DNA from: Patescibacteria group bacterium
Lineage (GTDB): Bacteria; Patescibacteriota; Microgenomatia; UBA8517
DNA: 64,000 nucleotides
Direction of reading: 5' to 3'
NCBI GenBank assembly: GCA_041742135.1
Contig: JBGSJG010000008.1
Span: forward strand, 32,518-96,517
Under the pieces are notes generated by a model. The model was not told the origin of the DNA. It saw only the letters and a list, made by a program, of their open reading frames with translations, and searched no databases. The position numbers and the translations under genes are program-made. Of the stretch, positions 1-64,000 are shown one piece after another; position 1 is the first letter of the stretch, and each line of letters opens with the position of its first letter.

Positions 1-541
1 GGCAGCTTCGGATCACTTGGTTCGTGCATATCATCACACTTACGGCCTTCCCATAACTATTACAAATTGCTCGAATAATTTTGGGTCGTTTCAAGATCCA
101 GAAAAGTTTTTGCCGAGGTTTATTACGAATTTGATCGACGGAAAGAAGATCCCAGTGTATGGTAAGGGTGAAAATATTCGTGATTGGCTGCATGTGGAGG
201 ATCATGTTCGTGCAATCGAAATGGTCATAAATAGGGGGAAATTGGGTCAAACGTATCTGGTCGGAGGGCAGACTGAGAACGTCACAAATCTAGCAATTGC
301 AAAAAAGCTTGTAAAAATATTTGGATTATCAGAAGACATGATTGAATATGTAGCTGACAGGCCGGGGCATGATTTGCGCTACTCGGTCGATTGGAGCAAA
401 ATCAATCACGAATTGGGATGGGAACCACAATATGATTTTGAGACATGGTTGACCAACACGGTTGAATGGTATAAAATTAACGAGTGGTGGTGGAGACCGC
501 TAAAGGCCGAGGCAGAGAAATTGTATGAAGATAGTAAGTGA
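1..541 (+). CDS. rfbB: dTDP-glucose 4,6-dehydratase, C-terminal part (5' end lies outside the window)
   Basis: The frame stays open to the window edge. Translation ...SDHLVRAYHHTYGLPITITNCSNNFG...IYGKGENIRDWLHVEDH...YVADRPGHDLRYSVDWSKINHELGWEP matches the conserved C-terminal half of RmlB/RfbB nearly motif for motif. Confidence 0.85.
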   Translation, partial: AASDHLVRAYHHTYGLPITITNCSNNFGSFQDPEKFLPRFITNLIDGKKIPVYGKGENIRDWLHVEDHVRAIEMVINRGKLGQTYLVGGQTENVTNLAIAKKLVKIFGLSEDMIEYVADRPGHDLRYSVDWSKINHELGWEPQYDFETWLTNTVEWYKINEWWWRPLKAEAEKLYEDSK

Positions 542-1028
542 TGACCGAAGTGATTTTTTAGATGTTAAAAGCAACGAAGCTTTTCTGCTTAGCGTTAAAG
601 CTCTAATTCTTAACGGCGATCGGATTTTAATTCTTAAATATCCCAAACGTGGTGAGACAAGGTGGAATGGTTCATGGAATGCAAGATGGGGATTGCCTGG
701 CGGACTGGTTGAAATGGATGAGGCCCCTGATGCCGGGCTGAAGCGGGAAATTAAAGAAGAAACTGGCCTTCAAGTTGAATTAGGGAGTGTTTTTGGCGTT
801 GGCGAAATGAAGTTGAAAAGGTTTATTTTTCGTGACGGAAGAGAATCTAAGGTTAGAATTATCGAGCTGGGATATAAGTGTTCGTATGTTAGCGGTGAAG
901 CGGTTATAAGTTCTGAGCATTCTGAATTCAAGTGGGTGACTGTTGCTGAGTTAAAAAAACTCAAATTTACTCCTGACTCAAAAGATTTGATACAATCATA
1001 TATAAGTGAAAACAACAAAAAAAGATAA
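525..1028 (+). CDS. Nudix hydrolase
   Basis: Canonical Nudix box GGLVEMDEAPDAGLKREIKEETGL (G-x5-E-x7-REUxEExGU). 167 aa. Overlaps the rfbB stop. Confidence 0.8.
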   Translation: MKIVSDDRSDFLDVKSNEAFLLSVKALILNGDRILILKYPKRGETRWNGSWNARWGLPGGLVEMDEAPDAGLKREIKEETGLQVELGSVFGVGEMKLKRFIFRDGRESKVRIIELGYKCSYVSGEAVISSEHSEFKWVTVAELKKLKFTPDSKDLIQSYISENNKKR

Positions 1029-1938
1029 CATTTTAGTTTTTGGAAGAGGGCAAATGTCAGGGTTTATCCCTCAATATTTTGACAATGTAGTGATTTCTGA
1101 GGCTGATATCACAAAGCCCGACGAGATTGCCCGAGACTTTGAGAAATTTAAACCAACTGTTGTAATTAATACCGCCGCAAAAACTAATATTGACTGGTGC
1201 GAGCTAAATCGGGCTGAAGCTTTTAATGTTAATTCTCTAGGGGCTCAGAATATCTGGGAAGCGTGCAAGAAAAACAATGCTTACATGTGTCATTTTTCTA
1301 GCGGGTGCATTTTTCACAGCAATTTTCACGATCAGATATACACTGAAACGGACGCCCCGAACCCTAGATGCTATTATAGTTGGACGAAAGTTTGGGCAGA
1401 AAATTTACTCGGAAAATCCGAGAAGCTCCTGGTACTTCGTCCCCGAGTTGTGATTTCATCCGAAATAAGCAGAAGAAACACCCTAGCCAAGTGGATGGTC
1501 TATTCGCATTTCATAAGTGATCAAAATTCGGTTTCAATAATTGAAGACATGTTGCCTGTAGTCTCGAAGCTTGTGCAAAAACGAATCTCTGGTACTTTCA
1601 ACATTGTGAACCAAGGTACAATATCTCCTTTGCAAGTTGCACATCTACTTAAAAAGATTGTCAATCCAAAATTAGTTATAAGCGAAACAACACTAGACGA
1701 AGTGAATAAAAATTTAGTAGCCAAAAGATGCAGTACACTTCTTAATACCGATGCCCTAAGGACTTTGGGATATGAATTACCCCATGTCGATAAAAGCATA
1801 TTAAAAGTAATCGAAAGTTTTGCTAAGAATTTAGAGAAGGCCGGAGGGTTATCGGCACTTTCAGAAATGCGAAACGAAGCGTTGGCCAAGTATTCAGTTC
1901 TTCAAAACAAGGCCTCTACTTTTTCCTCTGTAAATTAG
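1006..1938 (+). CDS. RmlD-like dTDP-4-dehydrorhamnose reductase family SDR
   Basis: VINTAAKTNIDWCELNRAEAFNVNSLGAQNIWEAC and CYYSWTKVWAE (YxxxK) align with RmlD blocks VNAAAHTAVDKAE..., HYSTDYVF and YGKTK. The N-terminal glycine-rich motif is degenerate (VFGRGQMSG). Confidence 0.55.
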   Translation: MKTTKKDNILVFGRGQMSGFIPQYFDNVVISEADITKPDEIARDFEKFKPTVVINTAAKTNIDWCELNRAEAFNVNSLGAQNIWEACKKNNAYMCHFSSGCIFHSNFHDQIYTETDAPNPRCYYSWTKVWAENLLGKSEKLLVLRPRVVISSEISRRNTLAKWMVYSHFISDQNSVSIIEDMLPVVSKLVQKRISGTFNIVNQGTISPLQVAHLLKKIVNPKLVISETTLDEVNKNLVAKRCSTLLNTDALRTLGYELPHVDKSILKVIESFAKNLEKAGGLSALSEMRNEALAKYSVLQNKASTFSSVN

Positions 1939-1946
1939 TTTTGTAA

Positions 1947-1975
1947 TTGCAATCACCCTCGTCCTCTAGTACAAT
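1947..1975 (+). promoter_or_regulatory. Sigma70-like promoter (TTGCAA-17bp-TACAAT) upstream of the 1547-aa gene
   Basis: TTGCAA at 1947-1952 and TACAAT at 1970-1975 with 17-bp spacing, about 50 nt upstream of the ATG at 2025. Confidence 0.45.
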
Positions 1976-2024
1976 ACTATGATCAATTTTTATAGACCTA
2001 TAGTTTACGGTATAGAAGATTTTT

Positions 2025-5000
2025 ATGGCAAAAAAAGCACCCGATTTGGACATTATAGTACCCGTTCTAAACGAAGAAAAATCAGTCGAAAAACTGATTA
2101 TAAGAGTTCATGATGCATTAAAATCTGCTCGTATTGAGTACAGATTGATCTTTGTTGATGATCACTCCTCTGATGCTACTGTAAAAAGGATTTTAGCTTT
2201 AAAGAAAAGTTACCCAATAGTTTTACTAACGAAAAAAGGGGCGCGTGGTAAGGCTTATAGTATTTTAGAAGGGGCGAGAGTCGCAAGCGCGAAAATCGTC
2301 GCGATGCTAGATGGAGATTTACAGTATCCTCCCGAGGCAATCCCCGAGATGTTTTCTCTTACAAAACAGCATGGGGTCGTAGTGGCAAACCGCAAAAAAA
2401 GAAGTACTTCAGCTTTAAGAAAGTTTGTTTCTAAGTTTGCTGCATTCGCGGTTGCAAAAGTGTTATTAGGCTTTAACTGTGATGCTCAGTCCGGTCTTAA
2501 GGTGTTTAAGCGAAAAGTAATCGAGAGTATTACTGAAGAAGACGTCAAGCCATGGGCTCTTGATATGCCACTTCTGCACTCAGCGCTTCAGATGGGTGAA
2601 AGCATCGGCACTGTGGATATTAACTTTAGCGCGCGAAAAAGTGGGCGATCTAAGGTTAATTTGTGGAAGACATCACTAGAAATTATTTTAGTAGCCTTGA
2701 AACTTCGTTTTGGTACATCAAAAGTTGCACACATATCTCCCGTGCGAGGGCACAAATATAAAGGTGCCGGCGTGATTCATAAATCGAAGACATATATTAC
2801 TCACACAAGGTTGCCTCACAGAAAATCTGCACTTTACACACTCGTGGCTTGGCAAAAGTGGTTTATACTCAGCGTATTCGCATTAGTGGGTATCGGACTT
2901 CTTTTGGATAGCTTGACCACGCTAGTGATTTTAATTGCTGGGCTGTCCTTAATATATTTTTCTGACGTGATTTTTAGCTCTTTTGTGCTACTCAAAAGCC
3001 TTCATTTCCCACCTGAGCTCAAATTTACCGACGAAGAATTAGGTGCAATCGACGAGAAGAAATTGCCTCTTTATACAGTTCTTTGCCCACTTTACAAAGA
3101 AAGCTCGGTTCTGCCGAAATTCGTCGAATCTGTTTCAAACCTGGACTGGCCCAAAAACAAGCTTGAAGTATTAATTCTCTTAGAAGAGGATGACGCAGAG
3201 ACACTCGAAGTGGCTAAAAGCCTTAAATTGGCAAAGTACTTTAAGGTAATAGTTGTTCCTGATTCCCAACCTAGAACAAAGCCTAAGGCTTGTAATTTCG
3301 GATTAAGCGAAGCGCGAGGAGAATTTACTGTTGTATACGATGCAGAAGACCGACCTGAGCCCAGCCAACTTAAAAAAGCGTACTTGGGGTTTCTTAAAAG
3401 TAGTAACAACGTAATATGCCTGCAATCTAAGCTCAATTATTATAATCCTGAAGGAAATTTGCTCACCAGGCTATTTACTGCAGAGTATTCGCTTTGGTTT
3501 GACGTTGTATTGCCAGGTCTTCAGTCGATCGACTCAAGTATCCCACTGGGGGGCACGAGCAATCATTTTAGAACTCAAGCACTAGCTGATCTTCACGGAT
3601 GGGACCCATTCAATGTGACAGAAGATTGTGATTTGGGAGTGAGAATTTTTAAGTCAGGTTTCAAAACTGCGATTATTGACTCCATAACTCTCGAAGAAGC
3701 TAATAGCTCAGTCAAAAATTGGATAAGACAGAGATCGAGGTGGATCAAGGGTTACATTCAAACTTACTTAGTCCACATGCGTGACCCCATTGCTTTTTTC
3801 AAGGCTCACGGCATCCATGCGCTAATTTTTCAGCTCATCATCGGGATGCGCATAAGCTTTTTGTTTATTAATCCGTTCTTGTGGTTAATGACGTTTTTAT
3901 ATTTCGCGTTTCGAAGTACTGTTGGCCCAACTATTGAAGCTCTTTACCCACCTGTAATTTTCTATATCGCCTCGTTTTCATTGGTCGTGGGTAACTTTAT
4001 GTACATCTATAACTATATGATTGGTTGCGCCAAAAGAGGCCAGTATGGGTTGATTAAGTATGTACTATTCATTCCTCTGTATTGGTTATTGGCTAGTCGC
4101 GCTGCTCTTAAGGCGATTCATCAACTTGTAGTTAAGCCTCATTTTTGGGAAAAAACTCACCACGGTCTTGATCAGGCAAAGATTGCTGTGCCAACGTTTG
4201 CGTTTCCAAAGGTTTCGGTCGTGGCATCAGGCTTAAGTCTAGTACTGGCCGCGTCTGTGGCAAACCTCTTAAATTTCATTACAAGTGCTTATCTTGGCCG
4301 CGTGCTCACTCCGGACGAATTTGGGCTAGTAGCGCTTATGAGCAGCCTCTTGTTTATTGTTCAGCTTGGCTACGGCGGGATTTTCCAAACCATGTCCCAC
4401 CAAACGGCCTATCTTTCAGGAAAGCACAAAAAACTGATCGGCAACCTCTGGACTAAAGTTCGCCCCAAAGTATTTTTTGCTTCAATCGTCTTCTTTTTGC
4501 TGTGGTTAATGCTAATTCCAGTCATGCCTAACTTCTTTAACTCAGCAACATTCGTACCATTTATTGTCTTCTCGCCAATATGGGTTGTGTTGTTTTTGAA
4601 CTCAGTCGACTCTGGGTTTATTCAAGGGAGTGGGAAATACCATTACCTTGCGGTTATATTTTCGCTCGAAGCATTTTCCAAGCTAGCATTGTCATTTTTA
4701 CTTGTTAACTCAGATCTTCGGGAATGGGTTTATGCTGCCTTGCCGCTTTCGACGTTTGTTAATTTAGCAATCGGCTGGAAGCTGGCCGGGCGTGTCTCGA
4801 AAAACAACCAACTTACAAAACCTCAGGAAGTTAAAACATCCAAAGATCTTACGCTTTCGAGGAAATTTTTAGCTAATTCGCTATTGTCTCAATTTGCCGT
4901 GATTTCTTTTCTTAGTTTGGATCTTTTGTTTGTGAAACATTTTATGTCTGCTCGGGATGCGGGTGTTTACGCATTATTGGCTCTTTCTGGCCGGATGGTT

Positions 5001-6668
5001 TATTTGGCAAGTAGTTTACTGGCACAATTTATACTGCCGATAATTAGCCGCCAGAGTGGTGAGGGCGAATTGCACAAGAACGCATTCAAGTGGTCAATGT
5101 TAGCTGTTGCCGCGCCTGCCTTGTTTGTGTTTTTAATTGTAGGACCGCTTGGTGCATTTACTTTGCCTCTGATGTTTGGGGAGCGTGCGCGAGAGATAAC
5201 TAGCCTCTCAACTACCTTCGCATTTTCAATGGTACTTTTTTCTTTGGCCGCCGGGATAGTTACATTTCACCAAGCTCGCAGACAATACGTTTTTGTGTTG
5301 GCAGGGGTAATCACTGCGGCAACTCAGGCCACACTTTTGCTGTTTTTCCATAGCAACTTGGGGCAAGTAGTTAATTCCATGTTGGCAAGTTCGATAACGT
5401 TTGTATTGCTGTCATCAATTTTTCACTTAAATTCCACAAGGATGGTAATTTTAGGTTCAAATTTTCGAGACATGTGGGATTTGCTTTGGATGAAATTTAA
5501 CGGAAAAACGCCGATTGAAGGCAAGCTTAGAATCTTAATATTAAACTGGCGAGACACAAAGCATGTATGGGCCGGAGGTGCGGAAGTTTATGTTCACGAG
5601 CTTGCCCGAAGATGGGTCAAAGAGGGACATAAAGTTACACTATTTTGTGGAAACGACGGCAAGAGCAAGCGTAATGAAGAAGTCGGTGGAGTGAGAGTTG
5701 TACGCCGGGGAGGATTTTACACAGTTTATCTTTGGGCTTTTTTCTATTATATATTTCGTTTCCGTGGCAGATATGATGTTGTTGTCGATAGCGAAAACGG
5801 TGTGCCGTTTTTTACACCACTTTACTCAAGAGTTCCAAAGATCCTTATCATCTATCATGTACACCAAGATATTTTTCAAAAACACCTGTCTTTTCCACTT
5901 TCAGTTGTGGCGCGATTTCTTGAAGGAAAATTTGTGCCTCTAGTTTATAAAAATGTTCAAATTGTTACCATTTCAAATTCATCCAAAAAAGGCTTGGTAA
6001 AGTTGGGAGTAGGAAATAGTAAAGAGATGTATGTGGTTAATCCCGGAGTTGATTTGAAACTCTTAAAGCCAGGACCCAAAGCGGCCAGCCCTACAATTTC
6101 CTATCTGGGTCGGCTTAAACCATATAAGTCGGTTGATACATTAATTAAAGCCGCGGCACTTCTTGTTAAGGATTTGCCTAGTTTGAAAGTAAAAATTGCT
6201 GGATTTGGAGAAAGTAGATTATCTTTGGAAAAATTGGTTGCAAAGCTTGGGTTGTCTAGTAACATTGAGTTTTTGGGTAAAATTTCTGAAAATCAGAAAG
6301 CGAAACTTTTAGCTCAGTCTTGGGTTTTTGTGCAACCATCTACCATGGAAGGTTGGGGAATTTCGGTGATTGAAGCAAACGCTTGTGGAACTCCCGTCGT
6401 GGCTTCCCGCGTACCCGGGCTTCTTGACTCGGTTAAAAATCCATCTACTGGGTACGTAGTTCAAGCAGGCAACGAGAAGGCTTTTGCCGAGAAAATTAAA
6501 AAAATTCTGACTGACGAGCAACTGAGAAATGAATTTTCGAAAAATTCAATAGAGTGGGCTCAAAGTTTTGACTGGAACGAGAAAGCTTCAGAATTTATGT
6601 TAGTGATTAATAAAACTGTCGCTCGCGCTAACGGCTCAGAATCATACAGTATCGCTGAAACTAATTAA
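2025..6668 (+). CDS. 1547-aa four-module glycan synthase fusion: GT2 (DPM1/GtrB-like) – GT2 with QxxRW – Wzx/MOP-like flippase – GT4
   Basis: Module 1 (nt ~2025-2714): IVPVLNEEKS...LIFVDDHSSD...MLDGDLQYPP. TM segments follow. Module 2 (nt ~3042-3824): DxD-like EEDDAE, DAEDRPE, TEDCDLG and QRSRW (at ~3727). Module 3 (nt ~4216-5450): 10-12 predicted TM helices. Module 4 (nt ~5527-6668): GT4 core with EGWGISVIEANACGTPVVASRVPG. Confidence 0.75.
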   Translation: MAKKAPDLDIIVPVLNEEKSVEKLIIRVHDALKSARIEYRLIFVDDHSSDATVKRILALKKSYPIVLLTKKGARGKAYSILEGARVASAKIVAMLDGDLQYPPEAIPEMFSLTKQHGVVVANRKKRSTSALRKFVSKFAAFAVAKVLLGFNCDAQSGLKVFKRKVIESITEEDVKPWALDMPLLHSALQMGESIGTVDINFSARKSGRSKVNLWKTSLEIILVALKLRFGTSKVAHISPVRGHKYKGAGVIHKSKTYITHTRLPHRKSALYTLVAWQKWFILSVFALVGIGLLLDSLTTLVILIAGLSLIYFSDVIFSSFVLLKSLHFPPELKFTDEELGAIDEKKLPLYTVLCPLYKESSVLPKFVESVSNLDWPKNKLEVLILLEEDDAETLEVAKSLKLAKYFKVIVVPDSQPRTKPKACNFGLSEARGEFTVVYDAEDRPEPSQLKKAYLGFLKSSNNVICLQSKLNYYNPEGNLLTRLFTAEYSLWFDVVLPGLQSIDSSIPLGGTSNHFRTQALADLHGWDPFNVTEDCDLGVRIFKSGFKTAIIDSITLEEANSSVKNWIRQRSRWIKGYIQTYLVHMRDPIAFFKAHGIHALIFQLIIGMRISFLFINPFLWLMTFLYFAFRSTVGPTIEALYPPVIFYIASFSLVVGNFMYIYNYMIGCAKRGQYGLIKYVLFIPLYWLLASRAALKAIHQLVVKPHFWEKTHHGLDQAKIAVPTFAFPKVSVVASGLSLVLAASVANLLNFITSAYLGRVLTPDEFGLVALMSSLLFIVQLGYGGIFQTMSHQTAYLSGKHKKLIGNLWTKVRPKVFFASIVFFLLWLMLIPVMPNFFNSATFVPFIVFSPIWVVLFLNSVDSGFIQGSGKYHYLAVIFSLEAFSKLALSFLLVNSDLREWVYAALPLSTFVNLAIGWKLAGRVSKNNQLTKPQEVKTSKDLTLSRKFLANSLLSQFAVISFLSLDLLFVKHFMSARDAGVYALLALSGRMVYLASSLLAQFILPIISRQSGEGELHKNAFKWSMLAVAAPALFVFLIVGPLGAFTLPLMFGERAREITSLSTTFAFSMVLFSLAAGIVTFHQARRQYVFVLAGVITAATQATLLLFFHSNLGQVVNSMLASSITFVLLSSIFHLNSTRMVILGSNFRDMWDLLWMKFNGKTPIEGKLRILILNWRDTKHVWAGGAEVYVHELARRWVKEGHKVTLFCGNDGKSKRNEEVGGVRVVRRGGFYTVYLWAFFYYIFRFRGRYDVVVDSENGVPFFTPLYSRVPKILIIYHVHQDIFQKHLSFPLSVVARFLEGKFVPLVYKNVQIVTISNSSKKGLVKLGVGNSKEMYVVNPGVDLKLLKPGPKAASPTISYLGRLKPYKSVDTLIKAAALLVKDLPSLKVKIAGFGESRLSLEKLVAKLGLSSNIEFLGKISENQKAKLLAQSWVFVQPSTMEGWGISVIEANACGTPVVASRVPGLLDSVKNPSTGYVVQAGNEKAFAEKIKKILTDEQLRNEFSKNSIEWAQSFDWNEKASEFMLVINKTVARANGSESYSIAETN

Positions 6669-6669
6669 C

Positions 6670-7593
6670 ATGCCCAAAACAAACAAACCAAAAATTACTG
6701 TGGGGATAACTACGTGTTATGGGAAAAGGCAGCTTCTATCTGCGGTTCGTTCTGTTAAAGAATCGGTTGGTGTAGACAATTTTGAAATTATTGTTATTGC
6801 GGACTCCGTGCCATTGACACCATTTGTTAAACAGGGTCTAAAAAAAATGGGGGTAATAATTCGCGAAAACAAGATACCTTCAAGTGCTTTTGCCAAACAA
6901 AAACAGATTTTAAAACTATGTAAAGGAGAAATCATAGTTTTAACTCAGGATGATATGTTATTCGAAAAAGGTGCTTTAAGAGAAATCGCATCAGCGCTAA
7001 GTGTTGACGACGGCGTTACCTTTGTTGGTATCCGGAATGAACCAGTTAGTCCAAAAACACTAGTCGAAAGGGGAATAAATGTTGGCACAAGGCTAAACAA
7101 TTCAATTGGAAAGCTACGGCGAGATGGCGATAACTATCTAGCAATGCTCGGGCGGGTTATGGCCTTTAAAGTAAGCTGGCTTAAAAAACTCAATGTTCAC
7201 TCTGAATCGGTTTCCTTGGATGCATATTTATACCTTGAAAACAAAAAACATGGAGGAAAGTATCGATGTTTGTGGAACACCTGTCTTTGGTTTCGAAACC
7301 CCACGAACATTGATGAGCATATTAGAAAAAGCAGCCGATTTCAAAACTCAAAACATGAAATGCTGTCTTACGGAAAGTTTGCCAACCTTGAAGTCGAATA
7401 TAAAATACCTTTCTGGGTTATTTTAATTGCTGCTACCAAGGAGCTAATGCGCGATCCTATCGGTTTTGTAATTTATGTATATATTTTTGTCTATACGAGA
7501 GTTTATAAGCAAAAACCAGCAGCGTGTCTGACTGCATTGTGGGAAGTGGATCGATCAACCAAGGATATTAGGATGGCCGGAGGTGCAAGATGA
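6670..7593 (+). CDS. Putative GT-A-fold glycosyltransferase with C-terminal TM segment
   Basis: KITVGITTCYGKR...FEIIVIADS...IIVLTQDDMLF resembles a GT2-like DxD arrangement; hydrophobic C-terminus. The start sits 2 nt after the upstream stop. Confidence 0.35.
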   Translation: MPKTNKPKITVGITTCYGKRQLLSAVRSVKESVGVDNFEIIVIADSVPLTPFVKQGLKKMGVIIRENKIPSSAFAKQKQILKLCKGEIIVLTQDDMLFEKGALREIASALSVDDGVTFVGIRNEPVSPKTLVERGINVGTRLNNSIGKLRRDGDNYLAMLGRVMAFKVSWLKKLNVHSESVSLDAYLYLENKKHGGKYRCLWNTCLWFRNPTNIDEHIRKSSRFQNSKHEMLSYGKFANLEVEYKIPFWVILIAATKELMRDPIGFVIYVYIFVYTRVYKQKPAACLTALWEVDRSTKDIRMAGGAR

Positions 7594-9008
7594 AAAAATT
7601 ATTTTCCAAGTATGATTTTTTACCATTTACTTTTTTGGCGGCCGTGTTGGTCTTTTTCCGATTGGGGTTTCATAGTTTCGAGCTAGATGAGGCTTTTAGT
7701 TTGTACATATCAAAAGATTTAGGGCAAATGTTTAAGATTCTTTGGAATAACGAATCAAACATGGGGCTCTATTATTTCTTACTTTATTTCTGGCAATTTT
7801 TAGGAACCAGCGAATTTGCCGTTCGAAGCCTTTCTGCGATATGTGCCATTCTTTCAGTTCCACTCGTTTATAAAATCGCCTCACTTATGTTTGACAGATC
7901 AACCGCTCGAATATCTAGCTTGCTGTTGGCTATTAATATTTATTTTATTTATGTAGGCCAGTTGGCCAGAGGATACTCGCTTTTACTCTTGTTGTCTTTA
8001 GTGTCTACGTATTCATATTTACACTTGAAAAAATACTCTAAAGCTAGGTATGTATATGTTGTATCGCTGATTGCTTCGGTTTTTACACATTATTATGCTA
8101 TCTTGCTATTTATTTCTCATGCTTTGGATGCGTTTACTCGAAAGTTTGCAGGGTCTTTTATTAAAATTGTTTGGCCGGTATTAATCGTTTTGCCTGTGAT
8201 CTTTATAGCTCCTTCATTTTCTAGCGGGCAAATTGACTGGATCGCTGCGCCGACAGTTAAGAATCTAATAGGCACAATATTTGTGCTAGCCGGCGATTTT
8301 CCTCCACTGTTTATAGTTTACGGACTAATTTTTGCTATGAGTTTGCCATTCTTGGTGAGCCGAATTAGGAATGAAAAAATGCAGTTTACATTAATTTGGT
8401 TGACTGGCCCAGTTGTTTTTGCCTTCATTTTTTCAATTTTTGTAAAGCCGATTTTCCAGTCGGTATACTTCATAGTTTGCCTTCCACCATTTTTAATTCT
8501 ATCAGCGCACTTAATCGATCAAATAAAAGTTAAGAAAATTAAGGAGACAATGCTTGCAGCAATTATCATTTTATCTATTGCCAGACTTTATTTGTGGTAT
8601 AGCGGAAATGCACAACACCAATGGATTTTAAGTAACACTTCTGAAGACTGGAGAGCACTGGCTCATTATGTCGATCTCCAGGAAGAGACGGGCGATTCAA
8701 AAATATTTTTTGGATACTACAACAGGCTGCCATACGGACTCTATGCGAAAGATAATGCGAAGTTTGTCGAAATTTCATCTGGACTATATTCACTGGGAGG
8801 CGGATCGAGTTTGCCCTACGCAAATTTGAATTTGATTGCTAGTTTCAATCACTCTCGTGTGTGGGTGATTAAGCGAAAAGCCGACTTAGGTAATTTCAAC
8901 GATCGAGAAATTTTAGACCAAATACATGTGACTTTGATACCAAATTATAATTTGGAAGAGGAGACAAAATTTCCAGAAGTATCTGTTGAACTGTGGAGCA
9001 AAATATGA
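7590..9008 (+). CDS. Multi-pass membrane protein, GT-C-like (PMT/ArnT-related) glycosyltransferase
   Basis: More than 10 hydrophobic helices. Acidic motif in the first extracytoplasmic loop (FELDEAFSLY). ATGA overlap with the upstream gene. Confidence 0.45.
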   Translation: MKKLFSKYDFLPFTFLAAVLVFFRLGFHSFELDEAFSLYISKDLGQMFKILWNNESNMGLYYFLLYFWQFLGTSEFAVRSLSAICAILSVPLVYKIASLMFDRSTARISSLLLAINIYFIYVGQLARGYSLLLLLSLVSTYSYLHLKKYSKARYVYVVSLIASVFTHYYAILLFISHALDAFTRKFAGSFIKIVWPVLIVLPVIFIAPSFSSGQIDWIAAPTVKNLIGTIFVLAGDFPPLFIVYGLIFAMSLPFLVSRIRNEKMQFTLIWLTGPVVFAFIFSIFVKPIFQSVYFIVCLPPFLILSAHLIDQIKVKKIKETMLAAIIILSIARLYLWYSGNAQHQWILSNTSEDWRALAHYVDLQEETGDSKIFFGYYNRLPYGLYAKDNAKFVEISSGLYSLGGGSSLPYANLNLIASFNHSRVWVIKRKADLGNFNDREILDQIHVTLIPNYNLEEETKFPEVSVELWSKI

Positions 9009-9898
9009 AAAATAAGCCATCGTTAACTGTCGCAATTCCAGCATACAACGAGGAAAAAAATATCGTGCGTTTACTTAGCGCTTTAGTGAATCAAACTGCT
9101 AAAAATTACAAATTAGACAGCATTTCTGTTTACTCGGATGGTAGTAGTGACAATACGGTTGCTTTAGTCAAAACGAACTTCCCAAACGTATTTGTATATA
9201 ATTTTCGCAAGAACTTGGGAAAAAATAGGCGTGTCAACCAAATGATGAAAAACAATAAAAGCGACATTCTGGTCCAGGTGGATGCTGATATCGAAATTTT
9301 AGACAACCGCGTTCTTGATCGTTTGGTTTGTGCGTTTGATGATAATCCAAGGATTGGTTTGGTTTGCGCGTACCATAAAGCTTTGGAACCACGAACACTA
9401 TTTGGCCGGCTTTCGTACTTTGGGTTTTTGGTATGGGACGAGGCACGAAGTAGGCTTGGGGAAAAAGGCATTCGCTATTATTGCGAGGGCGGCATGCGAG
9501 CATTTTCGCGAAGCTTTACAAAAGTGTTTCGTCTTCCTTTGGATCGCCATGTTGGTGAAGATAGTTACAGTTTCTATTTCGCTGTTGCCAACGGATTTGT
9601 GGTAGTTGCTGCTGAAAAAGCAGTTGTTTATATAAAACTTGCCGACAATGTACACGACTACGTACACCAGATGAAGCGGTTTTTAAAAGACCCGCAAATG
9701 GTTCGGGAGACTTTTGACAAGAATCTTGAAGCCAAGTACGAGATTATGTCTTCCGGTATAAAATTCAAAGCTCTGCTAAATCAATTAGCGAAAGATCCGA
9801 TTTCGGGAGTAGGATATTTCATTTTGCAATCTGCTACAAAATTAATGGCAATCAACTATAGTCCCGAAAAGAAATGGCAACCAATTGAAAGAAAATAA
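8993..9898 (+). CDS. GT2 family glycosyltransferase
   Basis: LTVAIPAYNEEKNIVRLLSAL...YSDGSSDNT...VQVDADIEIL; typical GT-A N-terminus with DxD. Confidence 0.7.
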   Translation: MEQNMKNKPSLTVAIPAYNEEKNIVRLLSALVNQTAKNYKLDSISVYSDGSSDNTVALVKTNFPNVFVYNFRKNLGKNRRVNQMMKNNKSDILVQVDADIEILDNRVLDRLVCAFDDNPRIGLVCAYHKALEPRTLFGRLSYFGFLVWDEARSRLGEKGIRYYCEGGMRAFSRSFTKVFRLPLDRHVGEDSYSFYFAVANGFVVVAAEKAVVYIKLADNVHDYVHQMKRFLKDPQMVRETFDKNLEAKYEIMSSGIKFKALLNQLAKDPISGVGYFILQSATKLMAINYSPEKKWQPIERK

Positions 9899-11774
9899 AA
9901 TGAACAACATGTCATACAGATTGTTTCTGACTGTCTTAAAAATACTAGGCTCAGTGCGAAATTTTGGCCTGAATCAACACAGAGGTCGTAAGTTGATTTT
10001 GTGTTATCACGACATCAGTAATAAAAAGTGGGCTTTTTCAGTTACGAAAAAAGAATTTGAAAAACAAATGAAATATTTGGCTGATAATTTTTCAGTCGTG
10101 AGTCTTGATGAGATTTTAAAAAATGACAAACCAAAAACTGACCAGATAGCAATAACTTTTGATGATGGTTACGTGGGTGTTATTAAACATGCTTTTCCGG
10201 TTATGAAAAAATTAGGAATAGTAGGGACTGTATTTGCAGTAGGGAAGACTGACATAAGCACTCAAACTGGCTATAAGGGCGAGCTATTAAGTAGCCACCA
10301 GCTTCGACGTCTTAAAAAAGCTGGCTGGGAAATTGGCTGGCATAGCAGATCTCACCAGAATCTTAATTTACTGGGCAGACGTGATTTACTTAGAGAAATC
10401 GGCACTAAGTCAAAATCTGTGCGCTACTTTGCGTATCCGTTTGGGTCGTATGATTTTTATGTATCGGAGATGGTTAAAAAAATCGGTTATACAAGCGCTT
10501 TTAGCGTCGACGGGAAAGCTGTAAATACTGATGGTTTTAGTGTCTCACGAATTACTGTTAGTAGTGGTATTAAGGGGATCGGGTTTGCCGGCCTGCTATG
10601 CCCGGCTGGAGTTTTGTTTAATGGCTTGTTTACTTCTTTTTGGCGAAAGCTGGATAATTTTAGAAACACAAGCTGTGGCACGTCCATTGTGATTTCAAGT
10701 TATGAAGATGTTAAGAACCCTAATTATGGTGGTGGAGGTGCTCGCGCTATACACGAAATGGCAAAAAGAATTTCACTAAACTTTAGAGTTAAAGTAATAA
10801 GTTGGAATCACTCGGGAGTTAAGAAGGAATTAATTGACAATGTCTACTACGAGCATATAGGATTTAAACGAATTAATCCAAAACTTGCACAGGTTGTTTT
10901 TGCAACACTGTTGCCATTTTTGGTAGTAACACAGCGGTTTGCGGTGTGGATTGAAAGTTTTGGTCCACCGTTCACTACCGCCTTTTTACCACTTTTTGGA
11001 CGTAAAAACATTGTTGGCGTGATGCACATGTTTGCAGCGGCTGAAATGAAGAGAAAATATAAATTGCCGTTCGGGTTAATTGAAAAGATGGGACTCCGGA
11101 TGTATAAGAACATTATTGCCACGAGCAGCGCTTTTGAGCATAAAATTCACCAAATTTCTCCGAATTCAAAGATCGCGATAATCGAAAACGGAGTAGAAAA
11201 GGTAAAGGCTCACACCGGAAAAAGAAAGAAGCAAATCTTATTTTTAGGCAGACTAGAAGTGGAACAAAAGGGCCTTGATCTTCTTGTGGAAGGCTTTAAA
11301 AAGTTTTCTAATACAAAGCAGGGGGAGGGCTACAAATTAATTTTTGCTGGCAACGGTACTCCAAATGAATTTAATAAACTAAAGCACTTGGTGCGCGAGG
11401 CGGGAATTAGAAAATCTGTTATTTTTGCAGGGAGGGTCGAAGGTAAACAAAAAGAGAAATTGTTTGAATCATCTAAGTGCATGATAGTATCCTCAAGATT
11501 TGAAACCTTCGGCATGGTCGCTTTGGAAGCTATGGCATATGGCCTACCTGTTATTGCATTTGATATCGACGGGCTTACGTGGACACCTAAAGACGCGGTG
11601 GTTAAAGTACCACCTTTTGACACAGACGCCTTAGCTCAAGCGGTCGAAAACATTGTTGATGAAAGTATGGCCAAAGTTGTAACTCAAAAAGGGATCAATT
11701 TTGCGAGAAAATTTACTTGGGAGAAAATTGCGATTAAGTATGAATCATATTTGGGTGAGTTCGTTTATCAGTAA
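9885..11774 (+). CDS. Fusion: NodB-type polysaccharide deacetylase (N-terminal) + GT4 glycosyltransferase (C-terminal)
   Basis: N-terminal IAITFDDGYVGVIKHAFPVMKKLGIVGTVFAV (NodB motif 1, nt ~10147) and WEIGWHSRSHQNL. C-terminal GT4 core FETFGMVALEAMAYGLPVIAFDIDGL. Confidence 0.7.
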   Translation: MKENKMNNMSYRLFLTVLKILGSVRNFGLNQHRGRKLILCYHDISNKKWAFSVTKKEFEKQMKYLADNFSVVSLDEILKNDKPKTDQIAITFDDGYVGVIKHAFPVMKKLGIVGTVFAVGKTDISTQTGYKGELLSSHQLRRLKKAGWEIGWHSRSHQNLNLLGRRDLLREIGTKSKSVRYFAYPFGSYDFYVSEMVKKIGYTSAFSVDGKAVNTDGFSVSRITVSSGIKGIGFAGLLCPAGVLFNGLFTSFWRKLDNFRNTSCGTSIVISSYEDVKNPNYGGGGARAIHEMAKRISLNFRVKVISWNHSGVKKELIDNVYYEHIGFKRINPKLAQVVFATLLPFLVVTQRFAVWIESFGPPFTTAFLPLFGRKNIVGVMHMFAAAEMKRKYKLPFGLIEKMGLRMYKNIIATSSAFEHKIHQISPNSKIAIIENGVEKVKAHTGKRKKQILFLGRLEVEQKGLDLLVEGFKKFSNTKQGEGYKLIFAGNGTPNEFNKLKHLVREAGIRKSVIFAGRVEGKQKEKLFESSKCMIVSSRFETFGMVALEAMAYGLPVIAFDIDGLTWTPKDAVVKVPPFDTDALAQAVENIVDESMAKVVTQKGINFARKFTWEKIAIKYESYLGEFVYQ

Positions 11775-11778
11775 AACT

Positions 11779-12525
11779 ATGCTGAAAATGTTTCAAATAC
11801 TAAAAAACAAAAGGATTTACATCATTTCTCCCCATCAGGACGATGCAGTACTTTCGTGTGGTGGACTCATGGCGCAGCTTTCAGGCAAAGCTGATATTAC
11901 TGTCGTTAATTTATTCACAAACGGAAACAAAGGACCTTACACCCTTTCTGCCAAAAGGTTTTTGAATATGTTAAAAGAACCTGATGCCGTTAGGCTTTTT
12001 GAGAAACGCAAACTTGAAGATAAAACGGTTTTGACTAAACTGAAGGCAAAAATTATTAATTTGGATCTAGAAGATGCTATGTTCAGACGCAAGAATGTAA
12101 GTGTTATTGGTAAGATAGTGCCTGAATTTGATCATGTATACCCCACCTACAGATGGCATTTTTCAAAAGGGATTTCTAAAATTGATTACGCATTAGCAGA
12201 TGTGGAAGAAAGGCTTAAAAAAATAGTTAAAAGTGATGATATTGTGCTAGCGCCTTACGGTATCGGCGGACACGTTGACCACATGATTGCCAGAAGAGTG
12301 TGCGAAAAAAATTTCAAAAGTGTGATTCTTTACTCAGACTTTCCATACAACGTTCGCACTAGTTACTTCGGTACCAAGGGTAGGAATTTCGACAGATTTA
12401 TTCTTAAGCCAGATTTATCAGCAAAGGAAAAGCTTGTAAAGATGTATGAAACACAATTTTTGGGATTGTTTCCTGACACGACATTACCGTCACACGAGGA
12501 GATTTATTTTATTAAGAAAAAATAA
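11779..12525 (+). CDS. LmbE/PIG-L family N-acetylglucosaminyl deacetylase
   Basis: IYIISPHQDDAVLSCGG (PIG-L signature) and HVDH. The start is reassigned to the ATG at 11779, just after the upstream stop at 11774; the track ORF starts at 11701 inside the upstream gene. Confidence 0.7.
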   Translation: MLKMFQILKNKRIYIISPHQDDAVLSCGGLMAQLSGKADITVVNLFTNGNKGPYTLSAKRFLNMLKEPDAVRLFEKRKLEDKTVLTKLKAKIINLDLEDAMFRRKNVSVIGKIVPEFDHVYPTYRWHFSKGISKIDYALADVEERLKKIVKSDDIVLAPYGIGGHVDHMIARRVCEKNFKSVILYSDFPYNVRTSYFGTKGRNFDRFILKPDLSAKEKLVKMYETQFLGLFPDTTLPSHEEIYFIKKK

Positions 12526-14009
12526 TGTTAAAAATTTTTGAAAAATACGCCTTCGCAATTTTTGTAGTTGTAGCAGTGATGCTTTATGGGTTGACCATTC
12601 GCGGCGCTGTCGGCGTACCAGATGAGCGTGATGTGACGTATGGGCAAATAGACTCTGGCGAGCCGTTCGAGACTTCTCAGGAAAGATCTAGATATGCGAT
12701 TATTTTAGCTCTTTACCACCATGGAGCATTTAATGTTGATGCATTTCCTCAAATGGGAACTCCGGACGTTGGTTTTATAAACGGACATTACTTTTCGTTT
12801 TTTCCGCCCACCGTTTCTATTTTTGCCTTGCCGCTTTATCACATAGGTCTAAAAATTGGGGCCACTCAGTTGATGGTGTTTCTTATTTCAACAGTTTTTG
12901 CTTTAGCTACAGGTGTATTGATCTATAAATACGCCCAGAAATTAGGCCTATCAAATATAAAGTCTGTTTTAATTGCTTACTCCTTTCTGTTTGCTACAAA
13001 TGCATGGGGATATTCGGTGACACTTTATGCACATTTGATTTCAGCGTTTTTCGTTTTAGCTGGTGTTTATGTCTTGCAATTTTCAAAAGAAGGGGCGTTG
13101 AAGGGTGCATTAATTTGGTTGTTTTACGCCTTCGCTGTTTTTGTTGATTTTCCTAACATTTTTATTTATTTCCCTATCGCATTGATTTATAGCTTGAGGG
13201 GGATATCTATTCGGGAAGCAAACAATAAGCTTAAAATTCGTATCAGCTTTATTCAAATTTTAACACCGCTAATTTTCTTTGCCGGCGTAGTTTTGTATGG
13301 ATACTATAATTATACTCAGTTCGGAAGCCCTACAATTTTAAGCAATAACCTGCCTCGCGTGCGAAATCTCAATATAATAGCCGAAGCAGCTCCGGAGCTT
13401 GGGCGTAATGTGACAGGGGCGTTAAACACCAGAATGTTGTTGAATGGCTATTACACTTTTATCGCAAGCATAGATCGAGGAGCGTTGTTTTATACGCCGA
13501 TAGTACTATTATGTTTGTTCGGATTTATCAAACTCAGAAAAAAGTACTCTGAACATATTCAGGTTATGAGTGCAGTGCCGCTTGTGTGCCTAACTTTGTA
13601 TTCAATGTTTTCAGACCCATATGGCGGTTGGGCATTCGGCTCACGCTACATGATCGTAGCTTACCCATATCTATTGCTTTTGGGTGGCGCTTGGTTTGCT
13701 AATTCTAAAAGCATACTAACAAAAATTATCTTTTCTATTGTGTTTATTTATAGCGTAGGGGTTTCTCTTTTGGCGCCTTTAACTACAAACGTTATTCCAC
13801 CACAAGTTGAAGCAAATAGTTTAGGGCTTTCTTATACTTATGCAGTTAACATGAGAATGCTTCTTGATAATAAGTTAAATTCGTTTGTTTATAACTCATT
13901 TTTAGAAGAAAAATATTCAGCTCTAGAGTACTACGCCGCTATTTTTGCTACAGTTGCAATTTTTGGATTGTTATTGATATGGGTAAAAGGAGATAAAAAA
14001 TGGAAATAA
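12525..14009 (+). CDS. Multi-pass integral membrane protein, possible GT-C glycosyltransferase (unclassified)
   Basis: About 12 hydrophobic segments. Acidic loop motif GVPDERDVTYG after TM1. ATGA-type overlap with the upstream gene. Confidence 0.35.
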   Translation: MLKIFEKYAFAIFVVVAVMLYGLTIRGAVGVPDERDVTYGQIDSGEPFETSQERSRYAIILALYHHGAFNVDAFPQMGTPDVGFINGHYFSFFPPTVSIFALPLYHIGLKIGATQLMVFLISTVFALATGVLIYKYAQKLGLSNIKSVLIAYSFLFATNAWGYSVTLYAHLISAFFVLAGVYVLQFSKEGALKGALIWLFYAFAVFVDFPNIFIYFPIALIYSLRGISIREANNKLKIRISFIQILTPLIFFAGVVLYGYYNYTQFGSPTILSNNLPRVRNLNIIAEAAPELGRNVTGALNTRMLLNGYYTFIASIDRGALFYTPIVLLCLFGFIKLRKKYSEHIQVMSAVPLVCLTLYSMFSDPYGGWAFGSRYMIVAYPYLLLLGGAWFANSKSILTKIIFSIVFIYSVGVSLLAPLTTNVIPPQVEANSLGLSYTYAVNMRMLLDNKLNSFVYNSFLEEKYSALEYYAAIFATVAIFGLLLIWVKGDKKWK

Positions 14010-15604
14010 GTATTTCGAAAACAAGAATAAATAACTTACTAAAGATATTTGAAAAAAGGGCAGCCTTATATATCGTTATAGTGCTCGGACTCCTCGCCAT
14101 CTTTGCTTGGTACGGACTGTATGAAAACGGCTTAGGCCTTGCCTATAACGATGCCAGAAGCCATTTGAGTATTGGGCGCCGTGTGGTGGAAGGGTTGAAG
14201 CCAGGTTTGGCACAAATTGGTTCAGTTTGGCTCCCCTTGACTCACTTACTCATGATACCTACGGTGTGGAACGATTTTATGTGGCATTCTGGTCTTTCCG
14301 GAGCTATACAATCAATGTTTTCCTTTACAGCCACAGGAGTTTTAGTCTATCTTTTTCTCAAAGAACTTAAGGTTGGTTTACTGGCTAGGATCTTCGGGGT
14401 GTTTTTGTTTGTTGCCAATCTTAATGTTTTGTATTTACAGTCTACCGCGATGACAGAACTGTTACTTCTCGCGACCATGACTGCTGGGGCTTACTATCTA
14501 CTTGTGTGGGCGAAGGGAGATAATTTAGTAGACATCCTCAAGTCAGCAGGCTTTATAATGCTTTCAACTTTAATTCGATACGATGGTTGGTTTTTGATTT
14601 TTTACTCCACGATTGTTGTTGCTTTTCTTGCGTTTCGTAAAACAGGTTATAAAGGCATGGAGGGGATAGCTATTTTATTTGCAACCCTTGGGGGAGTTGG
14701 AATATTTCTGTGGGTTATATGGAATCTGTTAATATTCGGCGACCCACTATACTTTGCTTTCGGCCCTTTTTCCGCCCACGCCCAACAATCTCAATTATTG
14801 GCTGCCGGAGAGTTGCCAACCAAAGGAAATTTGCTTCTTTCAATTAAAGTATATGTTTACGCATTCTTTTACAATTCATACACTTTGCCTGCGATATTTG
14901 GGCTTATTGGTGCGTTCGCACTCTGGTTTAATCGCGAAGTTTCATCAAGGGTAAAAATCGCATCTACCGCTCTGATGGCGCCTTTTATGTTCAATGTGCT
15001 AGCCTTGTATTTGGGACATTCTGTTCTTTTCGTTCAGGGCATTTCCGGAAACACTTGGTTTAATGTGCGCTATGGGATTATGTTAGCTCCGTCCGTCGCC
15101 ATTTTTGCAGCCTACTTGGCGGATTCATTAAAGCGTTTCCGTTATGTAATCATCGGTGTTTGTCTTTTTGTTCTCTTCTTTGCTTTTGGCGCAGGAGATG
15201 CGGTTACAATCGACGATGCTACTGTTGGCTCAAGCCAGAAAAACGTATCAGAGGTTTCAGGGTGGCTTAATAAAAATATCAAAGACAAAGAAGGCTTTGT
15301 GCTGATTTCAGCTGCTTCTCACGATGCGATAATTTTTTCCTCTGGTCTTCCTATGAAGCGATTTATTCACGAAGGAACAGGTGCTTATTGGGAAAGCGCA
15401 GTAGGTTCTCCGGACCGATGGGCTCGTTGGATAGTTATGCGAACACATGACCAAAACGATCTCGTGTTTAAGCTAATCCAAAAAGAAGCTCTAGAAAAAT
15501 ATTACGTACTAGTAGATCATTATCCGTTCGCAGATATTTATGAGTTGAAAGAAGAAAAATTACCCGAACTTATAACCGAGCCCATTTTTGGTAAGCAAAA
15601 ATAA
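14000..15604 (+). CDS. Multi-pass integral membrane protein with C-terminal soluble domain, possible GT-C glycosyltransferase (unclassified)
   Basis: About 11 TM segments. Loop motif LAYNDARSHL after TM1. C-terminal ~130 aa is hydrophilic. Confidence 0.35.
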   Translation: MEISISKTRINNLLKIFEKRAALYIVIVLGLLAIFAWYGLYENGLGLAYNDARSHLSIGRRVVEGLKPGLAQIGSVWLPLTHLLMIPTVWNDFMWHSGLSGAIQSMFSFTATGVLVYLFLKELKVGLLARIFGVFLFVANLNVLYLQSTAMTELLLLATMTAGAYYLLVWAKGDNLVDILKSAGFIMLSTLIRYDGWFLIFYSTIVVAFLAFRKTGYKGMEGIAILFATLGGVGIFLWVIWNLLIFGDPLYFAFGPFSAHAQQSQLLAAGELPTKGNLLLSIKVYVYAFFYNSYTLPAIFGLIGAFALWFNREVSSRVKIASTALMAPFMFNVLALYLGHSVLFVQGISGNTWFNVRYGIMLAPSVAIFAAYLADSLKRFRYVIIGVCLFVLFFAFGAGDAVTIDDATVGSSQKNVSEVSGWLNKNIKDKEGFVLISAASHDAIIFSSGLPMKRFIHEGTGAYWESAVGSPDRWARWIVMRTHDQNDLVFKLIQKEALEKYYVLVDHYPFADIYELKEEKLPELITEPIFGKQK

Positions 15605-15618
15605 AGGTACAATCTTAT

Positions 15619-16842
15619 ATGAAGAAAATTATATTTAGTTTAATACTTGTATTGCTAAGTTTAGCAACAGCCTCTGGTGTTTACGCTAGCGACAATTGGT
15701 GGCAGATTCAATCTGTTGATACCATGAAATACTCGCGTGATTTGGCAGGGGAGAAATTGAATGACCCTTCATTTGACTCAGAAATTGATTTTCAGGTAAA
15801 AAACATCAAAGAGCTTGGTGCAACACATGTCGCCATCGGCACACCGTACGACTCTGAATTCACGCCATTTTTGGAGCGCTGGGTTTTGGCCGCAAGGAAA
15901 TACGATTTAAAAGTCTGGTTTCGAGGCAATTTTTCTGGCTGGGAAGGTTGGTTTGGAAGAAGAAAAATTACCCCCGAAGAGCACACCGAGCGTTTAGGTG
16001 AGCTTATATTGGATAACCCTGATTTGTTTGAAGATGGAGATATTTTTTCAAGCTGCCCCGAGTGTGAAAATGGAGCCATGGGAGACCCTCGAAACACTGG
16101 AAAGCTTACGGAGTTTAGGAATTTCCTAATTACTCAGAAGTCTGTGGCAGATGATGCATTTTCCAGAATTGGCAAAGACGTCTCAGCTGGTTACTTTTCA
16201 ATGAATGGTGACGTAGCCGAGCTTGTAATGGACCCAACAACTACCAAAGCCTTGGGGGGTGTTGTCGTGGTAGATCATTATGTAGCAACGCCGAGGCAAT
16301 TAGTTGATGATATCCAAAGGTACAGAGAAAAATCGCAAGGGCAGATTATGCTCGGGGAATTCGGTGCACCAATTCCGGACATTCACGGGCAAATATCGCT
16401 TGAACAGCAAGCTGCTTGGGTGCGAGAAGCCTTGACTTTGTTAGCTCAAGAAGATGGTGTTGTGGGAGTTAACTACTGGGTTTTTATGGGGGGGTCAACG
16501 GGTTTATGGAGCGAAAATGGCAATAGTAGGCCAGTAGCAAATAGCCTGTCTGATTTTTATAAGCCTTCGAGCTTTAGCGTAAAAGTTTCAGACGAGCTAG
16601 GTAGGGGGATTAAAGAAGCTAAAGTTCAAGTAGGGCAAAACACATACAGTCCCGCTAGCAATGGTGTAATTAGGGCTCTTAAAGTACCCGGAGTTGAGGA
16701 GATGACTGTATATGCAAAAGGGTATAAAAGCTATACGCAAAAAATTATTAATCCCGAAAACACCGATCAAATAGTACTTAGTTCTGAACGAAGCAACTTA
16801 TTGCTCAGAATCATTAAATTTTTGCGCAGTATCTTCATTTAG
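15619..16842 (+). CDS. Secreted putative glycoside hydrolase (TIM-barrel, GH5-like) with C-terminal CarboxypepD_reg-like beta domain
   Basis: Signal peptide MKKIIFSLILVLLSLATASGVYA. Nucleophile-like MLGEFGAP motif. C-terminal KVSDELGRGIKEAKVQVGQNTY... Confidence 0.4.
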   Translation: MKKIIFSLILVLLSLATASGVYASDNWWQIQSVDTMKYSRDLAGEKLNDPSFDSEIDFQVKNIKELGATHVAIGTPYDSEFTPFLERWVLAARKYDLKVWFRGNFSGWEGWFGRRKITPEEHTERLGELILDNPDLFEDGDIFSSCPECENGAMGDPRNTGKLTEFRNFLITQKSVADDAFSRIGKDVSAGYFSMNGDVAELVMDPTTTKALGGVVVVDHYVATPRQLVDDIQRYREKSQGQIMLGEFGAPIPDIHGQISLEQQAAWVREALTLLAQEDGVVGVNYWVFMGGSTGLWSENGNSRPVANSLSDFYKPSSFSVKVSDELGRGIKEAKVQVGQNTYSPASNGVIRALKVPGVEEMTVYAKGYKSYTQKIINPENTDQIVLSSERSNLLLRIIKFLRSIFI

Positions 16843-16844
16843 AG

Positions 16845-16873
16845 TTGAAAAATTCTCTGAAAAGTTATATACT
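16845..16873 (+). promoter_or_regulatory. Sigma70-like promoter TTGAAA-17bp-TATACT upstream of the sortase-substrate gene
   Basis: TTGAAA at 16845-16850 and TATACT at 16868-16873, about 35 nt before the ATG at 16909. Confidence 0.45.
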
Positions 16874-16908
16874 CCTATAACTTATAACTATATTCTAAAT
16901 ATATCTGT

Positions 16909-17490
16909 ATGAATAAATTATTTTTGATATTGATAAGTATTTCAGTACTTCTTGTAAGTGCTTCACCTATTTTGGCGATTGATGCTGCGCCTAACTTTCC
17001 CTCGTGTGTAAACCCTCAAGGACAGCTGAAAGTTAGATACGAGAATGGAAAACATGCTGTTATTGGTCGTTCAAATTTAATCTCTGGTAAGGACGAAGTT
17101 TATTGGCTTGATAATGGAAATTTACTTCAGTGCTTATGTGAAGAGAATGGTGAGGGAACGCAAACAAATTGGTGGAAGGTAACTGGAATAACTCAAGAAG
17201 AAATTAACGCTTACAAATCGCAAGGCTGGATTTTTGTCCCAACTGGGTCAGATTGGGGTTTAATTAGCGATCCATATTTGGCAAAAAACTTTACCTACGG
17301 ATGTAAAGGCAATGATGGTGGATCAGGCGGAGGAGATTCAGGCATTGGTGGTGGTGGGACAAGCTCTGTTTTGGGTTTGGCTCAAACAGGAAACAATGCC
17401 ACGTACGTTGCTCTGTTTTCTTTGGGGATTAGCTTTGTTTTGGGTGGGGTTTTACTTCGTAGAAAGCGCCATGCGTCAGACCGCGTCTAA
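16909..17490 (+). CDS. Small secreted sortase-substrate protein (LAQTG sorting signal)
   Basis: N-terminal signal peptide. Gly/Ser-rich linker. C-terminal LAQTG, then hydrophobic stretch ATYVALFSLGISFVLGGVLL, then basic tail RRKRH: a classic tripartite cell-wall sorting signal. Confidence 0.65.
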   Translation: MNKLFLILISISVLLVSASPILAIDAAPNFPSCVNPQGQLKVRYENGKHAVIGRSNLISGKDEVYWLDNGNLLQCLCEENGEGTQTNWWKVTGITQEEINAYKSQGWIFVPTGSDWGLISDPYLAKNFTYGCKGNDGGSGGGDSGIGGGGTSSVLGLAQTGNNATYVALFSLGISFVLGGVLLRRKRHASDRV

Positions 17491-18007
17491 TCTACTTGTC
17501 CTCATAGGTATCGGAATACTTCTTGCAAGCATCTTTCTATTGTGGAAGCGAAATGACCCAGGTAGGCTTCAGTTTAGCGGTGAGTATGTCTCCGAAGTGA
17601 GAGTTGAAGATGAGCTTGCCGTGCCTACTGGGTTTGTTATAAAAGACATTGGGATTAGGCTTCCAGTGGTACCCGCAGAAAAAAGAGGGGATTATTGGGA
17701 AACTACACCGGATGGCGTTTCGTATTTGCTTAGCAGTGCTAAGCCTGGAGAAACAGGCAACAGCATATTTTATGGCCACAACTGGGGAAGTGTGCTGGGT
17801 AGTTTGTATAGGGCAAGGGTGGGCCAAACTGTCGAAGTGTATTTTTCAGATGGATCACAAAAACATTTTGAAATTTCACTTATACAAGAAGTTAAACCAG
17901 ACAATATTTCAGTCTTAGCCCAAACTGAGGATAGAAGAATCACAATTTATACTTGTAGTGGAATTTTGGATCAAAACAGATTTGTGGTCACTGCTGTTTT
18001 GATCTAG
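17471..18007 (+). CDS. Sortase (transpeptidase)
   Basis: FYGHNWG (catalytic His region) and ITIYTCSG (TLxTC catalytic Cys), with a single N-terminal TM. The start is reassigned to the ATG at 17471; the track ORF from 17312 runs through the upstream gene. Confidence 0.7.
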   Translation: MRQTASNLLVLIGIGILLASIFLLWKRNDPGRLQFSGEYVSEVRVEDELAVPTGFVIKDIGIRLPVVPAEKRGDYWETTPDGVSYLLSSAKPGETGNSIFYGHNWGSVLGSLYRARVGQTVEVYFSDGSQKHFEISLIQEVKPDNISVLAQTEDRRITIYTCSGILDQNRFVVTAVLI

Positions 18008-18644
18008 TTAAATCTTGGGCTTTTTCTTGTCTCCACTTCTCAATCTCTTTGTGATTGCCGCCGAGTAAAACCTCAGGAACTCTCCAGCCTTTATAATCTT
18101 CTGGCCTAGTAAACACCGGAAAATCAAGCTGATCCTCGATCGAAAAAGACTCATGTGTGGTCGCTTCTTCTTCGAGCACTCCTGGGATAAGCCTCACCAA
18201 GGAGTCAGTTATGGCCATGGCAGGGATTTCCCCTCCAGTAAGAATGTAGTCTCCGATCGAGATTTGCTCGTCAACGAGGTGCTCGTGAATTCTCTGATCA
18301 AAGCCTTCATAGTGGCCTGCGATTATGATTATGTGTTTTTGCGCAACCAATTCGCGTGCTTTGGCTTGATTATAAGTAGCGCCTTGTGGAGTTAAAAGAA
18401 TCACCCGGGAATCTTTTGTTCGAAGCTCTGAAAGCATTGCATCAATCGGCTCAACCATTAAAACCATGCCAACTCCGCCTCCGTAAGGCCTATCGTCAAC
18501 GCTCTTTCGACGGTCCTTTGCCCATTTTCTAAGATCGTGAATATTAATTTCGACCAAGCCCAAGTCTTTTGCTTTTTTGAGCATCGATGTGTCAAAAGGC
18601 CCCACAAACATGCTTGGGAAAAGCGTTACAATATCAATTCTCAT
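17988..18644 (-). CDS. trmD: tRNA (guanine37-N1)-methyltransferase
   Basis: MRIDIVTLFPSMF...DDRPYGGGVGMVLMVEPI...IIIAGHYEGFDQRI...DYILTGGEIPAMAITDSLVRLIPGVL. Confidence 0.9.
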   Translation of the reverse strand: MRIDIVTLFPSMFVGPFDTSMLKKAKDLGLVEINIHDLRKWAKDRRKSVDDRPYGGGVGMVLMVEPIDAMLSELRTKDSRVILLTPQGATYNQAKARELVAQKHIIIIAGHYEGFDQRIHEHLVDEQISIGDYILTGGEIPAMAITDSLVRLIPGVLEEEATTHESFSIEDQLDFPVFTRPEDYKGWRVPEVLLGGNHKEIEKWRQEKAQDLTRSKQQ

Positions 18645-18667
18645 TGTGATTGTAGTATACTCTATGC

Positions 18668-19216
18668 ATGGATGTGACTGTGGATATCGCAGCTACCTTA
18701 GATACAATTAAGAAGGTTTTTAAGGGGCCTAAAAAATTCTTCGAGGGAGTAAAAAAACAAAAGTCGTGGAAGGACGCCTTTGGTGTTGTTCTAATTACTG
18801 CCGCGATTGGGCATATTTTGGCAGGGGCTTATGCTTTTATTTATTCTTCTACCCAGTCCGAGCCCTTAGCTCTTGCACAAATAATCCCAGCAATATTGAT
18901 AAGTTTCGTTCTCACTCTTGGGATGAGTTTTGTTTGGGGTTGGGCCCTTAAAATTTGGCTTAGCATCTTTAAAGTTGAGACAAGCTTTAGTCGGGCATTT
19001 TTGGTAATGGCCTATTCTCGTATTCCAAATCTTTTGTTTAGTTGGTTACCTTTTGTTAATTTCTTTATGGCGGTTTTTAGTTTTTATCTTCTTATGATTG
19101 GTCTTGAAAGCCAGTACGAAATCAAGAGAAAGAAGGCCATTGTGATTATCGTGACCTCCATAATTGCTTTGTTTGCTTTGTCTGTTCTTCTGTTTTTAAT
19201 ATTTCCGCAAGTTTAA
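18668..19216 (+). CDS. Small polytopic membrane protein (Yip1-like?)
   Basis: Hydrophilic N-terminus followed by 4-5 TM helices. No catalytic motif. Confidence 0.3.
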   Translation: MDVTVDIAATLDTIKKVFKGPKKFFEGVKKQKSWKDAFGVVLITAAIGHILAGAYAFIYSSTQSEPLALAQIIPAILISFVLTLGMSFVWGWALKIWLSIFKVETSFSRAFLVMAYSRIPNLLFSWLPFVNFFMAVFSFYLLMIGLESQYEIKRKKAIVIIVTSIIALFALSVLLFLIFPQV

Positions 19217-19219
19217 CCT

Positions 19220-20368
19220 ATGGATAAAGTAGTCATTGTAATGCCCACATATAAGGAAAAAGAGAATATTGGCAGTATGATTGAGGTTCTTTTTGAAAAA
19301 GAATTTCCAAAAATTAAAAATGCCCAGATGCATTTATTAGTAGTTAATGATTTACCTGCTCTGGATGGAAAAGACGATGGAACAGGAGATATAGTTCGGA
19401 ATTTTGCTAAAAAATATTCCAATCTTCATATTATTGAGCATGTCAAAGAAGGTTTGGGCTGGGCATATATTCGTGGGATGAAATATGCAGTGGACAAGCT
19501 TGGCGCTGATGCTGTCATGGAGATGGATGCAGATTTTCAGCACCCGCCAAGATTTGTAAAGCCAATGGTAGAGGCTTATTTGGGTGGCGCGGATTATGCG
19601 ATTGGCTCACGCTACATCAAAGGCGGCTCTGTTCCTGCCGAGTGGGCAACAAGTCGCAAAGCCGTGAGCTTTTTTGGCAATTTGTTCATAAGACTTGTGC
19701 TTGTGAAACCGGGTCTTCACGATTTGACAACAGGTTTTAGGCTGACTCGAGTTAAAGGAGTTTTGGACAAAATAAATTTGAATAACTTGATGGAGCCAAG
19801 CCGTTTTGCTTATAAAGTTGATTTGCTCTATCAAAGCATTAAAAATGCGAAGAAAGTTGTCGAGGTCCCCTTGGAATTCGCGGCACGCTCCAAAGAAGCC
19901 TCAAAGTTTAGCGGTAAAGAAATGATTTCTACTTTCAAGGTAGCCATAATTTTGGGAATAAAGGACAAGATCAGGTTCATTAAATTCGGAACCGTCGGAG
20001 TGGCTGGCTTTATGGTCAATTTCATTGGTATCCGATTCTTTAGATCAATAGGTTGGCCAGAAGTAGCTGCATGGCTTGTGGCCACTGAGCTTGCAATAAT
20101 TAATAATTATATTTTCAATAACATCTGGACGTTCAAAGAGAAGAAAATCGGAGGAGTGGCAAAAACAATTGCAAGCTTTGCCAAATTTAATTTTACTTCG
20201 ATTGGAGCTCTTATTATCCAGTCGGTATTTGGGCCGTTAGGTGTACGGCTTGTGGGGCAGCAGTATGATTTTATAGTTTTGGCCGTGGTAGTGGCCTTCA
20301 TGGTTCTGCCTTACAACTACTTAATGTATAACTTGGTTATTTGGAAGACCTGGAAACTTCCTAAATAG
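19220..20368 (+). CDS. Polyprenyl-phosphate glycosyltransferase (DPM1/GtrB-like GT2) fused to C-terminal GtrA-like domain
   Basis: VVIVMPTYKEKENI...LVVNDLP...MEMDADFQHPP...IGSRYIKGG. C-terminal RFIKFGTVGVAGFMVNFIGIRFF... (GtrA-like 4-TM). Confidence 0.7.
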   Translation: MDKVVIVMPTYKEKENIGSMIEVLFEKEFPKIKNAQMHLLVVNDLPALDGKDDGTGDIVRNFAKKYSNLHIIEHVKEGLGWAYIRGMKYAVDKLGADAVMEMDADFQHPPRFVKPMVEAYLGGADYAIGSRYIKGGSVPAEWATSRKAVSFFGNLFIRLVLVKPGLHDLTTGFRLTRVKGVLDKINLNNLMEPSRFAYKVDLLYQSIKNAKKVVEVPLEFAARSKEASKFSGKEMISTFKVAIILGIKDKIRFIKFGTVGVAGFMVNFIGIRFFRSIGWPEVAAWLVATELAIINNYIFNNIWTFKEKKIGGVAKTIASFAKFNFTSIGALIIQSVFGPLGVRLVGQQYDFIVLAVVVAFMVLPYNYLMYNLVIWKTWKLPK

Positions 20369-20666
20369 CTTCTGGCTCCAAGACTTCTGAAGCGATCAAC
20401 ACTCGAGCATCGACAGGAAGCGCATCTTCGATCTTGCCTCCAAAATGGTTATACGCGGCTCTAAACCCCTGAGTATGTGCAATATTGGCCCACTCTGCCT
20501 GAGCTTCCTTACCAAGCGATGAAAATATCTTCAGTGCGTCAGGAGCCGATCCTTGAAGACGCGGAATATTTTCACTGGTAAACATCATTAGCCTCTGGCT
20601 TTCTCTCCACCTTAACGGATTATGTTCACATGTCATGAAACTATGGTAATTCTTAACAACTATCAA
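20361..20666 (-). CDS. Hypothetical protein
   Basis: 101-aa ORF, the only one covering this region. No recognisable motif. TTG start or internal ATG. Confidence 0.3.
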   Translation of the reverse strand: MIVVKNYHSFMTCEHNPLRWRESQRLMMFTSENIPRLQGSAPDALKIFSSLGKEAQAEWANIAHTQGFRAAYNHFGGKIEDALPVDARVLIASEVLEPEAI

Positions 20667-20682
20667 TTACTCGCAAATAGAG

Positions 20683-20715
20683 CTTGGTTGCTTTAAATGT
20701 CTGGTCTTGGTTGCT
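20683..20715. repeat. Direct repeat CTTGGTTGCT x2 (23-bp period) in the divergent intergenic region
   Basis: CTTGGTTGCT at 20683-20692 and again at 20706-20715, immediately upstream of the ATG at 20727. Confidence 0.5.
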
Positions 20716-20726
20716 AAAATACAAAA

Positions 20727-21593
20727 ATGACCCCAGAGAAGTCGGTGGAGAGTGTGAAATATTCTGATGAGTGGTTTTTGCGTCTTTATCTGGCAAGCGG
20801 CTCTGTAGAGGAGGCAATCGCAAGCTATCCGGAAAATCTACCAATCTCTGCTGCCAATTTTCACCGCCTAGTGGTCAGAAATGGCCTCGTAACGTCTGCT
20901 GGCCGCCATGTAAGCTTGCCCGAAACGCTGCATTTTTTTAGGCTTAAGGCTATGGAGCAAGATACTCCGCTTGAGCGCCTGTACCGCGAGTTCCCACCTT
21001 CTTTTAAAACTTCACTTTCTACTCTCCACAGAGTTTATCAGCGGATCGAAAAAGGCTTAGTGAATCGCAAAGCTGCGGCACTTTTGATTTCAGCCGAAAG
21101 TGATCGGACACAGATACTTATCGGCAGAGAGCTTACGGGCAACAGCCGCTATGGAAAGCACGCTGGGGATTTCTCGATTCCTATGGGTTTTTCAAGACAA
21201 GAAGAGTCATCAGTTGAATCGGTTGCAAGAGTGCTTCAACAGGAAGTTTTTGCAGGCGAAGCGGCAAAAGGCAATCTCCACACCGGCAGTGAACTTTTCA
21301 AAAAAATCGTACCCGAAAATATTGAACCAATAGCGTATTTTGATATTGTTGATGTTGAGGTGTCTGTTTATTGCCTGAGCATCCCAATAATTCACCCTGC
21401 CTTTGAGAGTTACAAACTTGCTGAGCATCAATTCCTAAATTTTGGCGATATGGAGGCTTTGTCTCTTCGCACAGGTGTGGGAGAGATTGTTAATATTTAT
21501 CAAAGCTATTTGGACAACCCTTACACTGTTGAATTCCCCGTTCGTTATAGATCAGAAGTTAATTTAGCACTTTCGCAAGTGTTTGAACTATAA
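20727..21593 (+). CDS. Hypothetical protein with degenerate Nudix-like core
   Basis: GFSRQEESSVESVARVLQQEV resembles a Nudix box with RE->RV and EE->QE substitutions. Confidence 0.3.
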   Translation: MTPEKSVESVKYSDEWFLRLYLASGSVEEAIASYPENLPISAANFHRLVVRNGLVTSAGRHVSLPETLHFFRLKAMEQDTPLERLYREFPPSFKTSLSTLHRVYQRIEKGLVNRKAAALLISAESDRTQILIGRELTGNSRYGKHAGDFSIPMGFSRQEESSVESVARVLQQEVFAGEAAKGNLHTGSELFKKIVPENIEPIAYFDIVDVEVSVYCLSIPIIHPAFESYKLAEHQFLNFGDMEALSLRTGVGEIVNIYQSYLDNPYTVEFPVRYRSEVNLALSQVFEL

Positions 21594-22742
21594 AAATGGC
21601 CCCCAGTCAGCTATTGGCATTACGTTGTTTGAGATAAAGGCCAAGGAAAATAGCACCACAGGTACAACAATAATAGCTAAAATTATCTTAAATTCTTTAG
21701 TTGATAATTCACGCCAAAAGGCCAAAAGAATATAAGGCATGATGGGGAGCGAATATCTCATCAAATCACGATGAGATACAAAAAATATTGTGACAGTAAA
21801 AATCCCCACAAACCAAGCAAGAACTACTTGCTTTTGCTTAACCAGAGCCATAAGCCCGAGAAGTGCAAAAATATAGATAAAAATTATCTCCTCTAGCCAG
21901 TGAGTGTTCACCCAAGGTTGTGAGTAGTTAAATATCTGGAAAGGTGGGAAAAAGAGGTGAATATTGTCCCCAGAGTTAAAATACGCTAGAAAATCTCCAA
22001 ACTGGATTTTGTAAAAATAAAACAGCCCCAATAAAGAAATTGGAATCAAAAAGATCGGATAAGCTCTATAGGAGAGCCCCGAAATCCAAGCAGGAACACT
22101 TTTGGTTGCCAAGTCTTTAAGCTTCGGCATGACAATAGCACAAAAATAGGCGACAAACAGAAGAATTGCAGGAGACTTTGTAAGCTGTGCAAGAGCTCCA
22201 AAGATTCCCGCCAACCAATATTGTTTTTTGTTAAAGTGATAAATTGAGGCCATTATTAGCCCAACAAACAAAGGTTCTGGCGAGCCAACCGCTTTCACTA
22301 TCAGCCACCGTGCTGGAAATACTGCAAAGACAAGTGACAGCCAAAGTGCAATTTTGGCGTTAGTAAATTTTTTGGCAAGTAAATAAAAATACGCAGAGCT
22401 AAGTACCGATCCAAACAGTGTCGCAAAAAGCATCCCCCAGGGGAACCCCAGAGGAAGGGCAAAAAGCCTTATCGTTAGAGGATAAAGAGGAAAGTGAGCT
22501 GCGTAATATTCCAATGGAAGGGGAAATGAGTAGTTTGCGGCGATACTGGGCAAATGGTAGAAGGTTTTTGCGATAACTATATATAGTGGTCCATCATAGT
22601 TGGCGGCGACATTTTGCATCCCACCTTCAGGGATCGGTATACCCAAGAAAGACTCAAAACCAAGCAGAAACGGAAGCCACAGCAACACTGTTGGTAGCAC
22701 TCCAAGAAGTACCAAGTATGCTAAAACTGACAAGTTCTTCAT
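21588..22742 (-). CDS. Multi-pass membrane protein, GT-C-like (possibly DUF2029/GT87-like mannosyltransferase)
   Basis: About 11 TM helices and aromatic-rich loops. One of the few minus-strand genes. Confidence 0.35.
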   Translation of the reverse strand: MKNLSVLAYLVLLGVLPTVLLWLPFLLGFESFLGIPIPEGGMQNVAANYDGPLYIVIAKTFYHLPSIAANYSFPLPLEYYAAHFPLYPLTIRLFALPLGFPWGMLFATLFGSVLSSAYFYLLAKKFTNAKIALWLSLVFAVFPARWLIVKAVGSPEPLFVGLIMASIYHFNKKQYWLAGIFGALAQLTKSPAILLFVAYFCAIVMPKLKDLATKSVPAWISGLSYRAYPIFLIPISLLGLFYFYKIQFGDFLAYFNSGDNIHLFFPPFQIFNYSQPWVNTHWLEEIIFIYIFALLGLMALVKQKQVVLAWFVGIFTVTIFFVSHRDLMRYSLPIMPYILLAFWRELSTKEFKIILAIIVVPVVLFSLAFISNNVMPIADWGPFL

Positions 22743-22792
22743 TCCTAATTTTACTAAATTTTAAGCTTAGATTATACTAACTACAGATTAGC

Positions 22793-23497
22793 ATGAAAAC
22801 ACCCGAGCTCTCTGTATTTTTTCCAGCTTACAACGAGGAGGCAAACATTGCAACGACAGTGGAGCGTGCTACAAAGATTTTGCCCAACGTTGCAAAAAAA
22901 TGGGAAATTATTATTGTCGATGATGGCTCGCGCGATAAGACTCCTGAAATTTCAGACCGCCTTGCACGCAAACATAAAAACGTAAGAGCAATTCACCACA
23001 ACCCTAATCGCGGGTATGGTGGGGCCTTCAAGACCGGTTTTGAGTCTTCTAAATACGACTGGATAGCATTTACCGATTCAGACGGCCAGTTTGATTTGGC
23101 TGAAATTACGCAATTTATTGATAAACAAAAGAAGAGCCGTGCTGACATCGTAATTGGTTACTATAAAAAACGTCAGGTTTCAAAAACCAAGATTCTTACA
23201 AGTAAAATCTGGGAGTATGTTGTTTATTTTTTCTTTGGGCTTAAAGTGACAGACATCGATTGTGGGTTTAAATATGTATCTAAAAAAGTAGTCGATAAAA
23301 TATTTCCTCTAGAAAGTGAACGTGGAGCGTTTATCTCAAGTGAATTTCTTATTAAAGCTCGCAAAAGCGGGTTCAAAATAGTTGAAATTCCGATTACGCA
23401 CTACCCGAGAACAAAAGGCGCGGGAACCGGAAGAGACATAAAAGTCATCATAAAAAGCTTCGAAGATTTGTTTCGCCTTTGGCTAAAACTGCGATGA
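22793..23497 (+). CDS. Polyprenyl-phosphate sugar synthase (ArnC/DPM1-like GT2)
   Basis: LSVFFPAYNEEANI...IIIVDDGSRDKTPEI...FTDSDGQFD. Confidence 0.75.
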   Translation: MKTPELSVFFPAYNEEANIATTVERATKILPNVAKKWEIIIVDDGSRDKTPEISDRLARKHKNVRAIHHNPNRGYGGAFKTGFESSKYDWIAFTDSDGQFDLAEITQFIDKQKKSRADIVIGYYKKRQVSKTKILTSKIWEYVVYFFFGLKVTDIDCGFKYVSKKVVDKIFPLESERGAFISSEFLIKARKSGFKIVEIPITHYPRTKGAGTGRDIKVIIKSFEDLFRLWLKLR

Positions 23498-25023
23498 AAA
23501 AGCTAGGTGCCGCTATCCGCCGAAATAAAACTGAGTTTATTATTTTATCTTTAATTCTGCTTGTTGGAGCATTTTTGCGGTTTTACAAAATAGATCAATA
23601 CCTCACTTTTTTGGGAGACGAAGGCCGGGATGTTCTTTTGGTTAGAAGATTCTTAGTCGAGGGTGATATCTTTCTAATTGGGCCGGGCACTTCCATTGGT
23701 AACATGTATCTGGGGCCGCTTTATTATTACTTAATTGCGCCCTTTTTGTGGGTGGCGAATTATTCTCCTGTTGGGCCAGCAGCAATGATAGCAGGCTTAG
23801 GAGTGGTAACAATTGCTTTTGTTTGGTGGGTGGGCCGAGAGTTTTTTGGAAAGCATGCCGCAATAGTTGCTTCACTTTTGTATGCTATTTCGCCAACGGT
23901 AATCATTTATTCTCGCTCTTCGTGGAACCCCAACATTATGCCATTTTTTGCCCTTTTGTGTGTTTATTCGCTTTGGCGTGTTTACTCAAAAAACCAGCCT
24001 AGATGGCTACTAGTCCTTGGTGTGTCGTTTGCGTTTGTACTTCAGTCGCACTACTTGGGGCTCGTCTTGGCTCCAACACTTGCGGTTTATTGGTTTTTGT
24101 CTTTGATAAAAGTCTGGAGAAATAAAGATTCAAGAGTAAAGTTTATTCTTAATTCATTTTTTGGCTTTGCAATCTTCTTGCTATTAATGTCACCCTTGGC
24201 AATTTTTGATGCTCGGCACAATTGGCAAAACCTAGAAGCTATCAAAAAGTTTTTCTTTGAGCGGCAGACAACGGTTTCTGCAAGGCCATGGAATGCATTA
24301 CCTGTGATTTGGCCAGAGCTTAAAGAGATAAGCACTCGACTAGTGGGAGGGCGTAGCATGGTCTTTGGCGAGTGGGTTGCGTTGTTTTTAGCTGGAGGCT
24401 CAGTGTTTGCACTGGTTAAAAACAGGCTTGGGAGCAAAAAGTCTTTGATGGCCTTCGTGTTACTTTTAGTTTGGCTAGGGATGTCGCTTGTTGGGCTTGG
24501 GCTTTATAAACAACATATTTATGATCACTATTACGGCTTTTTCTTTGTAGTGCCATTTTTATTGCTAGGCGGTATTTCTCAGGCATTCATCAATCAATCT
24601 AAAATCCGTGGTGTTTGGATTGTCGCAACCGTGATAGTTTTTGCGGTTTATTTTAATTTGCAGGAAAATCCTTTAAGATCGAGCCCAAACAATCAGATGG
24701 GAAGGACGAGGCAGGCTGCCGATAGAATAATCGAGCTTGCAGACGGAAGGCCTCTTAATTTGGCTGTGTTGGCCGAGCGAAACTATGAAGACGCTTATCA
24801 GTATTTTTTGGAGGCTCGTAATGTGCAGGTTCTTGAAATCAACCCACAAGAGCTGGAAAACACACTCGCCCAGCAGCTTTTTGTGGTCTGTGAACTTCCC
24901 GAAGAGAAATGCGATCCGGTTCATAGTCCAAAAACGGAAATAGCGAATTTTGGCTGGAGCGTGGTCGAAAGTAAAGAAAATGTGGCTGGAGTAATTCTTT
25001 ACAAATTAGTTCACTCCGAGTAG
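23494..25023 (+). CDS. PMT/ArnT-like GT-C glycosyltransferase ('FLGDEGRD' subfamily)
   Basis: LRFYKIDQYLTFLGDEGRDVLLVRRFLVEGDIFLIGPGTSIGNMYLGPLYYY, with more than 10 TM helices. ATGA overlap with the upstream GT2 (start taken at the second Met, 23494). Confidence 0.6.
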   Translation: MKKLGAAIRRNKTEFIILSLILLVGAFLRFYKIDQYLTFLGDEGRDVLLVRRFLVEGDIFLIGPGTSIGNMYLGPLYYYLIAPFLWVANYSPVGPAAMIAGLGVVTIAFVWWVGREFFGKHAAIVASLLYAISPTVIIYSRSSWNPNIMPFFALLCVYSLWRVYSKNQPRWLLVLGVSFAFVLQSHYLGLVLAPTLAVYWFLSLIKVWRNKDSRVKFILNSFFGFAIFLLLMSPLAIFDARHNWQNLEAIKKFFFERQTTVSARPWNALPVIWPELKEISTRLVGGRSMVFGEWVALFLAGGSVFALVKNRLGSKKSLMAFVLLLVWLGMSLVGLGLYKQHIYDHYYGFFFVVPFLLLGGISQAFINQSKIRGVWIVATVIVFAVYFNLQENPLRSSPNNQMGRTRQAADRIIELADGRPLNLAVLAERNYEDAYQYFLEARNVQVLEINPQELENTLAQQLFVVCELPEEKCDPVHSPKTEIANFGWSVVESKENVAGVILYKLVHSE

Positions 25024-25053
25024 ACTCGACTAGAGTTTTTTCATTAAAACCCA

Positions 25054-26037
25054 ATGACATACCGTGAATCGCAAGAAATATTGGCAAAAATTAAGAGTGC
25101 TAATAAGATCTTAATCAATTGCCACCAACGCCCGGATGTAGACTCAATAAGTAGCGCACTGTCTATGTGCCAGGCTCTGCATCAGCTTGGAAAAGAAGTA
25201 AAAATTATCTGCCCAGACGAAAAGTTGCCAGAGTTAGATTTTTTAGAATGTTACGAACATTTTGCAACAATTGACTTTGCAAACTTCAATTTTAGCGATT
25301 ATGATTTGTTTATTATTCTTGATTCTGCAAGCCAAGAGGTGGTGACGGGCAGTAAAGAAATTAAGCTTCCAAATATTCCAACCATCGTGATCGATCACCA
25401 CATGACCAATCTAAGCTTTGGAGACATTAATTTGATCGACGAGCAAAGATCGGCTGCCACAGAACTTTTATACCTGTTGTTTGTCGACTGGGGTATAAAA
25501 ATTACCCGACCTCTGGCGACTTCACTTCTGACCGGTATATTGGGCGATACTGGTGCTTTCGAGTATCACAATACAACTCCAAAGACTCTCCAGATAGCTT
25601 CGAAGCTTATGAAAAAAGGAGCTGACAAAGACGAGATACTTCTTAAAATATTTAGAAGTAAGCAACTTAATCTTTTGAAATTTTGGGGCAAAGTGTTAGA
25701 TGAGTTGGAGGTTGATGAAAGCGGCAAATTTACCTGGTGCGCAATTGCCTATGCGGATTATCAAAAACTTGGTTTTCCCCAGACTGCTCGTGAATCGGCA
25801 AGCTCATCGTTTATCAGAATGGTGGAGGGAACAGAGTTTGGGATCGTGATGCTTGAAGAGGAGCCCGGCGTGCTTCGTGTGAGCCTTAGATCCAGAAGCT
25901 CGGATTTTGATGTTTCAGAAATTGCATTAGCCTTGGGAGGAGGAGGGCACTCTGGTGCGGCCGGAGCAACAGTGATAAACGGATCGTTCGAGGAGTCTGT
26001 TGAAAAAGTTGTAGACACAGCTCGAAAATTTATATAA
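25054..26037 (+). CDS. DHH/DHHA1 phosphoesterase (NrnA-like), copy 1
   Basis: INCHQRPDVDSISS, IVIDHH, GILGDTGAF, LGGGGHSGAAGA. Confidence 0.75.
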   Translation: MTYRESQEILAKIKSANKILINCHQRPDVDSISSALSMCQALHQLGKEVKIICPDEKLPELDFLECYEHFATIDFANFNFSDYDLFIILDSASQEVVTGSKEIKLPNIPTIVIDHHMTNLSFGDINLIDEQRSAATELLYLLFVDWGIKITRPLATSLLTGILGDTGAFEYHNTTPKTLQIASKLMKKGADKDEILLKIFRSKQLNLLKFWGKVLDELEVDESGKFTWCAIAYADYQKLGFPQTARESASSSFIRMVEGTEFGIVMLEEEPGVLRVSLRSRSSDFDVSEIALALGGGGHSGAAGATVINGSFEESVEKVVDTARKFI

Positions 26038-27015
26038 ATGAATTACAAAGAATCAAAAAAGATACTTCAGTTAATTAAACAAGCTAAAAATATCTTGATC
26101 AATTGCCATGTGCATCCAGACGCTGACTCGGTTGGAGGAGCATTGGCTTTGGCGCTAGTCATAAAAAGATTGGATAAAAAAGTGAAGATAGTTTGTGCTG
26201 ACCCAATTGGCGATGAACTTAGGTTTTTAACTAGTTCAGAGTTAATCGAAGAGACTGATTTTTCAAAATTAGATTATGAAGAATATGACTTGTTTTTGGC
26301 TTTGGATACATCAACTTGGGATAGGGTGTGTGGAAGTAAGGACTTGCCTTTGCCAGATATTAAAATTATTCAAATAGATCACCATAAGACAAATTCTATG
26401 TATGGCCAAATTAATCTAGTTGATTACACCAAAAAATCAAATTGCGAGATTTTGTACAAGGTCTTTGAGGATTGGCAGGTTAAAATTGACGAGAAGCTGG
26501 CGCAATATTTGCTGACTGGAATCATTGGTGACACGGGAAGTTTCCAATATGAAACGCCACCAGAAACTTTGGAGCTTGCGGCAAAACTCATGAGATTAGG
26601 GGGAAACAAGGAGGAAATCAGCAAAAACTTATCTAGAAGTGTGGAATTTGGTGACATTAAAATAATCGGGGAGTTATTAAGGAATGCCGTCTTCGATAAA
26701 AAACACAAGTTTATATGGTGTGCGATACCGTATAAATTTATCAAAAATTATTCTGAAGACCCGAAATTAGACGCAGTCGATTTGCTGCTTCAAGGGACTA
26801 GAGGAGCTACGTTTGGGATTAGGATGGTCGAAAAAGCACCTAAAGAGGTAAGTGTAAGTTTAAGAGCGAGGGATGATTTTGACACGTCGAAAATTTCAGT
26901 AGAACTTGGCGGAGGCGGACACCCAGTAGCTTCAGGCGCGAAAATTGTTGGTATGAACTTTAATGAGGTTGTTGAAAAAGTTCTTCAGACTGCGAGGAAG
27001 TATGCCAGCCAGTAA
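26038..27015 (+). CDS. DHH/DHHA1 phosphoesterase (NrnA-like), copy 2
   Basis: INCHVHPDADSVGG, IQIDHH, GIIGDTGSF, LGGGGHPVASGA. Starts at the nucleotide after the copy 1 stop. Confidence 0.75.
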   Translation: MNYKESKKILQLIKQAKNILINCHVHPDADSVGGALALALVIKRLDKKVKIVCADPIGDELRFLTSSELIEETDFSKLDYEEYDLFLALDTSTWDRVCGSKDLPLPDIKIIQIDHHKTNSMYGQINLVDYTKKSNCEILYKVFEDWQVKIDEKLAQYLLTGIIGDTGSFQYETPPETLELAAKLMRLGGNKEEISKNLSRSVEFGDIKIIGELLRNAVFDKKHKFIWCAIPYKFIKNYSEDPKLDAVDLLLQGTRGATFGIRMVEKAPKEVSVSLRARDDFDTSKISVELGGGGHPVASGAKIVGMNFNEVVEKVLQTARKYASQ

Positions 27016-27044
27016 GCTGATATAATTTCTTATAAACTATTCGC

Positions 27045-28052
27045 ATGAATTACACAGAATCTGTCGCCATAAAGCAAAAAATTGATTCTTCAGAGCGGAT
27101 TTTAGTCAACTGCCACCACAATCCGGATGCGGATTCTGTGGGAAGTGCCTTGGCTATGGCTCGGCTTTTGCGTTTTTGGAAAAAAGATGTAAGGATAATT
27201 TGCCCGACAGAAGTTCCCTCGAATCTACAATTTTTACTTGGAGAAGAAAAAATTGAGACCGTAGATTTCTCGAGTTTTGAATTTGGAAGTTATGATCTTT
27301 TTATCGCGCTTGATTCGTCAAGCTGGAGCAGAGTCGCTGGATCACAGGATGTTTTAAAGCCAGATATTCCCTTTGTCGTGATTGATCACCACAAGTCCAA
27401 TAAACGCTTTGGTGAAATAAGTCTGATTGTTCCCGAGGCTGCTGCCAATTGTGAAGTTTTGTATTATCTTTTTTCAGACTGGGGAGTGTCCCCTGATGTG
27501 GAGAGAGATTTTCCTGACATCCACACGCCTTTACTGACTGGAATAATCGGAGACACTGGAGCTTTCCGCTTTCCAGAAGCAGACACGGCAACTTTCGCTG
27601 TTGCAAGTGAGCTCATGAAGTTGGCGAATAAAGACAAAATAATATTTAATTTGTATCAATCATACGGCGAAAATCATGTTATGGTTTGGCGCGCCCTTTT
27701 AGATAATTTGCGAGTAGATCACGAGCATAAGTTTGTTTATTCATTTATCCCTAAAGAAATTCTGGAAAAAAATGGAAAGCCCGCAAACGCCAAAAGCGAG
27801 CTGGCTGATATGTTGTTTCAAAGTATTGAAGGAACAGATTTTGGGCTTGTGGGAGCGGAGGATAATGGTTATATCTCTGTAAGTTTCAGAAGCCGTACGG
27901 GAGTAGATGTTTCCAAAATTGCTGAGAGTCTCGGTGGTGGGGGGCACGCATGGGCTTCGGCGGCTCGAGTTTATGATGTAAACTATGATAATGCAGTACA
28001 AACGATTTTGGACCACGCTCGCGAGTTTGCGAAAAAGCTTCAAAAAGCATAG
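27045..28052 (+). CDS. DHH/DHHA1 phosphoesterase (NrnA-like), copy 3
   Basis: VNCHHNPDADSVGS, VVIDHH, GIIGDTGAF, LGGGGHAWASAA. Confidence 0.75.
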   Translation: MNYTESVAIKQKIDSSERILVNCHHNPDADSVGSALAMARLLRFWKKDVRIICPTEVPSNLQFLLGEEKIETVDFSSFEFGSYDLFIALDSSSWSRVAGSQDVLKPDIPFVVIDHHKSNKRFGEISLIVPEAAANCEVLYYLFSDWGVSPDVERDFPDIHTPLLTGIIGDTGAFRFPEADTATFAVASELMKLANKDKIIFNLYQSYGENHVMVWRALLDNLRVDHEHKFVYSFIPKEILEKNGKPANAKSELADMLFQSIEGTDFGLVGAEDNGYISVSFRSRTGVDVSKIAESLGGGGHAWASAARVYDVNYDNAVQTILDHAREFAKKLQKA

Positions 28053-29511
28053 GACTTACTACTTGTTGTTAATTGTAATTTTATTTATCGCCCTATTTTT
28101 ACGTGTATATAGGGCAGGGGAGGTGCTGGGGTTTTATTTTGATCAAGGCCGCGACGCCCTTCACATCTGGGACCTAATCCACAAAGGAGACATATTTTTG
28201 ATTGGGCCCACGACCGGAATTGCTGGCATTTTTCGTGGCCCATTTTATTATTACCTCATTACTCCTTTTTACTTTTTGTCAGGCGGAAACCCAACTCTTC
28301 CAGCTAATTTTCTGGCCTTAACTTCAGTATTAGGACTCGCCGTAATGGGCTATTTGGCTACAAAAGTTCATTCAAAAGAATCTGCTTTCTTTGGCTTAGT
28401 TTTAGCTACATTTTCTTTTGGTCTAATTTTTGATTCTCGTTGGCTTTCAAACCCAACTCCCATGCTTTTGATTTCAATGCTTTTCCTCGCATGCATTTTT
28501 GCCGCAATAGAATCTAAAAAATGGGCTTGGCCAGCAATCTCATTCTCGGCAGGTATTTCCCTTTTTCACTTCGGCAGTTCGGGCGAATTTTTCTATTTCC
28601 CTGCACTTTTAATATTCCTGATTTGGAAACGCAAAGATTTAAGTCCGAAAATTATAGCCCTATCGATATTTTTGTTTATTCTTTCCGCGTCGCCTTTGAT
28701 ACTTTTTGATCTTAAAAACAATTTCTTACTGACCAACAATATTAAAAGTTTTCTTTTTGAGCGGGAGAGCTTTAAAACCGATTTTTTTGTTATTTTGGCC
28801 GAAAGATTGGAGTTTTACAGGGCAACATTTTTGGGTAGAATATTTCCAAATCTCACCACAGCAGCCAACATATTTTTAGCTGTAATAATAATTAATTTGG
28901 TTGCTAAATTACCAAAACTTTTACATTCTAAATATTTTAAGGCTCTTGCAATCCTTTTTCTGTCTCCCCTGATTGGCCTTTTGTTTTTTCAAGGTAACGA
29001 AGGCAATGTTTATGGATATTACCTGACCGGTTACTTTTTGATTTTCTTTCTTTTAATGGGAATCTCCCTCGCGGAGCTCTGGAAAAGTGTTATCGGAAAA
29101 GTTTTTGTCTTGGTATTTTTGGGCTTTATGATTCAGGCAAACCTGCCTTTGGCTTTTTCTCGGATGAGCGATGGCGGCGATGGGCCTGACACGATTATCC
29201 TTCGAAACCAAACTAAGGCTATTGATTGGATTTATAAAGACGCTGCTGGGGTAGAATTTAATGTTGATGTTTACGTACCGCCCGTAATCCCTTATGCATA
29301 TGATTATCTTTTCACCTGGAAAGAAAGTTTACCTGAATATGGCGGGAAGGTGGAGAAGTTGACACCGCTTTTGTATACTTTATACGAGGTTGATCCGCCA
29401 CACCCAGAGCGTTTGGAAGCTTGGCTTAAAAGGCAAGCGGGGATTGGAGCAGTTGACAGTGAAGCAGAATTTGGAGGCATTACTGTCCAGAGACGGCATA
29501 GGCTCAACTAG
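27985..29511 (+). CDS. PMT/ArnT-like GT-C glycosyltransferase ('FLGDEGRD' subfamily paralog)
   Basis: LRVYRAGEVLGFYFDQGRDALHIWDLIHKGDIFLIGPTTGIAGIFRGPFYYY. Overlaps the upstream stop by 68 nt; the true start may be downstream at a non-ATG codon. Confidence 0.55.
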   Translation: MIMQYKRFWTTLASLRKSFKKHRTYYLLLIVILFIALFLRVYRAGEVLGFYFDQGRDALHIWDLIHKGDIFLIGPTTGIAGIFRGPFYYYLITPFYFLSGGNPTLPANFLALTSVLGLAVMGYLATKVHSKESAFFGLVLATFSFGLIFDSRWLSNPTPMLLISMLFLACIFAAIESKKWAWPAISFSAGISLFHFGSSGEFFYFPALLIFLIWKRKDLSPKIIALSIFLFILSASPLILFDLKNNFLLTNNIKSFLFERESFKTDFFVILAERLEFYRATFLGRIFPNLTTAANIFLAVIIINLVAKLPKLLHSKYFKALAILFLSPLIGLLFFQGNEGNVYGYYLTGYFLIFFLLMGISLAELWKSVIGKVFVLVFLGFMIQANLPLAFSRMSDGGDGPDTIILRNQTKAIDWIYKDAAGVEFNVDVYVPPVIPYAYDYLFTWKESLPEYGGKVEKLTPLLYTLYEVDPPHPERLEAWLKRQAGIGAVDSEAEFGGITVQRRHRLN

Positions 29512-29523
29512 GCTATACTACAA

Positions 29524-30249
29524 TTGCATATGTCAGTTTTTCTTTCGATCATTATTCCAGCCCACAACGAAGAGTTTAGGCTTCCTCCTGCGTTTAACAA
29601 AATTGATAGTTACCTTAAAAAACAGAAATATTCTTACGAGGTAATAGTCGTTGAAAATGGAAGCCGGGATAAGACTGTTGAGGTAACACGTGAGTTTGCC
29701 AAGACTCACCCATATGTAAAATTGATGATCGTCCGTACCCGAGGCAAAGGTCTTGCGGTCAAAGCTGGGATGCTTAAGGCCTCTGGTGAATATCGATTCA
29801 TTTGTGATTCTGACTTGTCCATGCCGATCGAAGAAATATCAAAGTTTCTGCCGCCAGAAACCAAAGGATTTGATGTAATGATAGGTGTGAGGGAGGGCAA
29901 GGGAGCCAAGCGCATTGGGGAGCCCTTAAAACGACATGTTATCGGAAGAATATTTAACTTCATAATTAAGCTTACAATATTGCCGGGATTTGAAGACACA
30001 CAGTGCGGCTTTAAGATGTTTAGTGGGGTAGCGGCAGATAAGTTGTTTAAAATCCAGAAAATCAACGGAATAGGTTTTGACATAGAGCTTATCTTTTTAG
30101 CGCAAAAATTAGGAATGAAGATTAAGGAGATCCCGATAATATGGTATTTTGATGCCGACAGTAGGATGAAGCTCATGAAAGACTCAATGCATGCGCTTTT
30201 GGAAATCTGGGAAATCAGAAAGAGCTGGTGGAGAGGGGAATATGTATAA
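29524..30249 (+). CDS. Polyprenyl-phosphate sugar synthase (ArnC/DPM1-like GT2)
   Basis: LSIIIPAHNEEFRL...VIVVENGSRDKT...FICDSDLSMP. TTG start. Confidence 0.7.
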   Translation: MHMSVFLSIIIPAHNEEFRLPPAFNKIDSYLKKQKYSYEVIVVENGSRDKTVEVTREFAKTHPYVKLMIVRTRGKGLAVKAGMLKASGEYRFICDSDLSMPIEEISKFLPPETKGFDVMIGVREGKGAKRIGEPLKRHVIGRIFNFIIKLTILPGFEDTQCGFKMFSGVAADKLFKIQKINGIGFDIELIFLAQKLGMKIKEIPIIWYFDADSRMKLMKDSMHALLEIWEIRKSWWRGEYV

Positions 30250-31762
30250 AAAGTGGAAGTTCACAATTTTGGGCCTTCTAATTATTCTTGGAGCCGCGCT
30301 TTTTATACGCATTTACAGGCTGGATTTGATACCAGTTTTTGTTGATGAAGCAATTTACATTCGCTGGGCACAGGTCATGAGAGCCGAGTCGACTCTTCGT
30401 TTTTTGCCGTTATCTGACGGCAAGCAGCCTTTGTTTATGTGGGCCGTGATGCCAGCCCTTAAGGTGATTGCGGATCCTTTAATTGCCGGCAGGGTAGTGT
30501 CTGTGGCGACTGGGCTGGGAACTACGATTGGAGTATTTGCCCTAAGCTACACACTATTCAAGTCGAGAAAAGCTGCGCTTTTTGCCTCACTCCTCTACGG
30601 CCTCTCCCCTTTCGCGGTTTTTTTCGATCGCATGGCTTTGGTTGACTCAATGCTTGCCTTTTTTGGTGTATGGACTTTGACCTTTTCTGTTTTAGCCGTA
30701 AAAAACCTAAGGCTTGATTTGGCTATGATTGCTGGATTTTTTATGGGCGGCGCATGGCTGACCAAATCCCCCGCCTTGTTTTTTTGGTTGATGCTTCCGG
30801 CAAGCTTGCTATTTATCCCTCAAAGCCGCAAAAAAAGTAAATTAATTACTTTGATACACGCAGGAATGCTCTTGGGAGTTGTTCTACTCATTTCATATGC
30901 AATGTATAACGTTCTAAGACTTGGGCCGAATTTTCACCTTATCGGCTCCAGAAACTTGGATTATGTTCACCCTTACACACATATTTTGCAAAGCCCGCTG
31001 GATCCGTTCTTGCCGCACATTGACCGTGCTCTTGAGTGGTTTGAAACAATGGGCCCTAGCGCCGTGATCTTATTAGTTTTGGGAGCCATAGTCGCCAACT
31101 TTCAGAGGTTTAAAAAAGAGATCATTATACTTTTGATTTGGGGGATGTTGCCAGTTGTTATTGAGGCGGAATTTAGCCGTGTCTTTACTTCACGATATAT
31201 TTTCTTTGTCCTCCCGCCAATTTTTGTATTGGCCGGATCAATTATTAAGAAGTACAAATTCCCCCCATTTGTGTACGTATCATATGGATTGGTATTTTTA
31301 TTTTTAGCTCAAGCTCTATTGTTTTACTTGCCTTTTTTCCATAAACCAGAAGAATCAATGATGCCTGAACGAGATGGCTATCTGTCCGACTGGACGGGTG
31401 GATACGGAATCCGCGAGGCTGCTGGTATTATTACGCAAAAAAGGAACGCCAACCAAGACAAGGAAATTGTCGTGGGGACCGAAGGCTATTTTGGCACCCT
31501 TCCTGACGGCCTTCAGATTTATTTGGAGAAGGAGCCAAATATTACAGTCATCGGAGTTGGTATTGATTTGTTGGAAGTGCCCGAAAGCTTAACAAGCTCG
31601 GCCGCGGCAGGGAACATCACATATTTATTGGCAAACCGCTCAAGGCTTCGTTTTGGTGAGCCTTTCGATCAATATGGCCTAAGAAAAGTGGCGGCTTTTG
31701 AAAAACCAACCCAAAAAGATGGCACGCACGACACGATGTATCTCTTGGAGGTCCTTCCATGA
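30242..31762 (+). CDS. PMT/ArnT-like GT-C glycosyltransferase
   Basis: FIRIYRLDLIPVFVDEAIYIRWAQV (DE motif in the first loop), with more than 10 TM helices. Start taken at ATG 30242 (8-nt overlap with the upstream stop at 30249). Confidence 0.6.
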   Translation: MYKKWKFTILGLLIILGAALFIRIYRLDLIPVFVDEAIYIRWAQVMRAESTLRFLPLSDGKQPLFMWAVMPALKVIADPLIAGRVVSVATGLGTTIGVFALSYTLFKSRKAALFASLLYGLSPFAVFFDRMALVDSMLAFFGVWTLTFSVLAVKNLRLDLAMIAGFFMGGAWLTKSPALFFWLMLPASLLFIPQSRKKSKLITLIHAGMLLGVVLLISYAMYNVLRLGPNFHLIGSRNLDYVHPYTHILQSPLDPFLPHIDRALEWFETMGPSAVILLVLGAIVANFQRFKKEIIILLIWGMLPVVIEAEFSRVFTSRYIFFVLPPIFVLAGSIIKKYKFPPFVYVSYGLVFLFLAQALLFYLPFFHKPEESMMPERDGYLSDWTGGYGIREAAGIITQKRNANQDKEIVVGTEGYFGTLPDGLQIYLEKEPNITVIGVGIDLLEVPESLTSSAAAGNITYLLANRSRLRFGEPFDQYGLRKVAAFEKPTQKDGTHDTMYLLEVLP

Positions 31763-32478
31763 GTATTTATTTGTCTTTGGTAATTCCTGTTTTTAACGAA
31801 GAGGAAATAATCAAAAAAAATCTTGATGTGGTTACAAGGTTTTTAAAAAAGTTAGGTAAGAGCTATGAAATTATTGTTGTTGATGATGGCTCAAGCGACA
31901 GCACTGTGAAAATTGTAGAAGGCATCGAAGACAAGAACGTTAAATTGATCATGCTTCGCCAGAATCGTGGGAAAGGAGCGGCGCTTCGCGCGGGGGTTGC
32001 CAAAGCCTCAGGAAAATACATCCTATTTTCTGACGCGGACTTGTCCGTGCCTATCGAGTTTTTGGATGAGATAATTAAAAAGCTTCAGATGCACGAAGTA
32101 GCTGTGGCTTCAAGAAGGGTTCAGGGGGCCGTGATTAAAACGCATCAGCCTCCACTGCGAGAACTTATGGGCAGGGTCTTTACAAAGTTAACTCAACTTC
32201 TCATCCAAAGCGGCATCGCCGATTTTACCTGCGGTTTTAAAGGCTTTACCTATGAATCAGGCAAAAAACTATTTTCTCAAAGCCGTATTGATCGCTGGGC
32301 TTATGATGCAGAGATCATATTTTTAGCTCACAAATACGGATACAAAATTGCGCAAGTGCCTGTAGTTTGGGAGAACAGAGTTGACACAAGAGTCAAGATG
32401 GGGCGTGCTGCAGTGGAGTCTTTTTTTGATGTTTTGCGGGTACGTGTGTGGGAGCTAATGGGTAAATATGAAAGTTAA
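31759..32478 (+). CDS. Polyprenyl-phosphate sugar synthase (ArnC/DPM1/CsbB-like GT2)
   Basis: LSLVIPVFNEEEII...IIVVDDGSSDST...FSDADLSVP. Confidence 0.75.
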   Translation: MSIYLSLVIPVFNEEEIIKKNLDVVTRFLKKLGKSYEIIVVDDGSSDSTVKIVEGIEDKNVKLIMLRQNRGKGAALRAGVAKASGKYILFSDADLSVPIEFLDEIIKKLQMHEVAVASRRVQGAVIKTHQPPLRELMGRVFTKLTQLLIQSGIADFTCGFKGFTYESGKKLFSQSRIDRWAYDAEIIFLAHKYGYKIAQVPVVWENRVDTRVKMGRAAVESFFDVLRVRVWELMGKYES

Positions 32479-34093
32479 GCTGCTTCTTTTATTGGCCTTA
32501 ATACCAACTTTCTGGGCGCTTACTCGTCCTGGGTATTTTCCAATGCACGACGACATTCAAGGTATGCGTGTGCTTCAAATGCATAAGTGCGTATTGGATT
32601 TTCAACTTCCTTGCAGGTGGGTGCCTGACATGGGTTACGGATACGGTTATCCTCAATTTAATTACTATGCTCCACTGCCGTACTATTTTATGGAAGGCTT
32701 TGTCATCGCGGGGAATCCGATTTTAGACACCGTAAAAGTTGGCTTTGCGGCGAGCTTGATTCTTTCCGCTTACTCAATGTACCTCCTGGCAAGTTACGTA
32801 TGGGGTAAAAAGGGTGGTTTTATTAGTGCGATATTTTATTCTTACGCACCTTATCGAGCTGTAGATATTTACGTTCGCGGGGCAATGGGGGAGGCGTGGG
32901 CGTTTGTGTTTTTGCCACTCGTGCTTCTTTTTTCTCTGAGAATCCTGGATGGGAAGAAAGCCGTTTTACCCTTTGCCCTAAGTGTCGCCGGGTTACTTTT
33001 ATCGCATAATATATCGATTGTTATGTTTGCGCCGTTTTGCGTTCTGTTTGTTTTCACTCTCAGGCGCTTCAACATAGACAGTCTCAAGCGTCTTTCTGTT
33101 GGAGCTTTTTGGGGACTGTCGTTGTCTGCCTTTTTTGTATTTCCAGCATTCCTTGAGAAAAACTTAGTTCATGTGGATACTATCCTTGCAGGATACTTTA
33201 ATTTTTTGGCTCATTTTGTTGGGATCCGGCAGTTACTTTTTTCAACGCATTGGGGATATGGAAGCTCGTCACTTGGCCCTTTGGATGGAATGAGCTTAAG
33301 CGTTGGTCTTTGGCACTGGGCCGTGCCGGCACTTTCACTGTTAGTTTTATTGCTACTAAAAAAATACAGTGAACTTAGGTTGGCTTTAATTTTTGTAATA
33401 TTCGGCGGATTAGCACTTCTCCTGATTCACCCAAGATCGCAAATTATTTGGAATAATCTGGATATTCTCTCGTTCGTTCAGTTCCCTTGGCGCTTTTTAA
33501 TGGTTGCTGTTTTGTTTTTCTCATTAGCGGCTGGCTCTGTCGGGGTTCTTCTTGCTCGCTACTCCAAATTAATTATTCTAAGTTTACTTTTTCTTTTGAT
33601 TCTTTTTAACGCAAGCTACTTTTTCCCAAAGGCCTATGTTGATATCGACGATCGCGCAAGATTCAGTGGAAACAACTGGATGCTTCAGCAAACAATAAGT
33701 ATCTTTGATTATCTACCTAAATCTGCAAAATTTCCGCCATCAAGTGAAGCACCTGATAAGCCATTCGCCACTGAGGGTGAAGTAACTATTGTTGATGGCT
33801 TGAAGGGCACCAATTGGCAAAGGTGGAATGTTATTGTTCATAGCGGCGAAAGTGAAATCGCTTTTCCTCTTTACAACTTCCCCACTTGGGAGGCTAAAAT
33901 CGATGGAAAGAAGGCAGAGGTTTTTGAGAGTGGGGACCTGGGGCTGGTAACCCTTGAGGTTTCCAATGGTGTTCACGAAGTAAGTCTTGTTCTTCGAGAT
34001 ACTCTCGTGCGCACAAGTGCAAATGTTGCGACTATCTTAGCCCTTCTTGCAATACCTGTCGTGCTTTATAACAATAAAAAGAAGCTATGGTAA
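32468..34093 (+). CDS. GT-C-like membrane glycosyltransferase, 'YFPMHDD' family (YfhO-like?), paralog 1
   Basis: YFPMHDDIQGMRVL...CRWVPDMGYGYGYPQFNYYAPLPYY and YRAVDIYVRGAMGEAWA. About 12 TM helices, a beta-rich soluble C-terminal domain and a terminal TM. Confidence 0.5.
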   Translation: MKVKLLLLLALIPTFWALTRPGYFPMHDDIQGMRVLQMHKCVLDFQLPCRWVPDMGYGYGYPQFNYYAPLPYYFMEGFVIAGNPILDTVKVGFAASLILSAYSMYLLASYVWGKKGGFISAIFYSYAPYRAVDIYVRGAMGEAWAFVFLPLVLLFSLRILDGKKAVLPFALSVAGLLLSHNISIVMFAPFCVLFVFTLRRFNIDSLKRLSVGAFWGLSLSAFFVFPAFLEKNLVHVDTILAGYFNFLAHFVGIRQLLFSTHWGYGSSSLGPLDGMSLSVGLWHWAVPALSLLVLLLLKKYSELRLALIFVIFGGLALLLIHPRSQIIWNNLDILSFVQFPWRFLMVAVLFFSLAAGSVGVLLARYSKLIILSLLFLLILFNASYFFPKAYVDIDDRARFSGNNWMLQQTISIFDYLPKSAKFPPSSEAPDKPFATEGEVTIVDGLKGTNWQRWNVIVHSGESEIAFPLYNFPTWEAKIDGKKAEVFESGDLGLVTLEVSNGVHEVSLVLRDTLVRTSANVATILALLAIPVVLYNNKKKLW

Positions 34094-35748
34094 TAGTAGT
34101 TATTTTAATATCACTTTTGACAGTTTTGCCGCTCTTGGCATCTGGGTATTTTCCAATGCACGATGACCTTCAGGTTATGCGGCTTTTCGAACTTGAAAAG
34201 TGCTTTTCGGTTGGTGATATCCCGTGCAGATGGGCTAGTGACATGGCTGGGGGTTACGGTCAAGCAATGTTTAATTTTTATAGTGCCTTTCCGTATTACC
34301 TGGGGCACCTGATCCGTTTGGTTTCTCCGTTTTCAATTATTGATACTGTAAAAATATTATTTGCCATAAGTTTAATAGCTTCAGGGGTAGGAATGTACTT
34401 TTTAGCTCGCGAGTTTTTTGGCAAAGCCGGGGGGTTTATCGCCTCGGTATTTTATGTTTTCGCGCCTTACCGCGCTTTAAACGTTTATGTTCGAGGAGCG
34501 ATGGCTGAAGCTTTTTCGCTGGCAATTCTGCCGTTTTTGTGGCTCGCTGTCTATAAAGTAATCAAAAAACCTACCTTCTTAAACGTGGTTTTTTTGGCCA
34601 TTATCACGGCATTACAGCTCACTACTCACAACATATCGACTATGATTTACGCAATTCCGACAGGGATTTGGATAATCTATCTGTTAATTCGTGAATTTTC
34701 TGCAAGGAGACTATTTGCAATTGTCCTTGGTGGCATTTTAGGTTTTGGTCTGGCTGGCTTTTTTATCCTCCCGGTTTTATTTGAAAAATCCTTAACGCAA
34801 GAGTCTGTTTTTACATCTAACTACTCGCATTACATTGCGCACTACGTTTCGCTGTATCAGGTTTTCACGAGCCGTTTCTGGGGTTATGGAGGGTCAATTT
34901 TTGGCGAAAATGATCATATGGCATTTCAACTTGGCTGGCCACACTGGTGGGTCGCGGCTTTCGTTGCTCTATTTTCGATAGTTCAATCGATTAAAGCGAG
35001 AAGTTTTAAATTTATTCTGCCATTAGCACTTGTGGCCTTGGCTCTTTTTGTAGTTTTCCTGACTCATTCCCGAAGCACTTTTATTTGGTTAGCTGTTCCC
35101 TCTATGGCTTTTATTCAGTTTCCGTGGCGGCTTTTGGGTCTTGCAGTGTTTTTGATTTCTTTTGCAATAGGGGCAGTGAACTGGATCAAGAACACGAGAT
35201 TGAAACAATCAATTTTAGTGCTCGGAGTTTTTCTGGCGGTAAGCCTGAACATCCAGTACTTTAAGCCAGAGATGCATTTTTACGGGGAAACTGACTCAAC
35301 TAAACTGTCGGGAGAGCTTTTTATAACTCAGCAGAAAGCAGCACTTCTTGATTATCTGCCTCTAACTGTGACCGATCCACCGTTGGATTTGGCTCCAGAT
35401 CAACCAGAAATTGTTGAGGGCAGTGGGGAAGTAGCTAACTTCAGTTACAAGGCGGGCACATTCTTTTTTGATCTTAAGGCAATGGAAGACTCCACGGTAA
35501 ATGTTCCAATTATTTACTTTCCTGGATGGAAAGCGTATTTGATTTACGGGCAAGGCGAGGAGTTGCCAATTGCTCCAAGCGACAAGACGGGATTGATTCA
35601 GCTCAAAGTCGAAAAAGGTGAGCACATGATTGAGGGAAGATTTGAAAATACTCCGATTCGCAACTTGGGGAATTTTGTAAGTATTTTGGCTTTTTTGGTG
35701 ATTTTGGGTGGCGTGCTTGTGGTAATTAATAAAAATGAAACTGCATAA
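34087..35748 (+). CDS. GT-C-like membrane glycosyltransferase, 'YFPMHDD' family, paralog 2
   Basis: YFPMHDDLQVMRLF...CRWASDMAGGYGQAMFNFYSAFPYY and YRALNVYVRGAMAEAF. Same architecture as paralog 1. Confidence 0.5.
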   Translation: MVIVVILISLLTVLPLLASGYFPMHDDLQVMRLFELEKCFSVGDIPCRWASDMAGGYGQAMFNFYSAFPYYLGHLIRLVSPFSIIDTVKILFAISLIASGVGMYFLAREFFGKAGGFIASVFYVFAPYRALNVYVRGAMAEAFSLAILPFLWLAVYKVIKKPTFLNVVFLAIITALQLTTHNISTMIYAIPTGIWIIYLLIREFSARRLFAIVLGGILGFGLAGFFILPVLFEKSLTQESVFTSNYSHYIAHYVSLYQVFTSRFWGYGGSIFGENDHMAFQLGWPHWWVAAFVALFSIVQSIKARSFKFILPLALVALALFVVFLTHSRSTFIWLAVPSMAFIQFPWRLLGLAVFLISFAIGAVNWIKNTRLKQSILVLGVFLAVSLNIQYFKPEMHFYGETDSTKLSGELFITQQKAALLDYLPLTVTDPPLDLAPDQPEIVEGSGEVANFSYKAGTFFFDLKAMEDSTVNVPIIYFPGWKAYLIYGQGEELPIAPSDKTGLIQLKVEKGEHMIEGRFENTPIRNLGNFVSILAFLVILGGVLVVINKNETA

Positions 35749-37369
35749 ATCAACTTATTTTTGGCTTTTGGTGCTTAGCCTGCCGGCGCTATGGTTTTTA
35801 GTTACTCCGGGGGGCTATGAGCCTCACGATTTTCACCATATTGCGGACATTCATCAAATGTATCGAGCAATAACATCGGGGCAAATTCCTCCAAGACTCG
35901 GCCCGGATTTTTATATGAGCTTTGGCTATCCACTATTTAATTACTACTATGTTTTGCCCTTTTATTTGGGCGCGGGATTTTTTGCCCTAACCGGGAGTTT
36001 GATGGAAGCCCTGAAGTGGGTTTTTCTGGCTTCAGGAATAGTTTCGGTACTGGGAATGTACGCCTTGCTTCGAAAATATTTCAGTAGTGCTGCTTCTGTG
36101 GCAGGTGCAGTCCTTTATCTGTACACACCTTTTCGCGCAGTTGAGATATATGTACGCGGTGCAATTGGCGAGGCTGTGGCAATTGCTCTTTTGCCCTGGG
36201 TTTTGTATGCATTTGTCGCTTTAGTTGGCAAAACCAATAAGAAAAATATCGCGCTTTTGGCCGTTGTTTTGGGTTTATTTTTTATTACTCACAACTACTT
36301 CTTTTTAATCGCTATGCCGTTTATCGGCCTTTTTACATTAATTGAGCTTCACGGGTCTGGCAAGTTTATTCAAAAAATACCCGCAGTACTTTCTGCTATC
36401 TTGCTAGGAATTTTGGCTTCTGCCTATTGGTGGTTACCTGCGTTTGTAGAACACCGTCTTGTGGCTTCGGCGACTCCATTCGCAATTCACGATCACTTTC
36501 CCTTTTTAAAACAGTTAATTTTGCCAAGTTGGGGATATGGCAGCTCAGTTTGGGGCCCGTATGATCTTATTTCTTTTCAAATTGGCATCGTGAATCTGAT
36601 AGCGGTTGCCGTTTCGATTCTTTTGTTTATCAAACTAAGAAACAACATGAATAGGCAATATAAAATCGCATTGCTTGCATTTGTCTTTTTTATGCTTTGC
36701 GTTTTTATGATGAACATCCGATCGATGCCTGTTTGGAAAATCATTCCCTTCACGAACTTCATTCAATTCCCATGGAGATTTTTAGGCTTCACCACCTTCT
36801 TCAGCTCGTTTTTGGCAGGGTTTGTAGTTGAGAATTTGCGTTGGCGTAAACTTGCGGCGCTTTTAGTTATAGCCTCTTGCATCATCTTGACTGTGGGGTA
36901 CTTTAGGCCGAGCGGGAATTTGCTTCGCACTAACGAGGAATATTTAAATCATTTTTTCAACAACACAATGTATAGTGAAGATTATTTGCAGACTCCAATT
37001 GGGGTTAGCGCAAAGCCCACAACTCCACTGGCAAAGTTTGAAGTCGAAGCTGGCGAGGTGTTGTCAATCGTGGAGGCCTCGCCTGTCAGTTGGCGAGCAG
37101 AGATCGTAGCAGAGTCTGGCTCGGTTGTTACAGCTAATGCTTTGGCCATTCCCGGATGGGTGGTTAAAGTTGATGGGAATCCGATCCAAACTCGATTTAA
37201 GGAACCCATGGGAAACATGGAGTTTTCTCTTTCCGCAGGCCTTCACACAGTTGAGCTTTCATGGGAGGAAACGGACTTGAGGCAGGTAGCAGACATCATG
37301 AGCCTAGCGGCACTACTAATTATTTGTTACCTATTTCTAGCGAGACCCCGTTCTCGTGCTACAATTTGA
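35735..37369 (+). CDS. GT-C-like membrane glycosyltransferase, 'YFPMHDD' family, divergent paralog 3
   Basis: YEPHDFHHIADIHQMYRAITSGQIPPRLGPDFYMSFGYPLFNYYYVLPFY and FRAVEIYVRGAIGEAVA. Same architecture as paralogs 1 and 2. Confidence 0.45.
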   Translation: MKLHKSTYFWLLVLSLPALWFLVTPGGYEPHDFHHIADIHQMYRAITSGQIPPRLGPDFYMSFGYPLFNYYYVLPFYLGAGFFALTGSLMEALKWVFLASGIVSVLGMYALLRKYFSSAASVAGAVLYLYTPFRAVEIYVRGAIGEAVAIALLPWVLYAFVALVGKTNKKNIALLAVVLGLFFITHNYFFLIAMPFIGLFTLIELHGSGKFIQKIPAVLSAILLGILASAYWWLPAFVEHRLVASATPFAIHDHFPFLKQLILPSWGYGSSVWGPYDLISFQIGIVNLIAVAVSILLFIKLRNNMNRQYKIALLAFVFFMLCVFMMNIRSMPVWKIIPFTNFIQFPWRFLGFTTFFSSFLAGFVVENLRWRKLAALLVIASCIILTVGYFRPSGNLLRTNEEYLNHFFNNTMYSEDYLQTPIGVSAKPTTPLAKFEVEAGEVLSIVEASPVSWRAEIVAESGSVVTANALAIPGWVVKVDGNPIQTRFKEPMGNMEFSLSAGLHTVELSWEETDLRQVADIMSLAALLIICYLFLARPRSRATI

Positions 37370-38835
37370 GTGTGGAAGACAAGTTTGAGCTAGGTTTGGA
37401 TGAGGTTAAAAAACGTGCCGTGCGTGGGGTGGTTGCCATAATGGGGCGCGGTTTTTTTATTCAATTTGTTGCTCAAATCTCACAATTTTTTCTCTTAGCA
37501 TTTTTAAGTGTCGAGGAAATGGGAGTGTTTTGGATTGTTTCAGCAGCTGTAGGTTTTTTCATATTCTTTTCCGATATTGGCCTCGCGGCAGCGCTTATAC
37601 AAAAGAGGGAAAAACCAACCACCGAGGACTTAAGAACCACCTTTACTGTTCAGCAAACTCTAATACTACTTCTTTTGGGAGTAATCTATGTTCTGACACC
37701 ATATTTTAAAAATATTTATAATCTCAGTGACCAGGGTGTAATTTTGCTATATGCTCTTGGGTTTTCACTTTTTTTGTCATCCTTAAAAAGCATCCCTTCT
37801 GTCCTTCTTGAGCGAAAACTGGAATTTTCAAAATTTATAATTCCCGATTTACTCGAGAGCGTGGTTTATAGTTTTGTGGTGGTTTTTTTGGCATGGAAGG
37901 GATTTGGCATTACCAGTTTTAGCTATGCCGTAATCCTAAGAGGCATCGTGGGAGTTGTTGCCATGTATTCACTACAGCCTTGGAGGCCGGGCTTGGCATT
38001 TGCCAAAAAATCTTTATTTGCGCTTTTTAAATTCGGCGTTCCTTACCAAATTAATCAACTTGTTGCGCTTCTTAAAGATCGAGGAGTAACGCTTGCTCTG
38101 GGGGCAGTTTTGGGGCCAAGTGGTGTTGGGTACTTGGGGACTGCTGAGCGCATGAGCCAAATACCACTACGACAATTTCTAGATCCAGTAACCAAAGTGA
38201 CATTTCCAGCATTTGCCAGGATGCAAAACGATAAAAACGAGCTTGCTCAAAGCGTTTCAAGGTCTTTGATGGTGATAAGTTTTTTTGTATTTCCTTGGGC
38301 GGTGGGCATGTGGCTTGTGGCACCACTTCTTTTGAAAGTCATCCCAAACTATGCCAAATGGGAGCCTTCTTTGATTCCTTTGGGCTTTATGACCATAAAC
38401 GTTTTGTTCGCTGCCGTTACTACCCAGCTTACCAACATGCTCATGGCCATTGGCCGAATTAAAACAGTTTCTCTCTTGATTGGCATGTGGGCAATTTTGA
38501 CAATAGCCTTTGTCCCGACTTTAGGTCATTTTTACGGGGTTAATGGCGCTGCGTTAGGCTACGCCATGGTTTCTTCAACTTCAGTGATCGCAATAATAAT
38601 CGCCAAAAAATATGTCGATTTTTCTTTACTTGGAGTGGCAAAGACGGCCGCGGCAACTATCGCGATGGCTTTGGTAGTATTCGTGGCTCGTGCCTTCGCT
38701 CCACCAACTCTTCCGGCCATCGGAGTGTTGATTGCGATGGGCGGACTTGTCTATGTAGCAGTCTCTTACCTCTTGTTGGGTAAAAGCCTCATAACCGATG
38801 CTAAGAAATTTATTAAAGCATTTTTCAACAAATAG
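37366..38835 (+). CDS. Wzx/MOP-superfamily oligosaccharide flippase (polysaccharide biosynthesis protein)
   Basis: About 12-14 TM helices; GRGFFIQFVAQISQFFLLAFLSVEEMGVFWIVSAAVGFFIFFSDIGLAAALIQKRE is typical of Wzx/RfbX. Start tentatively the TTG at 37366 (or GTG at 37372), just after the upstream stop at 37369; the track ORF starts at 37261 inside the upstream gene. Confidence 0.6.
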   Translation: MSVEDKFELGLDEVKKRAVRGVVAIMGRGFFIQFVAQISQFFLLAFLSVEEMGVFWIVSAAVGFFIFFSDIGLAAALIQKREKPTTEDLRTTFTVQQTLILLLLGVIYVLTPYFKNIYNLSDQGVILLYALGFSLFLSSLKSIPSVLLERKLEFSKFIIPDLLESVVYSFVVVFLAWKGFGITSFSYAVILRGIVGVVAMYSLQPWRPGLAFAKKSLFALFKFGVPYQINQLVALLKDRGVTLALGAVLGPSGVGYLGTAERMSQIPLRQFLDPVTKVTFPAFARMQNDKNELAQSVSRSLMVISFFVFPWAVGMWLVAPLLLKVIPNYAKWEPSLIPLGFMTINVLFAAVTTQLTNMLMAIGRIKTVSLLIGMWAILTIAFVPTLGHFYGVNGAALGYAMVSSTSVIAIIIAKKYVDFSLLGVAKTAAATIAMALVVFVARAFAPPTLPAIGVLIAMGGLVYVAVSYLLLGKSLITDAKKFIKAFFNK

Positions 38836-40486
38836 AGCTGTAACTCTTCTTATTCTCGCCGGAACCGTCGTTTGGTCGCTGACTATGGTTAAAAGCGGGA
38901 TTTTGTACGACTACGGACTAGGTTTCTGGGGACCAAATGGGCACGATGGAGTTTGGCATCTTTCCCTTGCTGGTTCGCTGTCGAGAGGCTCTATACAGAT
39001 GCCCGTATTTGCTGGAGAGGCGCTCCAAAATTACCATTTAGGTTTTGATTTGCTTCTGGCCGGTCTGTATAGAATCACGGGGATTCCTCTGGCGCTATGG
39101 TATTTTCAAATTATTCCAGTATTTACCGCGTTATCAATTGGGGTATTAACTTACGTTTTTGTTTTGTCTTGGAAAAAAAATAAAAGTGCAGCCTTTTGGA
39201 GTACGTTTTTGGTTTATTTTGCGGGCAACTTGGGTTGGGTTGTAAATATTTTCAAAACTGGTTCTTTGGGAGGAGAATCAATCTTCTGGGCTCAGCCTGC
39301 GGTTCTCACTCTTATTAATCCTCCTTTTGCGCTGTCATTGGTCTTTATTTTGGCCGGACTCTATTTTGTCACCAAATCTCGAGTAATTCTTGCGGCTATT
39401 TGTTTCGGGGTTTTGATTCAAATCAAAGCATATGCCGGTGTCATTGTTTTAGGAGCGCTTCTTGTAAGCGCAGTATACGAGTTTTTAAGTAGAAGAACCT
39501 TTGTCTTTTCACGAATATCTCTTGTTTCGCTTTTGATTTCGCTGATTATCTTTTTGCCATTTCTGTCTTCAAGTTCGCTTTTGGAGCTTAAACCCTTTTG
39601 GTTTTTGGAAACCATGATGGCTTTTCCTGATCGGTTTGGCTGGGCACAATTTGGTGAAGCCATGGTCAATTATCGGCTCGCTGGTAATTTTATTAAGTCA
39701 CTGGCAGCGTACTCTCTTGCCTTTGTCATCTTTTGGTATGGAAATATGGGAGTAAGGTTTTTGGGCGAGTTTTACGTAGCAAGTTTTGCAAAAAACAAAA
39801 GAAAACCTTCGGTCCTGGATGTTTTACTAATTAGTGCAATTTTAATCGGTACCCTTATGGCAATGCTTTTTGTTCAAAAGGGTACAGCTTGGAACACGAT
39901 CCAGTTTTATTACTATTCGCTATTTTTTGCCTCACTTCTGTCGGGAATAGTTTTTGCGGGGATACTTAAGAATTTCTCAAGTCGCAAGCTTGGATCACTT
40001 GTTGCCCTTGGCATGATCGTATTTTGCATACCAACTACCATTTCGGTCCTAAAGCATTACTTGCCCGCCCGCCCGCCGGCCATGATTTCAGTAAATGAAC
40101 TTGCAGCATTGAATTTTCTTAAAAATCAGCAAGATGGAGTAGTTTTGGTTATGCCATTTGACCGAAAAGCTGCCCAGGATGCGGTGAGTAAGCCGCCAAG
40201 GCCGCTTTATTTGTATGAGTCTACTGCATATGTCTCCGCTTTTTCGGGTAAGCCCGTGTGGCTTGAAGACGAGGTGAATCTGGATATTACTGGCTACGAT
40301 TGGCCGGCAAGACGTACCGAGCTTACACTTGCGCTTGAGAGTTCGTCAAGCTTTTCGGCCTTTGTTGAGTCAAATAATATTTCCTACGTTTATGTCGCCC
40401 AAGATCAGGCAGAAAAGTATAAAAACGTACTAGGTGGCCTAAATAAAATATATTCTGCGGAGTCTGAAATTTACAAAATAGACTAG
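38798..40486 (+). CDS. Multi-pass membrane protein, candidate glycan polymerase/ligase (Wzy-like) or GT-C
   Basis: About 12 TM helices, a large loop with GPNGHDGVWHLSLAGSL, and a C-terminal soluble region. Sits directly downstream of the Wzx-like gene. Confidence 0.3.
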   Translation: MLRNLLKHFSTNRAVTLLILAGTVVWSLTMVKSGILYDYGLGFWGPNGHDGVWHLSLAGSLSRGSIQMPVFAGEALQNYHLGFDLLLAGLYRITGIPLALWYFQIIPVFTALSIGVLTYVFVLSWKKNKSAAFWSTFLVYFAGNLGWVVNIFKTGSLGGESIFWAQPAVLTLINPPFALSLVFILAGLYFVTKSRVILAAICFGVLIQIKAYAGVIVLGALLVSAVYEFLSRRTFVFSRISLVSLLISLIIFLPFLSSSSLLELKPFWFLETMMAFPDRFGWAQFGEAMVNYRLAGNFIKSLAAYSLAFVIFWYGNMGVRFLGEFYVASFAKNKRKPSVLDVLLISAILIGTLMAMLFVQKGTAWNTIQFYYYSLFFASLLSGIVFAGILKNFSSRKLGSLVALGMIVFCIPTTISVLKHYLPARPPAMISVNELAALNFLKNQQDGVVLVMPFDRKAAQDAVSKPPRPLYLYESTAYVSAFSGKPVWLEDEVNLDITGYDWPARRTELTLALESSSSFSAFVESNNISYVYVAQDQAEKYKNVLGGLNKIYSAESEIYKID

Positions 40487-40507
40487 CTCTTCTGTTACAA
40501 TCAAGCT

Positions 40508-41407
40508 ATGGCAAGCATTTCTGTAGTCATAAATACCCTAAACGAGGAGCATCATTTGCCCGCCGCACTAAAGTCAGTCACTAATTGGGCACAAGAGATT
40601 GTAGTCGTTGATATGCATTCGACTGATAAAACGACTGAAATTGCTAAAAGTTTCGGAGCAAAAGTCTTTCTTCACGAACCCATGGGCTACGTTGAGCCTG
40701 CACGTAATTTTGCGATCGCAAAAGCCACCAGCGAGTGGATTTTGATTTTAGATGCCGACGAGGAGATCCCTAGTGAATTGGCTAAAAAACTTGAGAGCCT
40801 GGCGAAGGCAAGTGAGTACGACTATTTTTCAATTCCCAGAAAGAACATTGTTTTTAAGAAATGGTTAAAATATTCCCGTTGGTGGCCTGATTACAACATT
40901 CGTTTTTTTAGAAAAAATGCGGTCAGTTGGATGCCCGAAATTCATTCTATTCCCTTAACCCAGGGTAAAGGTATGGATCTTGAGGCGAAAGTGGAGTTTG
41001 CAATTGTTCATCATAACTATGACTCGATCGAGAGTTTCATTCAAAGACTAAATAGATATTCAACTGTCCAGGCTCATGAGCAAAAAAATGCAGGTCGCAA
41101 ATCTTCTTGGAGAAATTTCATTCGAAAACCTGTGTCTGAGTTTTTGGGAAGATATTTTGTTGGTAAAGGATACAAAGACGGGGCACACGGCTTGGCAGTG
41201 AGTTTGCTTCAGGCCTTCTCGGAGTTGGTGGTTGAGCTTAAGCTCTGGGAGCTTTCAAAGTTTAAGGAAAAAGAAATAAGCTTGAAAACACTTAGCGCGG
41301 AGCTCAGAAATAATCAAAAAGAGATAAATTACTGGGTCAACGAAGCACTTGTTAACGAAACTGGTGGAATTATTTCCAAAGTGAAACGGAAGTTCAAACT
41401 TCTATAA
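40508..41407 (+). CDS. GT2 family glycosyltransferase (WaaE/KdtX-like), paralog A
   Basis: ISVVINTLNEEHHL...VVVDMHSTDKTTEIAKSFGAKV...ILDADEEIP. Confidence 0.65.
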   Translation: MASISVVINTLNEEHHLPAALKSVTNWAQEIVVVDMHSTDKTTEIAKSFGAKVFLHEPMGYVEPARNFAIAKATSEWILILDADEEIPSELAKKLESLAKASEYDYFSIPRKNIVFKKWLKYSRWWPDYNIRFFRKNAVSWMPEIHSIPLTQGKGMDLEAKVEFAIVHHNYDSIESFIQRLNRYSTVQAHEQKNAGRKSSWRNFIRKPVSEFLGRYFVGKGYKDGAHGLAVSLLQAFSELVVELKLWELSKFKEKEISLKTLSAELRNNQKEINYWVNEALVNETGGIISKVKRKFKLL

Positions 41408-41411
41408 TTAA

Positions 41412-42326
41412 ATGATAAGCGTCTACGCAATAATCTTAAACTGGAATAGAAAAGTTGACACGATAGAGTGTTTAAAAAGTATAGCGAAGACTAAAAAAAG
41501 CGGGTTTAATTTGACTACTGTTGTTGTTGATAATGCATCTACTGATGGTTCAGTCGATGAAATCAAGAAATTTGTAAATAACCAAGATACAATTTTGATT
41601 GTTAATGATTCCAATTTAGGTTTCGCCGCCGGCAATAATGTTGGGATAAATTACGCACTTTTTCACTCGGCAGAGTACATTTTAGTTTTAAACAACGACA
41701 CAAGACTTGATGTGAATTTGCTGCATGAGCTTGTAGAGGCAGCTTCAAAAAGTCCTCGAGGGGGCGCATTTTCACCAAAGATTTATTTTGAAAAAGGCTA
41801 CGAATTTCACAAAAAAAGGTATTCAGAAAGTGATTTAGGAAAGGTTATTTGGGCTGCAGGTGGAATCATGGATTGGAATAACGTTTATGGAATTAACCGT
41901 GGAGTTGACGAAGTTGATGCCGGCCAGTATGACAAAAGTTTAAATATCGAGTTTGCTACAGGAGCATGTGTTTTATATAGCGCTTCGGCTCTTAAAAAAG
42001 TTGGAGTTTTTGATGAAAAATACTTCATGTATTACGAGGACGTGGATCTTTCAATTCGTTTGGCACGTGCTGGTTTTGCGATACACTTCGTACCTAAAGC
42101 AGTTTTATGGCACAAAGTAGCACAAAGTTCAGGAATCGGAAGTGGACTGAACGATTACTTTATTGCACGAAACAGGATGCTCTTTGGGCTTAAATACGCA
42201 TCAGTAAGAACAATACTTGCTTTGTTTCGAGAAAGCATTAAGCTTTTGCGCAAAGGCAGGGCTTGGCAAAGAATTGGGATCAAGGATTTTTACTTGAGCA
42301 AATTTGGCAAAGGAAGCTGGAAATGA
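41412..42326 (+). CDS. GT2 family glycosyltransferase (WbbL/rhamnosyltransferase-like)
   Basis: ISVYAIILNWNRKVDTIECLKSI...VVVDNASTDGS...LVLNNDTRLD. Confidence 0.65.
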   Translation: MISVYAIILNWNRKVDTIECLKSIAKTKKSGFNLTTVVVDNASTDGSVDEIKKFVNNQDTILIVNDSNLGFAAGNNVGINYALFHSAEYILVLNNDTRLDVNLLHELVEAASKSPRGGAFSPKIYFEKGYEFHKKRYSESDLGKVIWAAGGIMDWNNVYGINRGVDEVDAGQYDKSLNIEFATGACVLYSASALKKVGVFDEKYFMYYEDVDLSIRLARAGFAIHFVPKAVLWHKVAQSSGIGSGLNDYFIARNRMLFGLKYASVRTILALFRESIKLLRKGRAWQRIGIKDFYLSKFGKGSWK

Positions 42327-43093
42327 AAATATCTGCAGTAATTATCGCCAAGAACGAAGAGGTGATGCTCTCAGATTGTTTGGCCACGCTAAAATGGGCA
42401 GACGAAATTGTACTTATTGATAATGGCTCAACTGACAACACAGCAAAAATAGCTCGATCAGCCGGGGCGCGAGTGATCAATTTTCCTAAAGGGAAAAATT
42501 ATTCCGACCTTCGCAAAAAAGGAGCAAGCGAGGCAAAATTTGAGTGGATCTTGTATGTCGATGCTGACGAGCGCATTCCGGAAAACTTGGCTCGCGAGGT
42601 TGTGAGTATTGTTAAAAGTGAAAGTGCCTTAAATGCTTATGCGATACCAAGGCGAAATTTCGTCTTAGGTAAAGAGCTAAAACACGGTGGGTTTTGGCCG
42701 GATTATCAAAAACGTTTTTTTAGAAAAAAGGGACTTTCGGGCTGGAGTGGAAAAGTTCACGAGGAGCCAATTTTTAAAGGTGAATTGGGACTTCTAGTTA
42801 ACCCTATGCTTCACATTAAGCATGAAGATTTGTCTCAGATGGTTGAAAAAACAAATAATTGGTCGGAAATCGAAGGAAGATTGATGTTGGAAGCAAATCA
42901 TCCGCCGATGAATGTTCTACGCTTTTTAAGTGCCATGGCTCGCGAATTTTGGCTTAGGATGATTGCTAAAAAAGCTTTTTTAGATGGAAAGATTGGAGTT
43001 ATTTTTGCCCTGTATCAAGTGTTTAGCAAATTTGTTTCTTATGCCAAACTTTGGGAGATGCAACTCACACAAAATGAAAGCAGCAATAGTTAA
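42323..43093 (+). CDS. GT2 family glycosyltransferase (WaaE/KdtX-like), paralog B
   Basis: MKISAVIIAKNEEVML...VLIDNGSTDNTAKIARSAGARV...YVDADERIP. Start taken at ATG 42323 (ATGA overlap with the upstream stop). Confidence 0.65.
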   Translation: MKISAVIIAKNEEVMLSDCLATLKWADEIVLIDNGSTDNTAKIARSAGARVINFPKGKNYSDLRKKGASEAKFEWILYVDADERIPENLAREVVSIVKSESALNAYAIPRRNFVLGKELKHGGFWPDYQKRFFRKKGLSGWSGKVHEEPIFKGELGLLVNPMLHIKHEDLSQMVEKTNNWSEIEGRLMLEANHPPMNVLRFLSAMAREFWLRMIAKKAFLDGKIGVIFALYQVFSKFVSYAKLWEMQLTQNESSNS

Positions 43094-44096
43094 TCCGTAT
43101 TGGGACAGCTTGGGTGGTGGTGAGCGCTACTGTATTGGTGTGATTAAAGCCTTCGAAAATAAAGGGTACGCGGTTACGTTACAGTGGCCGGACCCCGCGA
43201 TTACTTCTCATCTTGAAAAAAGATTTGGAATTAAACTCGCAAGCGTAAAAGTAGCCAGTGATGTGAATCGGGGAGACGGGTATGATGCTTGTTTCTGGGT
43301 TTCAGATGGCAGTATCCCAACTTTAAAATCTAGAAATAACATCTTGCATTTTCAGGTTCCCTTTAGCGATGTAGGAGGCCGTACTCTGATCAATAAAATG
43401 AAGTTTATGCGAGTCAAAAATATCGTCGCAAATTCAGAGTTTACAAAAAGAGTAGTAGATCGAGAATACGGGATAAAAAGCAAAGTTGTTTATCCTCCAG
43501 TGTCTGTTTCCATGTTTCATCCTAAAAAGAAAGAAAATTGCATTTGTTATATCGGTCGTTTTTCCAAACTCGTACAACACAAAAGACAAGACATACTGAT
43601 TGAAGTGTTTAAGAAATTTTACAAGACTCACAAAAATTGGAAGTTAATTTTAGCGGGAGGGGCTGAAGTCGGGAATGATGTGACAGCATCGTTACGCGAT
43701 TTGGCTAAGGGCTATCCTATCGAAATAATAGAAAGCCCAAGCTTTAATGAAGTTCGAGACATTGTGGGAAAATCTAAAATATTTTGGTCAGCTGCTGGCT
43801 ATGGTGTTGACGAAACCCGTGATCCTTCGGGAGTCGAACATTTTGGAATAACGCTGATTGAAGCTATGGCCGCAAAAGCCGTGCCCGTAGTTGTCGGCAA
43901 AGGTGGCTTTACTGAGATAATCGAAAAAGACGTCACTGGATTTCTGTGGATCAGAAAACAAGAACTTGTTGATTATTCGGATTTAGTAGCAACAGACTAC
44001 AAACTTTACAGACAAATGTCGTCCGCAGCCAAAACACGAAGTGCAGATTTTTCAGAAAAAGTTTTTGAAGATAGTTTCGGAAGTTTAATTAATTAA
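43074..44096 (+). CDS. GT4 family glycosyltransferase
   Basis: EHFGITLIEAMAAKAVPVVVGKGGFTEII (GT4 E-x7-E region). Start taken at ATG 43074. Confidence 0.65.
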   Translation: MKAAIVNPYWDSLGGGERYCIGVIKAFENKGYAVTLQWPDPAITSHLEKRFGIKLASVKVASDVNRGDGYDACFWVSDGSIPTLKSRNNILHFQVPFSDVGGRTLINKMKFMRVKNIVANSEFTKRVVDREYGIKSKVVYPPVSVSMFHPKKKENCICYIGRFSKLVQHKRQDILIEVFKKFYKTHKNWKLILAGGAEVGNDVTASLRDLAKGYPIEIIESPSFNEVRDIVGKSKIFWSAAGYGVDETRDPSGVEHFGITLIEAMAAKAVPVVVGKGGFTEIIEKDVTGFLWIRKQELVDYSDLVATDYKLYRQMSSAAKTRSADFSEKVFEDSFGSLIN

Positions 44097-44097
44097 A

Positions 44098-45003
44098 GTG
44101 AAAAAAGTTGAAATATCAGTCGTTATCCCAAATTGGAACGGGGCATTTTTGCTTAAAAAAAATCTACCAAAAGTTATCGCGGCCAGTAAAAACAAGGTTA
44201 ACAATATCATTGAGATAATTATTGTCGACGACTTTTCAGGGGACGACTCTGTAGATTTACTTGAAAAAGAATTTGCATCAGACGTTCGTTTAATTAAACA
44301 TCAAAAAAATCAACGCTTTGCGGCCACCGTAAATACTGGCGTGCGTTTTTCTAAAGGGACGCATGTGTGTTTACTCAACACGGACGTTATCCCTACAGAG
44401 AACTTTCTGGAAAAAGTTATACCTAGCTTAAAAGACAAGCGCGTGTTTGGCGTTACGTTGCATGAAATTGGGTTTGGGCCAGCGGGTGGCTCGTTTGACG
44501 GTTATCTTGCCCACTACGGAAAGCCCGCAAGTACTTCAATTGAAAATACGCTTTGGATCAGTGGTGGCTCTGGAGTCTTTTCAAAAGAAAAGTGGCAAGA
44601 GCTTCATGGGTTGGATAGTGAGCTTTTTTCGCCGTTTTATTGGGAAGATGTTGACTTGGGGTACCGAGCTCATAAGCGTGGCTACCAGTTACTTTGGGAG
44701 CCTGGTGCTTTGGTTACACATAAACATGAATCCGTCACTAACCCAAAAAATTTTAAAAAAAGCTATTTATCTTTAATGAAGGAAAGAAACGAACTCTTAT
44801 TTATTTGGAAAAACATTACCAGTAAGAATCTTTTTGCAAAACATAAAAAGGCAGTTGTGGAAAGGATGATTAAGCATCCGGGCTACGCTAAAGTGGTGAT
44901 AGCAGCACTTCGTCGGTGGAATTTAGTCATGTCTCGTCGCGGACGCGAAAAAGCTGAATCTGTTGTTTCTGACGAAATGATCTTTGAAAAATTCTCCGTA
45001 TGA
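44098..45003 (+). CDS. GT2 family glycosyltransferase
   Basis: ISVVIPNWNGAFLL...IIVDDFSGDDS...LLNTDVIP. Confidence 0.65.
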   Translation: MKKVEISVVIPNWNGAFLLKKNLPKVIAASKNKVNNIIEIIIVDDFSGDDSVDLLEKEFASDVRLIKHQKNQRFAATVNTGVRFSKGTHVCLLNTDVIPTENFLEKVIPSLKDKRVFGVTLHEIGFGPAGGSFDGYLAHYGKPASTSIENTLWISGGSGVFSKEKWQELHGLDSELFSPFYWEDVDLGYRAHKRGYQLLWEPGALVTHKHESVTNPKNFKKSYLSLMKERNELLFIWKNITSKNLFAKHKKAVVERMIKHPGYAKVVIAALRRWNLVMSRRGREKAESVVSDEMIFEKFSV

Positions 45004-47204
45004 AATTATCTGTAATCATCGTCAATTACAACACGAAAGAAATTACGTTGGATTGTCTGCGTTCACTTGAGAAAAATCCATTTCGATCGCAATTTGAGGT
45101 AATTTTAGTCGACAATGCTTCGAGCGATGGATCAGAGGCGTCTCTTTCTAAATTCAGATCATCCAAGTTTTCCTACACTTTTGTGAGAAACGATCGCAAT
45201 CTTGGCTTTGCCAAAGCGAATAACATAGGGCTGAAAAAAGCGAAAGGCGAATACTGTTTGCTTCTTAATTCAGACACTTTGGTTTTGGAAGATTCACTAA
45301 ACGATCTTTACGATTTCGCAATAAAGCATCCGGATGCTGGGGTAATAGCTCCGAAGCTGTTAAATGGCGATAAAACGGTCCAAGCTTCTGTTTACAAGTT
45401 GCCAACAATCGCGAGGACTATTAAAGAATACTGGCTTGGCCAAAAAGGCTTAAATGACAAATATGTTCCACCCCAAAGCTCGCCAGTCTCGGTGGAGGCT
45501 GTGGTGGCGGCTGCGTTTTTAATTACACCTAAAGCGAAGAAAAAGGTTGGCTTGTTAGACGAGAAATATTTTATGTATTTTGAAGATCTTGATTATTGCA
45601 GAAGCGTTACCAAACAAGGCTTAAAAGTTTACTACTTGCCGAAAACAAAAATAGTCCATCTTCATGGCAAAAGCGGAGAAAACGCTGCTGCTCACGCCGA
45701 CCAGTGGAAAAGGCTTATTCCGTCAAGTAAGATTTACCACGGATTAATAACCCACTATATTCGTTGGTTTATTATGCGAACTAGCCAAGCTAGGCGTGAG
45801 CCGATTATTTTGGCAATAGTCCTTTTGGCACTTTTCTTCAGGCTTTATTACCTAAACGATAATTTGTTTTTTGGTTTTGAACAAGGAAGGGATTTTTTGA
45901 AATTTACAGAGATAGCTTCGGGAGATCCTACCTTGATTGGCCCAAAAACCGATATTGATGGAATATTTCATGGAGCTCTTTCGTATTATTTACCTTTACC
46001 TGCGTTCGTCCTTTTTTTAGGGAGCCCTTATCTGGTGCTAGCTTCGTTAATAGTGATTCACGCAATCTCCGTGTACTTTTTGCACAAGTTTGCTTTAAGT
46101 ATTGGGGACAAAAAATTTGCCACCTTTACAGCTTTAATTTATGCATGTTCGTATCCTTCAATTGTGTACGCGCGCTGGCTATCTAATCCAAACTTAGCCC
46201 CTGCCTTTGCGATTTTTGTATTTTATTTTTTGAGTCGTGCGAAACAGAACAAAATTAACCTTGTAATTGCAGCGATGTTTTGGGCCTTCATTTTTCATAT
46301 TCAAGTTATCGCAGCAATGATACTGATACTTCCGGTTTTGTTCTTCGTAATTTCAAAGAGAGTTTTGCAACTTAAGTACGCCATACTTTCTGCTCTTACG
46401 GTACTTGTCGTCTTGTCTACTTATGTTGCCTTTAATTTTATCAACGACAATATTTTGTATAACGGACTCATTAATTATTTTGCTGAGCTTGGAGGTCCGC
46501 GCATTTTCTCTCTTTCTGAGTTCTACAATCAAATTACTGATGAATTCATGCCTTCTTGGCGCTCAGGGGCTTTTATCTTATTGTCATTGTCAGTTTTTGC
46601 GGCACTGATTGATTGGCGAAGTTACAGATCTCGGCTGGTTCTTCTTCTGTATTTTTCGGCGCCGATTGTTTTTATGATTTTAGGAGTTACCCCACTCAGG
46701 CACTTGTTTATTCTATCGCCAGTTTTCGCATCGCTTTTGTTGGCCAATCTTGTAAGTTCTTCTATGCCGCGACTGCTCAAGACTGCTGGGCTTCTTTTGA
46801 TAATACTTGTCATCGTCGCTAGTATTGTTACGATTTTAGAGCGTTTACCAGAGAGTCAGCGAAATTATATTTATCCTGCACAGGCCACGTATCTTTCCGA
46901 CATGACTGAACTTATAGATTATGCCTATCAGGATTCAAACGGCACAGCTTTCAGTTATGATTATTATTCAATTCCCTATTGGCACAATGATTCTTGGCGA
47001 TATCTCTTTGGGTGGTATGGATTGAGAAAATACGGATCACTCCCGGCGGAAAATCGAACAGCTATTTTTTATGTCTTTATTGAGCCAGATGAAATTCAGC
47101 CTAAGTACCAGGAAGATTGGTACAAAAAAATGAATAGTGAAAGCCGCGTGCTAGAGTCTCGTAAATCAGGTAAACTAATACTAGAAAAGAGGCAAGTGTT
47201 GTGA
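45000..47204 (+). CDS. Fusion: GT2 glycosyltransferase (N-terminal) + PMT/ArnT-like GT-C membrane domain ('GDEGRD'-type, C-terminal)
   Basis: N-terminal LSVIIVNYNTKEI...ILVDNASSDGS...LLLNSDTLV (nt ~45000-45750). C-terminal FRLYYLNDNLFFGFEQGRDFLKFTEIASGDPTLIGPKTDIDGIFHGALSYY plus about 12 TM helices (nt ~45780-47204). Confidence 0.65.
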   Translation: MKLSVIIVNYNTKEITLDCLRSLEKNPFRSQFEVILVDNASSDGSEASLSKFRSSKFSYTFVRNDRNLGFAKANNIGLKKAKGEYCLLLNSDTLVLEDSLNDLYDFAIKHPDAGVIAPKLLNGDKTVQASVYKLPTIARTIKEYWLGQKGLNDKYVPPQSSPVSVEAVVAAAFLITPKAKKKVGLLDEKYFMYFEDLDYCRSVTKQGLKVYYLPKTKIVHLHGKSGENAAAHADQWKRLIPSSKIYHGLITHYIRWFIMRTSQARREPIILAIVLLALFFRLYYLNDNLFFGFEQGRDFLKFTEIASGDPTLIGPKTDIDGIFHGALSYYLPLPAFVLFLGSPYLVLASLIVIHAISVYFLHKFALSIGDKKFATFTALIYACSYPSIVYARWLSNPNLAPAFAIFVFYFLSRAKQNKINLVIAAMFWAFIFHIQVIAAMILILPVLFFVISKRVLQLKYAILSALTVLVVLSTYVAFNFINDNILYNGLINYFAELGGPRIFSLSEFYNQITDEFMPSWRSGAFILLSLSVFAALIDWRSYRSRLVLLLYFSAPIVFMILGVTPLRHLFILSPVFASLLLANLVSSSMPRLLKTAGLLLIILVIVASIVTILERLPESQRNYIYPAQATYLSDMTELIDYAYQDSNGTAFSYDYYSIPYWHNDSWRYLFGWYGLRKYGSLPAENRTAIFYVFIEPDEIQPKYQEDWYKKMNSESRVLESRKSGKLILEKRQVL

Positions 47205-48874
47205 AAAAGTACAGTCTACTGATTATTATTCTTCTTTTGACGTCGTTTCTCCGGTTATATAAGCTAGACCACGTCCCTGTGAGTCTGTTTGGGGACGAAA
47301 TGGATTTGGGCTATCAAGCTTATTCTATTTTAAAAACTGGTAATGATTATTACGGAAACTTCATGCCATTTCACTTTCATTCCTTGGCAGAGTGGAGAAC
47401 GCCTCTTTATTTGTATTCAGCAGTCCCAACTGTCGCTTTGTTTGGCATTTCACCTCTGGGAGTCAGACTCCCTGCAGCAATTTTTGGAATTTTGGGCGTA
47501 GTCGCCTTTTACTTCTTGGTTAAAATTATTCGCGAATCGTTCATGAAATCGGGAAGCACCCGCATTGAGGCAGTCGGAGCTTTTCTCCTGGCCATTTCAC
47601 CTTGGCATATCCAATACAGCCGTGCAGGTTTTGAAGTAACAGAAATGCTTTTTTTCCTGATAACAGGTATTTATTTCTTCCTTCGCGGGCTCAAGGATGG
47701 AAAATACTTATGGCTTTCGGCAGTCTGCCTTACTTTGACTCCTTGGATTTATAGCACTGCAAAAATGTTCGTTCCTTTTTTAATAATTTTTCTTGTAGTA
47801 ACTTTTCGAAAGGAGCTTGTGAAGACCTCAAAAAAGCACCTTCTGTCCGCAATCGTTGCTCTTCTTGTTGTTGGTTTGCCGATTGCAGCAAGTACACTGT
47901 TTGGCGGTGGCAGCCAACGTTTTGGTTACATATCGGTATTTACAGATCCTACAATAGAACACGAGATCGGAGTAGCGCGAGATATCGACGCCTGGGGAAA
48001 CTCAATTGCTTCCCGCGCATTTCACAATAAATTTGTTGTCTGGGCAGAGGCGATAGGCAACAATATGCTCCAGAGTTATTCTACTGATTATCTTTTTATT
48101 AGAGGTGATATTAATCTTCGCCACTCCATTGAAGATATGGGAATGCTCTATAAAGTCGAGATAGTCGCGCTTTTGTTGGGCATTGTTTATTTCTTTAGAG
48201 CCAAAGCAGACAGAAGAATTAAGTACCTTCTAGCCTTTTGGTTATTGGCAGGCGTGGTGCCATCAGCAATAACTCGTGAAGGAGGAAGCCATGGGACTAG
48301 GCTAATTTTAATCTTGCCACCTCTTATACTGCTTGTGGCTTCTGGTGTAAGCTGGCTTTCGAAAAACAAGATCTACCTTTTTCTTTACACTTTTGTTTTG
48401 TGCGGACTGTTTGTAATTTATCAGCATAACTTCTGGGTTCATAATCCAAAGTATTCAGAGCGTTGGTGGCATTATGGATGGCAAGAAGCGGTGGATAGCA
48501 TCAAAGCTGTAGAAGGAAGCTATGACAAAGTTGTGATCTCTACGGCGGATGAGCCACCTTGGGTGTTTTTTGCTGGGGCTTATGAATACGACCCCAAATC
48601 TTGGCAGGAAAATTTTCCATTAGATAACAAAGCCGATCTTGAGGGCTTCGGTTCGGTTTCTTATATCGATAAGTACTATTTCGGAAGTCCCAAGGCCGGT
48701 CTTTACGATTGGGGGAAAATTATCGATTCAAAAACGCTTTATTTGGCATCAACCCGAGAGGTGGGAGTGAATTTGATTCGCGAGCCCGAGCGAACCCCCG
48801 GGGATTTGAAATTAATTGATTCCATCGCTTTCCCGTCAGGCGAGCCTGCATTTTACTTGTTTACCCACAGATGA
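47201..48874 (+). CDS. PMT/ArnT-family GT-C glycosyltransferase (COG1807-like), tandem paralog 1
   Basis: LRLYKLDHVPVSLFGDEMDLGYQAYSILKTGNDYYGNFMPFHF...LFGISPLGVRLPAAIFGILGVVAFYFL. About 11 TM helices and a ~200-aa soluble C-terminal domain. Confidence 0.65.
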   Translation: MKKYSLLIIILLLTSFLRLYKLDHVPVSLFGDEMDLGYQAYSILKTGNDYYGNFMPFHFHSLAEWRTPLYLYSAVPTVALFGISPLGVRLPAAIFGILGVVAFYFLVKIIRESFMKSGSTRIEAVGAFLLAISPWHIQYSRAGFEVTEMLFFLITGIYFFLRGLKDGKYLWLSAVCLTLTPWIYSTAKMFVPFLIIFLVVTFRKELVKTSKKHLLSAIVALLVVGLPIAASTLFGGGSQRFGYISVFTDPTIEHEIGVARDIDAWGNSIASRAFHNKFVVWAEAIGNNMLQSYSTDYLFIRGDINLRHSIEDMGMLYKVEIVALLLGIVYFFRAKADRRIKYLLAFWLLAGVVPSAITREGGSHGTRLILILPPLILLVASGVSWLSKNKIYLFLYTFVLCGLFVIYQHNFWVHNPKYSERWWHYGWQEAVDSIKAVEGSYDKVVISTADEPPWVFFAGAYEYDPKSWQENFPLDNKADLEGFGSVSYIDKYYFGSPKAGLYDWGKIIDSKTLYLASTREVGVNLIREPERTPGDLKLIDSIAFPSGEPAFYLFTHR

Positions 48875-50148
48875 ACCGCAAACTGGTTTTGGTTTTTTTG
48901 ACAGCGCTACTGTTGCGTCTTGTTTTGTCCCCTCTTTTTTGGCATCCAGATGTCACAAACCATCTCGATTGGGGGATAAGATTTTTTGAGTACGGTATCG
49001 ATAAAATATACGCTCCCGAGTCAAACGTCTGGTCGTTTACTTGGCCAAATCAGCCTCCCGGAACAATGCTTATTTTTGCCTTTATTCGAAAGTTCTACGA
49101 GTTGGTATTTGGTTTTTTGTGGAACATAAACGTTTCAATTCCAAGTTTCCCCTCTGTGATTATCACACTTGCCCAGAGCTATTTGTATCAAGTATTCGTT
49201 AAGCTGCCGGCAATTCTTTCCGATCTCGGGATCGCCTACTTAATATATTTGTTTGTAGAGAAATTTAATAAAAAATCAGCAATTTGGGCAGCTGCAGCAT
49301 TTCTGTTTAATCCGGTAATTTGGTACAACTCCTCAGTCTGGGGACAAACGGATGCGGTTGTAAATTTCTTGTTTTTGTTGGGCTTTTGGTTACTGCTCAA
49401 AAAACGCCTTTTTTACTCAATGATTTTTGTTTGCTTGTGTTTATTTGTCAAAATTTCACTCGCAATATTTTTGCCAATATTTATCATCTTTCTCATTCGG
49501 CAAAAATTCTCTTGGAGTAAAATACTTTTTTCAGGCCTACTATCTTTTGTAATTATCATGCTAATCACGTTGCCGTTTTCGGGGGGCAACAATCCTACCC
49601 CGTGGCTTTATGAGATTTATAAAACCAAAGTCATGACCAATCAACTGCAAGTCATTACTGCCAATGCGTTTAACATTTGGATTAGCTTGACCGGAATTGC
49701 CGAAAAGCCACATACCCTATTTTTAGGACCGCTTACCTATCAATCTTGGGGAGTTTTGCTTTTTGGAGCCTCGATAATTCCCGTCTTCGTCATGCTCTGG
49801 AAAAAGCCCACTGAACTAGCTGCGATTTGGGGCTTCTTTATTATCGCTTTTTCTTCGTGGTTGCTTCTTACTAACATGCACGAGCGATATCTATATCCAG
49901 CTTTCCCATTTTTGACAATTTTGGCTTTCAAATACAAAAAGATGCTTCCGGTTCTATTCGGACTTTCGGCGCTAAACTTGTTAAACCTATACAATCTCTG
50001 GTGGACGCCGCTCATCCCTTTCGTCAAAAATATAATGTCCTATTCTGACTTTTTGCTGGCTCGCGTCTTTGGTATCGTTAATACGGTTTTTTACATGATC
50101 AGCTATAAGCAGTATTTGATAGATAGTCGCGATATAATTAAAAAATGA
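48871..50148 (+). CDS. Multi-pass membrane protein, GT-C-like (DUF2029/GT87-like?)
   Basis: About 11 TM helices. LFWHPDVTNHLDWGIRFFEYG loop. Inserted between PMT-like paralogs. Confidence 0.3.
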   Translation: MNRKLVLVFLTALLLRLVLSPLFWHPDVTNHLDWGIRFFEYGIDKIYAPESNVWSFTWPNQPPGTMLIFAFIRKFYELVFGFLWNINVSIPSFPSVIITLAQSYLYQVFVKLPAILSDLGIAYLIYLFVEKFNKKSAIWAAAAFLFNPVIWYNSSVWGQTDAVVNFLFLLGFWLLLKKRLFYSMIFVCLCLFVKISLAIFLPIFIIFLIRQKFSWSKILFSGLLSFVIIMLITLPFSGGNNPTPWLYEIYKTKVMTNQLQVITANAFNIWISLTGIAEKPHTLFLGPLTYQSWGVLLFGASIIPVFVMLWKKPTELAAIWGFFIIAFSSWLLLTNMHERYLYPAFPFLTILAFKYKKMLPVLFGLSALNLLNLYNLWWTPLIPFVKNIMSYSDFLLARVFGIVNTVFYMISYKQYLIDSRDIIKK

Positions 50149-51830
50149 GGTACAAATACATTTTTTTGGGGCTTATAGTTGGACTTGCTTTTGTACTGCG
50201 TTTTGTAGGTATTTCAAGCTATCCAGCTGGTTTTTCAGCTGACGAGGTAAACCAAGGCTACACCGCATATTCGATACTTAAAACCGGGCGAGACGAGTGG
50301 GGAGAGCTTTTTCCCGTTGCTCCGCGAGCCTACGGTGACTATCGAGCCCCGCTTTACACATATTTAACTGTGCCTTCAGTATTCTTGTTTGGACTAAACG
50401 AATTTGCGGTACGGTTCCCAAACGTCCTTGTTGGCACTATTGCTATCTTGGTTTTGTACCTTCTTTCTAAGGAATTATTTAAAAACTTCAAGAACTCTGA
50501 AGCAATTTCATTGTTAGCGGCCAGTATTCTTGCAATTAGTCCATGGCACGTGGGCATGTCGCGTGGCAGCTTTGAAACAAACTTGCCGTCACTACTGATT
50601 CCCTTGGCTTCACTTTTTTTCCTAAAAGGACTTGATAAGAAAAAGTACATGTTGGCTTCAATGATTTGTTTTGGGTTCAGTTTGTTCTCTTACTACTCAG
50701 CTCGGCTCCTTTTGCCATTCGTTTTATTGGCGTTTTATTTGCTCTTTGTGAGGCCAAAGTTTGGTGTTTTGCAGGCTGTTAAAAAATTCAAGCTTTCATT
50801 AATAGTTTTTGCCATCTTTGCTTTTCTAGCATCGTATACGATGTTCTTCGGAGCTCAAACAAGAATTGCTGACGTCGCGCTTTTTAATTCAGAGGCTATA
50901 TTCCGAACTGCGGCAGACCAAAAATACCAAGCAGTACTTTTGGGCTTGCCAGACACAATAGCCCGTCTGTTTTCGAACAAGGTTTTTGCGGTTGGTGAAC
51001 AAATAATTAAAAATTATTTAGGATATTTTTCGATTGAATTTTTGTTTACCCAAGGCGCTGGAGAAGCGACTTACGGACTCATGCCCGGCCGAGGACTGCT
51101 TCATCTAATTGAACTGCCATTTTTGTTGTTTTCGATTTATTCGATTTTACAAAACAAACTATATCGTGATCGAAGAATCTTGTTTATTTTAGTTGTTATT
51201 GCCATGGCACCGATCCCCGCATCTTTAACTGCGAGCGTTGGGTTTGCTGCAAATCGCTCAGCGCTTATGATTCCTTGGATTCACATTCTCGCGGCCTATG
51301 GTGCAATCGCACTCGCAAGCAAAATTAAAATCAAGAAAATTTGGATCGCCTTCGCAACATTTTATGTTTTTGCAACGGTTTTATTCTTGGAAGACTATTT
51401 TTTCCATGCCCCTATGCAAAATTCCCGTCAAATGAGCTATGGCTGGAAGCAGATGGCTTCGTATTTGGATGAAGTTTCAGATTCCTATCCCCAGGTAATT
51501 ATAAGCAGAAACTTGTCTGAGCCTCAGATGTTTTTAGCGTTCTATCTTAAAATTGACCCGCGCGTTGTTCAGAAAGAATCGCAGGACTGGTTAAGGTATC
51601 AAGCTAACGGGCTAAAATTTGTTGATCAATTGGGAGAATACAAAATCGCAAACTTCACAATCAGAAATCTAGATAGGAATTCAGATTTAAGATTGGATAG
51701 CGCACTGCTGGTTGGTAAGCCCGAGGATTTTCCTCACGATATCGTCCCAAGTTACTCTGTTAATTACCCGGATGGCCAACAAGCAATTATCGCGGTTTCA
51801 ACACGTGCGGAATATGCAAAAGGGAATTAA
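50145..51830 (+). CDS. PMT/ArnT-family GT-C glycosyltransferase, tandem paralog 2
   Basis: FSADEVNQGYTAYSILKTGRDEWGELFPVAPRAYGDYRAPLYTYL...LFGLNEFAVRFPNVLVGTIAILVLYLLSKE. Confidence 0.65.
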   Translation: MRYKYIFLGLIVGLAFVLRFVGISSYPAGFSADEVNQGYTAYSILKTGRDEWGELFPVAPRAYGDYRAPLYTYLTVPSVFLFGLNEFAVRFPNVLVGTIAILVLYLLSKELFKNFKNSEAISLLAASILAISPWHVGMSRGSFETNLPSLLIPLASLFFLKGLDKKKYMLASMICFGFSLFSYYSARLLLPFVLLAFYLLFVRPKFGVLQAVKKFKLSLIVFAIFAFLASYTMFFGAQTRIADVALFNSEAIFRTAADQKYQAVLLGLPDTIARLFSNKVFAVGEQIIKNYLGYFSIEFLFTQGAGEATYGLMPGRGLLHLIELPFLLFSIYSILQNKLYRDRRILFILVVIAMAPIPASLTASVGFAANRSALMIPWIHILAAYGAIALASKIKIKKIWIAFATFYVFATVLFLEDYFFHAPMQNSRQMSYGWKQMASYLDEVSDSYPQVIISRNLSEPQMFLAFYLKIDPRVVQKESQDWLRYQANGLKFVDQLGEYKIANFTIRNLDRNSDLRLDSALLVGKPEDFPHDIVPSYSVNYPDGQQAIIAVSTRAEYAKGN

Positions 51831-52449
51831 CTATAGATTGTTGTTTTTGATTCTTGTATGCTGCCCGTTCATCCTCTCTATCACCTTTCACTTTCCCGAT
51901 TTTGTAGATGCGTGGGTTGCTTATCCAAAGTTAGCTCAAGACAAAGTTCAATACCTTCTCTCCGATGGCTTGTTGGCAAATGCGCTTGAGATGAGGCAGA
52001 CAAACATGTATGGCTCAGGAGTGATTTTTTACCTTTCAAAATTACTGTATGGAAAGCCCATTTTGTACATTTCCGAGTTTATTTCGTGGCTTTCATATTT
52101 TTCGCCAAGGTTTTATTTTCAAGCGGGAGATGCGAGCCTTTTTTCAACCAGATTTGTAGAGCCGATTGTTTTTTTACTTTCGCCGATTTGGGTTTTTGGT
52201 TTTTTTACGAGCATTAAGCTTAGGAAGTTTAAAGTAATTGTTTTGTATGTGGCATTTACCCTCTTGGCCTACATGTCAGGCAAGCGCGAGTTTGCATATT
52301 TATTGCCAGCAATCATGTTCATGATTTATTTTATATATTTAGGCTCAACTCGTCTTTTGCCCACCAGATGGTTTAGAAGGTATCTTGCTGTGTCAGTGGT
52401 CTATGGGGTGTACATTCTGCTTCGACTAGCTTACGCAATTAACATATGA
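51814..52449 (+). CDS. Small polytopic membrane protein (hypothetical)
   Basis: About 5 hydrophobic segments. Start taken at ATG 51814 (17-nt overlap with upstream). Confidence 0.3.
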   Translation: MQKGINYRLLFLILVCCPFILSITFHFPDFVDAWVAYPKLAQDKVQYLLSDGLLANALEMRQTNMYGSGVIFYLSKLLYGKPILYISEFISWLSYFSPRFYFQAGDASLFSTRFVEPIVFLLSPIWVFGFFTSIKLRKFKVIVLYVAFTLLAYMSGKREFAYLLPAIMFMIYFIYLGSTRLLPTRWFRRYLAVSVVYGVYILLRLAYAINI

Positions 52450-54065
52450 AGAAAATACTAATCGGCATATTTCTTTTGGCATTTTTTATTAGGATCGCCT
52501 ATGTTGGTTCATACCCTCTTAGCTTATCAATGGACGAGTTATCGATTGGATACAACGCATATTCAATATCTGAAATTGGAATGGATGAGTGGGGGGTTCG
52601 TTACCCGCTCGTATTTAGATCTCTTAGCGACTACAAACCACCAGTAAGTGTTTATTTAGTGGCCATTTCGGTTCGACTTTTTGGATTAAATGAATTTTCG
52701 GTCAGGTTCCCAAATGTTCTCATAGGATCGCTAAGCGTCTTAGTGTTTTTTGGCTTACTGAGAGAACTTAAATTTAATAAAACGATATCGCTGGTTGGAG
52801 CAGCTTGGTTGGCCATAAACCCTTGGCATGTTTTTTATTCTAGAGCTGGTTTTGAGACATTGATTGCTTTATTTTTTGTAATAGCTGGTATTTGGTTCTT
52901 TCTTCGTGGAGTCAGTCGTAAATCAAGTTTAATTTTAAGTTTGAGTGCTATTGCCTTTTCTCTGTCAGTGTGGACGTACCACGCCGAACGGATATATGTG
53001 CCTATTCTTGTCTTTATCTTGGTTGTTTTAAAAAGAAAAGAGCTTTTGGTAATGCTAAAAGCGCAAAAGATCAAGCTTATTTTTCCCTTTTTGACCACTA
53101 TCCTTTTTGCAGCACCGTTTATTTATATGTGTGTATTTGCTGGTGATACTACTGCACGAGCATTTTCAACTTCTCTGCTTCGAGATTTTCATTTAACTGG
53201 CAGTCTTCACGCACACGGATACAGTGACGTTTTAGATATGATTTTTAATAACGACATCTTTTTAATCTTTAGACACTTTTTAGGAAAATACCTAAACTAT
53301 ATCGACGTAGAGTTTTTGTTCAAAAATGGACTTCACCTGACTCTTCCAGAGTATCCCGGAATGGGGTTGCTTTACCTAGTGGACTTGCCGGTTGTGCTTG
53401 TCGGAGTCTGCTCGGTTGTTACACACAAAAGCACTTTTCTTAAAAAAATTACACTTGCTCTTTTTTTTCTTGGGCCATTGGCGGCCGCTTCGACGCTAGA
53501 TGAGCAGCACACCCTTAGAGCTTTAACTTGGCTGCCGTTTTGGGGCATTATTTTTGTTTCAGGAGTGGATTATGTTGTTAAGCAAAGAATACGCTTGATT
53601 AAGCCTGTTGTAGCATTTTACTCACTAGCTCTTTTGCTTAATTTTACTTATTTTGCAGACATGTACGTGCGACAGTTTCCTTATTTTTACAGCGAACTCT
53701 GGCTTTACGGCTACAAAGAAGCGTCTATTTTGGCTTGTGCCGAAAAAGACAATTACGATTATATAGTTTTAACGGATACTTTCGGGCAAGATGGCCCACT
53801 TTACACAGGAGTGCCGTATGAATATGTGCTTTTTTATTGCAACATCCACCCTTCAGAGTTTTTGGCAAATGGAAGGAAAATCCCCAAAATACTAATGAGG
53901 CGTCCAGACTGGCCAAGCGACGTCAAAAAAGATATGCTTGTTATCGCAGCGCCTTACGATTTTCCGCTTGATCAGATCGATCAAAAGCAAATTGTCAAAA
54001 CGATCTCGTATTATAACGGGAAAAAGGCCTTTATAGCAGTTACAACTAGACTAAATGAAGAATAA
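52446..54065 (+). CDS. PMT/ArnT-family GT-C glycosyltransferase, tandem paralog 3
   Basis: SMDELSIGYNAYSISEIGMDEWGVRYPLVFRSLSDYKPPVSVYL...LFGLNEFSVRFPNVLIGSLSVLVFFGLLRE. Confidence 0.65.
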   Translation: MKKILIGIFLLAFFIRIAYVGSYPLSLSMDELSIGYNAYSISEIGMDEWGVRYPLVFRSLSDYKPPVSVYLVAISVRLFGLNEFSVRFPNVLIGSLSVLVFFGLLRELKFNKTISLVGAAWLAINPWHVFYSRAGFETLIALFFVIAGIWFFLRGVSRKSSLILSLSAIAFSLSVWTYHAERIYVPILVFILVVLKRKELLVMLKAQKIKLIFPFLTTILFAAPFIYMCVFAGDTTARAFSTSLLRDFHLTGSLHAHGYSDVLDMIFNNDIFLIFRHFLGKYLNYIDVEFLFKNGLHLTLPEYPGMGLLYLVDLPVVLVGVCSVVTHKSTFLKKITLALFFLGPLAAASTLDEQHTLRALTWLPFWGIIFVSGVDYVVKQRIRLIKPVVAFYSLALLLNFTYFADMYVRQFPYFYSELWLYGYKEASILACAEKDNYDYIVLTDTFGQDGPLYTGVPYEYVLFYCNIHPSEFLANGRKIPKILMRRPDWPSDVKKDMLVIAAPYDFPLDQIDQKQIVKTISYYNGKKAFIAVTTRLNEE

Positions 54066-55701
54066 ACTATTACTTGCAATTTTTGTTTTTGCCTTGATTA
54101 TCAGGGTTTGGAACATTAATGCCCTTCCACCGTCGCTCAATTGGGACGAAGTAAGCCATGGATATAATGCCTATTCAATAATCCAAACTGGTAAGGATGA
54201 ATGGGGGGAGGTCTTGCCATTAATATTTCGGGCATATGGCGATTACAAATTGCCAGTCTACATTTACTTGACTGCGCTTTTTGAGTATCTACTAGGTGTA
54301 AGCGTACTTTCAGTTAGGCTGACTTCCATTTTGGCTGGTAGCTTTTCTGTAGTGCTAGTTTATTTTTTGTCGTTAGAAATATTCAAAAAGAGAAGCACTG
54401 CCACAATTTCAGCCTTACTTATGGCGATAGTCCCGTGGAGTTTGTTTCTCTCCCGTATCGCTTTGGAAGCCAACTTGGCTTTGGCGTTGGTGATTGCAGG
54501 TTTTTTGTTTTTCATAAAAGGAGTCCGTGGGTCGAAATGGCTATTGGTTGTAAGTATGTTGTTTTTTGGGTTATCGATGTGGACATATAATTCATGTCGA
54601 GTCTTTGTTCCCATAATCATGGTCTTAATGGGAATTTTATACAGAGCAGAACTTAGCCAAAAACTTAAAGCTAACAAGCGTGTTTTTATTGCTATCGCTG
54701 TAGTTCTTACAGTAATTTTTACTCCGGTAGCGTATCAGATGGTAAATTCGGTAGGGCTTGCGCGCTACGAAAATATACAAATTCTTGATTCAGGAGCAAT
54801 AGCGCGCATCGAGAATTCTAGGGCTTCATCAGGCTTGCCTAGCATCCCTGCGCGGCTGGTTTATAACAAGGCAACATATATGGCAATAAATATTTTTGGA
54901 AATTATACAAAACATTTTGGACTGAATTTTCTATTTTTTACAGGAGGAGATAACTACCAATTTAGTGTTCCCGGGCAAGGACTTTTATATATCGTAAATA
55001 TTCCATTTTTATTCATAGGGCTTTGGGCCACGAGGAAAGTAAAATCTAAAGAAAAAATACTGCTTTTGTTATGGCTATTTGCGGCACCAATTGCAGCTAG
55101 CATCACACGGGAGTCACCTCATGTGTTGCGTAGTATCTTGATGCTGCCACCATTAGTTATTCTGATAGGCTTGGGTGTTTCCTTTTTTGATCGTTACAGA
55201 TTTTCAACTAAAAGAATTTTATTGTTTGTCTACGTGACAGCACTTTTGATAAGTTTTGCGGATTATGCCCACAATGCACTGAATATCTACAGACAAAGAT
55301 ATTCACAATCTTGGCAATATGGGTACGAGCAGCTAGTAGATAAAATTCGCGATAGGTATGACAGTTATGAGAAAATTGTTATTACTAAGAAGTATGGTGA
55401 GCCACATGAGTTCTTGTTTTACCACTGGCCTTGGTCGCCCGCAATGTTGCAGGCTGATACAAGTAAAATTCAATTTAAGCAATCAAACTGGTATTGGACT
55501 GACAAGTTTGACAAGTTTTATTTTGTTAATGACTGGGATATTCCAAAAACGGGGGTTAAGTTTGTACTTGAAAGTGGGCAAGAAATTGAATGTGCCAGCT
55601 GCATGCTAATTACCGCTGGAGGAGCACCTGAGAATTGGAGACAGTTGGACACGATTTATTTTCTAGATGGCTCTGTTGCTTTTGAAATATATGAACATTA
55701 A
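54055..55701 (+). CDS. PMT/ArnT-family GT-C glycosyltransferase, tandem paralog 4
   Basis: NWDEVSHGYNAYSIIQTGKDEWGEVLPLIFRAYGDYKLPVYIYL...SVRLTSILAGSFSVVLVYFLSLE. Confidence 0.65.
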   Translation: MKNKLLLAIFVFALIIRVWNINALPPSLNWDEVSHGYNAYSIIQTGKDEWGEVLPLIFRAYGDYKLPVYIYLTALFEYLLGVSVLSVRLTSILAGSFSVVLVYFLSLEIFKKRSTATISALLMAIVPWSLFLSRIALEANLALALVIAGFLFFIKGVRGSKWLLVVSMLFFGLSMWTYNSCRVFVPIIMVLMGILYRAELSQKLKANKRVFIAIAVVLTVIFTPVAYQMVNSVGLARYENIQILDSGAIARIENSRASSGLPSIPARLVYNKATYMAINIFGNYTKHFGLNFLFFTGGDNYQFSVPGQGLLYIVNIPFLFIGLWATRKVKSKEKILLLLWLFAAPIAASITRESPHVLRSILMLPPLVILIGLGVSFFDRYRFSTKRILLFVYVTALLISFADYAHNALNIYRQRYSQSWQYGYEQLVDKIRDRYDSYEKIVITKKYGEPHEFLFYHWPWSPAMLQADTSKIQFKQSNWYWTDKFDKFYFVNDWDIPKTGVKFVLESGQEIECASCMLITAGGAPENWRQLDTIYFLDGSVAFEIYEH

Positions 55702-57370
55702 ACGAATCGCACTTGTGGCTATATTGGTTTTGGCAGCAATTTTGCGTCTTTATAAGCTGGGTGAGTTTCCCATACACCTTACCAACGACGAAGCTGGATT
55801 GGGATACAACGCTTATTCAATCTTGCAAACTGGCAGAGATGAGCACGGGAATTTGTTCCCAGTGATTTTTAAGTCATTTGGGGATTGGAAGCCGGGACTT
55901 TATGTATATCTTTCTGTTCCCACAATCGCCCTTTTTGGGTTAAGCGAATTTTCAGTACGGCTTCCTTCTGCGCTCATGGGAATATTGGCCGTTTTATATA
56001 TTTACAAACTTGGATCAAAACTTTTTGGTGATAAAGTTGGCTTATTTTCTGCTCTATCTCTGGCGCTACTTCCTTGGCATATTCATTTCTCCAGAGGTGC
56101 CTGGGAGGCAAATGTCGCATTAACTTTGCTAATCGGAGGAGTTTATTACTTTCTAAAGTCATTTGAAAATAATAAATATTTTGTTTTGTCTGCGCTGTTT
56201 CTTTCCTTGACCCTATGGTCTTATCAAAGTGCAAAGATCGCGAGCTTGATTGTTTTGGTAGGATTAGCGTTTTTATACCACAAGCAGTTATTCAAAATTA
56301 AGTTTAAATACCTTGTGTCTGCCTTGATACTGGGACTATTAGTATCCTTGCCTATCGTTTTGTCATTGTTCACAGGAAAAGCGGGTCGCGCAAACGTGAT
56401 GAGCGTTTTTTCTTATACTCGTTCGGAAGAGTACATAGAAGAAACCGTTTTTGCTCACGAAAATATCACTAGAGATAGTCCGATTTTTGCGCTGTACCAC
56501 TCAGAAGCGCTTAACTTGTTTCGAGGCATATCTGGTAGATATCTTAACTACCTAAGTGGTAAGTTTCTGTTTTTCGAAGGCGATTGGTCCAATCCGAGGC
56601 ATACATCTGTCGACTCTGGATATTTGCTTTATGTTGACATAATAATCTTTGTTTTGGGAATTATTGGAATTTTGAAGCGAAAAATGTCAAAAGAAGTTGC
56701 GTTTGTTTGGTTTTTATTTTTGGTTTCTCAGGTTCCCGCGGCTTTGACTCGTGACAGTGCGCATGGTGTTAGATCTCTTGGAATGATATTTCCTATTTCC
56801 TTGATACTCGGTTACGGTTTAAATGACTTGGTACATTATTTACAAATGAATAAATTGGCCATTAGGTTATTTGGCTTTATTGCGTTGGTTTCCGCTTTCG
56901 TGTATAGCATGGCAATTTACTTAGACGCTTATTATGTCCAAAATAAATACCTAGAGCCAAAAGATTATTTTTATGGGTATAAACAAGTAGTCCAGAAAGT
57001 ATTTGAAAGAGAAACAAAGTATGAAAAAATAGTTTTTTCTCAAAGCTACGATCAGCCCTATATCTTCTTTTTGTTTTTCGGAGCTATGGATGGGGACTCG
57101 AGATTTTCAGCATGGGAGTATCAGAAAGAAAGTAGCTTTGAAGAGAACCAGTGGGGAGACGTTGGTTTAATCAAGAAGCTGGGCAATATTGAATTTAGAC
57201 CAATTAATTGGTATGACGACCGAGGCTTGGGGAACACACTTTTTATCGTCCGTGAAGAAGATGTCTCAAAAAGCGATTTGATCAGTAAGGAATTTAATAT
57301 TGAGACTGTAAGTTACCCCGATGGAAAAACAGCATTTATCTTAATAAACAAAAATGAAATTAATCAATAA
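55691..57370 (+). CDS. PMT/ArnT-family GT-C glycosyltransferase, tandem paralog 5
   Basis: TNDEAGLGYNAYSILQTGRDEHGNLFPVIFKSFGDWKPGLYVYL...LFGLSEFSVRLPSALMGILAVLYIYKLGSK. Start chosen at Met 55691 (MNIKRIALV...), which gives the same N-terminal length as the paralogs; the track ORF begins at 55667. Confidence 0.6.
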   Translation: MNIKRIALVAILVLAAILRLYKLGEFPIHLTNDEAGLGYNAYSILQTGRDEHGNLFPVIFKSFGDWKPGLYVYLSVPTIALFGLSEFSVRLPSALMGILAVLYIYKLGSKLFGDKVGLFSALSLALLPWHIHFSRGAWEANVALTLLIGGVYYFLKSFENNKYFVLSALFLSLTLWSYQSAKIASLIVLVGLAFLYHKQLFKIKFKYLVSALILGLLVSLPIVLSLFTGKAGRANVMSVFSYTRSEEYIEETVFAHENITRDSPIFALYHSEALNLFRGISGRYLNYLSGKFLFFEGDWSNPRHTSVDSGYLLYVDIIIFVLGIIGILKRKMSKEVAFVWFLFLVSQVPAALTRDSAHGVRSLGMIFPISLILGYGLNDLVHYLQMNKLAIRLFGFIALVSAFVYSMAIYLDAYYVQNKYLEPKDYFYGYKQVVQKVFERETKYEKIVFSQSYDQPYIFFLFFGAMDGDSRFSAWEYQKESSFEENQWGDVGLIKKLGNIEFRPINWYDDRGLGNTLFIVREEDVSKSDLISKEFNIETVSYPDGKTAFILINKNEINQ

Positions 57371-58991
57371 AAATATTATTCTAATTTTAATTCTTCTCTT
57401 GGCTGGTATTCTTCGCGTTTACCAGCTTGATGTTTATCCAGCGTTAAATGCCGACGAGGCCTCCATCGGTTACGATGCTTACTCGCTAATTGAGACTGGA
57501 AAAGATCAGCATGGAAATTCGTGGCCTATCCATTTCCAGTCCTTTAATGACTATAAACCTGGTGGCTACGTTTATGCAGTTTTACCATTTGTGTATTTAT
57601 TTGGACTTAATGAATGGAGTGTGCGACTGCCGGGTGCGATTTTTGGAATTTTTACAGTCTTGGCAGTCTATCTTTTGGCCCGTGAGCTAAACGTAGGAAA
57701 CTCCAAACTTAAAATTGTTTCAGCTCTTCTTTTAGCTATTTCTCCGTGGCATATTCATTTCTCCAGAGGTGGCTGGGAAGTTAATATGGCAACTTTTTTG
57801 ATAACTTTGGGATTATATTTTTTTGTTAAAGCTCAAAGGCAGATGAAGTATTTGGTCATTAGTGTTTTGCTTTTGACTCTCAGTCTTTACACCTATCATG
57901 CTGCTCGTGTGATAGTTCCACTTTTGGGGTTGGGGCTTTTGGCAATTTATCGAAAGACTTTGCTTTCAAAAGACAATCTCAGACTAAGCGTAGGGGCAGC
58001 TGTCTTTGTGTTTGTGCTGGTTGTTCCACTTATGAGCAATTTTTTTGGTGATGCTGTCTCCTCTCGGGCTTCGGGTGTGAGTATTTTGGCAGACCGAGGC
58101 TACATTGACAGAATTAACGAGAAAAGAGGAAGGCATGATAATCCCAGTTCGATTGTTAACAGGCTGATTTACAATAGACCGAAAGAAATTGCAATCGAGT
58201 TTGGTAAAAATTATCTAGAGCATTTTTGGGGCGATTTTCTATTTATATCAGGTGATGACATAGAGCGAAACAAGGTTTCAGAGTTTGGGCAATTGTACAT
58301 GTGGCAGCTTTTTGCATTAGTTGTTGGGGTAGTTGCTGTAGTCAAAAAACAAAAAGAGTGGGGAGTGGTTGTTTTATGGTTACTATTAGCACCGATTCCT
58401 GCTGCACTAACTTTTCAGTCACCACATGCACTTCGTGCGCAGAGTATGATTATTCCATTAATAATCCTTTCAGCTTTAGGTTTATGTATCGTGCTAGATT
58501 TTATAAAAAGAAAAGTCAGTAGCAAAACGCTTCGCACAATATTTTACCTCGCAATAAGCTTGGTAATTGTTTGGGATTTTTCAAGATATTTGCACAATTA
58601 TTGGGTTCACATGTCCAAGGCTTATCCATATTCATCTCAATACGGAGTAAAAGAATTGGTCAGTTATCTGGCTAATGAGCAGTCTCATGAAAAGAATATT
58701 ATAATAACTACAAGGTACGACCAACCTTACATCTTGTTCCTGTTTTATTTGAAATACCCTCCCAAGCAGTTTCAAAATGATCATGTGTTAAGTGGAAGGG
58801 ATGAATACGGTTTTTCTACAGTACCAACTTTTGATCGATATGAATTTAGAAAAATAAATTATGATACTGAATGGAGTTTATACCAGAATTCAGTGGTAGC
58901 TGGAACTGATGAGGAAATCGTTGAAGGGGCGAACGTAATAAAAAACATTTATGGGACGAACGGCTTTTTGTATTTCCAGGTAGTTAGATGA
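57354..58991 (+). CDS. PMT/ArnT-family GT-C glycosyltransferase, tandem paralog 6
   Basis: NADEASIGYDAYSLIETGKDQHGNSWPIHFQSFNDYKPGGYVYA...LFGLNEWSVRLPGAIFGIFTVLAVYLLARE. Confidence 0.65.
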   Translation: MKLINKNIILILILLLAGILRVYQLDVYPALNADEASIGYDAYSLIETGKDQHGNSWPIHFQSFNDYKPGGYVYAVLPFVYLFGLNEWSVRLPGAIFGIFTVLAVYLLARELNVGNSKLKIVSALLLAISPWHIHFSRGGWEVNMATFLITLGLYFFVKAQRQMKYLVISVLLLTLSLYTYHAARVIVPLLGLGLLAIYRKTLLSKDNLRLSVGAAVFVFVLVVPLMSNFFGDAVSSRASGVSILADRGYIDRINEKRGRHDNPSSIVNRLIYNRPKEIAIEFGKNYLEHFWGDFLFISGDDIERNKVSEFGQLYMWQLFALVVGVVAVVKKQKEWGVVVLWLLLAPIPAALTFQSPHALRAQSMIIPLIILSALGLCIVLDFIKRKVSSKTLRTIFYLAISLVIVWDFSRYLHNYWVHMSKAYPYSSQYGVKELVSYLANEQSHEKNIIITTRYDQPYILFLFYLKYPPKQFQNDHVLSGRDEYGFSTVPTFDRYEFRKINYDTEWSLYQNSVVAGTDEEIVEGANVIKNIYGTNGFLYFQVVR

Positions 58992-59851
58992 TCAAACTAA
59001 GTATAGTTTTAGCAGTTAGAAATGAGGAAGAAAATATTGCAAGATGCTTGAGCGCTGTTGCGGATATTGCTGATGAAATAATTATTTTTGATGAATATTC
59101 GGTGGATAAAACCCGTGATATCGCGAAGTCTTTTGGCGCGAAAGTATATTTGGAACCACATCACGCTAACTTCCATATTACAAAACAGAAAGCCATCAGC
59201 AAGGCTCGAGGCGAATGGATTTTGCAATTGGATGCAGATGAGGTGGTCACGCCTGAGCTTGCTCGCGAAATCATAGACGTTACCCAGATGAATTACGAGC
59301 AAATTATTTCTCGAAGGCCAAAGGAAAATAAAAAGTTGGTTTTATTTCAAAGACATTTGAAAGTGGTAGAGGAAAAAGATGGAAGTCTGGGTAAAAAGTC
59401 TGGGGAAATTGTTGCTTTCTTTGTTCCTCGAAGAAATATGTTTTTAGGAAAACCCTTAATTCACGCAGGTGTTTACCCCGATGCTGTCATCAGACTAATT
59501 AGACGTGGAAAGGCGTATCTTCCAGCCAAATCAGTACACGAGCAAATGGACATAGATGGAGAGGTGGCTTGGCTATTTAATGATTTACTTCACTTCGATT
59601 CCCCGACGCTAGCGAGATACTTTAGTAGACTAAACCGATACACAGACCTAAGGGCACAAGAGCTAAAAAACAGCAATGTATCTAAAGGGCTGCAAGGTTT
59701 CATCAAAGAAGTCGTAATTATGCCAATTTTGGTTTTTGTAAAGTTATACTTACGACACAAAGGGTTTTTGGACGGTCCTCGCGGGTTTATGTGGTCAGCC
59801 CTGTCAGCTAGTCATTTTCCCATTTCATATTTTAAATACATCACAAAATGA
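58988..59851 (+). CDS. GT2 family glycosyltransferase (WaaE/KdtX-like), paralog C
   Basis: LSIVLAVRNEEENIARCLSAVADIADEIIIFDEYSVDKTRDIAKSFGAKV...LDADEVVTP; clear paralog of 40508 and 42323. Confidence 0.65.
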   Translation: MIKLSIVLAVRNEEENIARCLSAVADIADEIIIFDEYSVDKTRDIAKSFGAKVYLEPHHANFHITKQKAISKARGEWILQLDADEVVTPELAREIIDVTQMNYEQIISRRPKENKKLVLFQRHLKVVEEKDGSLGKKSGEIVAFFVPRRNMFLGKPLIHAGVYPDAVIRLIRRGKAYLPAKSVHEQMDIDGEVAWLFNDLLHFDSPTLARYFSRLNRYTDLRAQELKNSNVSKGLQGFIKEVVIMPILVFVKLYLRHKGFLDGPRGFMWSALSASHFPISYFKYITK

Positions 59852-60915
59852 AAAAAATCGCTATCGATTCTCTTCCCTTGGTTTCTGGGCATTCCTCGCG
59901 AGGGATGGGAGTATATGCGCGAAGATTGATAGAGAACATAAAACTAATTGGGCAAAGTGATTTCGATGTTAATGAGTTTAATTTCATCGAAAACAAAACT
60001 AAGTTACAAAATTACGATTTAATTCATTATCCATATTTCGATCTTTTCTATCGTACACTGCCTTTTTATAAGCCTACAAAAACAGTCGTGACAGTAGCTG
60101 ATGTGACTCCACTTTTGTTTCCGAAGTATTACCCGCCGGGTTTTCGAGGATCATTTAACTTTGCACTACAGAAGAAATCGCTAAAAGGTGCAGACGCAGT
60201 GATAACAATTTCAGAGACCTCGAAAGCGGACATTGTGAAGTATCTTTCTATTGCGGCAAATAAAATATTTGTGACCAAGTTAGCTAGTAACTTTTCAATT
60301 CACAAAGTCGCAAAACAAAACTTGCTTCACGTTCAGAAAGAGTATGATTTGCCGAAAAGATTTGTGCTTTACATTGGCGATGTTAACTGGAACAAGAACC
60401 TGCTTCGGTTGATTGAAGCGGTGAAACAGAGCGGAGAAATACTAGTAATTGTAGGAAAAAGCGCGACAAGGACGGATTACGACAAAGCCCATATTGAGAA
60501 TCTGCCACTTAGAACCCTGCAGGAAAACTACAGCAACGACAGGCAAGTTAGACGTTTGGGATTTGTTGAAGATGATGAGCTAAATGCAATTTGGCAGCTT
60601 GCGACAACGTACTGCATGCCTTCCTTGTATGAAGGCTTCGGTTTATCTGTGGTTGAAGCAATGGAAGCTGGTGTTCCAGTCCTATCTTCAAACACTCCTG
60701 CATTGGTTGAAACTGCAGGGGAAGCAGCACTATATTTTGACCCAGAAGATGTTTCAGATATGTCAGCAAAACTGGTAAAAATTACGAAAGACTCCACACT
60801 AAGAAAGTCACTTATCTCAAAAGGGTACGATAAAGCTAAAACTTACTCTTGGCGAAAATGCGCCAAGGAGACACTGGCTGTCTACAAACATGTCTTGAAT
60901 TTAAAATTTAAATGA
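59848..60915 (+). CDS. GT4 family glycosyltransferase
   Basis: YEGFGLSVVEAMEAGVPVLSSNTPALVETAGEAALYFDPEDV. Confidence 0.7.
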   Translation: MKKIAIDSLPLVSGHSSRGMGVYARRLIENIKLIGQSDFDVNEFNFIENKTKLQNYDLIHYPYFDLFYRTLPFYKPTKTVVTVADVTPLLFPKYYPPGFRGSFNFALQKKSLKGADAVITISETSKADIVKYLSIAANKIFVTKLASNFSIHKVAKQNLLHVQKEYDLPKRFVLYIGDVNWNKNLLRLIEAVKQSGEILVIVGKSATRTDYDKAHIENLPLRTLQENYSNDRQVRRLGFVEDDELNAIWQLATTYCMPSLYEGFGLSVVEAMEAGVPVLSSNTPALVETAGEAALYFDPEDVSDMSAKLVKITKDSTLRKSLISKGYDKAKTYSWRKCAKETLAVYKHVLNLKFK

Positions 60916-61505
60916 AAACAAAAAGCCAGAGTGTCGCGGTTTTTGATTTTGATGGGACTATAACAAAATCCGACTCTTTTAATGCATTTTTAGTATATTT
61001 ACACGGACCGGCTGCATTTTTTTTGTTTGTAGCATCTCATTTTTATTTATTCTTAAGGTACTTTCTCGGGTTTGTATCAAATCAGCAAATAAAAGAAGCT
61101 CTGGCAAAACGGTTTTTGAAAGGAGTTAAATACAGTGATTTTGCAAAAATTGCAGGAGATTTCTCGACATCTAAACTTCAGGATATTATAAATCCAGAAG
61201 CACAAAAGGCAATAAATAAGCACTTGTCGCATGCAGATAAAGTTGTGATTATTAGTGCTTCTTTAGGTGAATGGATTTCCCCGTGGGGGGCCAGCATAGG
61301 CGATATTGAAGTAATTTGCTCCACACTTGAAGTAAAAAAAGGCTTATTAACCGGAAAGTTTTCTTACAATTGTTATGGTTCTGAAAAAAAAGCAGTTTTT
61401 TTAAAATCTTACGAAAAATATAAAACGATTCATGTTTACGCTGATTCAAGTGGGGACAAAGATCTTCTTGAGGTGGCAACGCATTCACACTATAAAACAT
61501 TTTAA
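60912..61505 (+). CDS. HAD-superfamily hydrolase (HAD-IB/phosphoserine-phosphatase-like)
   Basis: Motif I VAVFDFDGTITKSDSF (DxDGT). C-terminal ADSSGDKDLL (motif IV-like). Confidence 0.55.
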   Translation: MKTKSQSVAVFDFDGTITKSDSFNAFLVYLHGPAAFFLFVASHFYLFLRYFLGFVSNQQIKEALAKRFLKGVKYSDFAKIAGDFSTSKLQDIINPEAQKAINKHLSHADKVVIISASLGEWISPWGASIGDIEVICSTLEVKKGLLTGKFSYNCYGSEKKAVFLKSYEKYKTIHVYADSSGDKDLLEVATHSHYKTF

Positions 61506-62677
61506 TGGCAAATAATAAAAAAATTGCGATTGTGACAGATGGTTTGTGGCGAAAGAGCCTGAGCGCCATCAGGGCGCTGGGTAACGATGGCTACGAGGTA
61601 ATCGTCATGGGAGATAGTCTAGCGACAACTGGTTTCTGGTCACGCTTCACCGCACGAAGAGTAATCGCACCAACCGCAAAGAATAACAGTGAGACTTTTG
61701 GCGAGGCGCTAGTTATACTGTTAAGAAGCCTTAAAAGCAAACCAGTGCTGTTTCCCATGGAAGATGACACTGTAATTTGGTGTTCAAAAAATGCCAAATT
61801 GATAAGTCAATATGCACACATTGCATTACCCCAAGCAAAATCCCTAGATATTGCGATGGATAAGTCTAAAACAATGCTCCAAGCGAAAAAAGTCGGCATC
61901 CCTCATCCGGAGACTTGGATACCCAAATCCTTTGAAGAATTCGTATCGATTATAAACAGTTCTTCAAGTGAAGTGGTAGTCAAGCCTGTACGTGGCAGTG
62001 GATCGCACGGCATGGTTTACGATACGCAAAAAAGCATGGTGGATTGGAGAATTTATTGGGACAAATATAGCCCTGTAGTAGTTCAGGAGCGCATTCCTGC
62101 CGATGGTGAAGCGCTTGGTGTTAGCGTTCTTATGGATCACGCCAACTGTGTGGCGGCTTTTGCACACAAACGCTTACAGCAATACCCTAACTCCGGTGGT
62201 CCCAGCACCGACAGAATCGCCATAGAAGACAAAAAAATAACCCAGCTTAGCATTAAGCTACTTGAAAGCTTGAACTGGCACGGGGTGGCGATGGTTGAAT
62301 GGAAAGTAGATCCAAATACTAAAAAAGCAAAACTGCTTGAAATAAACCCGAGATTTTGGGGCAGTTTGGAGTTGGCTGTTAGAAGTGGAGTCGACTTCCC
62401 AGTTTTATACGCTAAATTAGCCAGAGGAGAAAGAATTTCACCAGTTAAAGAGTATAAATTTGGAACTAGATGCCGATGGTTAATTCCAGGTGAAATACTC
62501 AGGTACTTAAGCCAAAAACCCGCAAATCGTGAATCGCTTTCTGCTTTTGCAAATGGGCTTCCGGCAAGCGCAGAAGAATGGGACAGGCAAGATATACAAG
62601 GATTTATATCAACTGTAATATGTACTTTTATTCAGGCATTTGACCGCGAAAACTGGAAATTTCTGAGGCGAAAATGA
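61505..62677 (+). CDS. ATP-grasp domain protein
   Basis: N-terminal pre-ATP-grasp KIAIVTDGLW...YEVIVMGD. Central VVKPVRGSGSHGMVY and VVQERIPADGE. LLEINPRFWGS at the C-terminal lobe. Confidence 0.6.
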   Translation: MANNKKIAIVTDGLWRKSLSAIRALGNDGYEVIVMGDSLATTGFWSRFTARRVIAPTAKNNSETFGEALVILLRSLKSKPVLFPMEDDTVIWCSKNAKLISQYAHIALPQAKSLDIAMDKSKTMLQAKKVGIPHPETWIPKSFEEFVSIINSSSSEVVVKPVRGSGSHGMVYDTQKSMVDWRIYWDKYSPVVVQERIPADGEALGVSVLMDHANCVAAFAHKRLQQYPNSGGPSTDRIAIEDKKITQLSIKLLESLNWHGVAMVEWKVDPNTKKAKLLEINPRFWGSLELAVRSGVDFPVLYAKLARGERISPVKEYKFGTRCRWLIPGEILRYLSQKPANRESLSAFANGLPASAEEWDRQDIQGFISTVICTFIQAFDRENWKFLRRK

Positions 62678-63528
62678 AAGTAAACAATTTTCTGACTTTT
62701 GATATCGAGGAATGGTACCACGCTAATTATAAAGGTTTTGATAATTCAGTTTATAAAACTAAGAAGGATGCTCATCTGCCAAGGCTAGTCGATCAACTTC
62801 TTCACATCTGCGAGAAACATAATGTAAAAGCCACTTTCTTTGTTGTAGGCTCTGTTGCTAAGCGGTATCCAAATATTATTAAAAATATAGTAAAGAGTGG
62901 CCACGAAATTGCTTCTCACAGTATGAACCACGATTTAATTTATGAAATGACCCAAAAGCAATTTGTGAAAGACATAAAACAATCAAAGGAAATTTTAGAA
63001 AACATATCTGGGAAAAAGGTGATCGGTTTTCGTGCACCGTCTTGGTCGGTAAATGAAAAAATTTCTGACTGGTTTTATGAAACACTTTTGGCTAGCGGGT
63101 ATAAATACTCTTCTTCAGTTTTTCCGGCCAAGAACTTTTTGTACGGGATGAATGACGCGCCTCTTGTCCCTTTCAGGCCAAAGGTCAAGCACAAGCAAAG
63201 CAAAATTTTAGAGATTCCCTGCTCAGTTTTTGAAGTAATGGGTAAGCGATTCGGCTTTTCTGGTGGGTTTTATTTGCGGATGCTCCCTGGACAAGTTTCT
63301 CGGTTTCTTACCAGATCCGTCAACAATCAGGGCCGATCTGTTGTATTTTATCTTCATCCCCGGGAGATTGACCCGAATCAGCCAAAAATCGATTTGCCAT
63401 TTCCTGAAAACTTAATCCACTACCATGGAATCAATAGTTCGAAAGGAAAGTTGGAATTTTTGGTCGCTAGTTTCAAAGACACTCTTGGCAATACGATGGA
63501 GGAGTATGTTAACAAGCAAAATCTATAG
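62674..63528 (+). CDS. Polysaccharide deacetylase (NodB family, 'FDIEEW' / PEP-CTERM-locus-like subfamily)
   Basis: FLTFDIEEWYHANY, ATFFVVGSVAKRYPNIIKNIVKSGHEIASHSMNHD, GFRAPSWS. Confidence 0.65.
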   Translation: MKVNNFLTFDIEEWYHANYKGFDNSVYKTKKDAHLPRLVDQLLHICEKHNVKATFFVVGSVAKRYPNIIKNIVKSGHEIASHSMNHDLIYEMTQKQFVKDIKQSKEILENISGKKVIGFRAPSWSVNEKISDWFYETLLASGYKYSSSVFPAKNFLYGMNDAPLVPFRPKVKHKQSKILEIPCSVFEVMGKRFGFSGGFYLRMLPGQVSRFLTRSVNNQGRSVVFYLHPREIDPNQPKIDLPFPENLIHYHGINSSKGKLEFLVASFKDTLGNTMEEYVNKQNL

Positions 63529-64000
63529 ATTTAGCAGTTTATTTTTAATTTCCTTGATCGCCGCGTCTGCGATATATATTCTTTTGGGAAGTCTATTCCA
63601 ATTTGTCTTTCAAATGCCTTTTGAATCTATTGTTGTGTTTGCTCTAATATTTCTAGTTGTAAGATTTTTACTTCGTAAGCAAATAATCCTTGATTCACAC
63701 AAACAAAGTGATCTACCCACGATTGTAATGTTAATTCTTGGAATAATACTAATATTCTATCGATCAACAACTTATGCTTTTTCGTTTGACGACATGGTTT
63801 TCCATTTGCCCTCGGGGCACTATTTCGGCAGCATTTGGCTTTTTAAAAACTTCATGCCCATGGACTTTGCGACGTTTTTGTATCCACTTCTTCAGGTCCC
63901 GTATTTATTTTTAGTTGAACTGTTGGGTCTTCGCGCCGCAATATTATTTTTAAGCACTTTTCAGCTGCTATGGTTCGTTGGCTTGTCTAAAAGGTTTGCG
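63506..64000 (+). CDS. Partial membrane protein (3' end outside the window), probably another GT-C-like gene
   Basis: Open frame from ATG 63506 to the window edge. Translation MLTSKIYRFSSLFLISLIAASAIYILLG... is strongly hydrophobic. Not in the ORF track because it has no stop. Confidence 0.3.
   Translation, partial: MLTSKIYRFSSLFLISLIAASAIYILLGSLFQFVFQMPFESIVVFALIFLVVRFLLRKQIILDSHKQSDLPTIVMLILGIILIFYRSTTYAFSFDDMVFHLPSGHYFGSIWLFKNFMPMDFATFLYPLLQVPYLFLVELLGLRAAILFLSTFQLLWFVGLSKRFA

Follow-up and report, generated by a model that had tools for sequence, protein, structure and literature searches.

Polysaccharide export is usually taught as a set of alternatives: synthase-dependent, Wzx/Wzy-dependent, and ABC-dependent. 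An open reading frame (ORF) at 2025..6668 (+), in a 64,000-nucleotide stretch of DNA from a Patescibacteria group bacterium (herein the window), appears to join signature parts of two of these routes in one chain, a BcsA/hyaluronan synthase (HAS)-like synthase and a Wzx-like flippase of the MOP superfamily. This raises the question of whether such a protein is real and, if so, what it makes. The preliminary description of the locus proposed a single polypeptide fusing two GT2 glycosyltransferases, a flippase, and a GT4 glycosyltransferase into a complete synthase-export module for a surface glycan. The candidate-phyla-radiation (CPR)/Patescibacteria are mostly uncultivated, and their envelope chemistry is essentially uncharted. 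We find that the ORF encodes a real, single protein in a Microgenomates-type Patescibacterium and that this protein is probably the fused hub of a conserved surface-glycan pathway with a separately encoded GT-C partner.

One reading frame and its four modules

The ORF listing gives one ATG-started frame of 1547 aa with its stop codon at 6666-6668. Its translation runs without an internal stop, as had been claimed, and contains all the motifs quoted from it (IVPVLNEEKS, FVDDHSSD, LDGDLQY, DAED, TEDCD, QRSRW, and the E-x7-E region EGWGISVIEANACGTPVV). At ∼40% GC roughly 6% of random codons would be stops, and 1547 codons in a row without one lie far outside what chance would give. A Pfam scan finds two GT2 cores, a MOP-type transporter, and a GT4 in this one frame and in the order proposed; the catalytic or family-defining residues of all four modules are kept across 50 homologues. 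The whole protein counts ∼16 transmembrane (TM) helices (2+2+12), with three catalytic domains on the cytoplasmic side. An identical protein (P0001) is present in NCBI, on a 297-kb contig.

An assembly or annotation artefact, with separate genes run together by an overlooked stop, a frameshift, or a chimeric contig, has to be weighed first. At two related loci (L010, L011) the gene falls into overlapping frames past the TM hairpin, so frameshifts, real or sequencing errors, do occur in the gene family of the fusion. Against this, more than 120 independent full-length homologues (1513 through 1621 aa), drawn from NCBI, JGI, ENA, and Logan assemblies, show 46 to 70% identity in alignments that run from end to end, and the module junctions are in frame in every one of them. 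These homologues effectively refute the artefact reading, and we rejected it as having next to no probability. A promoter had also been placed upstream of the ORF. The promoter-like sequence TTGCAA-17-TACAAT does exist at 1947..1975 (+; 9/12 matches), within the sole intergenic gap, 86 nt long and just before the ORF, but its frequency is at chance level: the first 8 kb contain 13 sites of this type, and shuffles are expected to give 15.2 ± 3.8. As this count does not exceed expectation, the site has no statistical weight and is a candidate only.

Module 1 (GT2a; residues 1 through 235; 2025..2729, +) is a DPM1/GtrB/ArnC-like GT2, in agreement with the first assignment. Glycos_transf_2 (PF00535) covers residues 10 through 166 (E 2e-35), and the family profile retrieves DPMS (5mlz, 1.3e-32), ArnC (9hwj, 1e-27), and GtrB (5ekp, 2.8e-23) from the PDB. 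A DxD motif marks its GT-A domain, and by profile the module resembles these solved polyprenyl-phosphate GT2 enzymes; D46, D50, and D96-x-D98 are invariant in the 50 homologues. GtrB is anchored by two TM helices and DPMS/GtrA-type proteins by four, which place the active site at the lipid. Residues 1 through 235 hold no TM helix, only an amphipathic helix at the end (residues 205 through 235), and the TM hairpin that comes next belongs to the synthase core.

This hairpin (residues 275 through 327 in the AF2 model, m8c13969ef951) is the “TM block” noted earlier after the first GT2 and follows a conserved β-hairpin (residues 249 through 258). The TM1/TM2 region that holds both (residues 236 through 340; 2730..3044, +) is also present in relatives lacking module 1, where the “link” HMM matches upstream of the synthase (SYN), and it is therefore counted as part of the synthase core. 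Module 2 proper (residues 341 through 715; 3045..4169, +) is a BcsA/HAS-like GT2 and the most conserved module (69% identity). Its GT-A domain (residues 350 through 557) is followed by an interface helix carrying QRSRW (563 through 584), TM3 (597 through 628), TM4 (643 through 670), an amphipathic helix (674 through 703), and a conserved tail, KPHFWEKTHHG. Pfam places Glyco_tranf_2_3 (PF13641) at residues 350 through 576 (5.5e-31) and Glyco_trans_2_3 (PF13632) at 436 through 633. D439-A-E-D442, T532-E-D534, and Q569RSRW573 are invariant in 50 sequences, and TM3/TM4 are conserved at 0.75, compared with 0.79 for the catalytic core.

QxxRW had been read as the signature of a processive synthase. 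The motifs are indeed invariant and flanked by TM helices, but QxxRW alone is not diagnostic: non-processive enzymes also have it together with a CesA-like fold, and PcManGT (6yv7) is among the structural matches. Better support comes from the fold and from the context of the orthologues. In the AF2 model of the synthase core (pLDDT 89.5) the GT domain lies on interface helices and a TM bundle. The best Foldseek matches are BcsA (4e-17), then XlHAS1 and CvHAS, aligned over ∼450 to 500 columns (E 1e-14 to 4e-17; TMq 0.55 to 0.59). Orthologous cores from Firmicutes, Actinobacteria, and Chloroflexi are 47 to 50% identical and come with one to six MshEN c-di-GMP domains; MshEN is found in 18 of 30 non-CPR loci and a BcsB-family neighbor in 7 of the 30. 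As modeled, module 2 has the membrane-embedded processive synthase fold of BcsA and HAS. It shares with BcsA(-BcsB) and class I HAS (also PgaC and chitin synthase) the D, DxD, TED, QxxRW core, the QRSRW interface helix, the flanking TM helices, and a near-full-length structural match. It differs in having only four TM helices (2+2) plus amphipathic helices and in being covalently flanked by another GT2 and by MOP-GT4. Unlike the Bcs complex, the protein has no PilZ domain detectable by Pfam, and none of the 50 CPR loci has a BcsB-like protein or an MshEN/c-di-GMP domain. Clostridial CcsA/CcsB was rejected as a Firmicutes counterpart, since CcsA is of the PilZ type and CcsB is not BcsB-like (PMC7710045).

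Module 3 (residues 716 through 1165; 4170..5519, +) is a 12-TM MOP-superfamily transporter of the PST/Wzx type, in line with the 10 to 12 helices and Wzx-like character first suggested. Polysacc_synt (PF01943) matches residues 733 through 1009 with 34 to 37.6 bits (cut-off 28.2). The AF2 model (pLDDT 90.9, pTM 0.88), which has the MOP flippase fold, is matched over its full length by MATE, MurJ, and WzxE (Foldseek TM-scores 0.6 to 0.72), and the positive-inside pattern is consistent with an N-in, C-in topology. Searching the PDB with the family profile returned only spurious GPCR matches, and the fold search was used instead. This is the least conserved module (33% identity): among 35 family members, 12 match Polysacc_synt at E ≤ 0.01 and 4 match MatE instead. 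Judged from its fusion partners only, it may be a flippase of a polyprenyl-(di)phosphate-linked saccharide. The commonest fused partner of the family is a GT4 (36 of 150) and not a GT2, which suggests that the module may flip the product of the GT4 rather than that of module 1; MOP relatives with a fused GtrB-like GT2 domain also occur. Elsewhere in the window, a canonical Wzx has its own gene (37261-38835).

Module 4 (residues 1166 through 1547; 5520..6668, +) is the GT4 that had been proposed, a cytoplasmic, retaining-type GT-B glycosyltransferase with two Rossmann-like halves and the E-x7-E motif. Glyco_transf_4 (PF13439) covers residues 1184 through 1345 (5.5e-17) and Glycos_transf_1 (PF00534) residues 1354 through 1511 (7.8e-46); E1442 and E1450 are invariant in the 50 homologues, and PDB relatives include MshA, TarM, and PimA. 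NCBIfam equivalogs score far below cut-off for module 1 (PgfS 76 vs. 500; ArnC 73 vs. 529) and module 2 (CelA 70 vs. 699; PgaC 55 to 96 vs. 422), none reaches threshold for the GT4, and the MOP module has no NCBIfam match. Named orthology to CelA, PgaC/IcaA, NfrB, PgfS, ArnC, or MshA was therefore dropped, and none is claimed.

Spread of the fusion and its natural variants

A search for orthologous fusions, suggested in the preliminary description, found that the full-length homologues form more than 120 distinct clusters in six Microgenomates lineages as read from the homologues' labels (Woese-, Gottesman-, Roizman-, Curtiss-, Ames-, and Dojkabacteria), and synthase patterns matched at 597 genome loci. 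Database labels of the full-length clusters say only “glycosyltransferase” or “hypothetical protein”. The earlier remark that this is not an established architecture thus stands for the literature that could be searched, in which we found no description of the fusion, but not for the sequence databases, where it is common. All the modules come from known families; it is the fusion itself that is undescribed in the searchable literature.

The same modules were said to be normally separate genes, and related genomes do contain split versions. Architectures comprise the full fusion, SYN-MOP-GT4, GT2a-SYN-GT4, and SYN | MOP as separate genes. GT2a-SYN and MOP-GT4 are adjacent genes at four loci (L032, L035, L039, L043), and L032 has a MOP-GT4-GT2 fusion. 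Module 1 is missing from some fusions (Amesbacteria L008, L009). Two loci (L026, L031) encode GT2a-SYN-(MOP remnant)-GT4 with a complete, separate MOP gene after it, and six (L015, L018, L024, L027, L036, L042) have neither an internal MOP nor an orthologous one nearby. These MOP-less variants, with the low conservation of the module, indicate that coupling to the flippase is not obligatory. Because the modules are split in related genomes, the protein can be read as a Rosetta-stone fusion of a conserved pathway, and the split, deleted, and re-fused variants offer a ready map of cooperating parts. They also bear on topology: the GT4 is joined directly to the synthase tail where the MOP is absent, so that tail must be cytoplasmic, and insertion of 12 TM helices keeps its cytoplasmic parity.

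The GT-C partner and the glycan island

The 534-aa product of 14000..15604 (+), annotated “hypothetical”, is a divergent GT-C membrane glycosyltransferase that is 63 to 77% identical across Microgenomates. Its gene lies no further than ±10 kb from the synthase core at 41 of 50 CPR loci and, outside the CPR, at 27 of 30; four Chloroflexi loci encode the GT-C and the synthase as one fused protein. Pfam has no match for it, and PDB sequence searches return nothing either for it or for its 407-aa secreted neighbor. Its placement comes solely from hhalign with the window's own PMT_2 paralogues (probability 96.9%, E 1.6e-10), which aligns its invariant D51 on the PMT_2 D-E motif. A near-universal, unannotated partner of the synthase family is exposed across several phyla, and one expressible gene plus one partner gene would make CPR envelope chemistry directly testable. 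With this separate partner, other conserved neighbors, and variants that lack the MOP or the first GT2, the synthase-export module cannot be called complete. That the protein helps to make and translocate a surface glycan, as proposed, is plausible.

The genes between the fusion and its partner are all on the same strand. A GT2 gene (6670..7593, +) starts 2 nt past the fusion's stop in the same operon and has homologues at 16 of 50 CPR loci. It is followed by a PMT_2-type GT-C membrane glycosyltransferase (7590..9008, +; PF13231, 8e-8) and by another GT2 gene (8993..9898, +), whose blastp homologues at 32 of 50 CPR loci may include GT2 paralogues. A fusion of a CE4 polysaccharide deacetylase with a GT4 (9885..11774, +), in which we see no obvious signal peptide, has matches at 35 of 50 CPR loci, GT4 cross-matches being possible among them. 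Then come a PIG-L family de-N-acetylase (11701..12525, +; 14 of 50) and a Pfam-less 494-aa multi-TM protein (12525..14009, +; 32 of 50) that is GT-C-like by sequence and matches the GT-C534 HMM only marginally. Beyond the partner lies the gene for the 407-aa secreted protein (15619..16842, +; 24 of 50, 46% identity), whose fold was not recognized. The island also holds a GT87 and at least 12 PMT_2-type GT-C genes. Pfam recognized no Wzy polymerase, initiating phosphoglycosyl transferase, or chain-length regulator/co-polymerase in the ∼40 of the window's ORFs that were scanned; several multi-TM ORFs have no Pfam match.

Possible routes to a surface glycan

We favor, at about even probability, a hybrid of synthase-dependent polymerization and lipid-carrier-dependent extracellular glycosylation with the fusion as the hub. 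Module 2 would polymerize a β-linked backbone from a nucleotide sugar and thread it through its own TM channel, while module 1 would load a monosaccharide onto polyprenyl phosphate at the cytoplasmic face. The MOP module would flip a lipid-linked sugar outward, maybe the product of module 1, possibly after extension by the GT4; the GT-C partner, perhaps with other GT-C paralogues of the island, would use this flipped donor to add decorations to the polymer as it emerges, or to complete it. The model is weakest on the GT4, which might be a cytoplasmic accessory transferase: together with the MOP, it would either extend a lipid-linked sugar or supply a lipid-linked primer or anchor. Module 1 of the CPR proteins sits at the N-terminal position that c-di-GMP-binding MshEN domains occupy in other phyla, so that the fusion would swap second-messenger gating for fixed stoichiometry and proximity. 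In Firmicutes, a GtrA-type TM domain fused to a neighboring GT2 may take the flipping role of the MOP. A GT2a-like gene adjoins the synthase in seven loci of the Firmicutes sample, with module 1 as its best window match in five of the seven; in the two that were scanned (L065, L077) it carries a GtrA-type TM domain and lies near GDP-mannose genes. The fusion would then be a compact model for the coupling of polymerization, lipid-sugar supply, and flipping.

The same parts could be wired differently. In one scheme, the polyprenyl-phosphate sugar of module 1 primes module 2, which elongates processively while translocating, and the GT-C enzyme transfers the finished chain to a wall, lipid, or protein acceptor, like the O-antigen ligase of synthase-dependent O-antigen systems; MOP-GT4 would form a separate lipid-linked-sugar branch. 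Module 1 is fused straight before the synthase TM hairpin, GT2a-SYN and MOP-GT4 act as two separable units, and the GT-C partner is conserved like the synthase (63 to 77% vs. 69%) as well as fused to it in Chloroflexi, as would be expected of an obligatory downstream step more than of a variable decoration. In many non-CPR loci, however, the synthase and the GT-C occur without any gene resembling module 1 within 10 kb, and enzymes of the PMT_2/ArnT type normally move single sugars. BcsA and HAS enzymes of solved structure, moreover, are not known to require a lipid primer. We consider priming of this kind unlikely.

Should module 2 be a non-processive GT2, the three transferases could instead build one lipid-linked oligosaccharide or glycolipid at the cytoplasmic face, to be flipped by the fused MOP and extended outside by GT-C enzymes, as in GPI or a PIM/LM/LAM-like lipoglycan. 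Module 2 is structurally well matched by PcManGT, a minimal cellulose-synthase-like mannosyltransferase, members of the MOP family are fused to many cytoplasmic lipid-sugar enzymes, and the PIG-L, CE4-GT4, GT87, and PMT_2-type genes of the island recall GPI/LAM gene sets. Such a Wzx-type line is nonetheless quite unlikely: module 2 matches the processive BcsA and HAS best in fold, TM parts included, QRSRW and the TM helices hardly vary, the MshEN gating and occasional BcsB-like partners of the orthologues are typical of exopolysaccharide synthases, and MOP-less variants exist. Nor need there be any hand-over of substrate, if four independent island enzymes were joined merely for co-expression in a reduced genome. 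That GT2a, MOP, and GT4 are each absent in some lineages speaks for such a fusion of convenience, as does the frequency of multi-domain GT fusions, including the CE4-GT4 and MOP-GT4-GT2 proteins above. Yet the split modules keep their adjacency and order across many lineages, the truncated internal MOPs are followed immediately by a full MOP gene, and the module-specific MOP family is almost confined to the fusion-type context, which makes mere co-expression likewise quite unlikely.

The favored hybrid reading has partial precedents. GT2, flippase, and GT-C are likewise encoded together in GtrB/GtrA/GtrV, CsbB/GtcA/YfhO, ArnC/ArnEF/ArnT, and GacI/GacK/GacL. The last is a side-chain system of GT2, Wzx-family, and GT-C proteins acting on a backbone polysaccharide in group A Streptococcus, with GacK as the proposed lipid-linked sugar flippase (10.1101/180810); LTA and WTA examples of three-component glycosylation are given elsewhere (PMC5836110). 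Here, by contrast, the GT2 and the flippase belong to one polypeptide that also includes a synthase and a GT4, a 12-TM MOP rather than a 4-TM GtrA serves as flippase, module 1 lacks its own TM domain, and the acceptor is presumed to be the synthase-made polymer, a combination not described. With the Wzx/Wzy pathway, module 3 shares a Polysacc_synt match above threshold and superposition on WzxE (TM-scores 0.67 and 0.72), but it is fused to a synthase, the hallmark of the alternative pathway. In gene content only, the island shares with GPI and mycobacterial PIM/LM/LAM biosynthesis a DPM1-type polyprenyl-phosphate-mannose synthase, a membrane-acting GT4, a flippase step, a deacetylase of the PIG-L family, and numerous GT-C enzymes, a GT87 among them; those pathways are not known to contain a BcsA-like synthase.

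A broader and more tentative proposal, which we think somewhat unlikely, is an unrecognized phylum-spanning glycan system with an invariant core of a BcsA/HAS-like synthase and one dedicated GT-C, making the main envelope polymer of Microgenomates. If true, this core would be c-di-GMP-gated through MshEN in Firmicutes, Actinobacteria, and Chloroflexi and welded to a lipid-sugar synthase, a MOP, and a GT4 in Microgenomates, where a single polypeptide would run the synthase-dependent and lipid-carrier/flippase-dependent routes simultaneously. MshEN-glycosyltransferase fusions have been noted (PMC5013675), and NfrB of Escherichia coli is a GT2 with an MshEN domain (PMC8669469). The closest non-CPR orthologues of module 2 have MshEN too (NCBIfam c-di-GMP_motif 172 bits; Pfam MshEN ≤296 bits), placed N-terminally rather than C-terminally as in NfrB. 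Orthology does not extend to the GT cores: the NfrB-family models align chiefly with the MshEN part and give the synthase only 24 to 34 bits. The window protein itself has no MshEN and begins with module 1.

The reading frame and its modules

The fusion (2025..6668, + strand) is encoded by one ORF of 1547 codons with an ATG start and no internal stops, as the preliminary description had read it, and every peptide motif named there is found in the translation. By simple arithmetic, a random frame at ~40% GC should run into a stop roughly once in 16 codons; an ORF of this length is no chance feature. The downstream gene begins 2 nt past the fusion stop codon, and nearly all of the window's genes share one strand. 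The TTGCAA-17-TACAAT promoter proposed for the gene is indeed present (1947-1975) and occupies the sole intergenic gap, but such promoter-like sites occur at the frequency of shuffled sequence (13 observed versus 15.2 ± 3.8 expected).

A domain scan returned Pfam matches for two GT2 cores, a MOP-type transporter, and a GT4 in one frame. Module 1 (residues 1-235) matches Glycos_transf_2 at residues 10-166 (E 2e-35), and its profile, built on 50 homologues in which D46, D50, and D96-x-D98 are invariant, matches the solved polyprenyl-phosphate glycosyltransferases DPMS (5mlz, 1.3e-32), ArnC, and GtrB. Module 2, the synthase (SYN; residues 236-715; Glyco_tranf_2_3 and Glyco_trans_2_3), has DAED, TED, and QRSRW motifs that are all invariant in the homologue alignment. 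Its AF2 model (pLDDT 89.5) comprises a β-hairpin, a transmembrane (TM) hairpin (275-327), a GT-A domain, and an interface helix bearing QRSRW, followed by long TM helices (597-628 and 643-670) and an amphipathic helix (674-703); the C-terminal tail, KPHFWEKTHHG, is nearly invariant. The fold is of the BcsA/HAS type: the top Foldseek match is BcsA (E 4e-17), followed by the Xenopus and Chlorella-virus hyaluronan synthases (~450-500 columns aligned) and then by the minimal cellulose-synthase-like PcManGT and chitin synthase. Module 3 (residues 716-1165) passes the Polysacc_synt threshold modestly (34-37.6 bits versus 28.2); its AF2 model (pLDDT 90.9, pTM 0.88) has the MOP fold and can be overlaid along its full length on MATE transporters, MurJ, and WzxE, the flippase for lipid III (TM-scores 0.6-0.72). 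R759, D966, and K971 of this module are conserved, and its junctions with the modules on either side fall at residues 704-731 and 1135-1170. Module 4 (residues 1166-1547) is a standard GT4 (PF13439 and PF00534, 7.8e-46) with an invariant E-x7-E. All four modules are intact, with conserved catalytic residues. None of them reaches an NCBIfam equivalog cut-off, and therefore none can be given the name of a particular enzyme.

The 12 TM helices of module 3 clearly follow the positive-inside pattern, with both ends of the module in the cytoplasm. The resulting topology of 2 + 2 + 12 TM helices, 16 in total, fits, because all three catalytic domains must draw their nucleotide sugars from the cytoplasm. 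Natural variants lacking the MOP module (locus L036 and others) lend independent support; here the GT4 is joined straight onto the synthase tail, which must therefore be cytoplasmic, and the 12-TM insert keeps parity.

Spread and rearrangement of the modules

The fusion is real and widespread. An identical protein is present in NCBI on a 297-kb contig, and a search for orthologous fusions found the best 120 database clusters to be all 1513-1621 aa long, with 98-100% query coverage and 46-70% identity; an assembly artefact is extremely improbable. Named sources of full-length homologues include Woese-, Gottesman-, Roizman-, Curtiss-, and Amesbacteria and "Microgenomates". Identity differs sharply by module, at 69% for the synthase, 53% for the GT4, 50% for the first GT2, and 33% for the MOP module.

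Scanning species-representative genomes for the synthase patterns gave 597 loci, of which the best 80 (50 CPR and 30 non-CPR) were analyzed within ±10 kb of each homologue, with genes called as stop-to-stop ORFs. Several of these MAGs carry Gammaproteobacteria or Bdellovibrionales labels, which call for caution in view of the gene content. Module HMMs built from the homologue alignment reveal every intermediate arrangement among the 80 loci, the full fusion included: SYN-MOP-GT4 without the first GT2 (e.g., Amesbacteria), GT2-SYN-GT4 without MOP (e.g., Gottesmanbacteria GWA2_43_14), a GT2-SYN gene with MOP-GT4 as a gene of its own after it (L032, L035, L039, and L043), SYN followed by MOP, and GT2-SYN alone. 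Two loci (L026 and L031) retain a 200-aa MOP remnant between GT2-SYN and GT4, with a full-length MOP gene directly after. When the MOP module was used as query in an exhaustive HMMER search, 111 representatives scored E ≤ 1e-30. Of the top 150 matches, 85 have MOP as their sole matched module (many stand-alone, some with other C-terminal domains), and the remainder include 36 MOP-GT4 proteins, 11 SYN-MOP-GT4, 8 full fusions, and 4 MOP-GT2. From these architectures the fusion is best regarded as a GT2-SYN unit joined to a MOP-GT4 unit, each of two modules, with SYN as the element that stays constant.

Other fusion partners in the MOP family are GT2-GT4, GT4-GNAT, and an APH/kinase-like domain. 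Four MOP relatives (P0143, P0137, P0165, and P0171) are fused to APH/protein-kinase-like domains, one with GrpB too, recalling MviN, the MurJ-pseudokinase fusion of mycobacteria. Separately, in Daviesbacteria and Gottesmanbacteria MAGs (L010:9959-14648 and L011:376-5065) the fusion gene lies in two overlapping frames that break just past the TM hairpin, through either a real split or an assembly frameshift error.

The GT-C partner, distant relatives, and the surrounding island

The preliminary description called the fusion a complete synthase-export module. It is incomplete: a separately encoded 534-aa multi-TM protein (14000-15604, +), annotated "hypothetical", has a family HMM that finds a member no more than 10 kb from the synthase at 41 of 50 CPR and 27 of 30 non-CPR loci (68/80 in total). 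This protein is 63-77% identical across Microgenomates and has no sequence match in Pfam, NCBIfam, or PDB. Profile-profile comparison aligns it with the PMT_2 proteins of the window (96.9% probability, E 1.6e-10, 364 columns) and matches the invariant Asp51 to the D-E motif of PMT_2; on these grounds it is a divergent GT-C glycosyltransferase. The family HMM has the protein itself as its sole strong match in the window, the dozen PMT_2 paralogues not being matched strongly. In four Chloroflexi loci (L051, L055, L057, and L058) the partner and the synthase are a single protein, of which the partner is the C-terminal half (32% identity, E 7e-45 for L055). Judged by co-occurrence, it is the most faithful partner of the synthase family, in an unannotated pairing that extends across several phyla.

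The synthase core keeps 46-51% identity in Chloroflexi, Actinobacteria, and spore-forming Firmicutes, and the non-CPR synthases can carry 1-6 c-di-GMP-binding MshEN domains N-terminal to the TM hairpin (18/30 non-CPR loci, among them L053, L065, L067, and L077, versus 0/50 CPR loci). BcsB-like neighbors were found at 7 of 30 non-CPR loci and, within ±10 kb, at none of 50 CPR loci. The Clostridium drakei operon encodes a ManC-like protein, GT-C, a GT2 with a GtrA-type TM domain, MshEN-SYN, and a BcsB-family protein; that of Desulforamulus aeronauticus encodes two GT-C-like proteins, MshEN-SYN, a BcsB-family protein, GT2+GtrA, ManC, and PMM. Both Firmicutes operons read in detail hold GT2+GtrA and GDP-mannose genes, and in 5 of 7 Firmicutes loci the neighboring GT2 has fusion module 1 as its best match among all window proteins. 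By gene content, the non-CPR contexts would be those of c-di-GMP-gated synthase-dependent exopolysaccharide systems, lipid-sugar branch included. The MshEN-synthase loci of Firmicutes, Actinobacteria, and Chloroflexi look like an uncharacterized system of this c-di-GMP-gated kind.

The whole window is, by its predicted functions, a glycosylation island. It holds at least 12 PMT_2/GT87-type GT-C proteins, including a very large expansion of PMT_2-type paralogues (at least 12 copies; 23479-25023, 27985-29511, 30191-31762, 47201-48874, 50145-58991, and others) and a GT87-like protein (48871-50148), together with several GT2s that are small and DPM1-like (a GtrA-type TM domain is present in one), GT4s, and sugar-nucleotide enzymes. 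A canonical stand-alone Wzx-type flippase (37261-38835, +; Polysacc_synt_3, E 1e-51) has no BLAST link to the fused MOP module; the island thus has at least two MOP flippases. Neighbors with blastp homologues in CPR loci are the GT2 at 8993 and a CE4-GT4 protein, whose matches may take in paralogues, a PIG-L protein, a 494-aa membrane protein, the GT-C partner, a 407-aa secreted protein, and a sortase with its LAQTG substrate. The CE4 polysaccharide-deacetylase + GT4 fusion (9885-11774, +), with no obvious signal peptide, is followed by the PIG-L-family deacetylase (11701-12525), which suggests that an intermediate carrying GlcNAc is de-N-acetylated in the cytoplasm, as happens in the chemistry of GPI, mycothiol, and bacillithiol. 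The 407-aa protein (15619-16842, +; 46% identity in 24/50 CPR loci) has no sequence match in Pfam or PDB and is a candidate glycoside hydrolase; synthase-dependent operons usually carry one. A small secreted protein (16909-17490, +) with a Gly/Ser-rich linker, LAQTG sorting motif, TM helix, and RRKRH tail may be a wall-anchored, perhaps glycosylated, surface protein; it precedes the sortase gene (17312-18007, +), and the two genes are again found close to the fusion in 9-13 of 50 CPR loci. Also in the island are three tandem ~330-aa paralogues (25054-28052, +), the first DHH/DHHA1 phosphoesterase-like by Pfam and the others grouped with it by blastp only, and three more 540-550-aa multi-TM paralogues (32468-37369), the first without a Pfam match on scan.

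Possible roles of the fusion

The modules show conserved linkage to one another and to the GT-C; functions beyond family membership are predictions throughout. At about even chances, we favor a hybrid of synthase polymerization and a lipid-carrier branch. Module 2 would polymerize and extrude a β-linked backbone, module 1 would make a polyprenyl-P-monosaccharide, the MOP module would flip a lipid-linked sugar, and the GT-C partner would use it outside the membrane on the emerging polymer; the GT4, together with MOP, would act on an intermediate carried by lipid. For the lipid-sugar branch, the group A carbohydrate side chain is a direct precedent, in which GacI (GT2), GacK (Wzx family), and GacL (GT-C) act on a polyrhamnose backbone (10.1101/180810).

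The weak points of this hybrid model are the role of the GT4, the poor conservation and dispensability of MOP, and the two-module forms, of which MOP-GT4 rather than MOP-GT2 is the most frequent. Of the two main rivals, one is a lipid-primed synthase with the GT-C acting as ligase, which we regard as unlikely. The other, hinted at by the likeness of module 2 to PcManGT and by the GPI/LAM-like gene content of the island, is a non-processive line making a lipid-linked oligosaccharide or lipoglycan, which we judge improbable; that the modules are joined in a fusion of convenience seems about equally improbable.

Comparison with known systems ruled out, for the fusion, a Bcs system (neither PilZ nor BcsB is present), an NfrB orthologue (by NCBIfam comparison), and the clostridial Ccs system, and a literature search found no paper on this four-module fusion. 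All four modules come from known families; what is unusual is that one chain combines a polymerase of the synthase pathway with a Wzx-type flippase, plus a lipid-sugar synthase and a GT4. The fusion offers an experimental entry point to the CPR envelope. Its homologues appear in databases as "glycosyltransferase", "XagB", or "hypothetical protein".

Follow-up and report, generated by a model that had tools for sequence, protein, structure and literature searches.

Multi-component transmembrane glycosylation is exemplified by GtrA/GtrB/GtrX of Shigella and Salmonella, CsbB/GtcA/YfhO and GtlA/GtlB of Firmicutes, GacI/J/K/L of S. pyogenes and ArnC/ArnT (PMC8035078; PMC11127046). As in these systems, a polyprenyl-phosphate (P) sugar GT-A/GT2 enzyme adjoins a polytopic GT-C protein with an acidic outer-loop motif in the window analysed here (the whole stretch of 64,000 nt), which also contains GtrA-type or Wzx-type flippase domains and in which many GT-Cs match PMT_2, like the Firmicute enzymes. 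Whereas the described systems comprise one to a few pairs, each providing a single side-chain sugar, the window holds 18-19 GT-Cs and 4-5 candidate donor synthases, in keeping with the claim of a first-pass annotation that the GT-C density is far above that of typical loci. Furthermore, most of its GT-Cs lack an adjacent polyprenyl-P-sugar-type GT2, three donor-type GT2s (the short 22793, 29524 and 31759) have no membrane anchor such as ArnC and GtrB possess, and a stand-alone GtrA is absent. By analogy, the window most likely represents a variant of multi-component transmembrane glycosylation not described in the literature searched.

For comparison, the lipomannan, lipoarabinomannan and arabinogalactan enzymes of Mycobacterium and Corynebacterium comprise Ppm1, PimE, MptA-D, EmbA-C and AftA-D (PMC3485146, PMC3123699, PMC12041525). 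They belong to an unrelated lineage, and neither Arabinose_trans or Emb-type Pfam matches nor phosphatidylinositol-mannoside genes were seen in the window. The mycobacterial lipomannan/arabinan genes are spread across a 4.4-Mb genome, whereas the block studied here is confined to ~60 kb of a roughly 1-Mb genome. Lumenal N-glycosylation and O-mannosylation in eukaryotes and archaea (DPMS, ALG3/9/12/6/8/10, STT3/AglB, PMT) share the use of successive GT-Cs fed by lipid-P-sugars; 19220-20368 has the architecture of archaeal Dol-P-Man synthase and strong similarity to it, and the two GT-Cs without Pfam match (14000-15604 and 38798-40486) are structurally closest to Pmt4, STT3B, AglB and ALG12. In contrast to the lumenal enzymes, the window has no WWDYG motif or STT3 family match, sequence identity is only 9-15%, and undecaprenyl phosphate is presumably the bacterial carrier. 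Gram-positive Wzx/Wzy and rhamnose-rich wall polysaccharide loci likewise contain RmlB/RmlD-like genes, GT2s, GT4s, MOP flippases and deacetylases, but no initiating phosphoglycosyltransferase, recognisable Wzy polymerase, chain-length regulator or LCP-type ligase was found in the window with Pfam, so that, with stand-alone GtrA also absent, the pathway is incomplete as seen.

Taxonomy and extent of the block

The DNA belongs to Candidatus Woesebacteria (Microgenomates, CPR), a tiny uncultivated bacterium. The housekeeping gene trmD served as taxonomic marker, and its product matched best Candidatus Woesebacteria MAGs (65% identity), followed by Beckwithbacteria and Microgenomates, while the named homologues of three cluster proteins were almost all from Woesebacteria, Microgenomates, Shapirobacteria or 'Patescibacteria group'. 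Consequently, the earlier guess of a CPR/Patescibacteria-like genome was right, and the contig lies outside the well-studied lineages in which such a cluster might have been characterised. Low GC content (0.38-0.43) and TTG starts, which had been taken as CPR signs, are present but not diagnostic. Some of the TTG starts are artefacts of ORF extension.

All ORFs of at least 100 aa were checked against Pfam and NCBIfam (Table 1). The resulting domain inventory corroborated the proposed contiguous ~59-kb glycan-assembly supercluster at 2025-60915, and glycan genes reach beyond it to both window ends. We assign a joint probability of about 70% to the reading that the window is one conserved, almost uninterrupted surface-glycan biosynthesis block of Candidatus Woesebacteria and that it operates by the two-compartment mechanism set out below. 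With ~60 kb the block probably makes up some 6% of the genome.

Table 1. Features of the window (positions in nt; L086 and L083 are loci of relatives).
Position	Strand	Feature	Evidence and remarks
17-541	+	RmlB (dTDP-glucose 4,6-dehydratase), C-terminal part, cut by window start	NCBIfam TIGR01181 E 4e-68, below equivalog cutoff
525-1028	+	Nudix hydrolase	Pfam
1006-1938	+	RmlD-like dTDP-4-dehydrorhamnose reductase	NCBIfam TIGR01214 E 2e-29, below equivalog cutoff
2025-6668	+	1547-aa fusion: GT2 (10-166, resembling polyprenyl-P-sugar synthases), GT2 (350-633, membrane-synthase type), MOP/Wzx-type flippase (733-1009), GT4 (1184-1511)	Pfam; ~16 hydrophobic segments; N-terminal GT2 27% identical to 31759-32478; same fusion in L086 (1566 aa, 57% identity)
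6670-7593	+	Weak GT2-like protein	PF00535 25.0 bits vs 23.3 cutoff; no NCBIfam match; no orthologue in examined parts of JGI relative
7590-9008	+	GT-C (PMT_2)	~11 hydrophobic segments; DE after TM1
8993-9898	+	GT2	Pfam
9885-11774	+	Polysaccharide deacetylase (Polysacc_deac_1) + GT4 fusion	Pfam; GT4 part alone in relatives
11701-12525	+	PIG-L family de-N-acetylase	Pfam
12525-14009	+	Likely GT-C	~10 hydrophobic segments; DE after TM1; NCBIfam LA_3751/LA_3752 putative glycosyltransferase E 3.4e-15, 55.8 bits vs cutoff 200; no Pfam or PDB sequence match; always adjoins 14000-15604 in relatives
14000-15604	+	GT-C, unrecognised by Pfam at this sequence	Very conserved; invariant YNDARSH after TM1
15619-16842	+	Secreted 407-aa protein	N-terminal hydrophobic segment; no Pfam, NCBIfam or PDB match; orthologues 51-60% identical, also downstream of the two GT-C genes in relatives
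16909-17490	+	Small secreted sortase substrate	G/S-rich linker; LAQTG + TM + RRKRH sorting signal; LPXTG anchor TIGR01167 16.9 bits vs 15.9 cutoff
17312-18007	+	Sortase	Pfam Sortase E 2e-19; true start probably downstream of 17312
17988-18644	-	trmD, tRNA (m1G37) methyltransferase	PF01746 E 1e-56
18668-19216	+	Yip1-domain membrane protein	4 hydrophobic segments; same position in L086
19220-20368	+	Polyprenyl-phosphate sugar synthase, archaeal DPMS type III architecture	GT2 + GtrA/DPMS transmembrane domain (Pfam); PDB 5mlz (P. furiosus Dol-P-Man synthase) E 7.8e-39, residues 3-350
20727-21593	+	Conserved soluble protein	Orthologues in Woesebacteria loci; no Pfam match
21588-22742	-	GT-C-like protein	~8 hydrophobic segments; PMT_2 E 6e-4 and NCBIfam AZOBR_p60025 'cell surface glycopolymer formation' E 8e-10, both below cutoff; orthologues in ten relatives, 42-58% identity
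22793-23497	+	Short soluble GT2, polyprenyl-P-sugar-synthase type, paired with downstream GT-C	ArnC 9bhc E 6e-16, GtrB 5ekp E 5e-12, DPMS E 1e-11; also NCBIfam matches
23479-25023	+	GT-C	PMT_2 E 5e-13
25054-28052	+	Three tandem NrnA-like DHH/DHHA1 genes	Mutual identity 41-44%; one copy at this position in relatives
27985-29511	+	GT-C	Pfam
29524-30249	+	GT2	Pfam
30191-31762	+	GT-C	Pfam
31759-32478	+	GT2	Pfam
32468-34093, 34087-35748, 35735-37369	+	Three paralogous PTPS_related-type GT-Cs	DD or HD after TM1
37261-38835	+	MOP/Wzx-type flippase	Polysacc_synt_3 E 1e-51; NCBIfam MOP flippase E 5e-32
38798-40486	+	GT-C, family without Pfam or NCBIfam model	Invariant GHDGxWH after TM1
40508-41407, 41412-42326, 42263-43093, 44098-45003	+	Leloir glycosyltransferases, GT2	Pfam, NCBIfam
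42984-44096	+	Leloir glycosyltransferase, GT4 (fifth of this group)	Pfam, NCBIfam
45000-47204	+	GT2 + GT-C fusion, 734 aa	GT2 by Pfam; C-terminal half 26% identical to 27985-29511 over 499 aa; two genes with 4-nt overlap in L083
47201-58991	+	GT-C array	Pfam
47201-48874, 50145-51830, 52446-54065, 54055-55701, 55667-57370, 57354-58991	+	Six array paralogues, one PMT_2 family	Mutual identity 28-35%; family profile vs ArnT 5ezm E 0.0016
48871-50148	+	GT87-like protein	Pfam
51712-52449	+	Truncated array-family fragment	Profile positions 204-401, E 1.3e-7
58988-59851	+	GT2	Pfam; with the next gene ends the array, in relatives too
59848-60915	+	GT4	Pfam
60912-61505	+	Tail module outside 2025-60915: HAD-IB hydrolase
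61505-62677	+	Tail module: ATP-grasp ligase
62674-63528	+	Tail module: polysaccharide deacetylase, XrtA-system type (Polysacc_deac_1 + DUF3473)	TIGR03006 258.9 bits vs 276.2 cutoff

Gene content and organisation

Within 2025-60915, Pfam detected 14 GT2 domains, two in 2025-6668 and one each at 6670 (weak), 8993, 19220, 22793, 29524, 31759, 40508, 41412, 42263, 44098, 45000 and 58988, close to the ~13 first counted. The four GT4 domains (C-terminus of 2025-6668; 9885-11774; 42984-44096; 59848-60915) and the two flippase domains (residues 733-1009 of the 2025-6668 fusion; 37261-38835) were recovered as annotated, while two of three deacetylases lie inside this range (Polysacc_deac_1 in 9885-11774, PIG-L in 11701-12525) and the third, 62674-63528, falls outside. 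The 'about 20' polytopic GT-C proteins became 18 well-supported ones and a likely one (12525-14009). Thirteen genes reach the Pfam gathering score for PMT_2, PMT, GT87 or PTPS_related (starts 7590, 23479, 27985, 30191, 34087, 35735, 47201, 48871, 50145, 52446, 54055, 55667, 57354), two were assigned by strong paralogy (32468-34093 and the C-terminal half of 45000-47204) and one by sub-threshold matches (21588-22742, minus strand). The predicted first-loop acidic motif directly follows TM1 in all 19 candidates; ten have DE, two DD, two HD, and the remaining ones a single D or E..D.

Two GT-Cs have no Pfam match of their own. The AlphaFold2 model of 14000-15604 reached a pLDDT of 78 and a pTM of 0.81; none of the best 120 of its 2072 homologues (58-77% identity) carries a Pfam domain, and the family forms 2695 clusters at 50% identity. 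Its distant members pass the PMT_2 cutoff and carry fused GT2, GtrA, GH5 or GH113 domains, with combinations such as GtrA + GT2 or GT2 + synthase-type GT2, the latter mirroring the N-terminus of 2025-6668. For 38798-40486 (pLDDT 88, pTM 0.90) none of 1491 homologues carries a Pfam domain, its C-terminal globular domain resembles that of AglB, WWDYG is absent, and comparison with the six-paralogue array family by hhalign gave a probability of 81%.

GT2-GT-C adjacency occurs four times in succession at 22793-34093, the GT2s 29524 and 31759 being nearest to PgfS, ArnC, PpgS and Dol-P-hexose transferases in NCBIfam. The NCBIfam matches to named enzymes all lie far below the equivalog cutoffs and do not specify the sugars.

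Almost all genes (50 of 52) lie on the plus strand, as first described. The frequent short start/stop overlaps (given as 4-20 nt) were also found: 25 of the 51 junctions overlap by 1-20 nt, eleven of them being 4-nt ATGA-type overlaps, 11 are gaps of 0-30 nt, only 4 gaps exceed 30 nt, and 11 longer overlaps are probably artefacts of picking the most upstream start codon. From 22793 to 63528, 33 co-directional genes follow one another with no gap above 30 nt. Among the interruptions listed earlier, the sortase module, trmD and the three NrnA-like genes persist, but the divergent pair with a Nudix-like protein does not: 20727-21593 and 21588-22742 are convergent, and a Nudix identity of the former is not demonstrable (best match NudE, E 0.12). 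The real Nudix gene is 525-1028, outside 2025-60915.

Conservation in relatives

An independent metagenome contig (JGI P52013CM_1002742) is collinear with the entire block over ~64 kb, and a Woesebacteria RIFCSPLOWO2_01_FULL_44_24b-like contig is collinear with 42984-60915. The trmD-proximal part of the block is common to Woesebacteria, Collierbacteria and Beckwithbacteria loci and was not found in the other CPR or non-CPR loci compared. A 297-kb NCBI contig and the Logan assembly of SRR28170474, made independently, carry exact copies of window proteins. The cluster is thus a conserved trait of this Woesebacteria lineage, shared with other genomes already in public assemblies.

Orthologues are mostly 50-75% identical vs ~30% for paralogues inside the window, indicating that the duplications are old and that each copy was kept. 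Five of the six array paralogues have a positional orthologue elsewhere, four at 52-70% identity in both relatives examined; array orthologues in loci L083 and L088 are 50-70% identical, while in the JGI contig 50145-51830 reaches only 36% identity and 52446-54065 lacks an orthologue. Compared with that contig the window has an extra GT2 (31759), PTPS_related GT-C (35735) and array member (52446). In locus L010 a 29524-like GT2 is directly followed by a 40508-like GT2, the intervening modules being absent. In relatives, trmD and the NrnA-like genes keep their position inside the block.

Assembly scheme and alternative explanations

Domains, GT-C folds, taxonomic placement, gene order and orthology are observed directly; the donors, the step order, the acceptor and the number of products are inferred. 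On the cytoplasmic face, nucleotide sugars including dTDP-rhamnose (RmlB/RmlD-like genes) would serve about nine ordinary GT2 and four GT4 domains, which would build oligosaccharides on undecaprenyl phosphate, with de-N-acetylation, and the two MOP/Wzx flippase domains would export the products. Polyprenyl-phosphate monosaccharides would be supplied by 4-5 ArnC/GtrB/DPMS-like GT2s (19220, 22793, 29524 and 31759, probably joined by the first domain of 2025-6668). At the outer face, the flipped polyprenyl-P-sugars would feed the 18-19 GT-Cs, thereby extending, branching or decorating wall-linked polymers and/or surface proteins. Since related genomes hold a separate, conserved orthologue for each GT-C paralogue, these proteins most likely catalyse distinct, assembly-line-like steps, by analogy to mycobacterial lipomannan/arabinan synthesis or the eukaryotic lumenal ALG steps. 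The originally suggested combination of lipid-carrier sugar synthases, many GT-Cs and soluble GTs fits the observed homologies, and the mechanism matches published multi-component transmembrane glycosylation systems (PMC8035078, PMC11127046).

The GT-Cs could instead mainly be protein glycosyltransferases, which O-mannosylate or glycosylate secreted S-layer proteins, pilins or sortase-anchored proteins and not polysaccharide, with the AglB-like 14000-15604 and 38798-40486 as non-canonical oligosaccharyltransferases taking a flipped lipid-linked oligosaccharide. Several array members with a DE motif also pass the Pfam cutoff for PMT (GT39), homologues are listed by NCBI as 'glycosyltransferase family 39 protein', 38798-40486 immediately follows a Wzx-type flippase, and the sortase substrate carries its G/S-rich linker. 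We consider this unlikely: no window protein has a WWDYG-type motif or STT3 Pfam match, Firmicutes PMT_2 proteins work on teichoic acids and wall polysaccharides (PMC8035078), and the fusions of the 14000-15604 family to GH5/GH113 glycan hydrolase and synthase-type GT2 domains point to a polysaccharide substrate. More serious, though still doubtful, is the view that independent small systems merely happen to lie side by side in a genome that is gene-dense and co-directional: two Wzx-dependent glycans and many separate GT2/GT-C 'three-component' decorators adding one sugar each to different acceptors, with no single assembly line. Since trmD and NrnA-like housekeeping genes lie inside the block, at the same place in relatives, and modules differ between relatives (the L010 jump, the three genes extra to the JGI contig), several unrelated pathways may be juxtaposed; known Gram-positive bacteria possess several GT2/GT-C pairs that are independent of one another (PMC8035078). 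Yet 18-19 GT-Cs face only 4-5 candidate lipid-sugar synthases, so that donors must be shared by most of them, eleven GT-C genes (three at 32468-37369; the others between 45000 and 58991) lack a neighbouring polyprenyl-P-sugar-type GT2, the gene order of 42984-60915 is unchanged in the relatives examined, and the 33-gene run is unbroken.

It is very improbable that the array arose by tandem amplification in recent times or forms a variable serotype-type cassette whose copies are redundant. Its six paralogues are adjacent, and the truncated copy 51712-52449 and the extra copy 52446-54065 are missing in relatives, indicating some ongoing gene gain and decay; however, the low paralogue identity and the positional orthologues mean that the duplications predate these species and that the copies were kept, which largely refutes this explanation. 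One might suspect an artefact of assembly or binning, such as a chimeric contig or collapsed repeats, as the source is a metagenome assembly and a number of public MAG labels among the relatives clearly cannot be trusted. This is refuted for practical purposes by the exact proteins in independent assemblies and by the same gene order on JGI and ENA contigs that were assembled independently; in addition, GC content and skew are even along the window.

For the conserved surface-glycan block, a full-text search for literature pairing CPR, Patescibacteria or Woesebacteria with GT-C, glycosyltransferases or ArnT-type enzymes returned no description, in line with the initial view that the system had not been biochemically described. 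Thus ~60 kb with 18-19 outer-face GT-Cs, kept in relatives, would encode a product undescribed in the literature searched. For a Microgenomates genome of 0.8 Mb, one paper remarks in passing on '29 glycosyl transferases ... notable' (PMC7143001).

Gene content and the count of GT-C enzymes

The 64-kb window holds 52 plausible genes, which take up practically its entire length and lie on the forward strand save trmD and the GT-C-like gene 21588-22742; its GC content is 0.38-0.43. Pfam and NCBIfam scans of each gene gave the inventory in the table. Within 2025-60915 (the glycan-gene block), 36-37 glycosyltransferase domains, half of them GT-C (polytopic membrane glycosyltransferases), are packed into about 59 kb. 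The domain counts of the first-pass annotation, made from the sequence alone, were correct within one or two; two of the three deacetylases that it had assigned to the block lie inside it and the third lies beyond its end. Glycan genes extend to either edge of the window: near the start are RmlB, which is truncated, and an RmlD-like gene, and towards the far end come genes for a HAD-IB hydrolase, an ATP-grasp ligase and a polysaccharide deacetylase of the XrtA type. The deacetylase of this tail module (60912-63528) scored 258.9 bits against the 276.2-bit cutoff of the NCBIfam model 'XrtA system polysaccharide deacetylase', and no exosortase was seen within the window. With trmD and the NrnA-like genes inside it, the block is not purely a glycan operon. 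Neither tRNA genes nor Rfam families were found in scans of the window.

The gene 20727-21593 had been described as Nudix-like and as divergent with its neighbour. Its orientation is convergent, its best match was NudE at an E value of only 0.12 and a PDB search returned no match; the Nudix assignment is consequently not supported, and the true Nudix gene lies outside 2025-60915. Between the DPMS-like gene and the conserved 20727-21593 lies the largest non-coding gap (20369-20726, 358 nt), which holds a 101-aa TTG-start ORF on the reverse strand (20361-20666) and a promoter-like site (20692-20720). Adjoining the sortase, 16909-17490 encodes a small secreted protein with a Gly/Ser-rich linker, which would be a plausible glycosylation site, and a LAQTG signal, a variant of LPXTG.

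Features of the window and of related proteins
Feature	Coordinates, number or identifiers	Strand	Source
GT2 domains	14		Pfam/NCBIfam
GT4 domains	4		Pfam/NCBIfam
MOP/Wzx flippase domains	2		Pfam/NCBIfam
Deacetylases	two within 2025-60915; third at 62674-63528		Pfam/NCBIfam
Sortase and LAQTG-anchored substrate			Pfam/NCBIfam
trmD	17988-18644	-	Pfam/NCBIfam
Yip1-domain membrane protein	1		Pfam/NCBIfam
NrnA-like genes	three in tandem, 25054-28052		Pfam/NCBIfam
Polytopic membrane proteins	many		Pfam/NCBIfam
Neighbouring GT2/GT-C gene pairs	22793/23479, 27985/29524, 29524/30191, 31759/32468		
GT2-GT-C fusion, window-specific	45000-47204		
Window-specific: NrnA-like genes	three instead of one		
Window-specific: extra GT2	31759		
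Window-specific: extra PTPS_related GT-C	35735		
Window-specific: extra GT2	41412		
Window-specific: deacetylase-GT4 fusion	9885-11774		
Window-specific: extra array member next to truncated copy	52446		
Window-specific: differing tail module			
Fusion-type distant members of the 14000-15604 family	P0370, P0411, P0443, P0453, P0459, P0472		

Thirteen proteins scored at or above the gathering threshold of a GT-C family in Pfam (PMT_2, PMT, GT87 or PTPS_related, the last of which we take to be a member of the GT-C clan in Pfam). Clear GT-C paralogues are 32468-34093, which is 35% identical to 34087-35748 over 542 aa, and the C-terminal 480 residues of 45000-47204, which are 26% identical to 27985-29511 over 499 aa. 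For 21588-22742 the GT-C matches stayed below threshold, and three large polytopic proteins (12525-14009, 14000-15604 and 38798-40486) had no Pfam match. The proteins 12525-14009 (E 3e-15) and 14000-15604 match one NCBIfam putative-glycosyltransferase family (LA_3751/LA_3752); the former, with about ten hydrophobic segments and a DE motif, is likely a GT-C as well, so that the total stands at 18 supported GT-Cs and one likely. The acidic first-loop motif that had been reported for these proteins was present directly after the first TM helix in all 19 candidates, as DE in ten of them.

The array of six PMT_2 paralogues between 47201 and 58991 is interrupted by a 245-aa ORF (51712-52449), which aligns with the central part of the family profile alone (positions 204-401 of 552, E 1.3e-7) and is devoid of the catalytic N-terminus. 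This ORF is missing from the relatives, likewise the next paralogue 52446-54065, and it is probably a decayed duplicate, a truncated copy. PF02366 (PMT, GT39) exceeded its 22.7-bit cutoff in 23479, 30191, 52446, 54055 and 57354, all with the DE motif; PMT_2 scored higher than PMT in each of them, and their assignment to GT39 proper is not secure.

Two membrane protein families nearly beyond the reach of Pfam

The genes at 12525, 14000, 15619 and 38798 gave nothing in Pfam (E up to 10) or PDB sequence searches. By hhalign, the family of 14000-15604 matched the six-paralogue family with a probability of 8%, which is not significant, and the family of 38798-40486 with 0.4%. As sequence-only classification failed, structure prediction was needed for the ORFs without matches; homologues of 14000-15604 and 38798-40486 were gathered and aligned and the structures were predicted with AlphaFold2 (pLDDT 78 and pTM 0.81 for the former, pLDDT 88 and pTM 0.90 for the latter). 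Both models show a helical bundle followed by a C-terminal alpha/beta domain and superpose on solved GT-C enzymes in their overall fold. Both proteins are polytopic in the manner of GT-Cs (about 8-13 TM helices); the hydropathy scan gave 10 segments for 38798-40486 and 6 for 14000-15604, a number that is too low because of the threshold applied. N50-D51 in the motif YNDARSH is invariant among 40 aligned sequences of the 14000-15604 family, as is H49-D50 in GHDGxWH among 41 sequences of the 38798-40486 family, and from its place after the first TM helix this acidic loop would face the outside in both proteins.

More than 1400 homologues were found for the 38798-40486 family and more than 2000 for the 14000-15604 family, which spans 2695 clusters at 50% identity. 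Despite their size, both GT-C families are invisible, or nearly so, to current domain libraries; their 'hypothetical' membrane proteins can now be given a fold and, probably, a role. In the 14000-15604 family, distant members exceed the PMT_2 cutoff and occur as natural fusions, in which the GT-C is joined to GtrA and GT2 (e.g. P0453, in the order GtrA-GT2-GT-C), is joined to a GT2 and a synthase-type GT2 (the same GT2 types that open the 1547-aa protein of the window), or precedes a glycan hydrolase domain (GH5 or GH113). The fusions with GtrA and GT2 indirectly suggest that this family may use polyprenyl-phosphate-linked donors. The secreted protein 15619-16842 occupies the spot where the hydrolase domain of the fusion relatives would sit; its reading as a GH5/GH113-like hydrolase is only a lead, since pairwise BLASTP with these fusions gave no significant match (best E 0.65). 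Neither the motif W[WYF]D[YFWN]G nor WWD was found in any of the 52 window proteins, and no STT3 Pfam match was found in the window. A canonical oligosaccharyltransferase of the STT3/AglB/PglB type (GT66) was consequently rejected, only the fold being similar.

Lineage and conservation among relatives

In a tblastn search against one genome per GTDB species, the TrmD of the window matched two Candidatus Woesebacteria MAGs best (65% identity), followed by Beckwithbacteria and Microgenomates. Named homologues of three cluster proteins came from Woesebacteria, Microgenomates, Shapirobacteria, Blackburnbacteria and the 'Patescibacteria group'. The CPR assignment, which had been suggested from gene content, is thus supported by one marker and by synteny. 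The records L004, L005, L007, L008, L017, L020 and P0314 bear the public labels 'uncultured Gammaproteobacteria', 'Mollicutes' or 'Bathyarchaeia'; these MAGs carry a Microgenomates-like TrmD, some together with the same GT2/GT-C neighbourhood or a protein of the 14000-15604 family, and their labels look wrong.

The JGI metagenome contig P52013CM_1002742 (366.6 kb) carries orthologues of 14000-15604, 38798-40486 and 54055-55701 in one collinear stretch of ~64 kb, whose gene order is nearly that of the window and includes the sortase module, trmD, the GT-C array and a 1566-aa fusion of GT2, GT2, flippase and GT4. Furthermore, a contig resembling Woesebacteria RIFCSPLOWO2_01_FULL_44_24b holds the block from 42984 to 60915 in identical order, and the trmD-proximal order (GT2+GtrA, unknown gene, GT-C, GT2, GT-C, DHH, GT-C, GT2) is common to Woesebacteria, Collierbacteria and Beckwithbacteria loci. 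Among 80 trmD-anchored loci, those of Woesebacteria, Collierbacteria and Beckwithbacteria have 1-4 GT-C-like ORFs each within 10 kb of trmD. Outside these close relatives, single GT-C-like matches appeared in two non-CPR loci only (L035 and L062), and the loci of Saccharibacteria, Dojkabacteria, WWE3 and Parcubacteria had no GT-C-like ORFs within this distance.

Orthologues are mostly 50-75% identical, compared with 26-35% for paralogues in the window, so that the GT-C duplications must be old and each copy has been retained, which argues for distinct roles. A recent amplification or a variable cassette is refuted by this orthology pattern. An assembly artefact is contradicted by independent assemblies and is likewise refuted; identical proteins are found on contigs of 1-3 kb in the Logan assembly of SRR28170474 and on a 297-kb NCBI contig. 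The window-specific features in the table show that genes have been gained and lost locally around a conserved backbone, a pattern to be expected of a surface structure.

The three NrnA-like DHH/DHHA1 proteins, of the oligoribonuclease/pAp-phosphatase type, are 41-44% identical to each other; a single gene stands at this position between GT-Cs in three related loci (L002, L010 and L087), and the third copy (27045-28052) is its orthologue with 66% identity. The 734-aa fusion 45000-47204 corresponds to two genes with a 4-nt overlap on a Woesebacteria-like contig (L083, 3165-5410) and to the GT-C part alone in the JGI relative. In the latter (L086), the place of the tail 60912-63528 is taken by genes for a flippase, a GT2, a 645-aa protein and a GT4. 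This relative also carries two FemAB-like Acetyltransf_6 genes between a PIG-L gene and a GT-C pair (6344-8472) and, downstream of its 20727-like gene, a 1066-aa M23 peptidase/discoidin-domain protein (17858-21058, reverse strand), none of which is present in the window.

Proposed assembly route and its alternatives

The components of the block are all of known kinds, and it stands out by its scale and packing. The block is real, conserved and uncharacterised, and the mechanism proposed here is an extrapolation from known systems, in which we infer the donors, the topology, the reaction order, the acceptor and the choice between one glycan and several against the observed domain content, folds, motifs, synteny, orthology and fusions.

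The product of 19220-20368 matched the dolichyl-phosphate mannose synthase of Pyrococcus furiosus (5mlz) over nearly its full length (E 7.8e-39) and has the same architecture of a GT-A domain and a GtrA/DPMS membrane domain. For 22793-23497 matches to ArnC, GtrB and DPMS were obtained (E 6e-16 to 1e-11), and 29524-30249 and 31759-32478 are closest to PgfS, ArnC, PpgS and Dol-P-hexose transferases, with all NCBIfam matches of the donor-type GT2s below equivalog cutoffs. The first GT2 domain of the 1547-aa fusion protein is 27% identical to 31759. By homology only, GT2s predicted to form polyprenyl-phosphate monosaccharides are thus present in the window. From 22793 to 34093 GT2 and GT-C genes alternate, the signature of multi-component ('three-component') transmembrane glycosylation, which is known from O antigens, teichoic acids and the wall polysaccharides of Gram-positive bacteria (PMC8035078; PMC11127046). 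The natural fusions in the 14000-15604 family lend independent support to this reading. Candidate flippase components of the window are two MOP/Wzx domains and a GtrA/DPMS TM domain that occurs solely inside 19220-20368.

In the proposed route, lipid-linked oligosaccharides would be assembled in the cytoplasm and exported by the remaining GT2s and GT4s together with the deacetylases, both MOP flippases and the products of the rhamnose-pathway genes; at the outer face, the GT-Cs would draw on polyprenyl-phosphate sugars to lengthen or modify surface polymers or proteins. The 4-5 candidate donor synthases face about nineteen GT-Cs, and next to eleven of the GT-C genes there is no GT2 of the polyprenyl-P-sugar type. 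Donors must therefore be shared by most GT-Cs, which would differ in acceptor or linkage. The three short donor-type GT2s without membrane anchor may, by analogy, need a partner such as GacJ, and none is evident. Pfam searches of the window gave no initiating phosphoglycosyltransferase, Wzy-type polymerase, LCP ligase or stand-alone GtrA (no match of any window protein to Bac_transf, MraY/WecA-type or Wzy/O-antigen-ligase families). No initiating enzyme or Wzy of a Wzx/Wzy pathway was thus found alongside the Wzx-type domains; such genes may lie elsewhere in the genome.

Two alternatives overlap with this route. The window may hold multiple independent small systems rather than one line, a reading that we regard as possible but doubtful and that differs from the proposed route in emphasis only. 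Somewhat less probable, and compatible with the proposed route, is that the GT-Cs chiefly glycosylate proteins: some members of the array score above the PMT (GT39) cutoff, the top structural matches include PMTs and oligosaccharyltransferases, 38798-40486 immediately follows the Wzx flippase and the gene of a sortase substrate with G/S-rich linker lies close by. However, polysaccharide-acting GT-Cs score almost equally, neither a WWDYG motif nor an STT3 family match was found in the window and the GH5/GH113 fusions suggest a glycan substrate. A bolder version, which we consider a long shot, combines an 'ER-lumen-like' assembly line of ~19 GT-Cs, which would build one very complex glycan outside the membrane from few lipid-phosphate sugars in Woesebacteria and their Microgenomates relatives, with a new type of oligosaccharyltransferase or ligase: 14000-15604 and 38798-40486, with an AglB-like C-terminal domain and no WWDYG, would then transfer the completed glycan to the cell wall or to surface proteins.

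A large part of bacterial diversity belongs to the CPR, whose members have genomes of ~1 Mb and are thought to be attached to or dependent on other cells, so that the surface is where their biology happens. About 60 kb are devoted here to 36-37 glycosyltransferase domains in one genome. Related uncultivated genomes have kept the block gene for gene, which speaks for a central role of an elaborate surface glycan in this lineage. Mycobacteria possess about as many GT-Cs, but in a 4.4-Mb genome and thus at a lower density. Their lipomannan and arabinan pathways, with GT-C mannosyl- and arabinosyltransferases using polyprenyl-P-mannose and decaprenyl-P-arabinose, provide the best analogy for the window (PMC3485146, PMC3123699); another analogy is the lumenal ALG enzymes of eukaryotes. 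For comparison, complete Microgenomates genomes measure 0.80-1.09 Mb, and 29 glycosyltransferase genes in a Microgenomates genome were called 'notable' (PMC7143001); for Saccharibacteria, one paper notes genes for GT87 and Dol-P-Man synthase. No description of GT-C clusters in CPR was found in the full-text literature searched, whose coverage leaves out most subscription-journal papers. The GT2/GT-C pairs and the natural fusion proteins represent concrete targets for heterologous assays.

Promoter and terminator scans gave counts at the shuffled expectation and no operon boundaries. Just four junctions in the window exceed 30 nt, and promoter-like sites coincide with these gaps. GC skew is positive in each 2-kb bin and the cumulative skew climbs without turning, nearly all genes lying on the G-rich strand; strong strand asymmetry is known from some Microgenomates genomes (PMC7143001). 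Between 22793 and 63528, 33 co-directional genes follow each other over about 41 kb with all gaps at or below 30 nt and many 4-nt overlaps, which makes this stretch a candidate for an exceptionally long transcription unit.

Follow-up and report, generated by a model that had tools for sequence, protein, structure and literature searches.

A NodB deacetylase–GT4 fusion protein and the LmbE-type deacetylase encoded directly behind it form, in a reading that we hold with moderate confidence, the tailoring core of a conserved Patescibacteria envelope-glycan operon. The most likely role of this core is the cytoplasmic tailoring of a lipid-linked envelope glycan with free-amine hexosamines. The window, by which we mean the whole 64,000-nucleotide stretch analysed, carries the operon on its forward strand (2025-18007, about 16 kb, 11 genes, cell-surface glycan type), and from 2025 to 16842 adjoining genes overlap or are separated by gaps of at most 14 nt. 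The operon genes, the domains of the fusion protein and the gene that follows are:

2025..6668, +, giant protein (1547 aa), the operon's first gene, with Pfam domains in the order ArnC/PgfS-like GT2, processive GT2, MOP-flippase-type membrane domain (Polysacc_synt) and C-terminal GT4
6670..7593, +, accessory GT2 (307 aa), lineage-specific, with weak Pfam GT2 matches
7590..9008, +, GT-C glycosyltransferase of PMT_2 type (472 aa; Pfam PMT_2, E 8e-8)
8993..9898, +, soluble NodC/PgaC-like GT2 (301 aa; Pfam Glycos_transf_2, E 3e-21)
9909..10574, +, NodB/CE4 deacetylase domain, PgaB/IcaB-like (Pfam E 1.6e-19)
10575..10664, +, helical linker (aa 223-252; AF2 helices 223-230 and 232-252), moderately hydrophobic and amphipathic
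10683..11774, +, GT4 domain, GT-B fold, retaining type (Pfam E 6.9e-31; E-x7-E)
11779..12525, +, LmbE/PIG-L zinc deacetylase (248 aa; Pfam PIG-L), Orf2*/Dbv21-like
12525..14009, +, divergent GT-C membrane glycosyltransferase (494 aa; NCBIfam LA_3751/3752 family, 55.8 bits)
14000..15604, +, divergent GT-C membrane protein (534 aa; hhalign to PMT_2 paralogues, probability 96.1%)
15619..16842, +, secreted or membrane-anchored protein (407 aa) with an N-terminal hydrophobic segment
16909..17490, +, small secreted Cys-containing protein with a LAQTG sorting signal, transmembrane segment and basic tail
17471..18007, +, sortase, the operon's last gene (Pfam Sortase, E 2.3e-19)
17988-18644, -, trmD, convergent, after the sortase (Pfam E 1e-56)

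The gene order of this operon is kept across Patescibacteria (CPR), from Saccharimonadia to Microgenomates and Parcubacteria. Counts out of 44 refer to well-covered operons and counts out of 61 to loci with enough sequence downstream of the GT4, and the gene-neighbourhood maps come from our own ORF calling and blastp labels rather than from curated annotation. The giant protein has an orthologue in 41 of the 44 well-covered loci; its processive GT2 is PgaC/IcaA-like, with TED and QRSRW motifs, and its NCBIfam scores (PgfS 75.8, ArnC 72.8, PgaC_IcaA 96 and MshA 117.9 bits) are each under the cut-off. The most conserved gene of the operon is that of the 534-aa GT-C (39/44 loci), with a mean column identity of 67% over 32 orthologues. 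The 494-aa GT-C gave no Pfam match and aligns with the window's PMT_2 paralogues at an hhalign probability of 96.8%, and the 472-aa PMT_2 GT-C has an orthologue at the matching position in L001. The only homologue of the accessory GT2 among the loci is part of an LmbE-GT2 fusion (L034). The 407-aa protein, found in 35/44 loci, ends in a CarboxypepD_reg-like beta-sandwich, and its main domain had no match in Pfam, NCBIfam or PDB. At the end of the operon, the small secreted protein scores 16.9 bits against TIGR01167 LPXTG_anchor (cut-off 15.9) and its LAxTG motif is kept in orthologues, and the sortase, whose likely start is the ATG at 17471 as read from the sequence, lies at most 12 kb from the GT4 in 18/44 loci. 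Assembly-line fusions also occur, joining GT2 to GT4 in eight loci, LmbE to GT2 in two and the giant protein to NodB in one.

The preliminary description, made from the DNA letters, had recognised a NodB-type domain (TFDDGY, HSRSH) fused to a GT4 in the gene at 9885, and Pfam and the exact motif positions agree. The forward-strand ORF has candidate starts at 9885 (TTG), 9900 (ATG) and 9909 (ATG) and ends at 11774, and an identical public protein of 621 aa starts at 9909. Pfam places Polysacc_deac_1 at aa 77-199 (E 1.6e-19, 70.5 bits, cut-off 23.1), Glyco_transf_4 at aa 278-433 (E 1.3e-7) and Glycos_transf_1 at aa 439-589 (E 6.9e-31). TFDDGY lies at 10155-10172 and HSRSH at 10341-10355, flanked by an N-terminal CYHD (10002-10013) and by YFAYPFG (10425-10445). 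AlphaFold2 modelled one continuous two-domain protein with a mean pLDDT of 89 and a pTM of 0.85. Two more independent fusions (P0002, 55% identity, Logan assembly; P0003, 42%, ENA) carry the identical architecture, and an assembly artefact as the source of the fusion was therefore rejected. The fusion is nevertheless rare, with only two cluster representatives among the 1.84 billion searched, and is a recent join of neighbouring genes. Its linker is the counterpart of the C-terminal tail in NodB orthologues that stand alone; in L022, L032 and L039 the homologous segment ends a separate NodB protein and is polar and basic.

The NodB domain scored below the NCBIfam cut-offs for PgaB (58.3 vs 322 bits), IcaB (51.8 vs 248), HfsH (29.9 vs 400) and NodB (21 vs 240), and matched the IcaB structure 4wcj with an E-value of 5e-10. 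As in PgaB and IcaB, the catalytic His is relocated to the N-terminus (CYH), and this histidine is invariant in the family together with the D-D, H-x3-H, Y-P and R residues. A signal peptide or preceding transmembrane segment was absent in all architectures found. NodB is fused behind a cytoplasmic GT4 in L047, and in the fusions with the 494-aa GT-C (TM494) of L055, L061 and L068 it precedes the first transmembrane segment; the domain is cytoplasmic. The partner conserved with it is not the GT4 but the NodC/PgaC-like GT2 encoded upstream (8993-9898). The clade of this GT2 (window, L001, L024, L048 and L039) directly adjoins NodB in 5/5 loci, and NodB genes elsewhere also adjoin GT2 genes; the fusion does not imply action of NodB on the GT4 product. 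The best NCBIfam matches of the GT2, all below equivalog cut-offs, are PgaC_IcaA (58.7 bits), NodC (31.7) and HpnI (23.1), which are GlcNAc transferases. NodB is present in 12/44 operons, and its co-occurrence with LmbE is a minority state (about 5/44 well-covered operons), so that the two deacetylase types in one module are indeed as unusual as had been proposed.

The GT4 domain, with its E-x7-E motif SRFETFGMVALEAMAYG at 11493-11543, belongs to a family of about 400 representatives at E<=1e-30. Its best Foldseek matches are the UDP-GlcNAc enzymes BshA and MshA (E about 1e-17), but these lead PimA, GlgM, SPS and WlaC by only two to three E-value orders with TM-scores no better, and by sequence SPS and GlgA rank above MshA and BshA. 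Given that this preference is slight, GlcNAc as the donor is suggested mainly by the LmbE partnership. Scores against the family cut-offs were 65.7 vs 462.5 bits for MshA, 59.9 vs 273.7 for BshA and 53.9 vs 480 for GlcN_PG_synth (GpgS), and no PIGA domain was matched in Pfam. The C-terminal GT4 of the window's giant protein even outscores the fusion GT4 on MshA (117.9 vs 65.7 bits).

The gene at 11779 does carry the LmbE signature SPHQDDAVLSCGG (11827-11865) and HVDH (12271-12282) first noted there, and it matches Pfam PIG-L with an E-value of 1e-16 (62.1 bits, cut-off 28.2). The zinc and catalytic residues H19, D21, D22, H165, D167 and H168, lying in the motifs SPHxDD and HxDH, are invariant in 28 family members, so that the metal-binding His/Asp residues are intact and invariant in both deacetylases. 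All three enzyme domains look active. In Foldseek searches the protein (AF2 model, pLDDT 94.8) is closer to Orf2*/Dbv21 (E about 1e-15) than to BshB (4e-6) or MshB (7e-6), by about eight E-value orders; it scored 16.2 against BshB1 (cut-off 182.5), and the MshB family gave no match. Membership of the pair in the MshA/MshB, BshA/BshB and PIG-A/PIG-L systems, which the preliminary description had invoked, is thus contradicted by scores far under the family cut-offs and by the Orf2*/Dbv21 affinity of the LmbE. Its pairing of GT4 and LmbE is borne out: LmbE lies directly downstream of, or is fused to, the orthologous GT4 in 45/61 loci. Single-chain GT4-LmbE fusions were found (P0074, P0094, P0113, P0114 and P0120; loci L002, L026, L031 and L050), and an exhaustive search returned many family members of about 630 aa with GT4 at the N-terminus. 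GT4 and LmbE are a genuine conserved functional couple.

The amine freed by LmbE had been expected to be further acylated or ligated. Acylation finds support in relatives, where a GNAT acyltransferase (Acetyltransf_6) follows LmbE. Its genes are present in 18/34 LmbE-containing operons and in 0/10 without LmbE, and it is fused to LmbE in L020, L036, L048 and L069, supporting a "deacetylate, then re-acylate" logic there; no Acetyltransf_6 was found in the window's own operon. Ligation by the ATP-grasp at 61505 is not supported: this unrelated gene lies 49 kb away, belongs to a separate HAD / ATP-grasp / NodB+DUF3473 subcluster and never accompanies the module in other genomes.

Combining these findings, we propose, with a confidence slightly better than even, two successive couples that each add an N-acetylhexosamine and then de-N-acetylate it, both on the cytoplasmic side of the membrane; the identities of the sugars, the lipid-linked acceptor, the order of the steps and the final polymer are what we infer. 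In the first couple, the soluble GT2 would transfer a HexNAc, from which the PgaB/IcaB-like NodB domain (9909-10574) would strip the N-acetyl group. In the second, the retaining GT4 (10683-11774) would transfer GlcNAc, presumably from UDP-GlcNAc, to be de-N-acetylated by the Orf2*/Dbv21-like LmbE zinc hydrolase (11779-12525). Through the fusion of the NodB gene to the neighbouring GT4, one polypeptide would thus hold the second step of the first couple and the first step of the second, and it is probably held at the membrane by amphipathic helices. The product would be an intermediate bearing free-amine hexosamines that is most likely lipid-linked, although the lipid carrier is a guess, because the scanned proteins of the operon and window included no initiating phosphoglycosyl transferase. 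Acetyltransf_6 may re-acylate the LmbE-made amine in many other lineages; as the window operon is without this enzyme, its amines are probably left free and cationic. The MOP-type domain of the giant protein may then flip the intermediate, which the three GT-C enzymes would extend or transfer outside the cell.

It is possible, with a rather small probability, that GT4 and LmbE instead make a glucosaminyl glycolipid, GlcNAc being added to a membrane lipid head group and then de-N-acetylated in the manner of PIG-A/PIG-L, GpgS/GpgD or HexS/HexD, the glycolipid being either the end product, as a cationic membrane lipid, or the membrane anchor or primer for a GT-C-built lipoglycan. A cytoplasmic GT4, a deacetylase and a flippase do follow the gpgSDF/hexSDF logic, the operon showed no phosphoglycosyl transferase, and the close structural matches of the GT4 include PimA. 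In mycobacterial lipomannan synthesis PimA acts first and GT-C enzymes follow, and the MOP flippase domain and three GT-C enzymes of the operon match this logic. However, the GT4 falls far below the GlcN_PG_synth cut-off and is without a PIGA domain match, and the frequent fusions of an upstream GT2 to GT4 and of LmbE to further GT2 or acyltransferase domains speak for a unit of several sugars over a single head-group modification. Production of a low-molecular-weight thiol or other soluble GlcN glycoside of the mycothiol/bacillithiol type is very improbable. Although the GT4 has its best structural matches in BshA and MshA and the GT4 plus LmbE logic is common to those pathways, the MshA, BshA and BshB scores lie far under their cut-offs, MshB is unmatched, LmbE is nearest to Orf2*/Dbv21, the genes are translationally coupled within a membrane glycan operon (GT-C, flippase, sortase), and the window proteins scanned included no cysteine ligase.

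Other readings concern the NodB domain. A PNAG-like system, in which the PgaC/IcaA-like synthase of the giant protein makes poly-GlcNAc that NodB partly de-N-acetylates while GT4 and LmbE act separately, appears improbable. The second GT2 of the giant scores best on PgaC_IcaA and has the TED and QRSRW motifs, NodB is best on the PgaB and IcaB families and on 4wcj, and further along the operon comes a secreted protein, at a place that in such systems often codes for a hydrolase; the Streptomyces counterpart of this protein gives a weak GH42 match. Yet PgaB and IcaB are extracytoplasmic, whereas the window NodB is joined to cytoplasmic domains and lacks a signal peptide; every score is far under the equivalog cut-off, most giant-synthase operons are without NodB, and NodB goes with the small GT2 rather than with the giant protein. 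Slightly less probable still is that NodB and LmbE deacetylate one and the same GlcNAc residue, redundantly or as alternatives, with both simply kept in the window lineage. The enrichment of NodB where LmbE is absent (7/10 operons without LmbE vs 5/34 with it) means that the deacetylases could be alternatives for one step rather than act on two residues. Against this, operons without LmbE carry a more distant GT4 subclade (30-34% identity), and their NodB brings extra GT2 genes and a kinase-like domain, which points to a different module and not to a swap; where both deacetylases occur together, in five loci, NodB invariably adjoins its own GT2 clade.

Among characterised enzymes, LmbE is most similar to Orf2*/Dbv21, the teicoplanin/A40926 pseudoaglycone deacetylases of the LmbE superfamily, which are its best PDB sequence match (E about 1e-6, with nearly the whole length aligned) and its best structural match (21-23% identity), with the SPHxDD plus HxDH zinc site in common. 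In the teicoplanin/A40926 pathway the freed GlcN amine is then N-acylated (Orf11*/Dbv8), paralleling the LmbE-Acetyltransf_6 pairing and fusions in CPR relatives, although the two acyltransferases belong to different families and the window, unlike that pathway, is without one. For teicoplanin, a GT1 glycosylates the glycopeptide aglycone that serves as substrate, whereas the partner of the window LmbE is a GT4 in a membrane glycan operon. With MshA/MshB, BshA/BshB and PIG-A/PIG-L, the window pair has in common the two-step logic and both enzyme superfamilies, including retained zinc ligands and a tight, sometimes fused, GT4-LmbE coupling; its proteins are not equivalogs of the MshA/MshB or BshA/BshB enzymes, and their genes sit in a GT-C/synthase/sortase operon rather than in a setting of thiol or GPI biosynthesis.

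As in NodC/NodB/NodA of rhizobial Nod-factor synthesis and in PgaC/PgaB and IcaA/IcaB, a CE4 NodB-fold deacetylase is paired in the window with a GT2 that has D, DxD, ED and Q-x-x-R-(W/F) motifs. The rhizobial NodB is itself cytoplasmic, as is the window NodB and in contrast to PgaB/IcaB. The window GT2, however, is a small soluble protein and no membrane synthase, and in none of the Nod, Pga and Ica systems is NodB fused to a GT4. Precedents for a glycosyltransferase and CE4-type deacetylase acting on lipids are GpgS/GpgD/GpgF of P. aeruginosa, in which a GT4, a CE4-type or related deacetylase and a flippase make GlcN-phosphatidylglycerol (PMC12713373), and HexS/HexD/HexF of C. difficile, in which a glycosyltransferase, deacetylase and flippase make a cationic aminohexosyl glycolipid (PMC10128005). 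Both are three-gene operons for a single head-group modification, whereas the window's two couples lie in an operon of 11 genes that also encodes GT-C enzymes. HfsH, the Caulobacter holdfast oligosaccharide deacetylase and a weak but specific NCBIfam match of the window NodB, is a CE4 enzyme that acts in lipid-linked polysaccharide assembly and tunes polymer charge and adhesion (PMC8449245, together with general background). HfsH has no glycosyltransferase fused to it, unlike the window NodB with its GT4, and its pathway is a Wzy-dependent, Gram-negative one.

The NodB~GT4 fusion (~ joins domains of one polypeptide) and the LmbE gene behind it belong to an operon of about 2025-18007, which is co-directional and tightly packed, with genes overlapping or at most 14 nt apart up to 16842, and whose end is marked by a convergent trmD. 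It comprises the following genes.

2025-6668: giant protein of 1547 aa, with an ArnC/PgfS-like GT2, a processive PgaC/IcaA-like GT2 (TED, QRSRW), a MOP-flippase domain and a GT4
6670-7593: GT2
7590-9008: PMT_2-type GT-C
8993-9898: NodC/PgaC-like GT2, soluble, 301 aa
9909-11774, + strand: NodB~GT4 fusion
11779-12525: LmbE
12525-14009 and 14000-15604: TM494 and TM534, membrane proteins without a Pfam family, aligned by hhalign to the PMT_2 GT-C paralogues of the window with 96-97% probability
15619-16842: Sec407, a secreted protein of 407 aa that matches no known family
16909-17490: small protein with a LAQTG sorting signal
17471-18007: sortase

A scan for promoters and terminators gave no enrichment over shuffled sequence, and tRNA and Rfam scans gave no match. 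Upstream of the operon (17-1938) lie genes for a sugar-nucleotide 4,6-dehydratase, a NUDIX hydrolase and an RmlD-like reductase, which are kept in the closest relative (L087, 1-2285); this set suggests that a 6-deoxyhexose is also fed to the pathway.

The preliminary description of a NodB-GT4 fusion followed by an LmbE gene was correct, as evidenced by the ORFs, the Pfam matches and the motif positions. The fusion ORF on the + strand starts at 9885 (TTG), 9900 (ATG) or 9909 (ATG) and ends at 11774, 4 nt before the LmbE ORF (11779-12525). Its product matches Polysacc_deac_1 (PF01522) at residues 77-199 (E 1.6e-19; 70.5 bits, cut-off 23.1), Glyco_transf_4 at 278-433 (E 1.3e-7) and Glycos_transf_1 at 439-589 (E 6.9e-31), and the Pfam scores of fusion and LmbE are all well over the curated cut-offs. 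The NodB motifs TFDDGY (10155-10172) and HSRSH (10341-10355) and the LmbE motifs SPHQDDAVLSCGG (11827-11865) and HVDH (12271-12282) sit where they had been placed. A public collection contains a protein identical to the 621-aa fusion, two further proteins from different sources share its architecture (P0002 from Logan, 55% identity; P0003 from ENA, 42% identity), and AlphaFold2 gave a confident two-domain model (pLDDT 89, pTM 0.85). Given three independent sequences and this model, an assembly artefact could be ruled out.

In three of the compared loci (L001, L022 and L048), NodB is a gene of its own, about 270 codons long, that directly precedes and overlaps the GT4 gene, and the fusion of the window is this gene junction closed; its linker helix (residues 223-252) matches the C-terminal tail of stand-alone NodB proteins. 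In an exhaustive HMMER search for the fusion/GT4 family over 1.84 billion cluster representatives, only P0001, whose 50% cluster includes P0002, and P0003 matched the query over its full length, the other top matches covering the GT4 part only. A NodB joined to a GT4 is thus a great rarity, whereas GT2~GT4 and GT4~LmbE joins are common.

The NodB domain carries the metal-binding and catalytic motifs of CE4 enzymes (TFDDGY, HSRSH, YFAYPFG, SRITVS and an N-terminal CYH). Residues D88, D89, H148, H152, Y179, P180 and R217 are invariant in an alignment of eight orthologues, and the CYH histidine is conserved in all seven sequences that cover that region. Family profiles scored far under their cut-offs, so that the domain falls below the PgaB/IcaB equivalog level (PgaB 58.3 bits vs 321.9, IcaB 51.8 vs 248.35; HfsH 30 bits), and the IcaB structure 4wcj was matched with E 5e-10. 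From the N-terminal histidine and these best matches, the domain can therefore be assigned as a permuted PgaB/IcaB-type CE4 domain. An ArnD-like deformylase was rejected, there being no match to the ArnD family. No signal peptide or transmembrane segment precedes NodB in any architecture examined; NodB is joined to cytoplasmic GT4 domains or, elsewhere, stands N-terminal to all transmembrane helices of a GT-C protein, and the helices at its N-terminus and in the linker do not span the membrane but are amphipathic and basic. The domain is therefore cytoplasmic, probably as a peripheral protein on the cytoplasmic side of the membrane, judging from sequence. Rhizobial NodB and HfsH are cytoplasmic too, whereas PgaB and IcaB are extracytoplasmic. 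The possibility that the hydrophobic part of the linker (residues 226-244) is a transmembrane helix exporting NodB was rejected: an N-terminal signal is absent, the homologous segment of stand-alone proteins is a polar, basic C-terminus, and NodB is fused to cytoplasmic domains in other loci.

LmbE matches PIG-L (PF02585) with E 1e-16 and 62.1 bits, against a cut-off of 28.2. Residues S17, P18, H19, D21, D22, H165, D167 and H168 are invariant in 28 members, including those of Streptomyces, so that no loss of zinc ligands was seen; by homology, these residues would be the zinc ligands and general base of MshB and Orf2*. The AlphaFold2 model (pLDDT 94.8) retrieved Orf2* and Dbv21 at Foldseek ranks 1-8 (E 1e-15 to 4e-14, TM 0.64-0.69), followed by chitobiose deacetylase (2e-7), BshB (4e-6) and MshB (7e-6), and phmmer aligned residues 12-226 with Orf2*/Dbv21 at E 5e-7 to 1e-6. 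The nearest relatives of LmbE are clearly the teicoplanin/A40926 GlcNAc deacetylases Orf2* and Dbv21. An assignment to MshB or BshB is not supported, with 16.2 bits against the BshB1 cut-off of 182.5, no match to the MshB family and Orf2*/Dbv21 far closer.

The GT4 half has a GT-B fold and an E-x7-E motif at 11493-11543, and its AlphaFold2 model matches GT4 structures with a Foldseek TMt of 0.75-0.81. Against the NCBIfam cut-offs it fails the equivalog level of MshA (65.7 vs 462.5), BshA (59.9 vs 273.7) and GlcN_PG_synth (GpgS; 53.9 vs 480). The MshA and BshA profiles align to its C-terminal nucleotide-binding half only, and the GT4 of the giant protein outscores it against MshA (117.9 bits). 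Foldseek ranked BshA and MshA first by E value (about 1e-17), with PimA, GlgM, SPS and WlaC within 2-3 logs and at equal TM-scores; by sequence, SPS and GlgA stand above MshA and BshA. The PIGA N-terminal domain (PF08288) is absent from the Pfam matches at E<=0.01. Membership of the MshA/BshA/PIG-A group is thus not supported, the domain scoring under the MshA and BshA cut-offs and having no PIGA domain. Because the family scores are low and the structural lead of BshA and MshA is small, UDP-GlcNAc as its putative donor would be deduced mainly from the partnership with LmbE.

Related loci were collected by exact-protein look-ups (L001-L005) and by scanning GTDB species genomes with a GT4 alignment (L007-L086), and all were mapped by blastp with the window proteins. 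The order giant synthase, (GT2), GT4, LmbE, (accessory), TM494, TM534, Sec407, (LAxTG protein and sortase) recurs in genomes labelled Shapiro-, Woese-, Ames-, Levy-, Dojka-, Moran-, Azam- and Doudnabacteria, Parcubacteria and Saccharibacteria/Saccharimonadales, the nearest relatives of the window being Shapirobacteria-like Microgenomates; among 44 well-covered loci, the giant protein was found in 41, TM534 in 39, Sec407 in 35 and a sortase in 18. TM534 stands far above its operon neighbours in conservation, with 67% mean column identity over 32 orthologues across CPR classes. Its invariant motifs include YNDARSH and RYDGWF, and it is linked to GT-C enzymes by hhalign (96%) and a weak LA_3751/3752 match only; hhalign against the PMT_2 paralogues of the window groups both TM494 and TM534 with GT-C. 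Sequence and profile searches of the PDB with TM534, TM494 and Sec407 returned nothing useful. Sec407 is rich in invariant Trp, Glu and Asp residues (e.g. in NFSGWEGWFG and CPECENG). Even a 33-sequence profile found no relative of its main part in Pfam, NCBIfam or the PDB; only a C-terminal CarboxypepD_reg-like domain has a match, and the Streptomyces counterpart of Sec407 shows a weak one to GH42. A small Cys-containing secreted protein, with its LAxTG signal conserved, and a sortase end the operon in many lineages (window 16909-18007; L001, L009-L011, L015, L018, L024, L027, L033, L035, L039, L043, L048, L056, L064 and L065). The operon, with proteins 40-70% identical to those of named CPR genomes, also occurs in many TPA MAGs titled 'uncultured Gammaproteobacteria', 'Pseudomonadales' or 'Bdellovibrionales' (L010, L015, L019, L022, L027, L028, L030, L037, L038, L040, L049, L050, L055, L058, L061, L065 and L068), labels that are probably wrong.

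Across these loci, LmbE is coupled to GT4, being directly 3' of it or fused to it in 45 of the 61 loci whose sequence runs on for 1.2 kb or more downstream, and present beside nearly all GT4 orthologues of at least 35% identity. Single-chain GT4~LmbE proteins were found, and the exhaustive HMMER search gave many family members of about 630 aa with GT4 at the N-terminus. A GNAT-type gene, Acetyltransf_6 (PF13480, matched by 27/27 tested members), occurs in 18/34 LmbE-positive operons vs 0/10 LmbE-negative ones and is fused to LmbE in L020, L036, L048 and L069. A FemAB-type relationship for it was seen only as a sub-threshold match to FemX 6snr (E 0.19) and one weak FemAB_like match. In the operon of the window, the Pfam scan found no N-acyltransferase for the freed amine. 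The general logic of the preliminary description, in which GlcNAc is transferred and de-N-acetylated and the amine decorated, is thus backed by comparative genomics.

NodB is coupled to a different transferase. In a neighbour-joining tree of 54 domains like the small soluble GT2 (8993-9898), the GT2 of the window falls in a tight clade with those of L001, L024, L048 and L039, and a NodB gene directly adjoins the GT2 in all five members; the same five loci are exactly those with both deacetylases. NodB genes outside this clade likewise adjoin GT2 genes, and GT2 genes preceding or fused to GT4 fall in other clades. The fusion therefore spans two transferase-deacetylase couples, joining the second enzyme of the earlier to the first of the later, and is not evidence that NodB acts on the GT4 product, a meaning that differs from the one assumed in the preliminary description. 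Other NodB fusions were found to the N-terminus of the TM494 GT-C (L055, L061 and L068), to the C-terminus of the giant protein behind its GT4 (L047), and to an APH-like kinase domain (L055, L059, L061, L064 and L068). The latter, a domain of about 350 aa N-terminal to NodB in LmbE-less operons, is weakly APH(3')/choline-kinase-like (24.6 bits), and where NodB also joins TM494, as in several LmbE-less cases, the resulting kinase~NodB~GT-C chains reach about 1100 aa. The kinase-NodB genes are:

L055 12890-16225
L059 14570-16387
L061 6999-10382
L064 9066-10880
L068 14534-16237 and 18065-21073

Building on the observed domains, residues, location, pairings and operon conservation, we favour by a modest degree an outline in which two successive couples act on one growing intermediate at the cytoplasmic face of the membrane. 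As we infer the sugars, acceptor, order of steps and product, the GT2 at 8993 would add an N-acetylhexosamine whose amine NodB would expose, and GT4 and LmbE would do the same in their turn, the intermediate most likely being lipid-linked. The amines would remain free in the lineage of the window, and in others the LmbE-made amine would be re-acylated. The MOP domain of the giant protein may then flip the intermediate, and GT-C enzymes may finish or transfer the glycan outside the cell using polyprenyl-phosphate sugars made by the ArnC/PgfS-like GT2.

Several other, less probable readings can be set against this outline. Were the deacetylases redundant, two enzymes would serve one function: NodB is indeed enriched where LmbE is absent (7/10 LmbE-less vs 5/34 LmbE-positive operons), and both occur together in a minority of about 5/44 well-covered operons, each beside its own transferase. 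Deacetylation of a PNAG-type polymer would draw on the PgaC/IcaA-like GT2 of the giant protein and the PgaB/IcaB-type fold of NodB, and has to be weighed with the cytoplasmic location of NodB. A GlcN-glycolipid anchor would place the glucosamine on a membrane lipid; the GT4 scores far below the GpgS cut-off. A low-molecular-weight thiol, to which the MshA- and BshA-like structural matches might point, was ruled out by family cut-offs and genomic context.

The sortase invites a bolder reading, which we consider highly improbable: that the glucosamine amines of a Patescibacteria-specific surface glycoconjugate, free here and aminoacylated or acylated in other lineages, are the attachment point to which the sortase would link the LAxTG protein. 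If true, a bacterial, sortase-based route would parallel GPI anchoring: GlcNAc would be transferred and then de-N-acetylated by a PIG-L homologue, GT-C enzymes would glycosylate outside the cytoplasm, and the C-terminus of a protein would be transpeptidated to the glycan. A sortase is present in 3/10 LmbE-less vs 15/34 LmbE-positive operons, with no specific tie to LmbE, and it is simpler to read the LAxTG protein as an ordinary one, anchored to peptidoglycan, that happens to be co-regulated or glycosylated.

Beyond the operon, 19220-64000 forms one huge co-directional glycosylation island that encodes 15 or more additional membrane proteins of GT-C type (PMT_2, GT87, PTPS_related or unassigned; 425-567 aa), between whose genes stand small DPM1-like GT2 genes (about 235-240 aa; 22793, 29524 and 31759). 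Amid the island, at 25054-28052, lie three DHH/DHHA1 phosphoesterase genes, paralogous and in tandem (327, 325 and 335 aa). Other features are:

19220: GT2-GtrA fusion
37261: MOP flippase
45000: GT2-membrane synthase
40508-45003 and 58988-60915: several GT2 and GT4 genes

A subcluster at 58988-63528 (GT2, GT4, a HAD hydrolase at 60912, an ATP-grasp at 61505 and a second NodB with DUF3473 at 62674) looks like an independent module, tied to GT4/LmbE in no related genome. The ATP-grasp, once put forward as a ligase for the freed amine, is 49 kb away within this HAD/ATP-grasp/NodB+DUF3473 group and absent from related operons, and that assignment is not sustained.

According to a 2017 genome paper, the formation and structure of the Patescibacteria (CPR) envelope "remain unclear" (PMC5220378), and no published description of the operon was found in a literature search. 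Its presence in Saccharimonadia, Microgenomates, Dojkabacteria and Parcubacteria points to a surface glycoconjugate of wide distribution whose amino sugars are free or re-acylated; such a molecule could plausibly govern both the surface charge of these episymbionts and their attachment to hosts. From the comparison come four pairings that can be put to the test (GT2-NodB, GT4-LmbE, LmbE-Acetyltransf_6 and NodB-GT-C). Taken alone, the finding is more modest: GlcNAc transfer followed by de-N-acetylation is a familiar logic, seen here in a family and a setting that are new and together with a rare fusion, and the interest of the finding lies chiefly in what may be learnt from the operon about the Patescibacteria envelope.

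That a glycosyltransferase and a CE4-type deacetylase can together yield cationic amino-sugar lipids is known from GpgS/GpgD (PMC12713373) and HexS/HexD (PMC10128005). Orf2* and Dbv21 are closest to LmbE in sequence and structure, while the operon of the window has no N-acyltransferase to act on the freed amine as a counterpart. A Streptomyces cluster (L006; CP137573.1, 1249123-1267926) is partly similar to the CPR operon in its GT4, PIG-L, PMT, second GT4, GH-like protein and Acetyltransf_6, and may be a distant counterpart of it. Its genes encode two GT2, a GT4, a 480-aa protein of unknown family, a 635-aa GT4, a PIG-L 38% identical to the LmbE of the window, a PMT-type GT-C, and GT4-like, GH42-like and Acetyltransf_6 proteins, with a GGDEF/EAL gene as neighbour. 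Compared with these systems, the logic itself is known, and what is new are the GT4 and LmbE families, the conserved CPR operon, the double transferase/deacetylase arrangement and the rare fusion.
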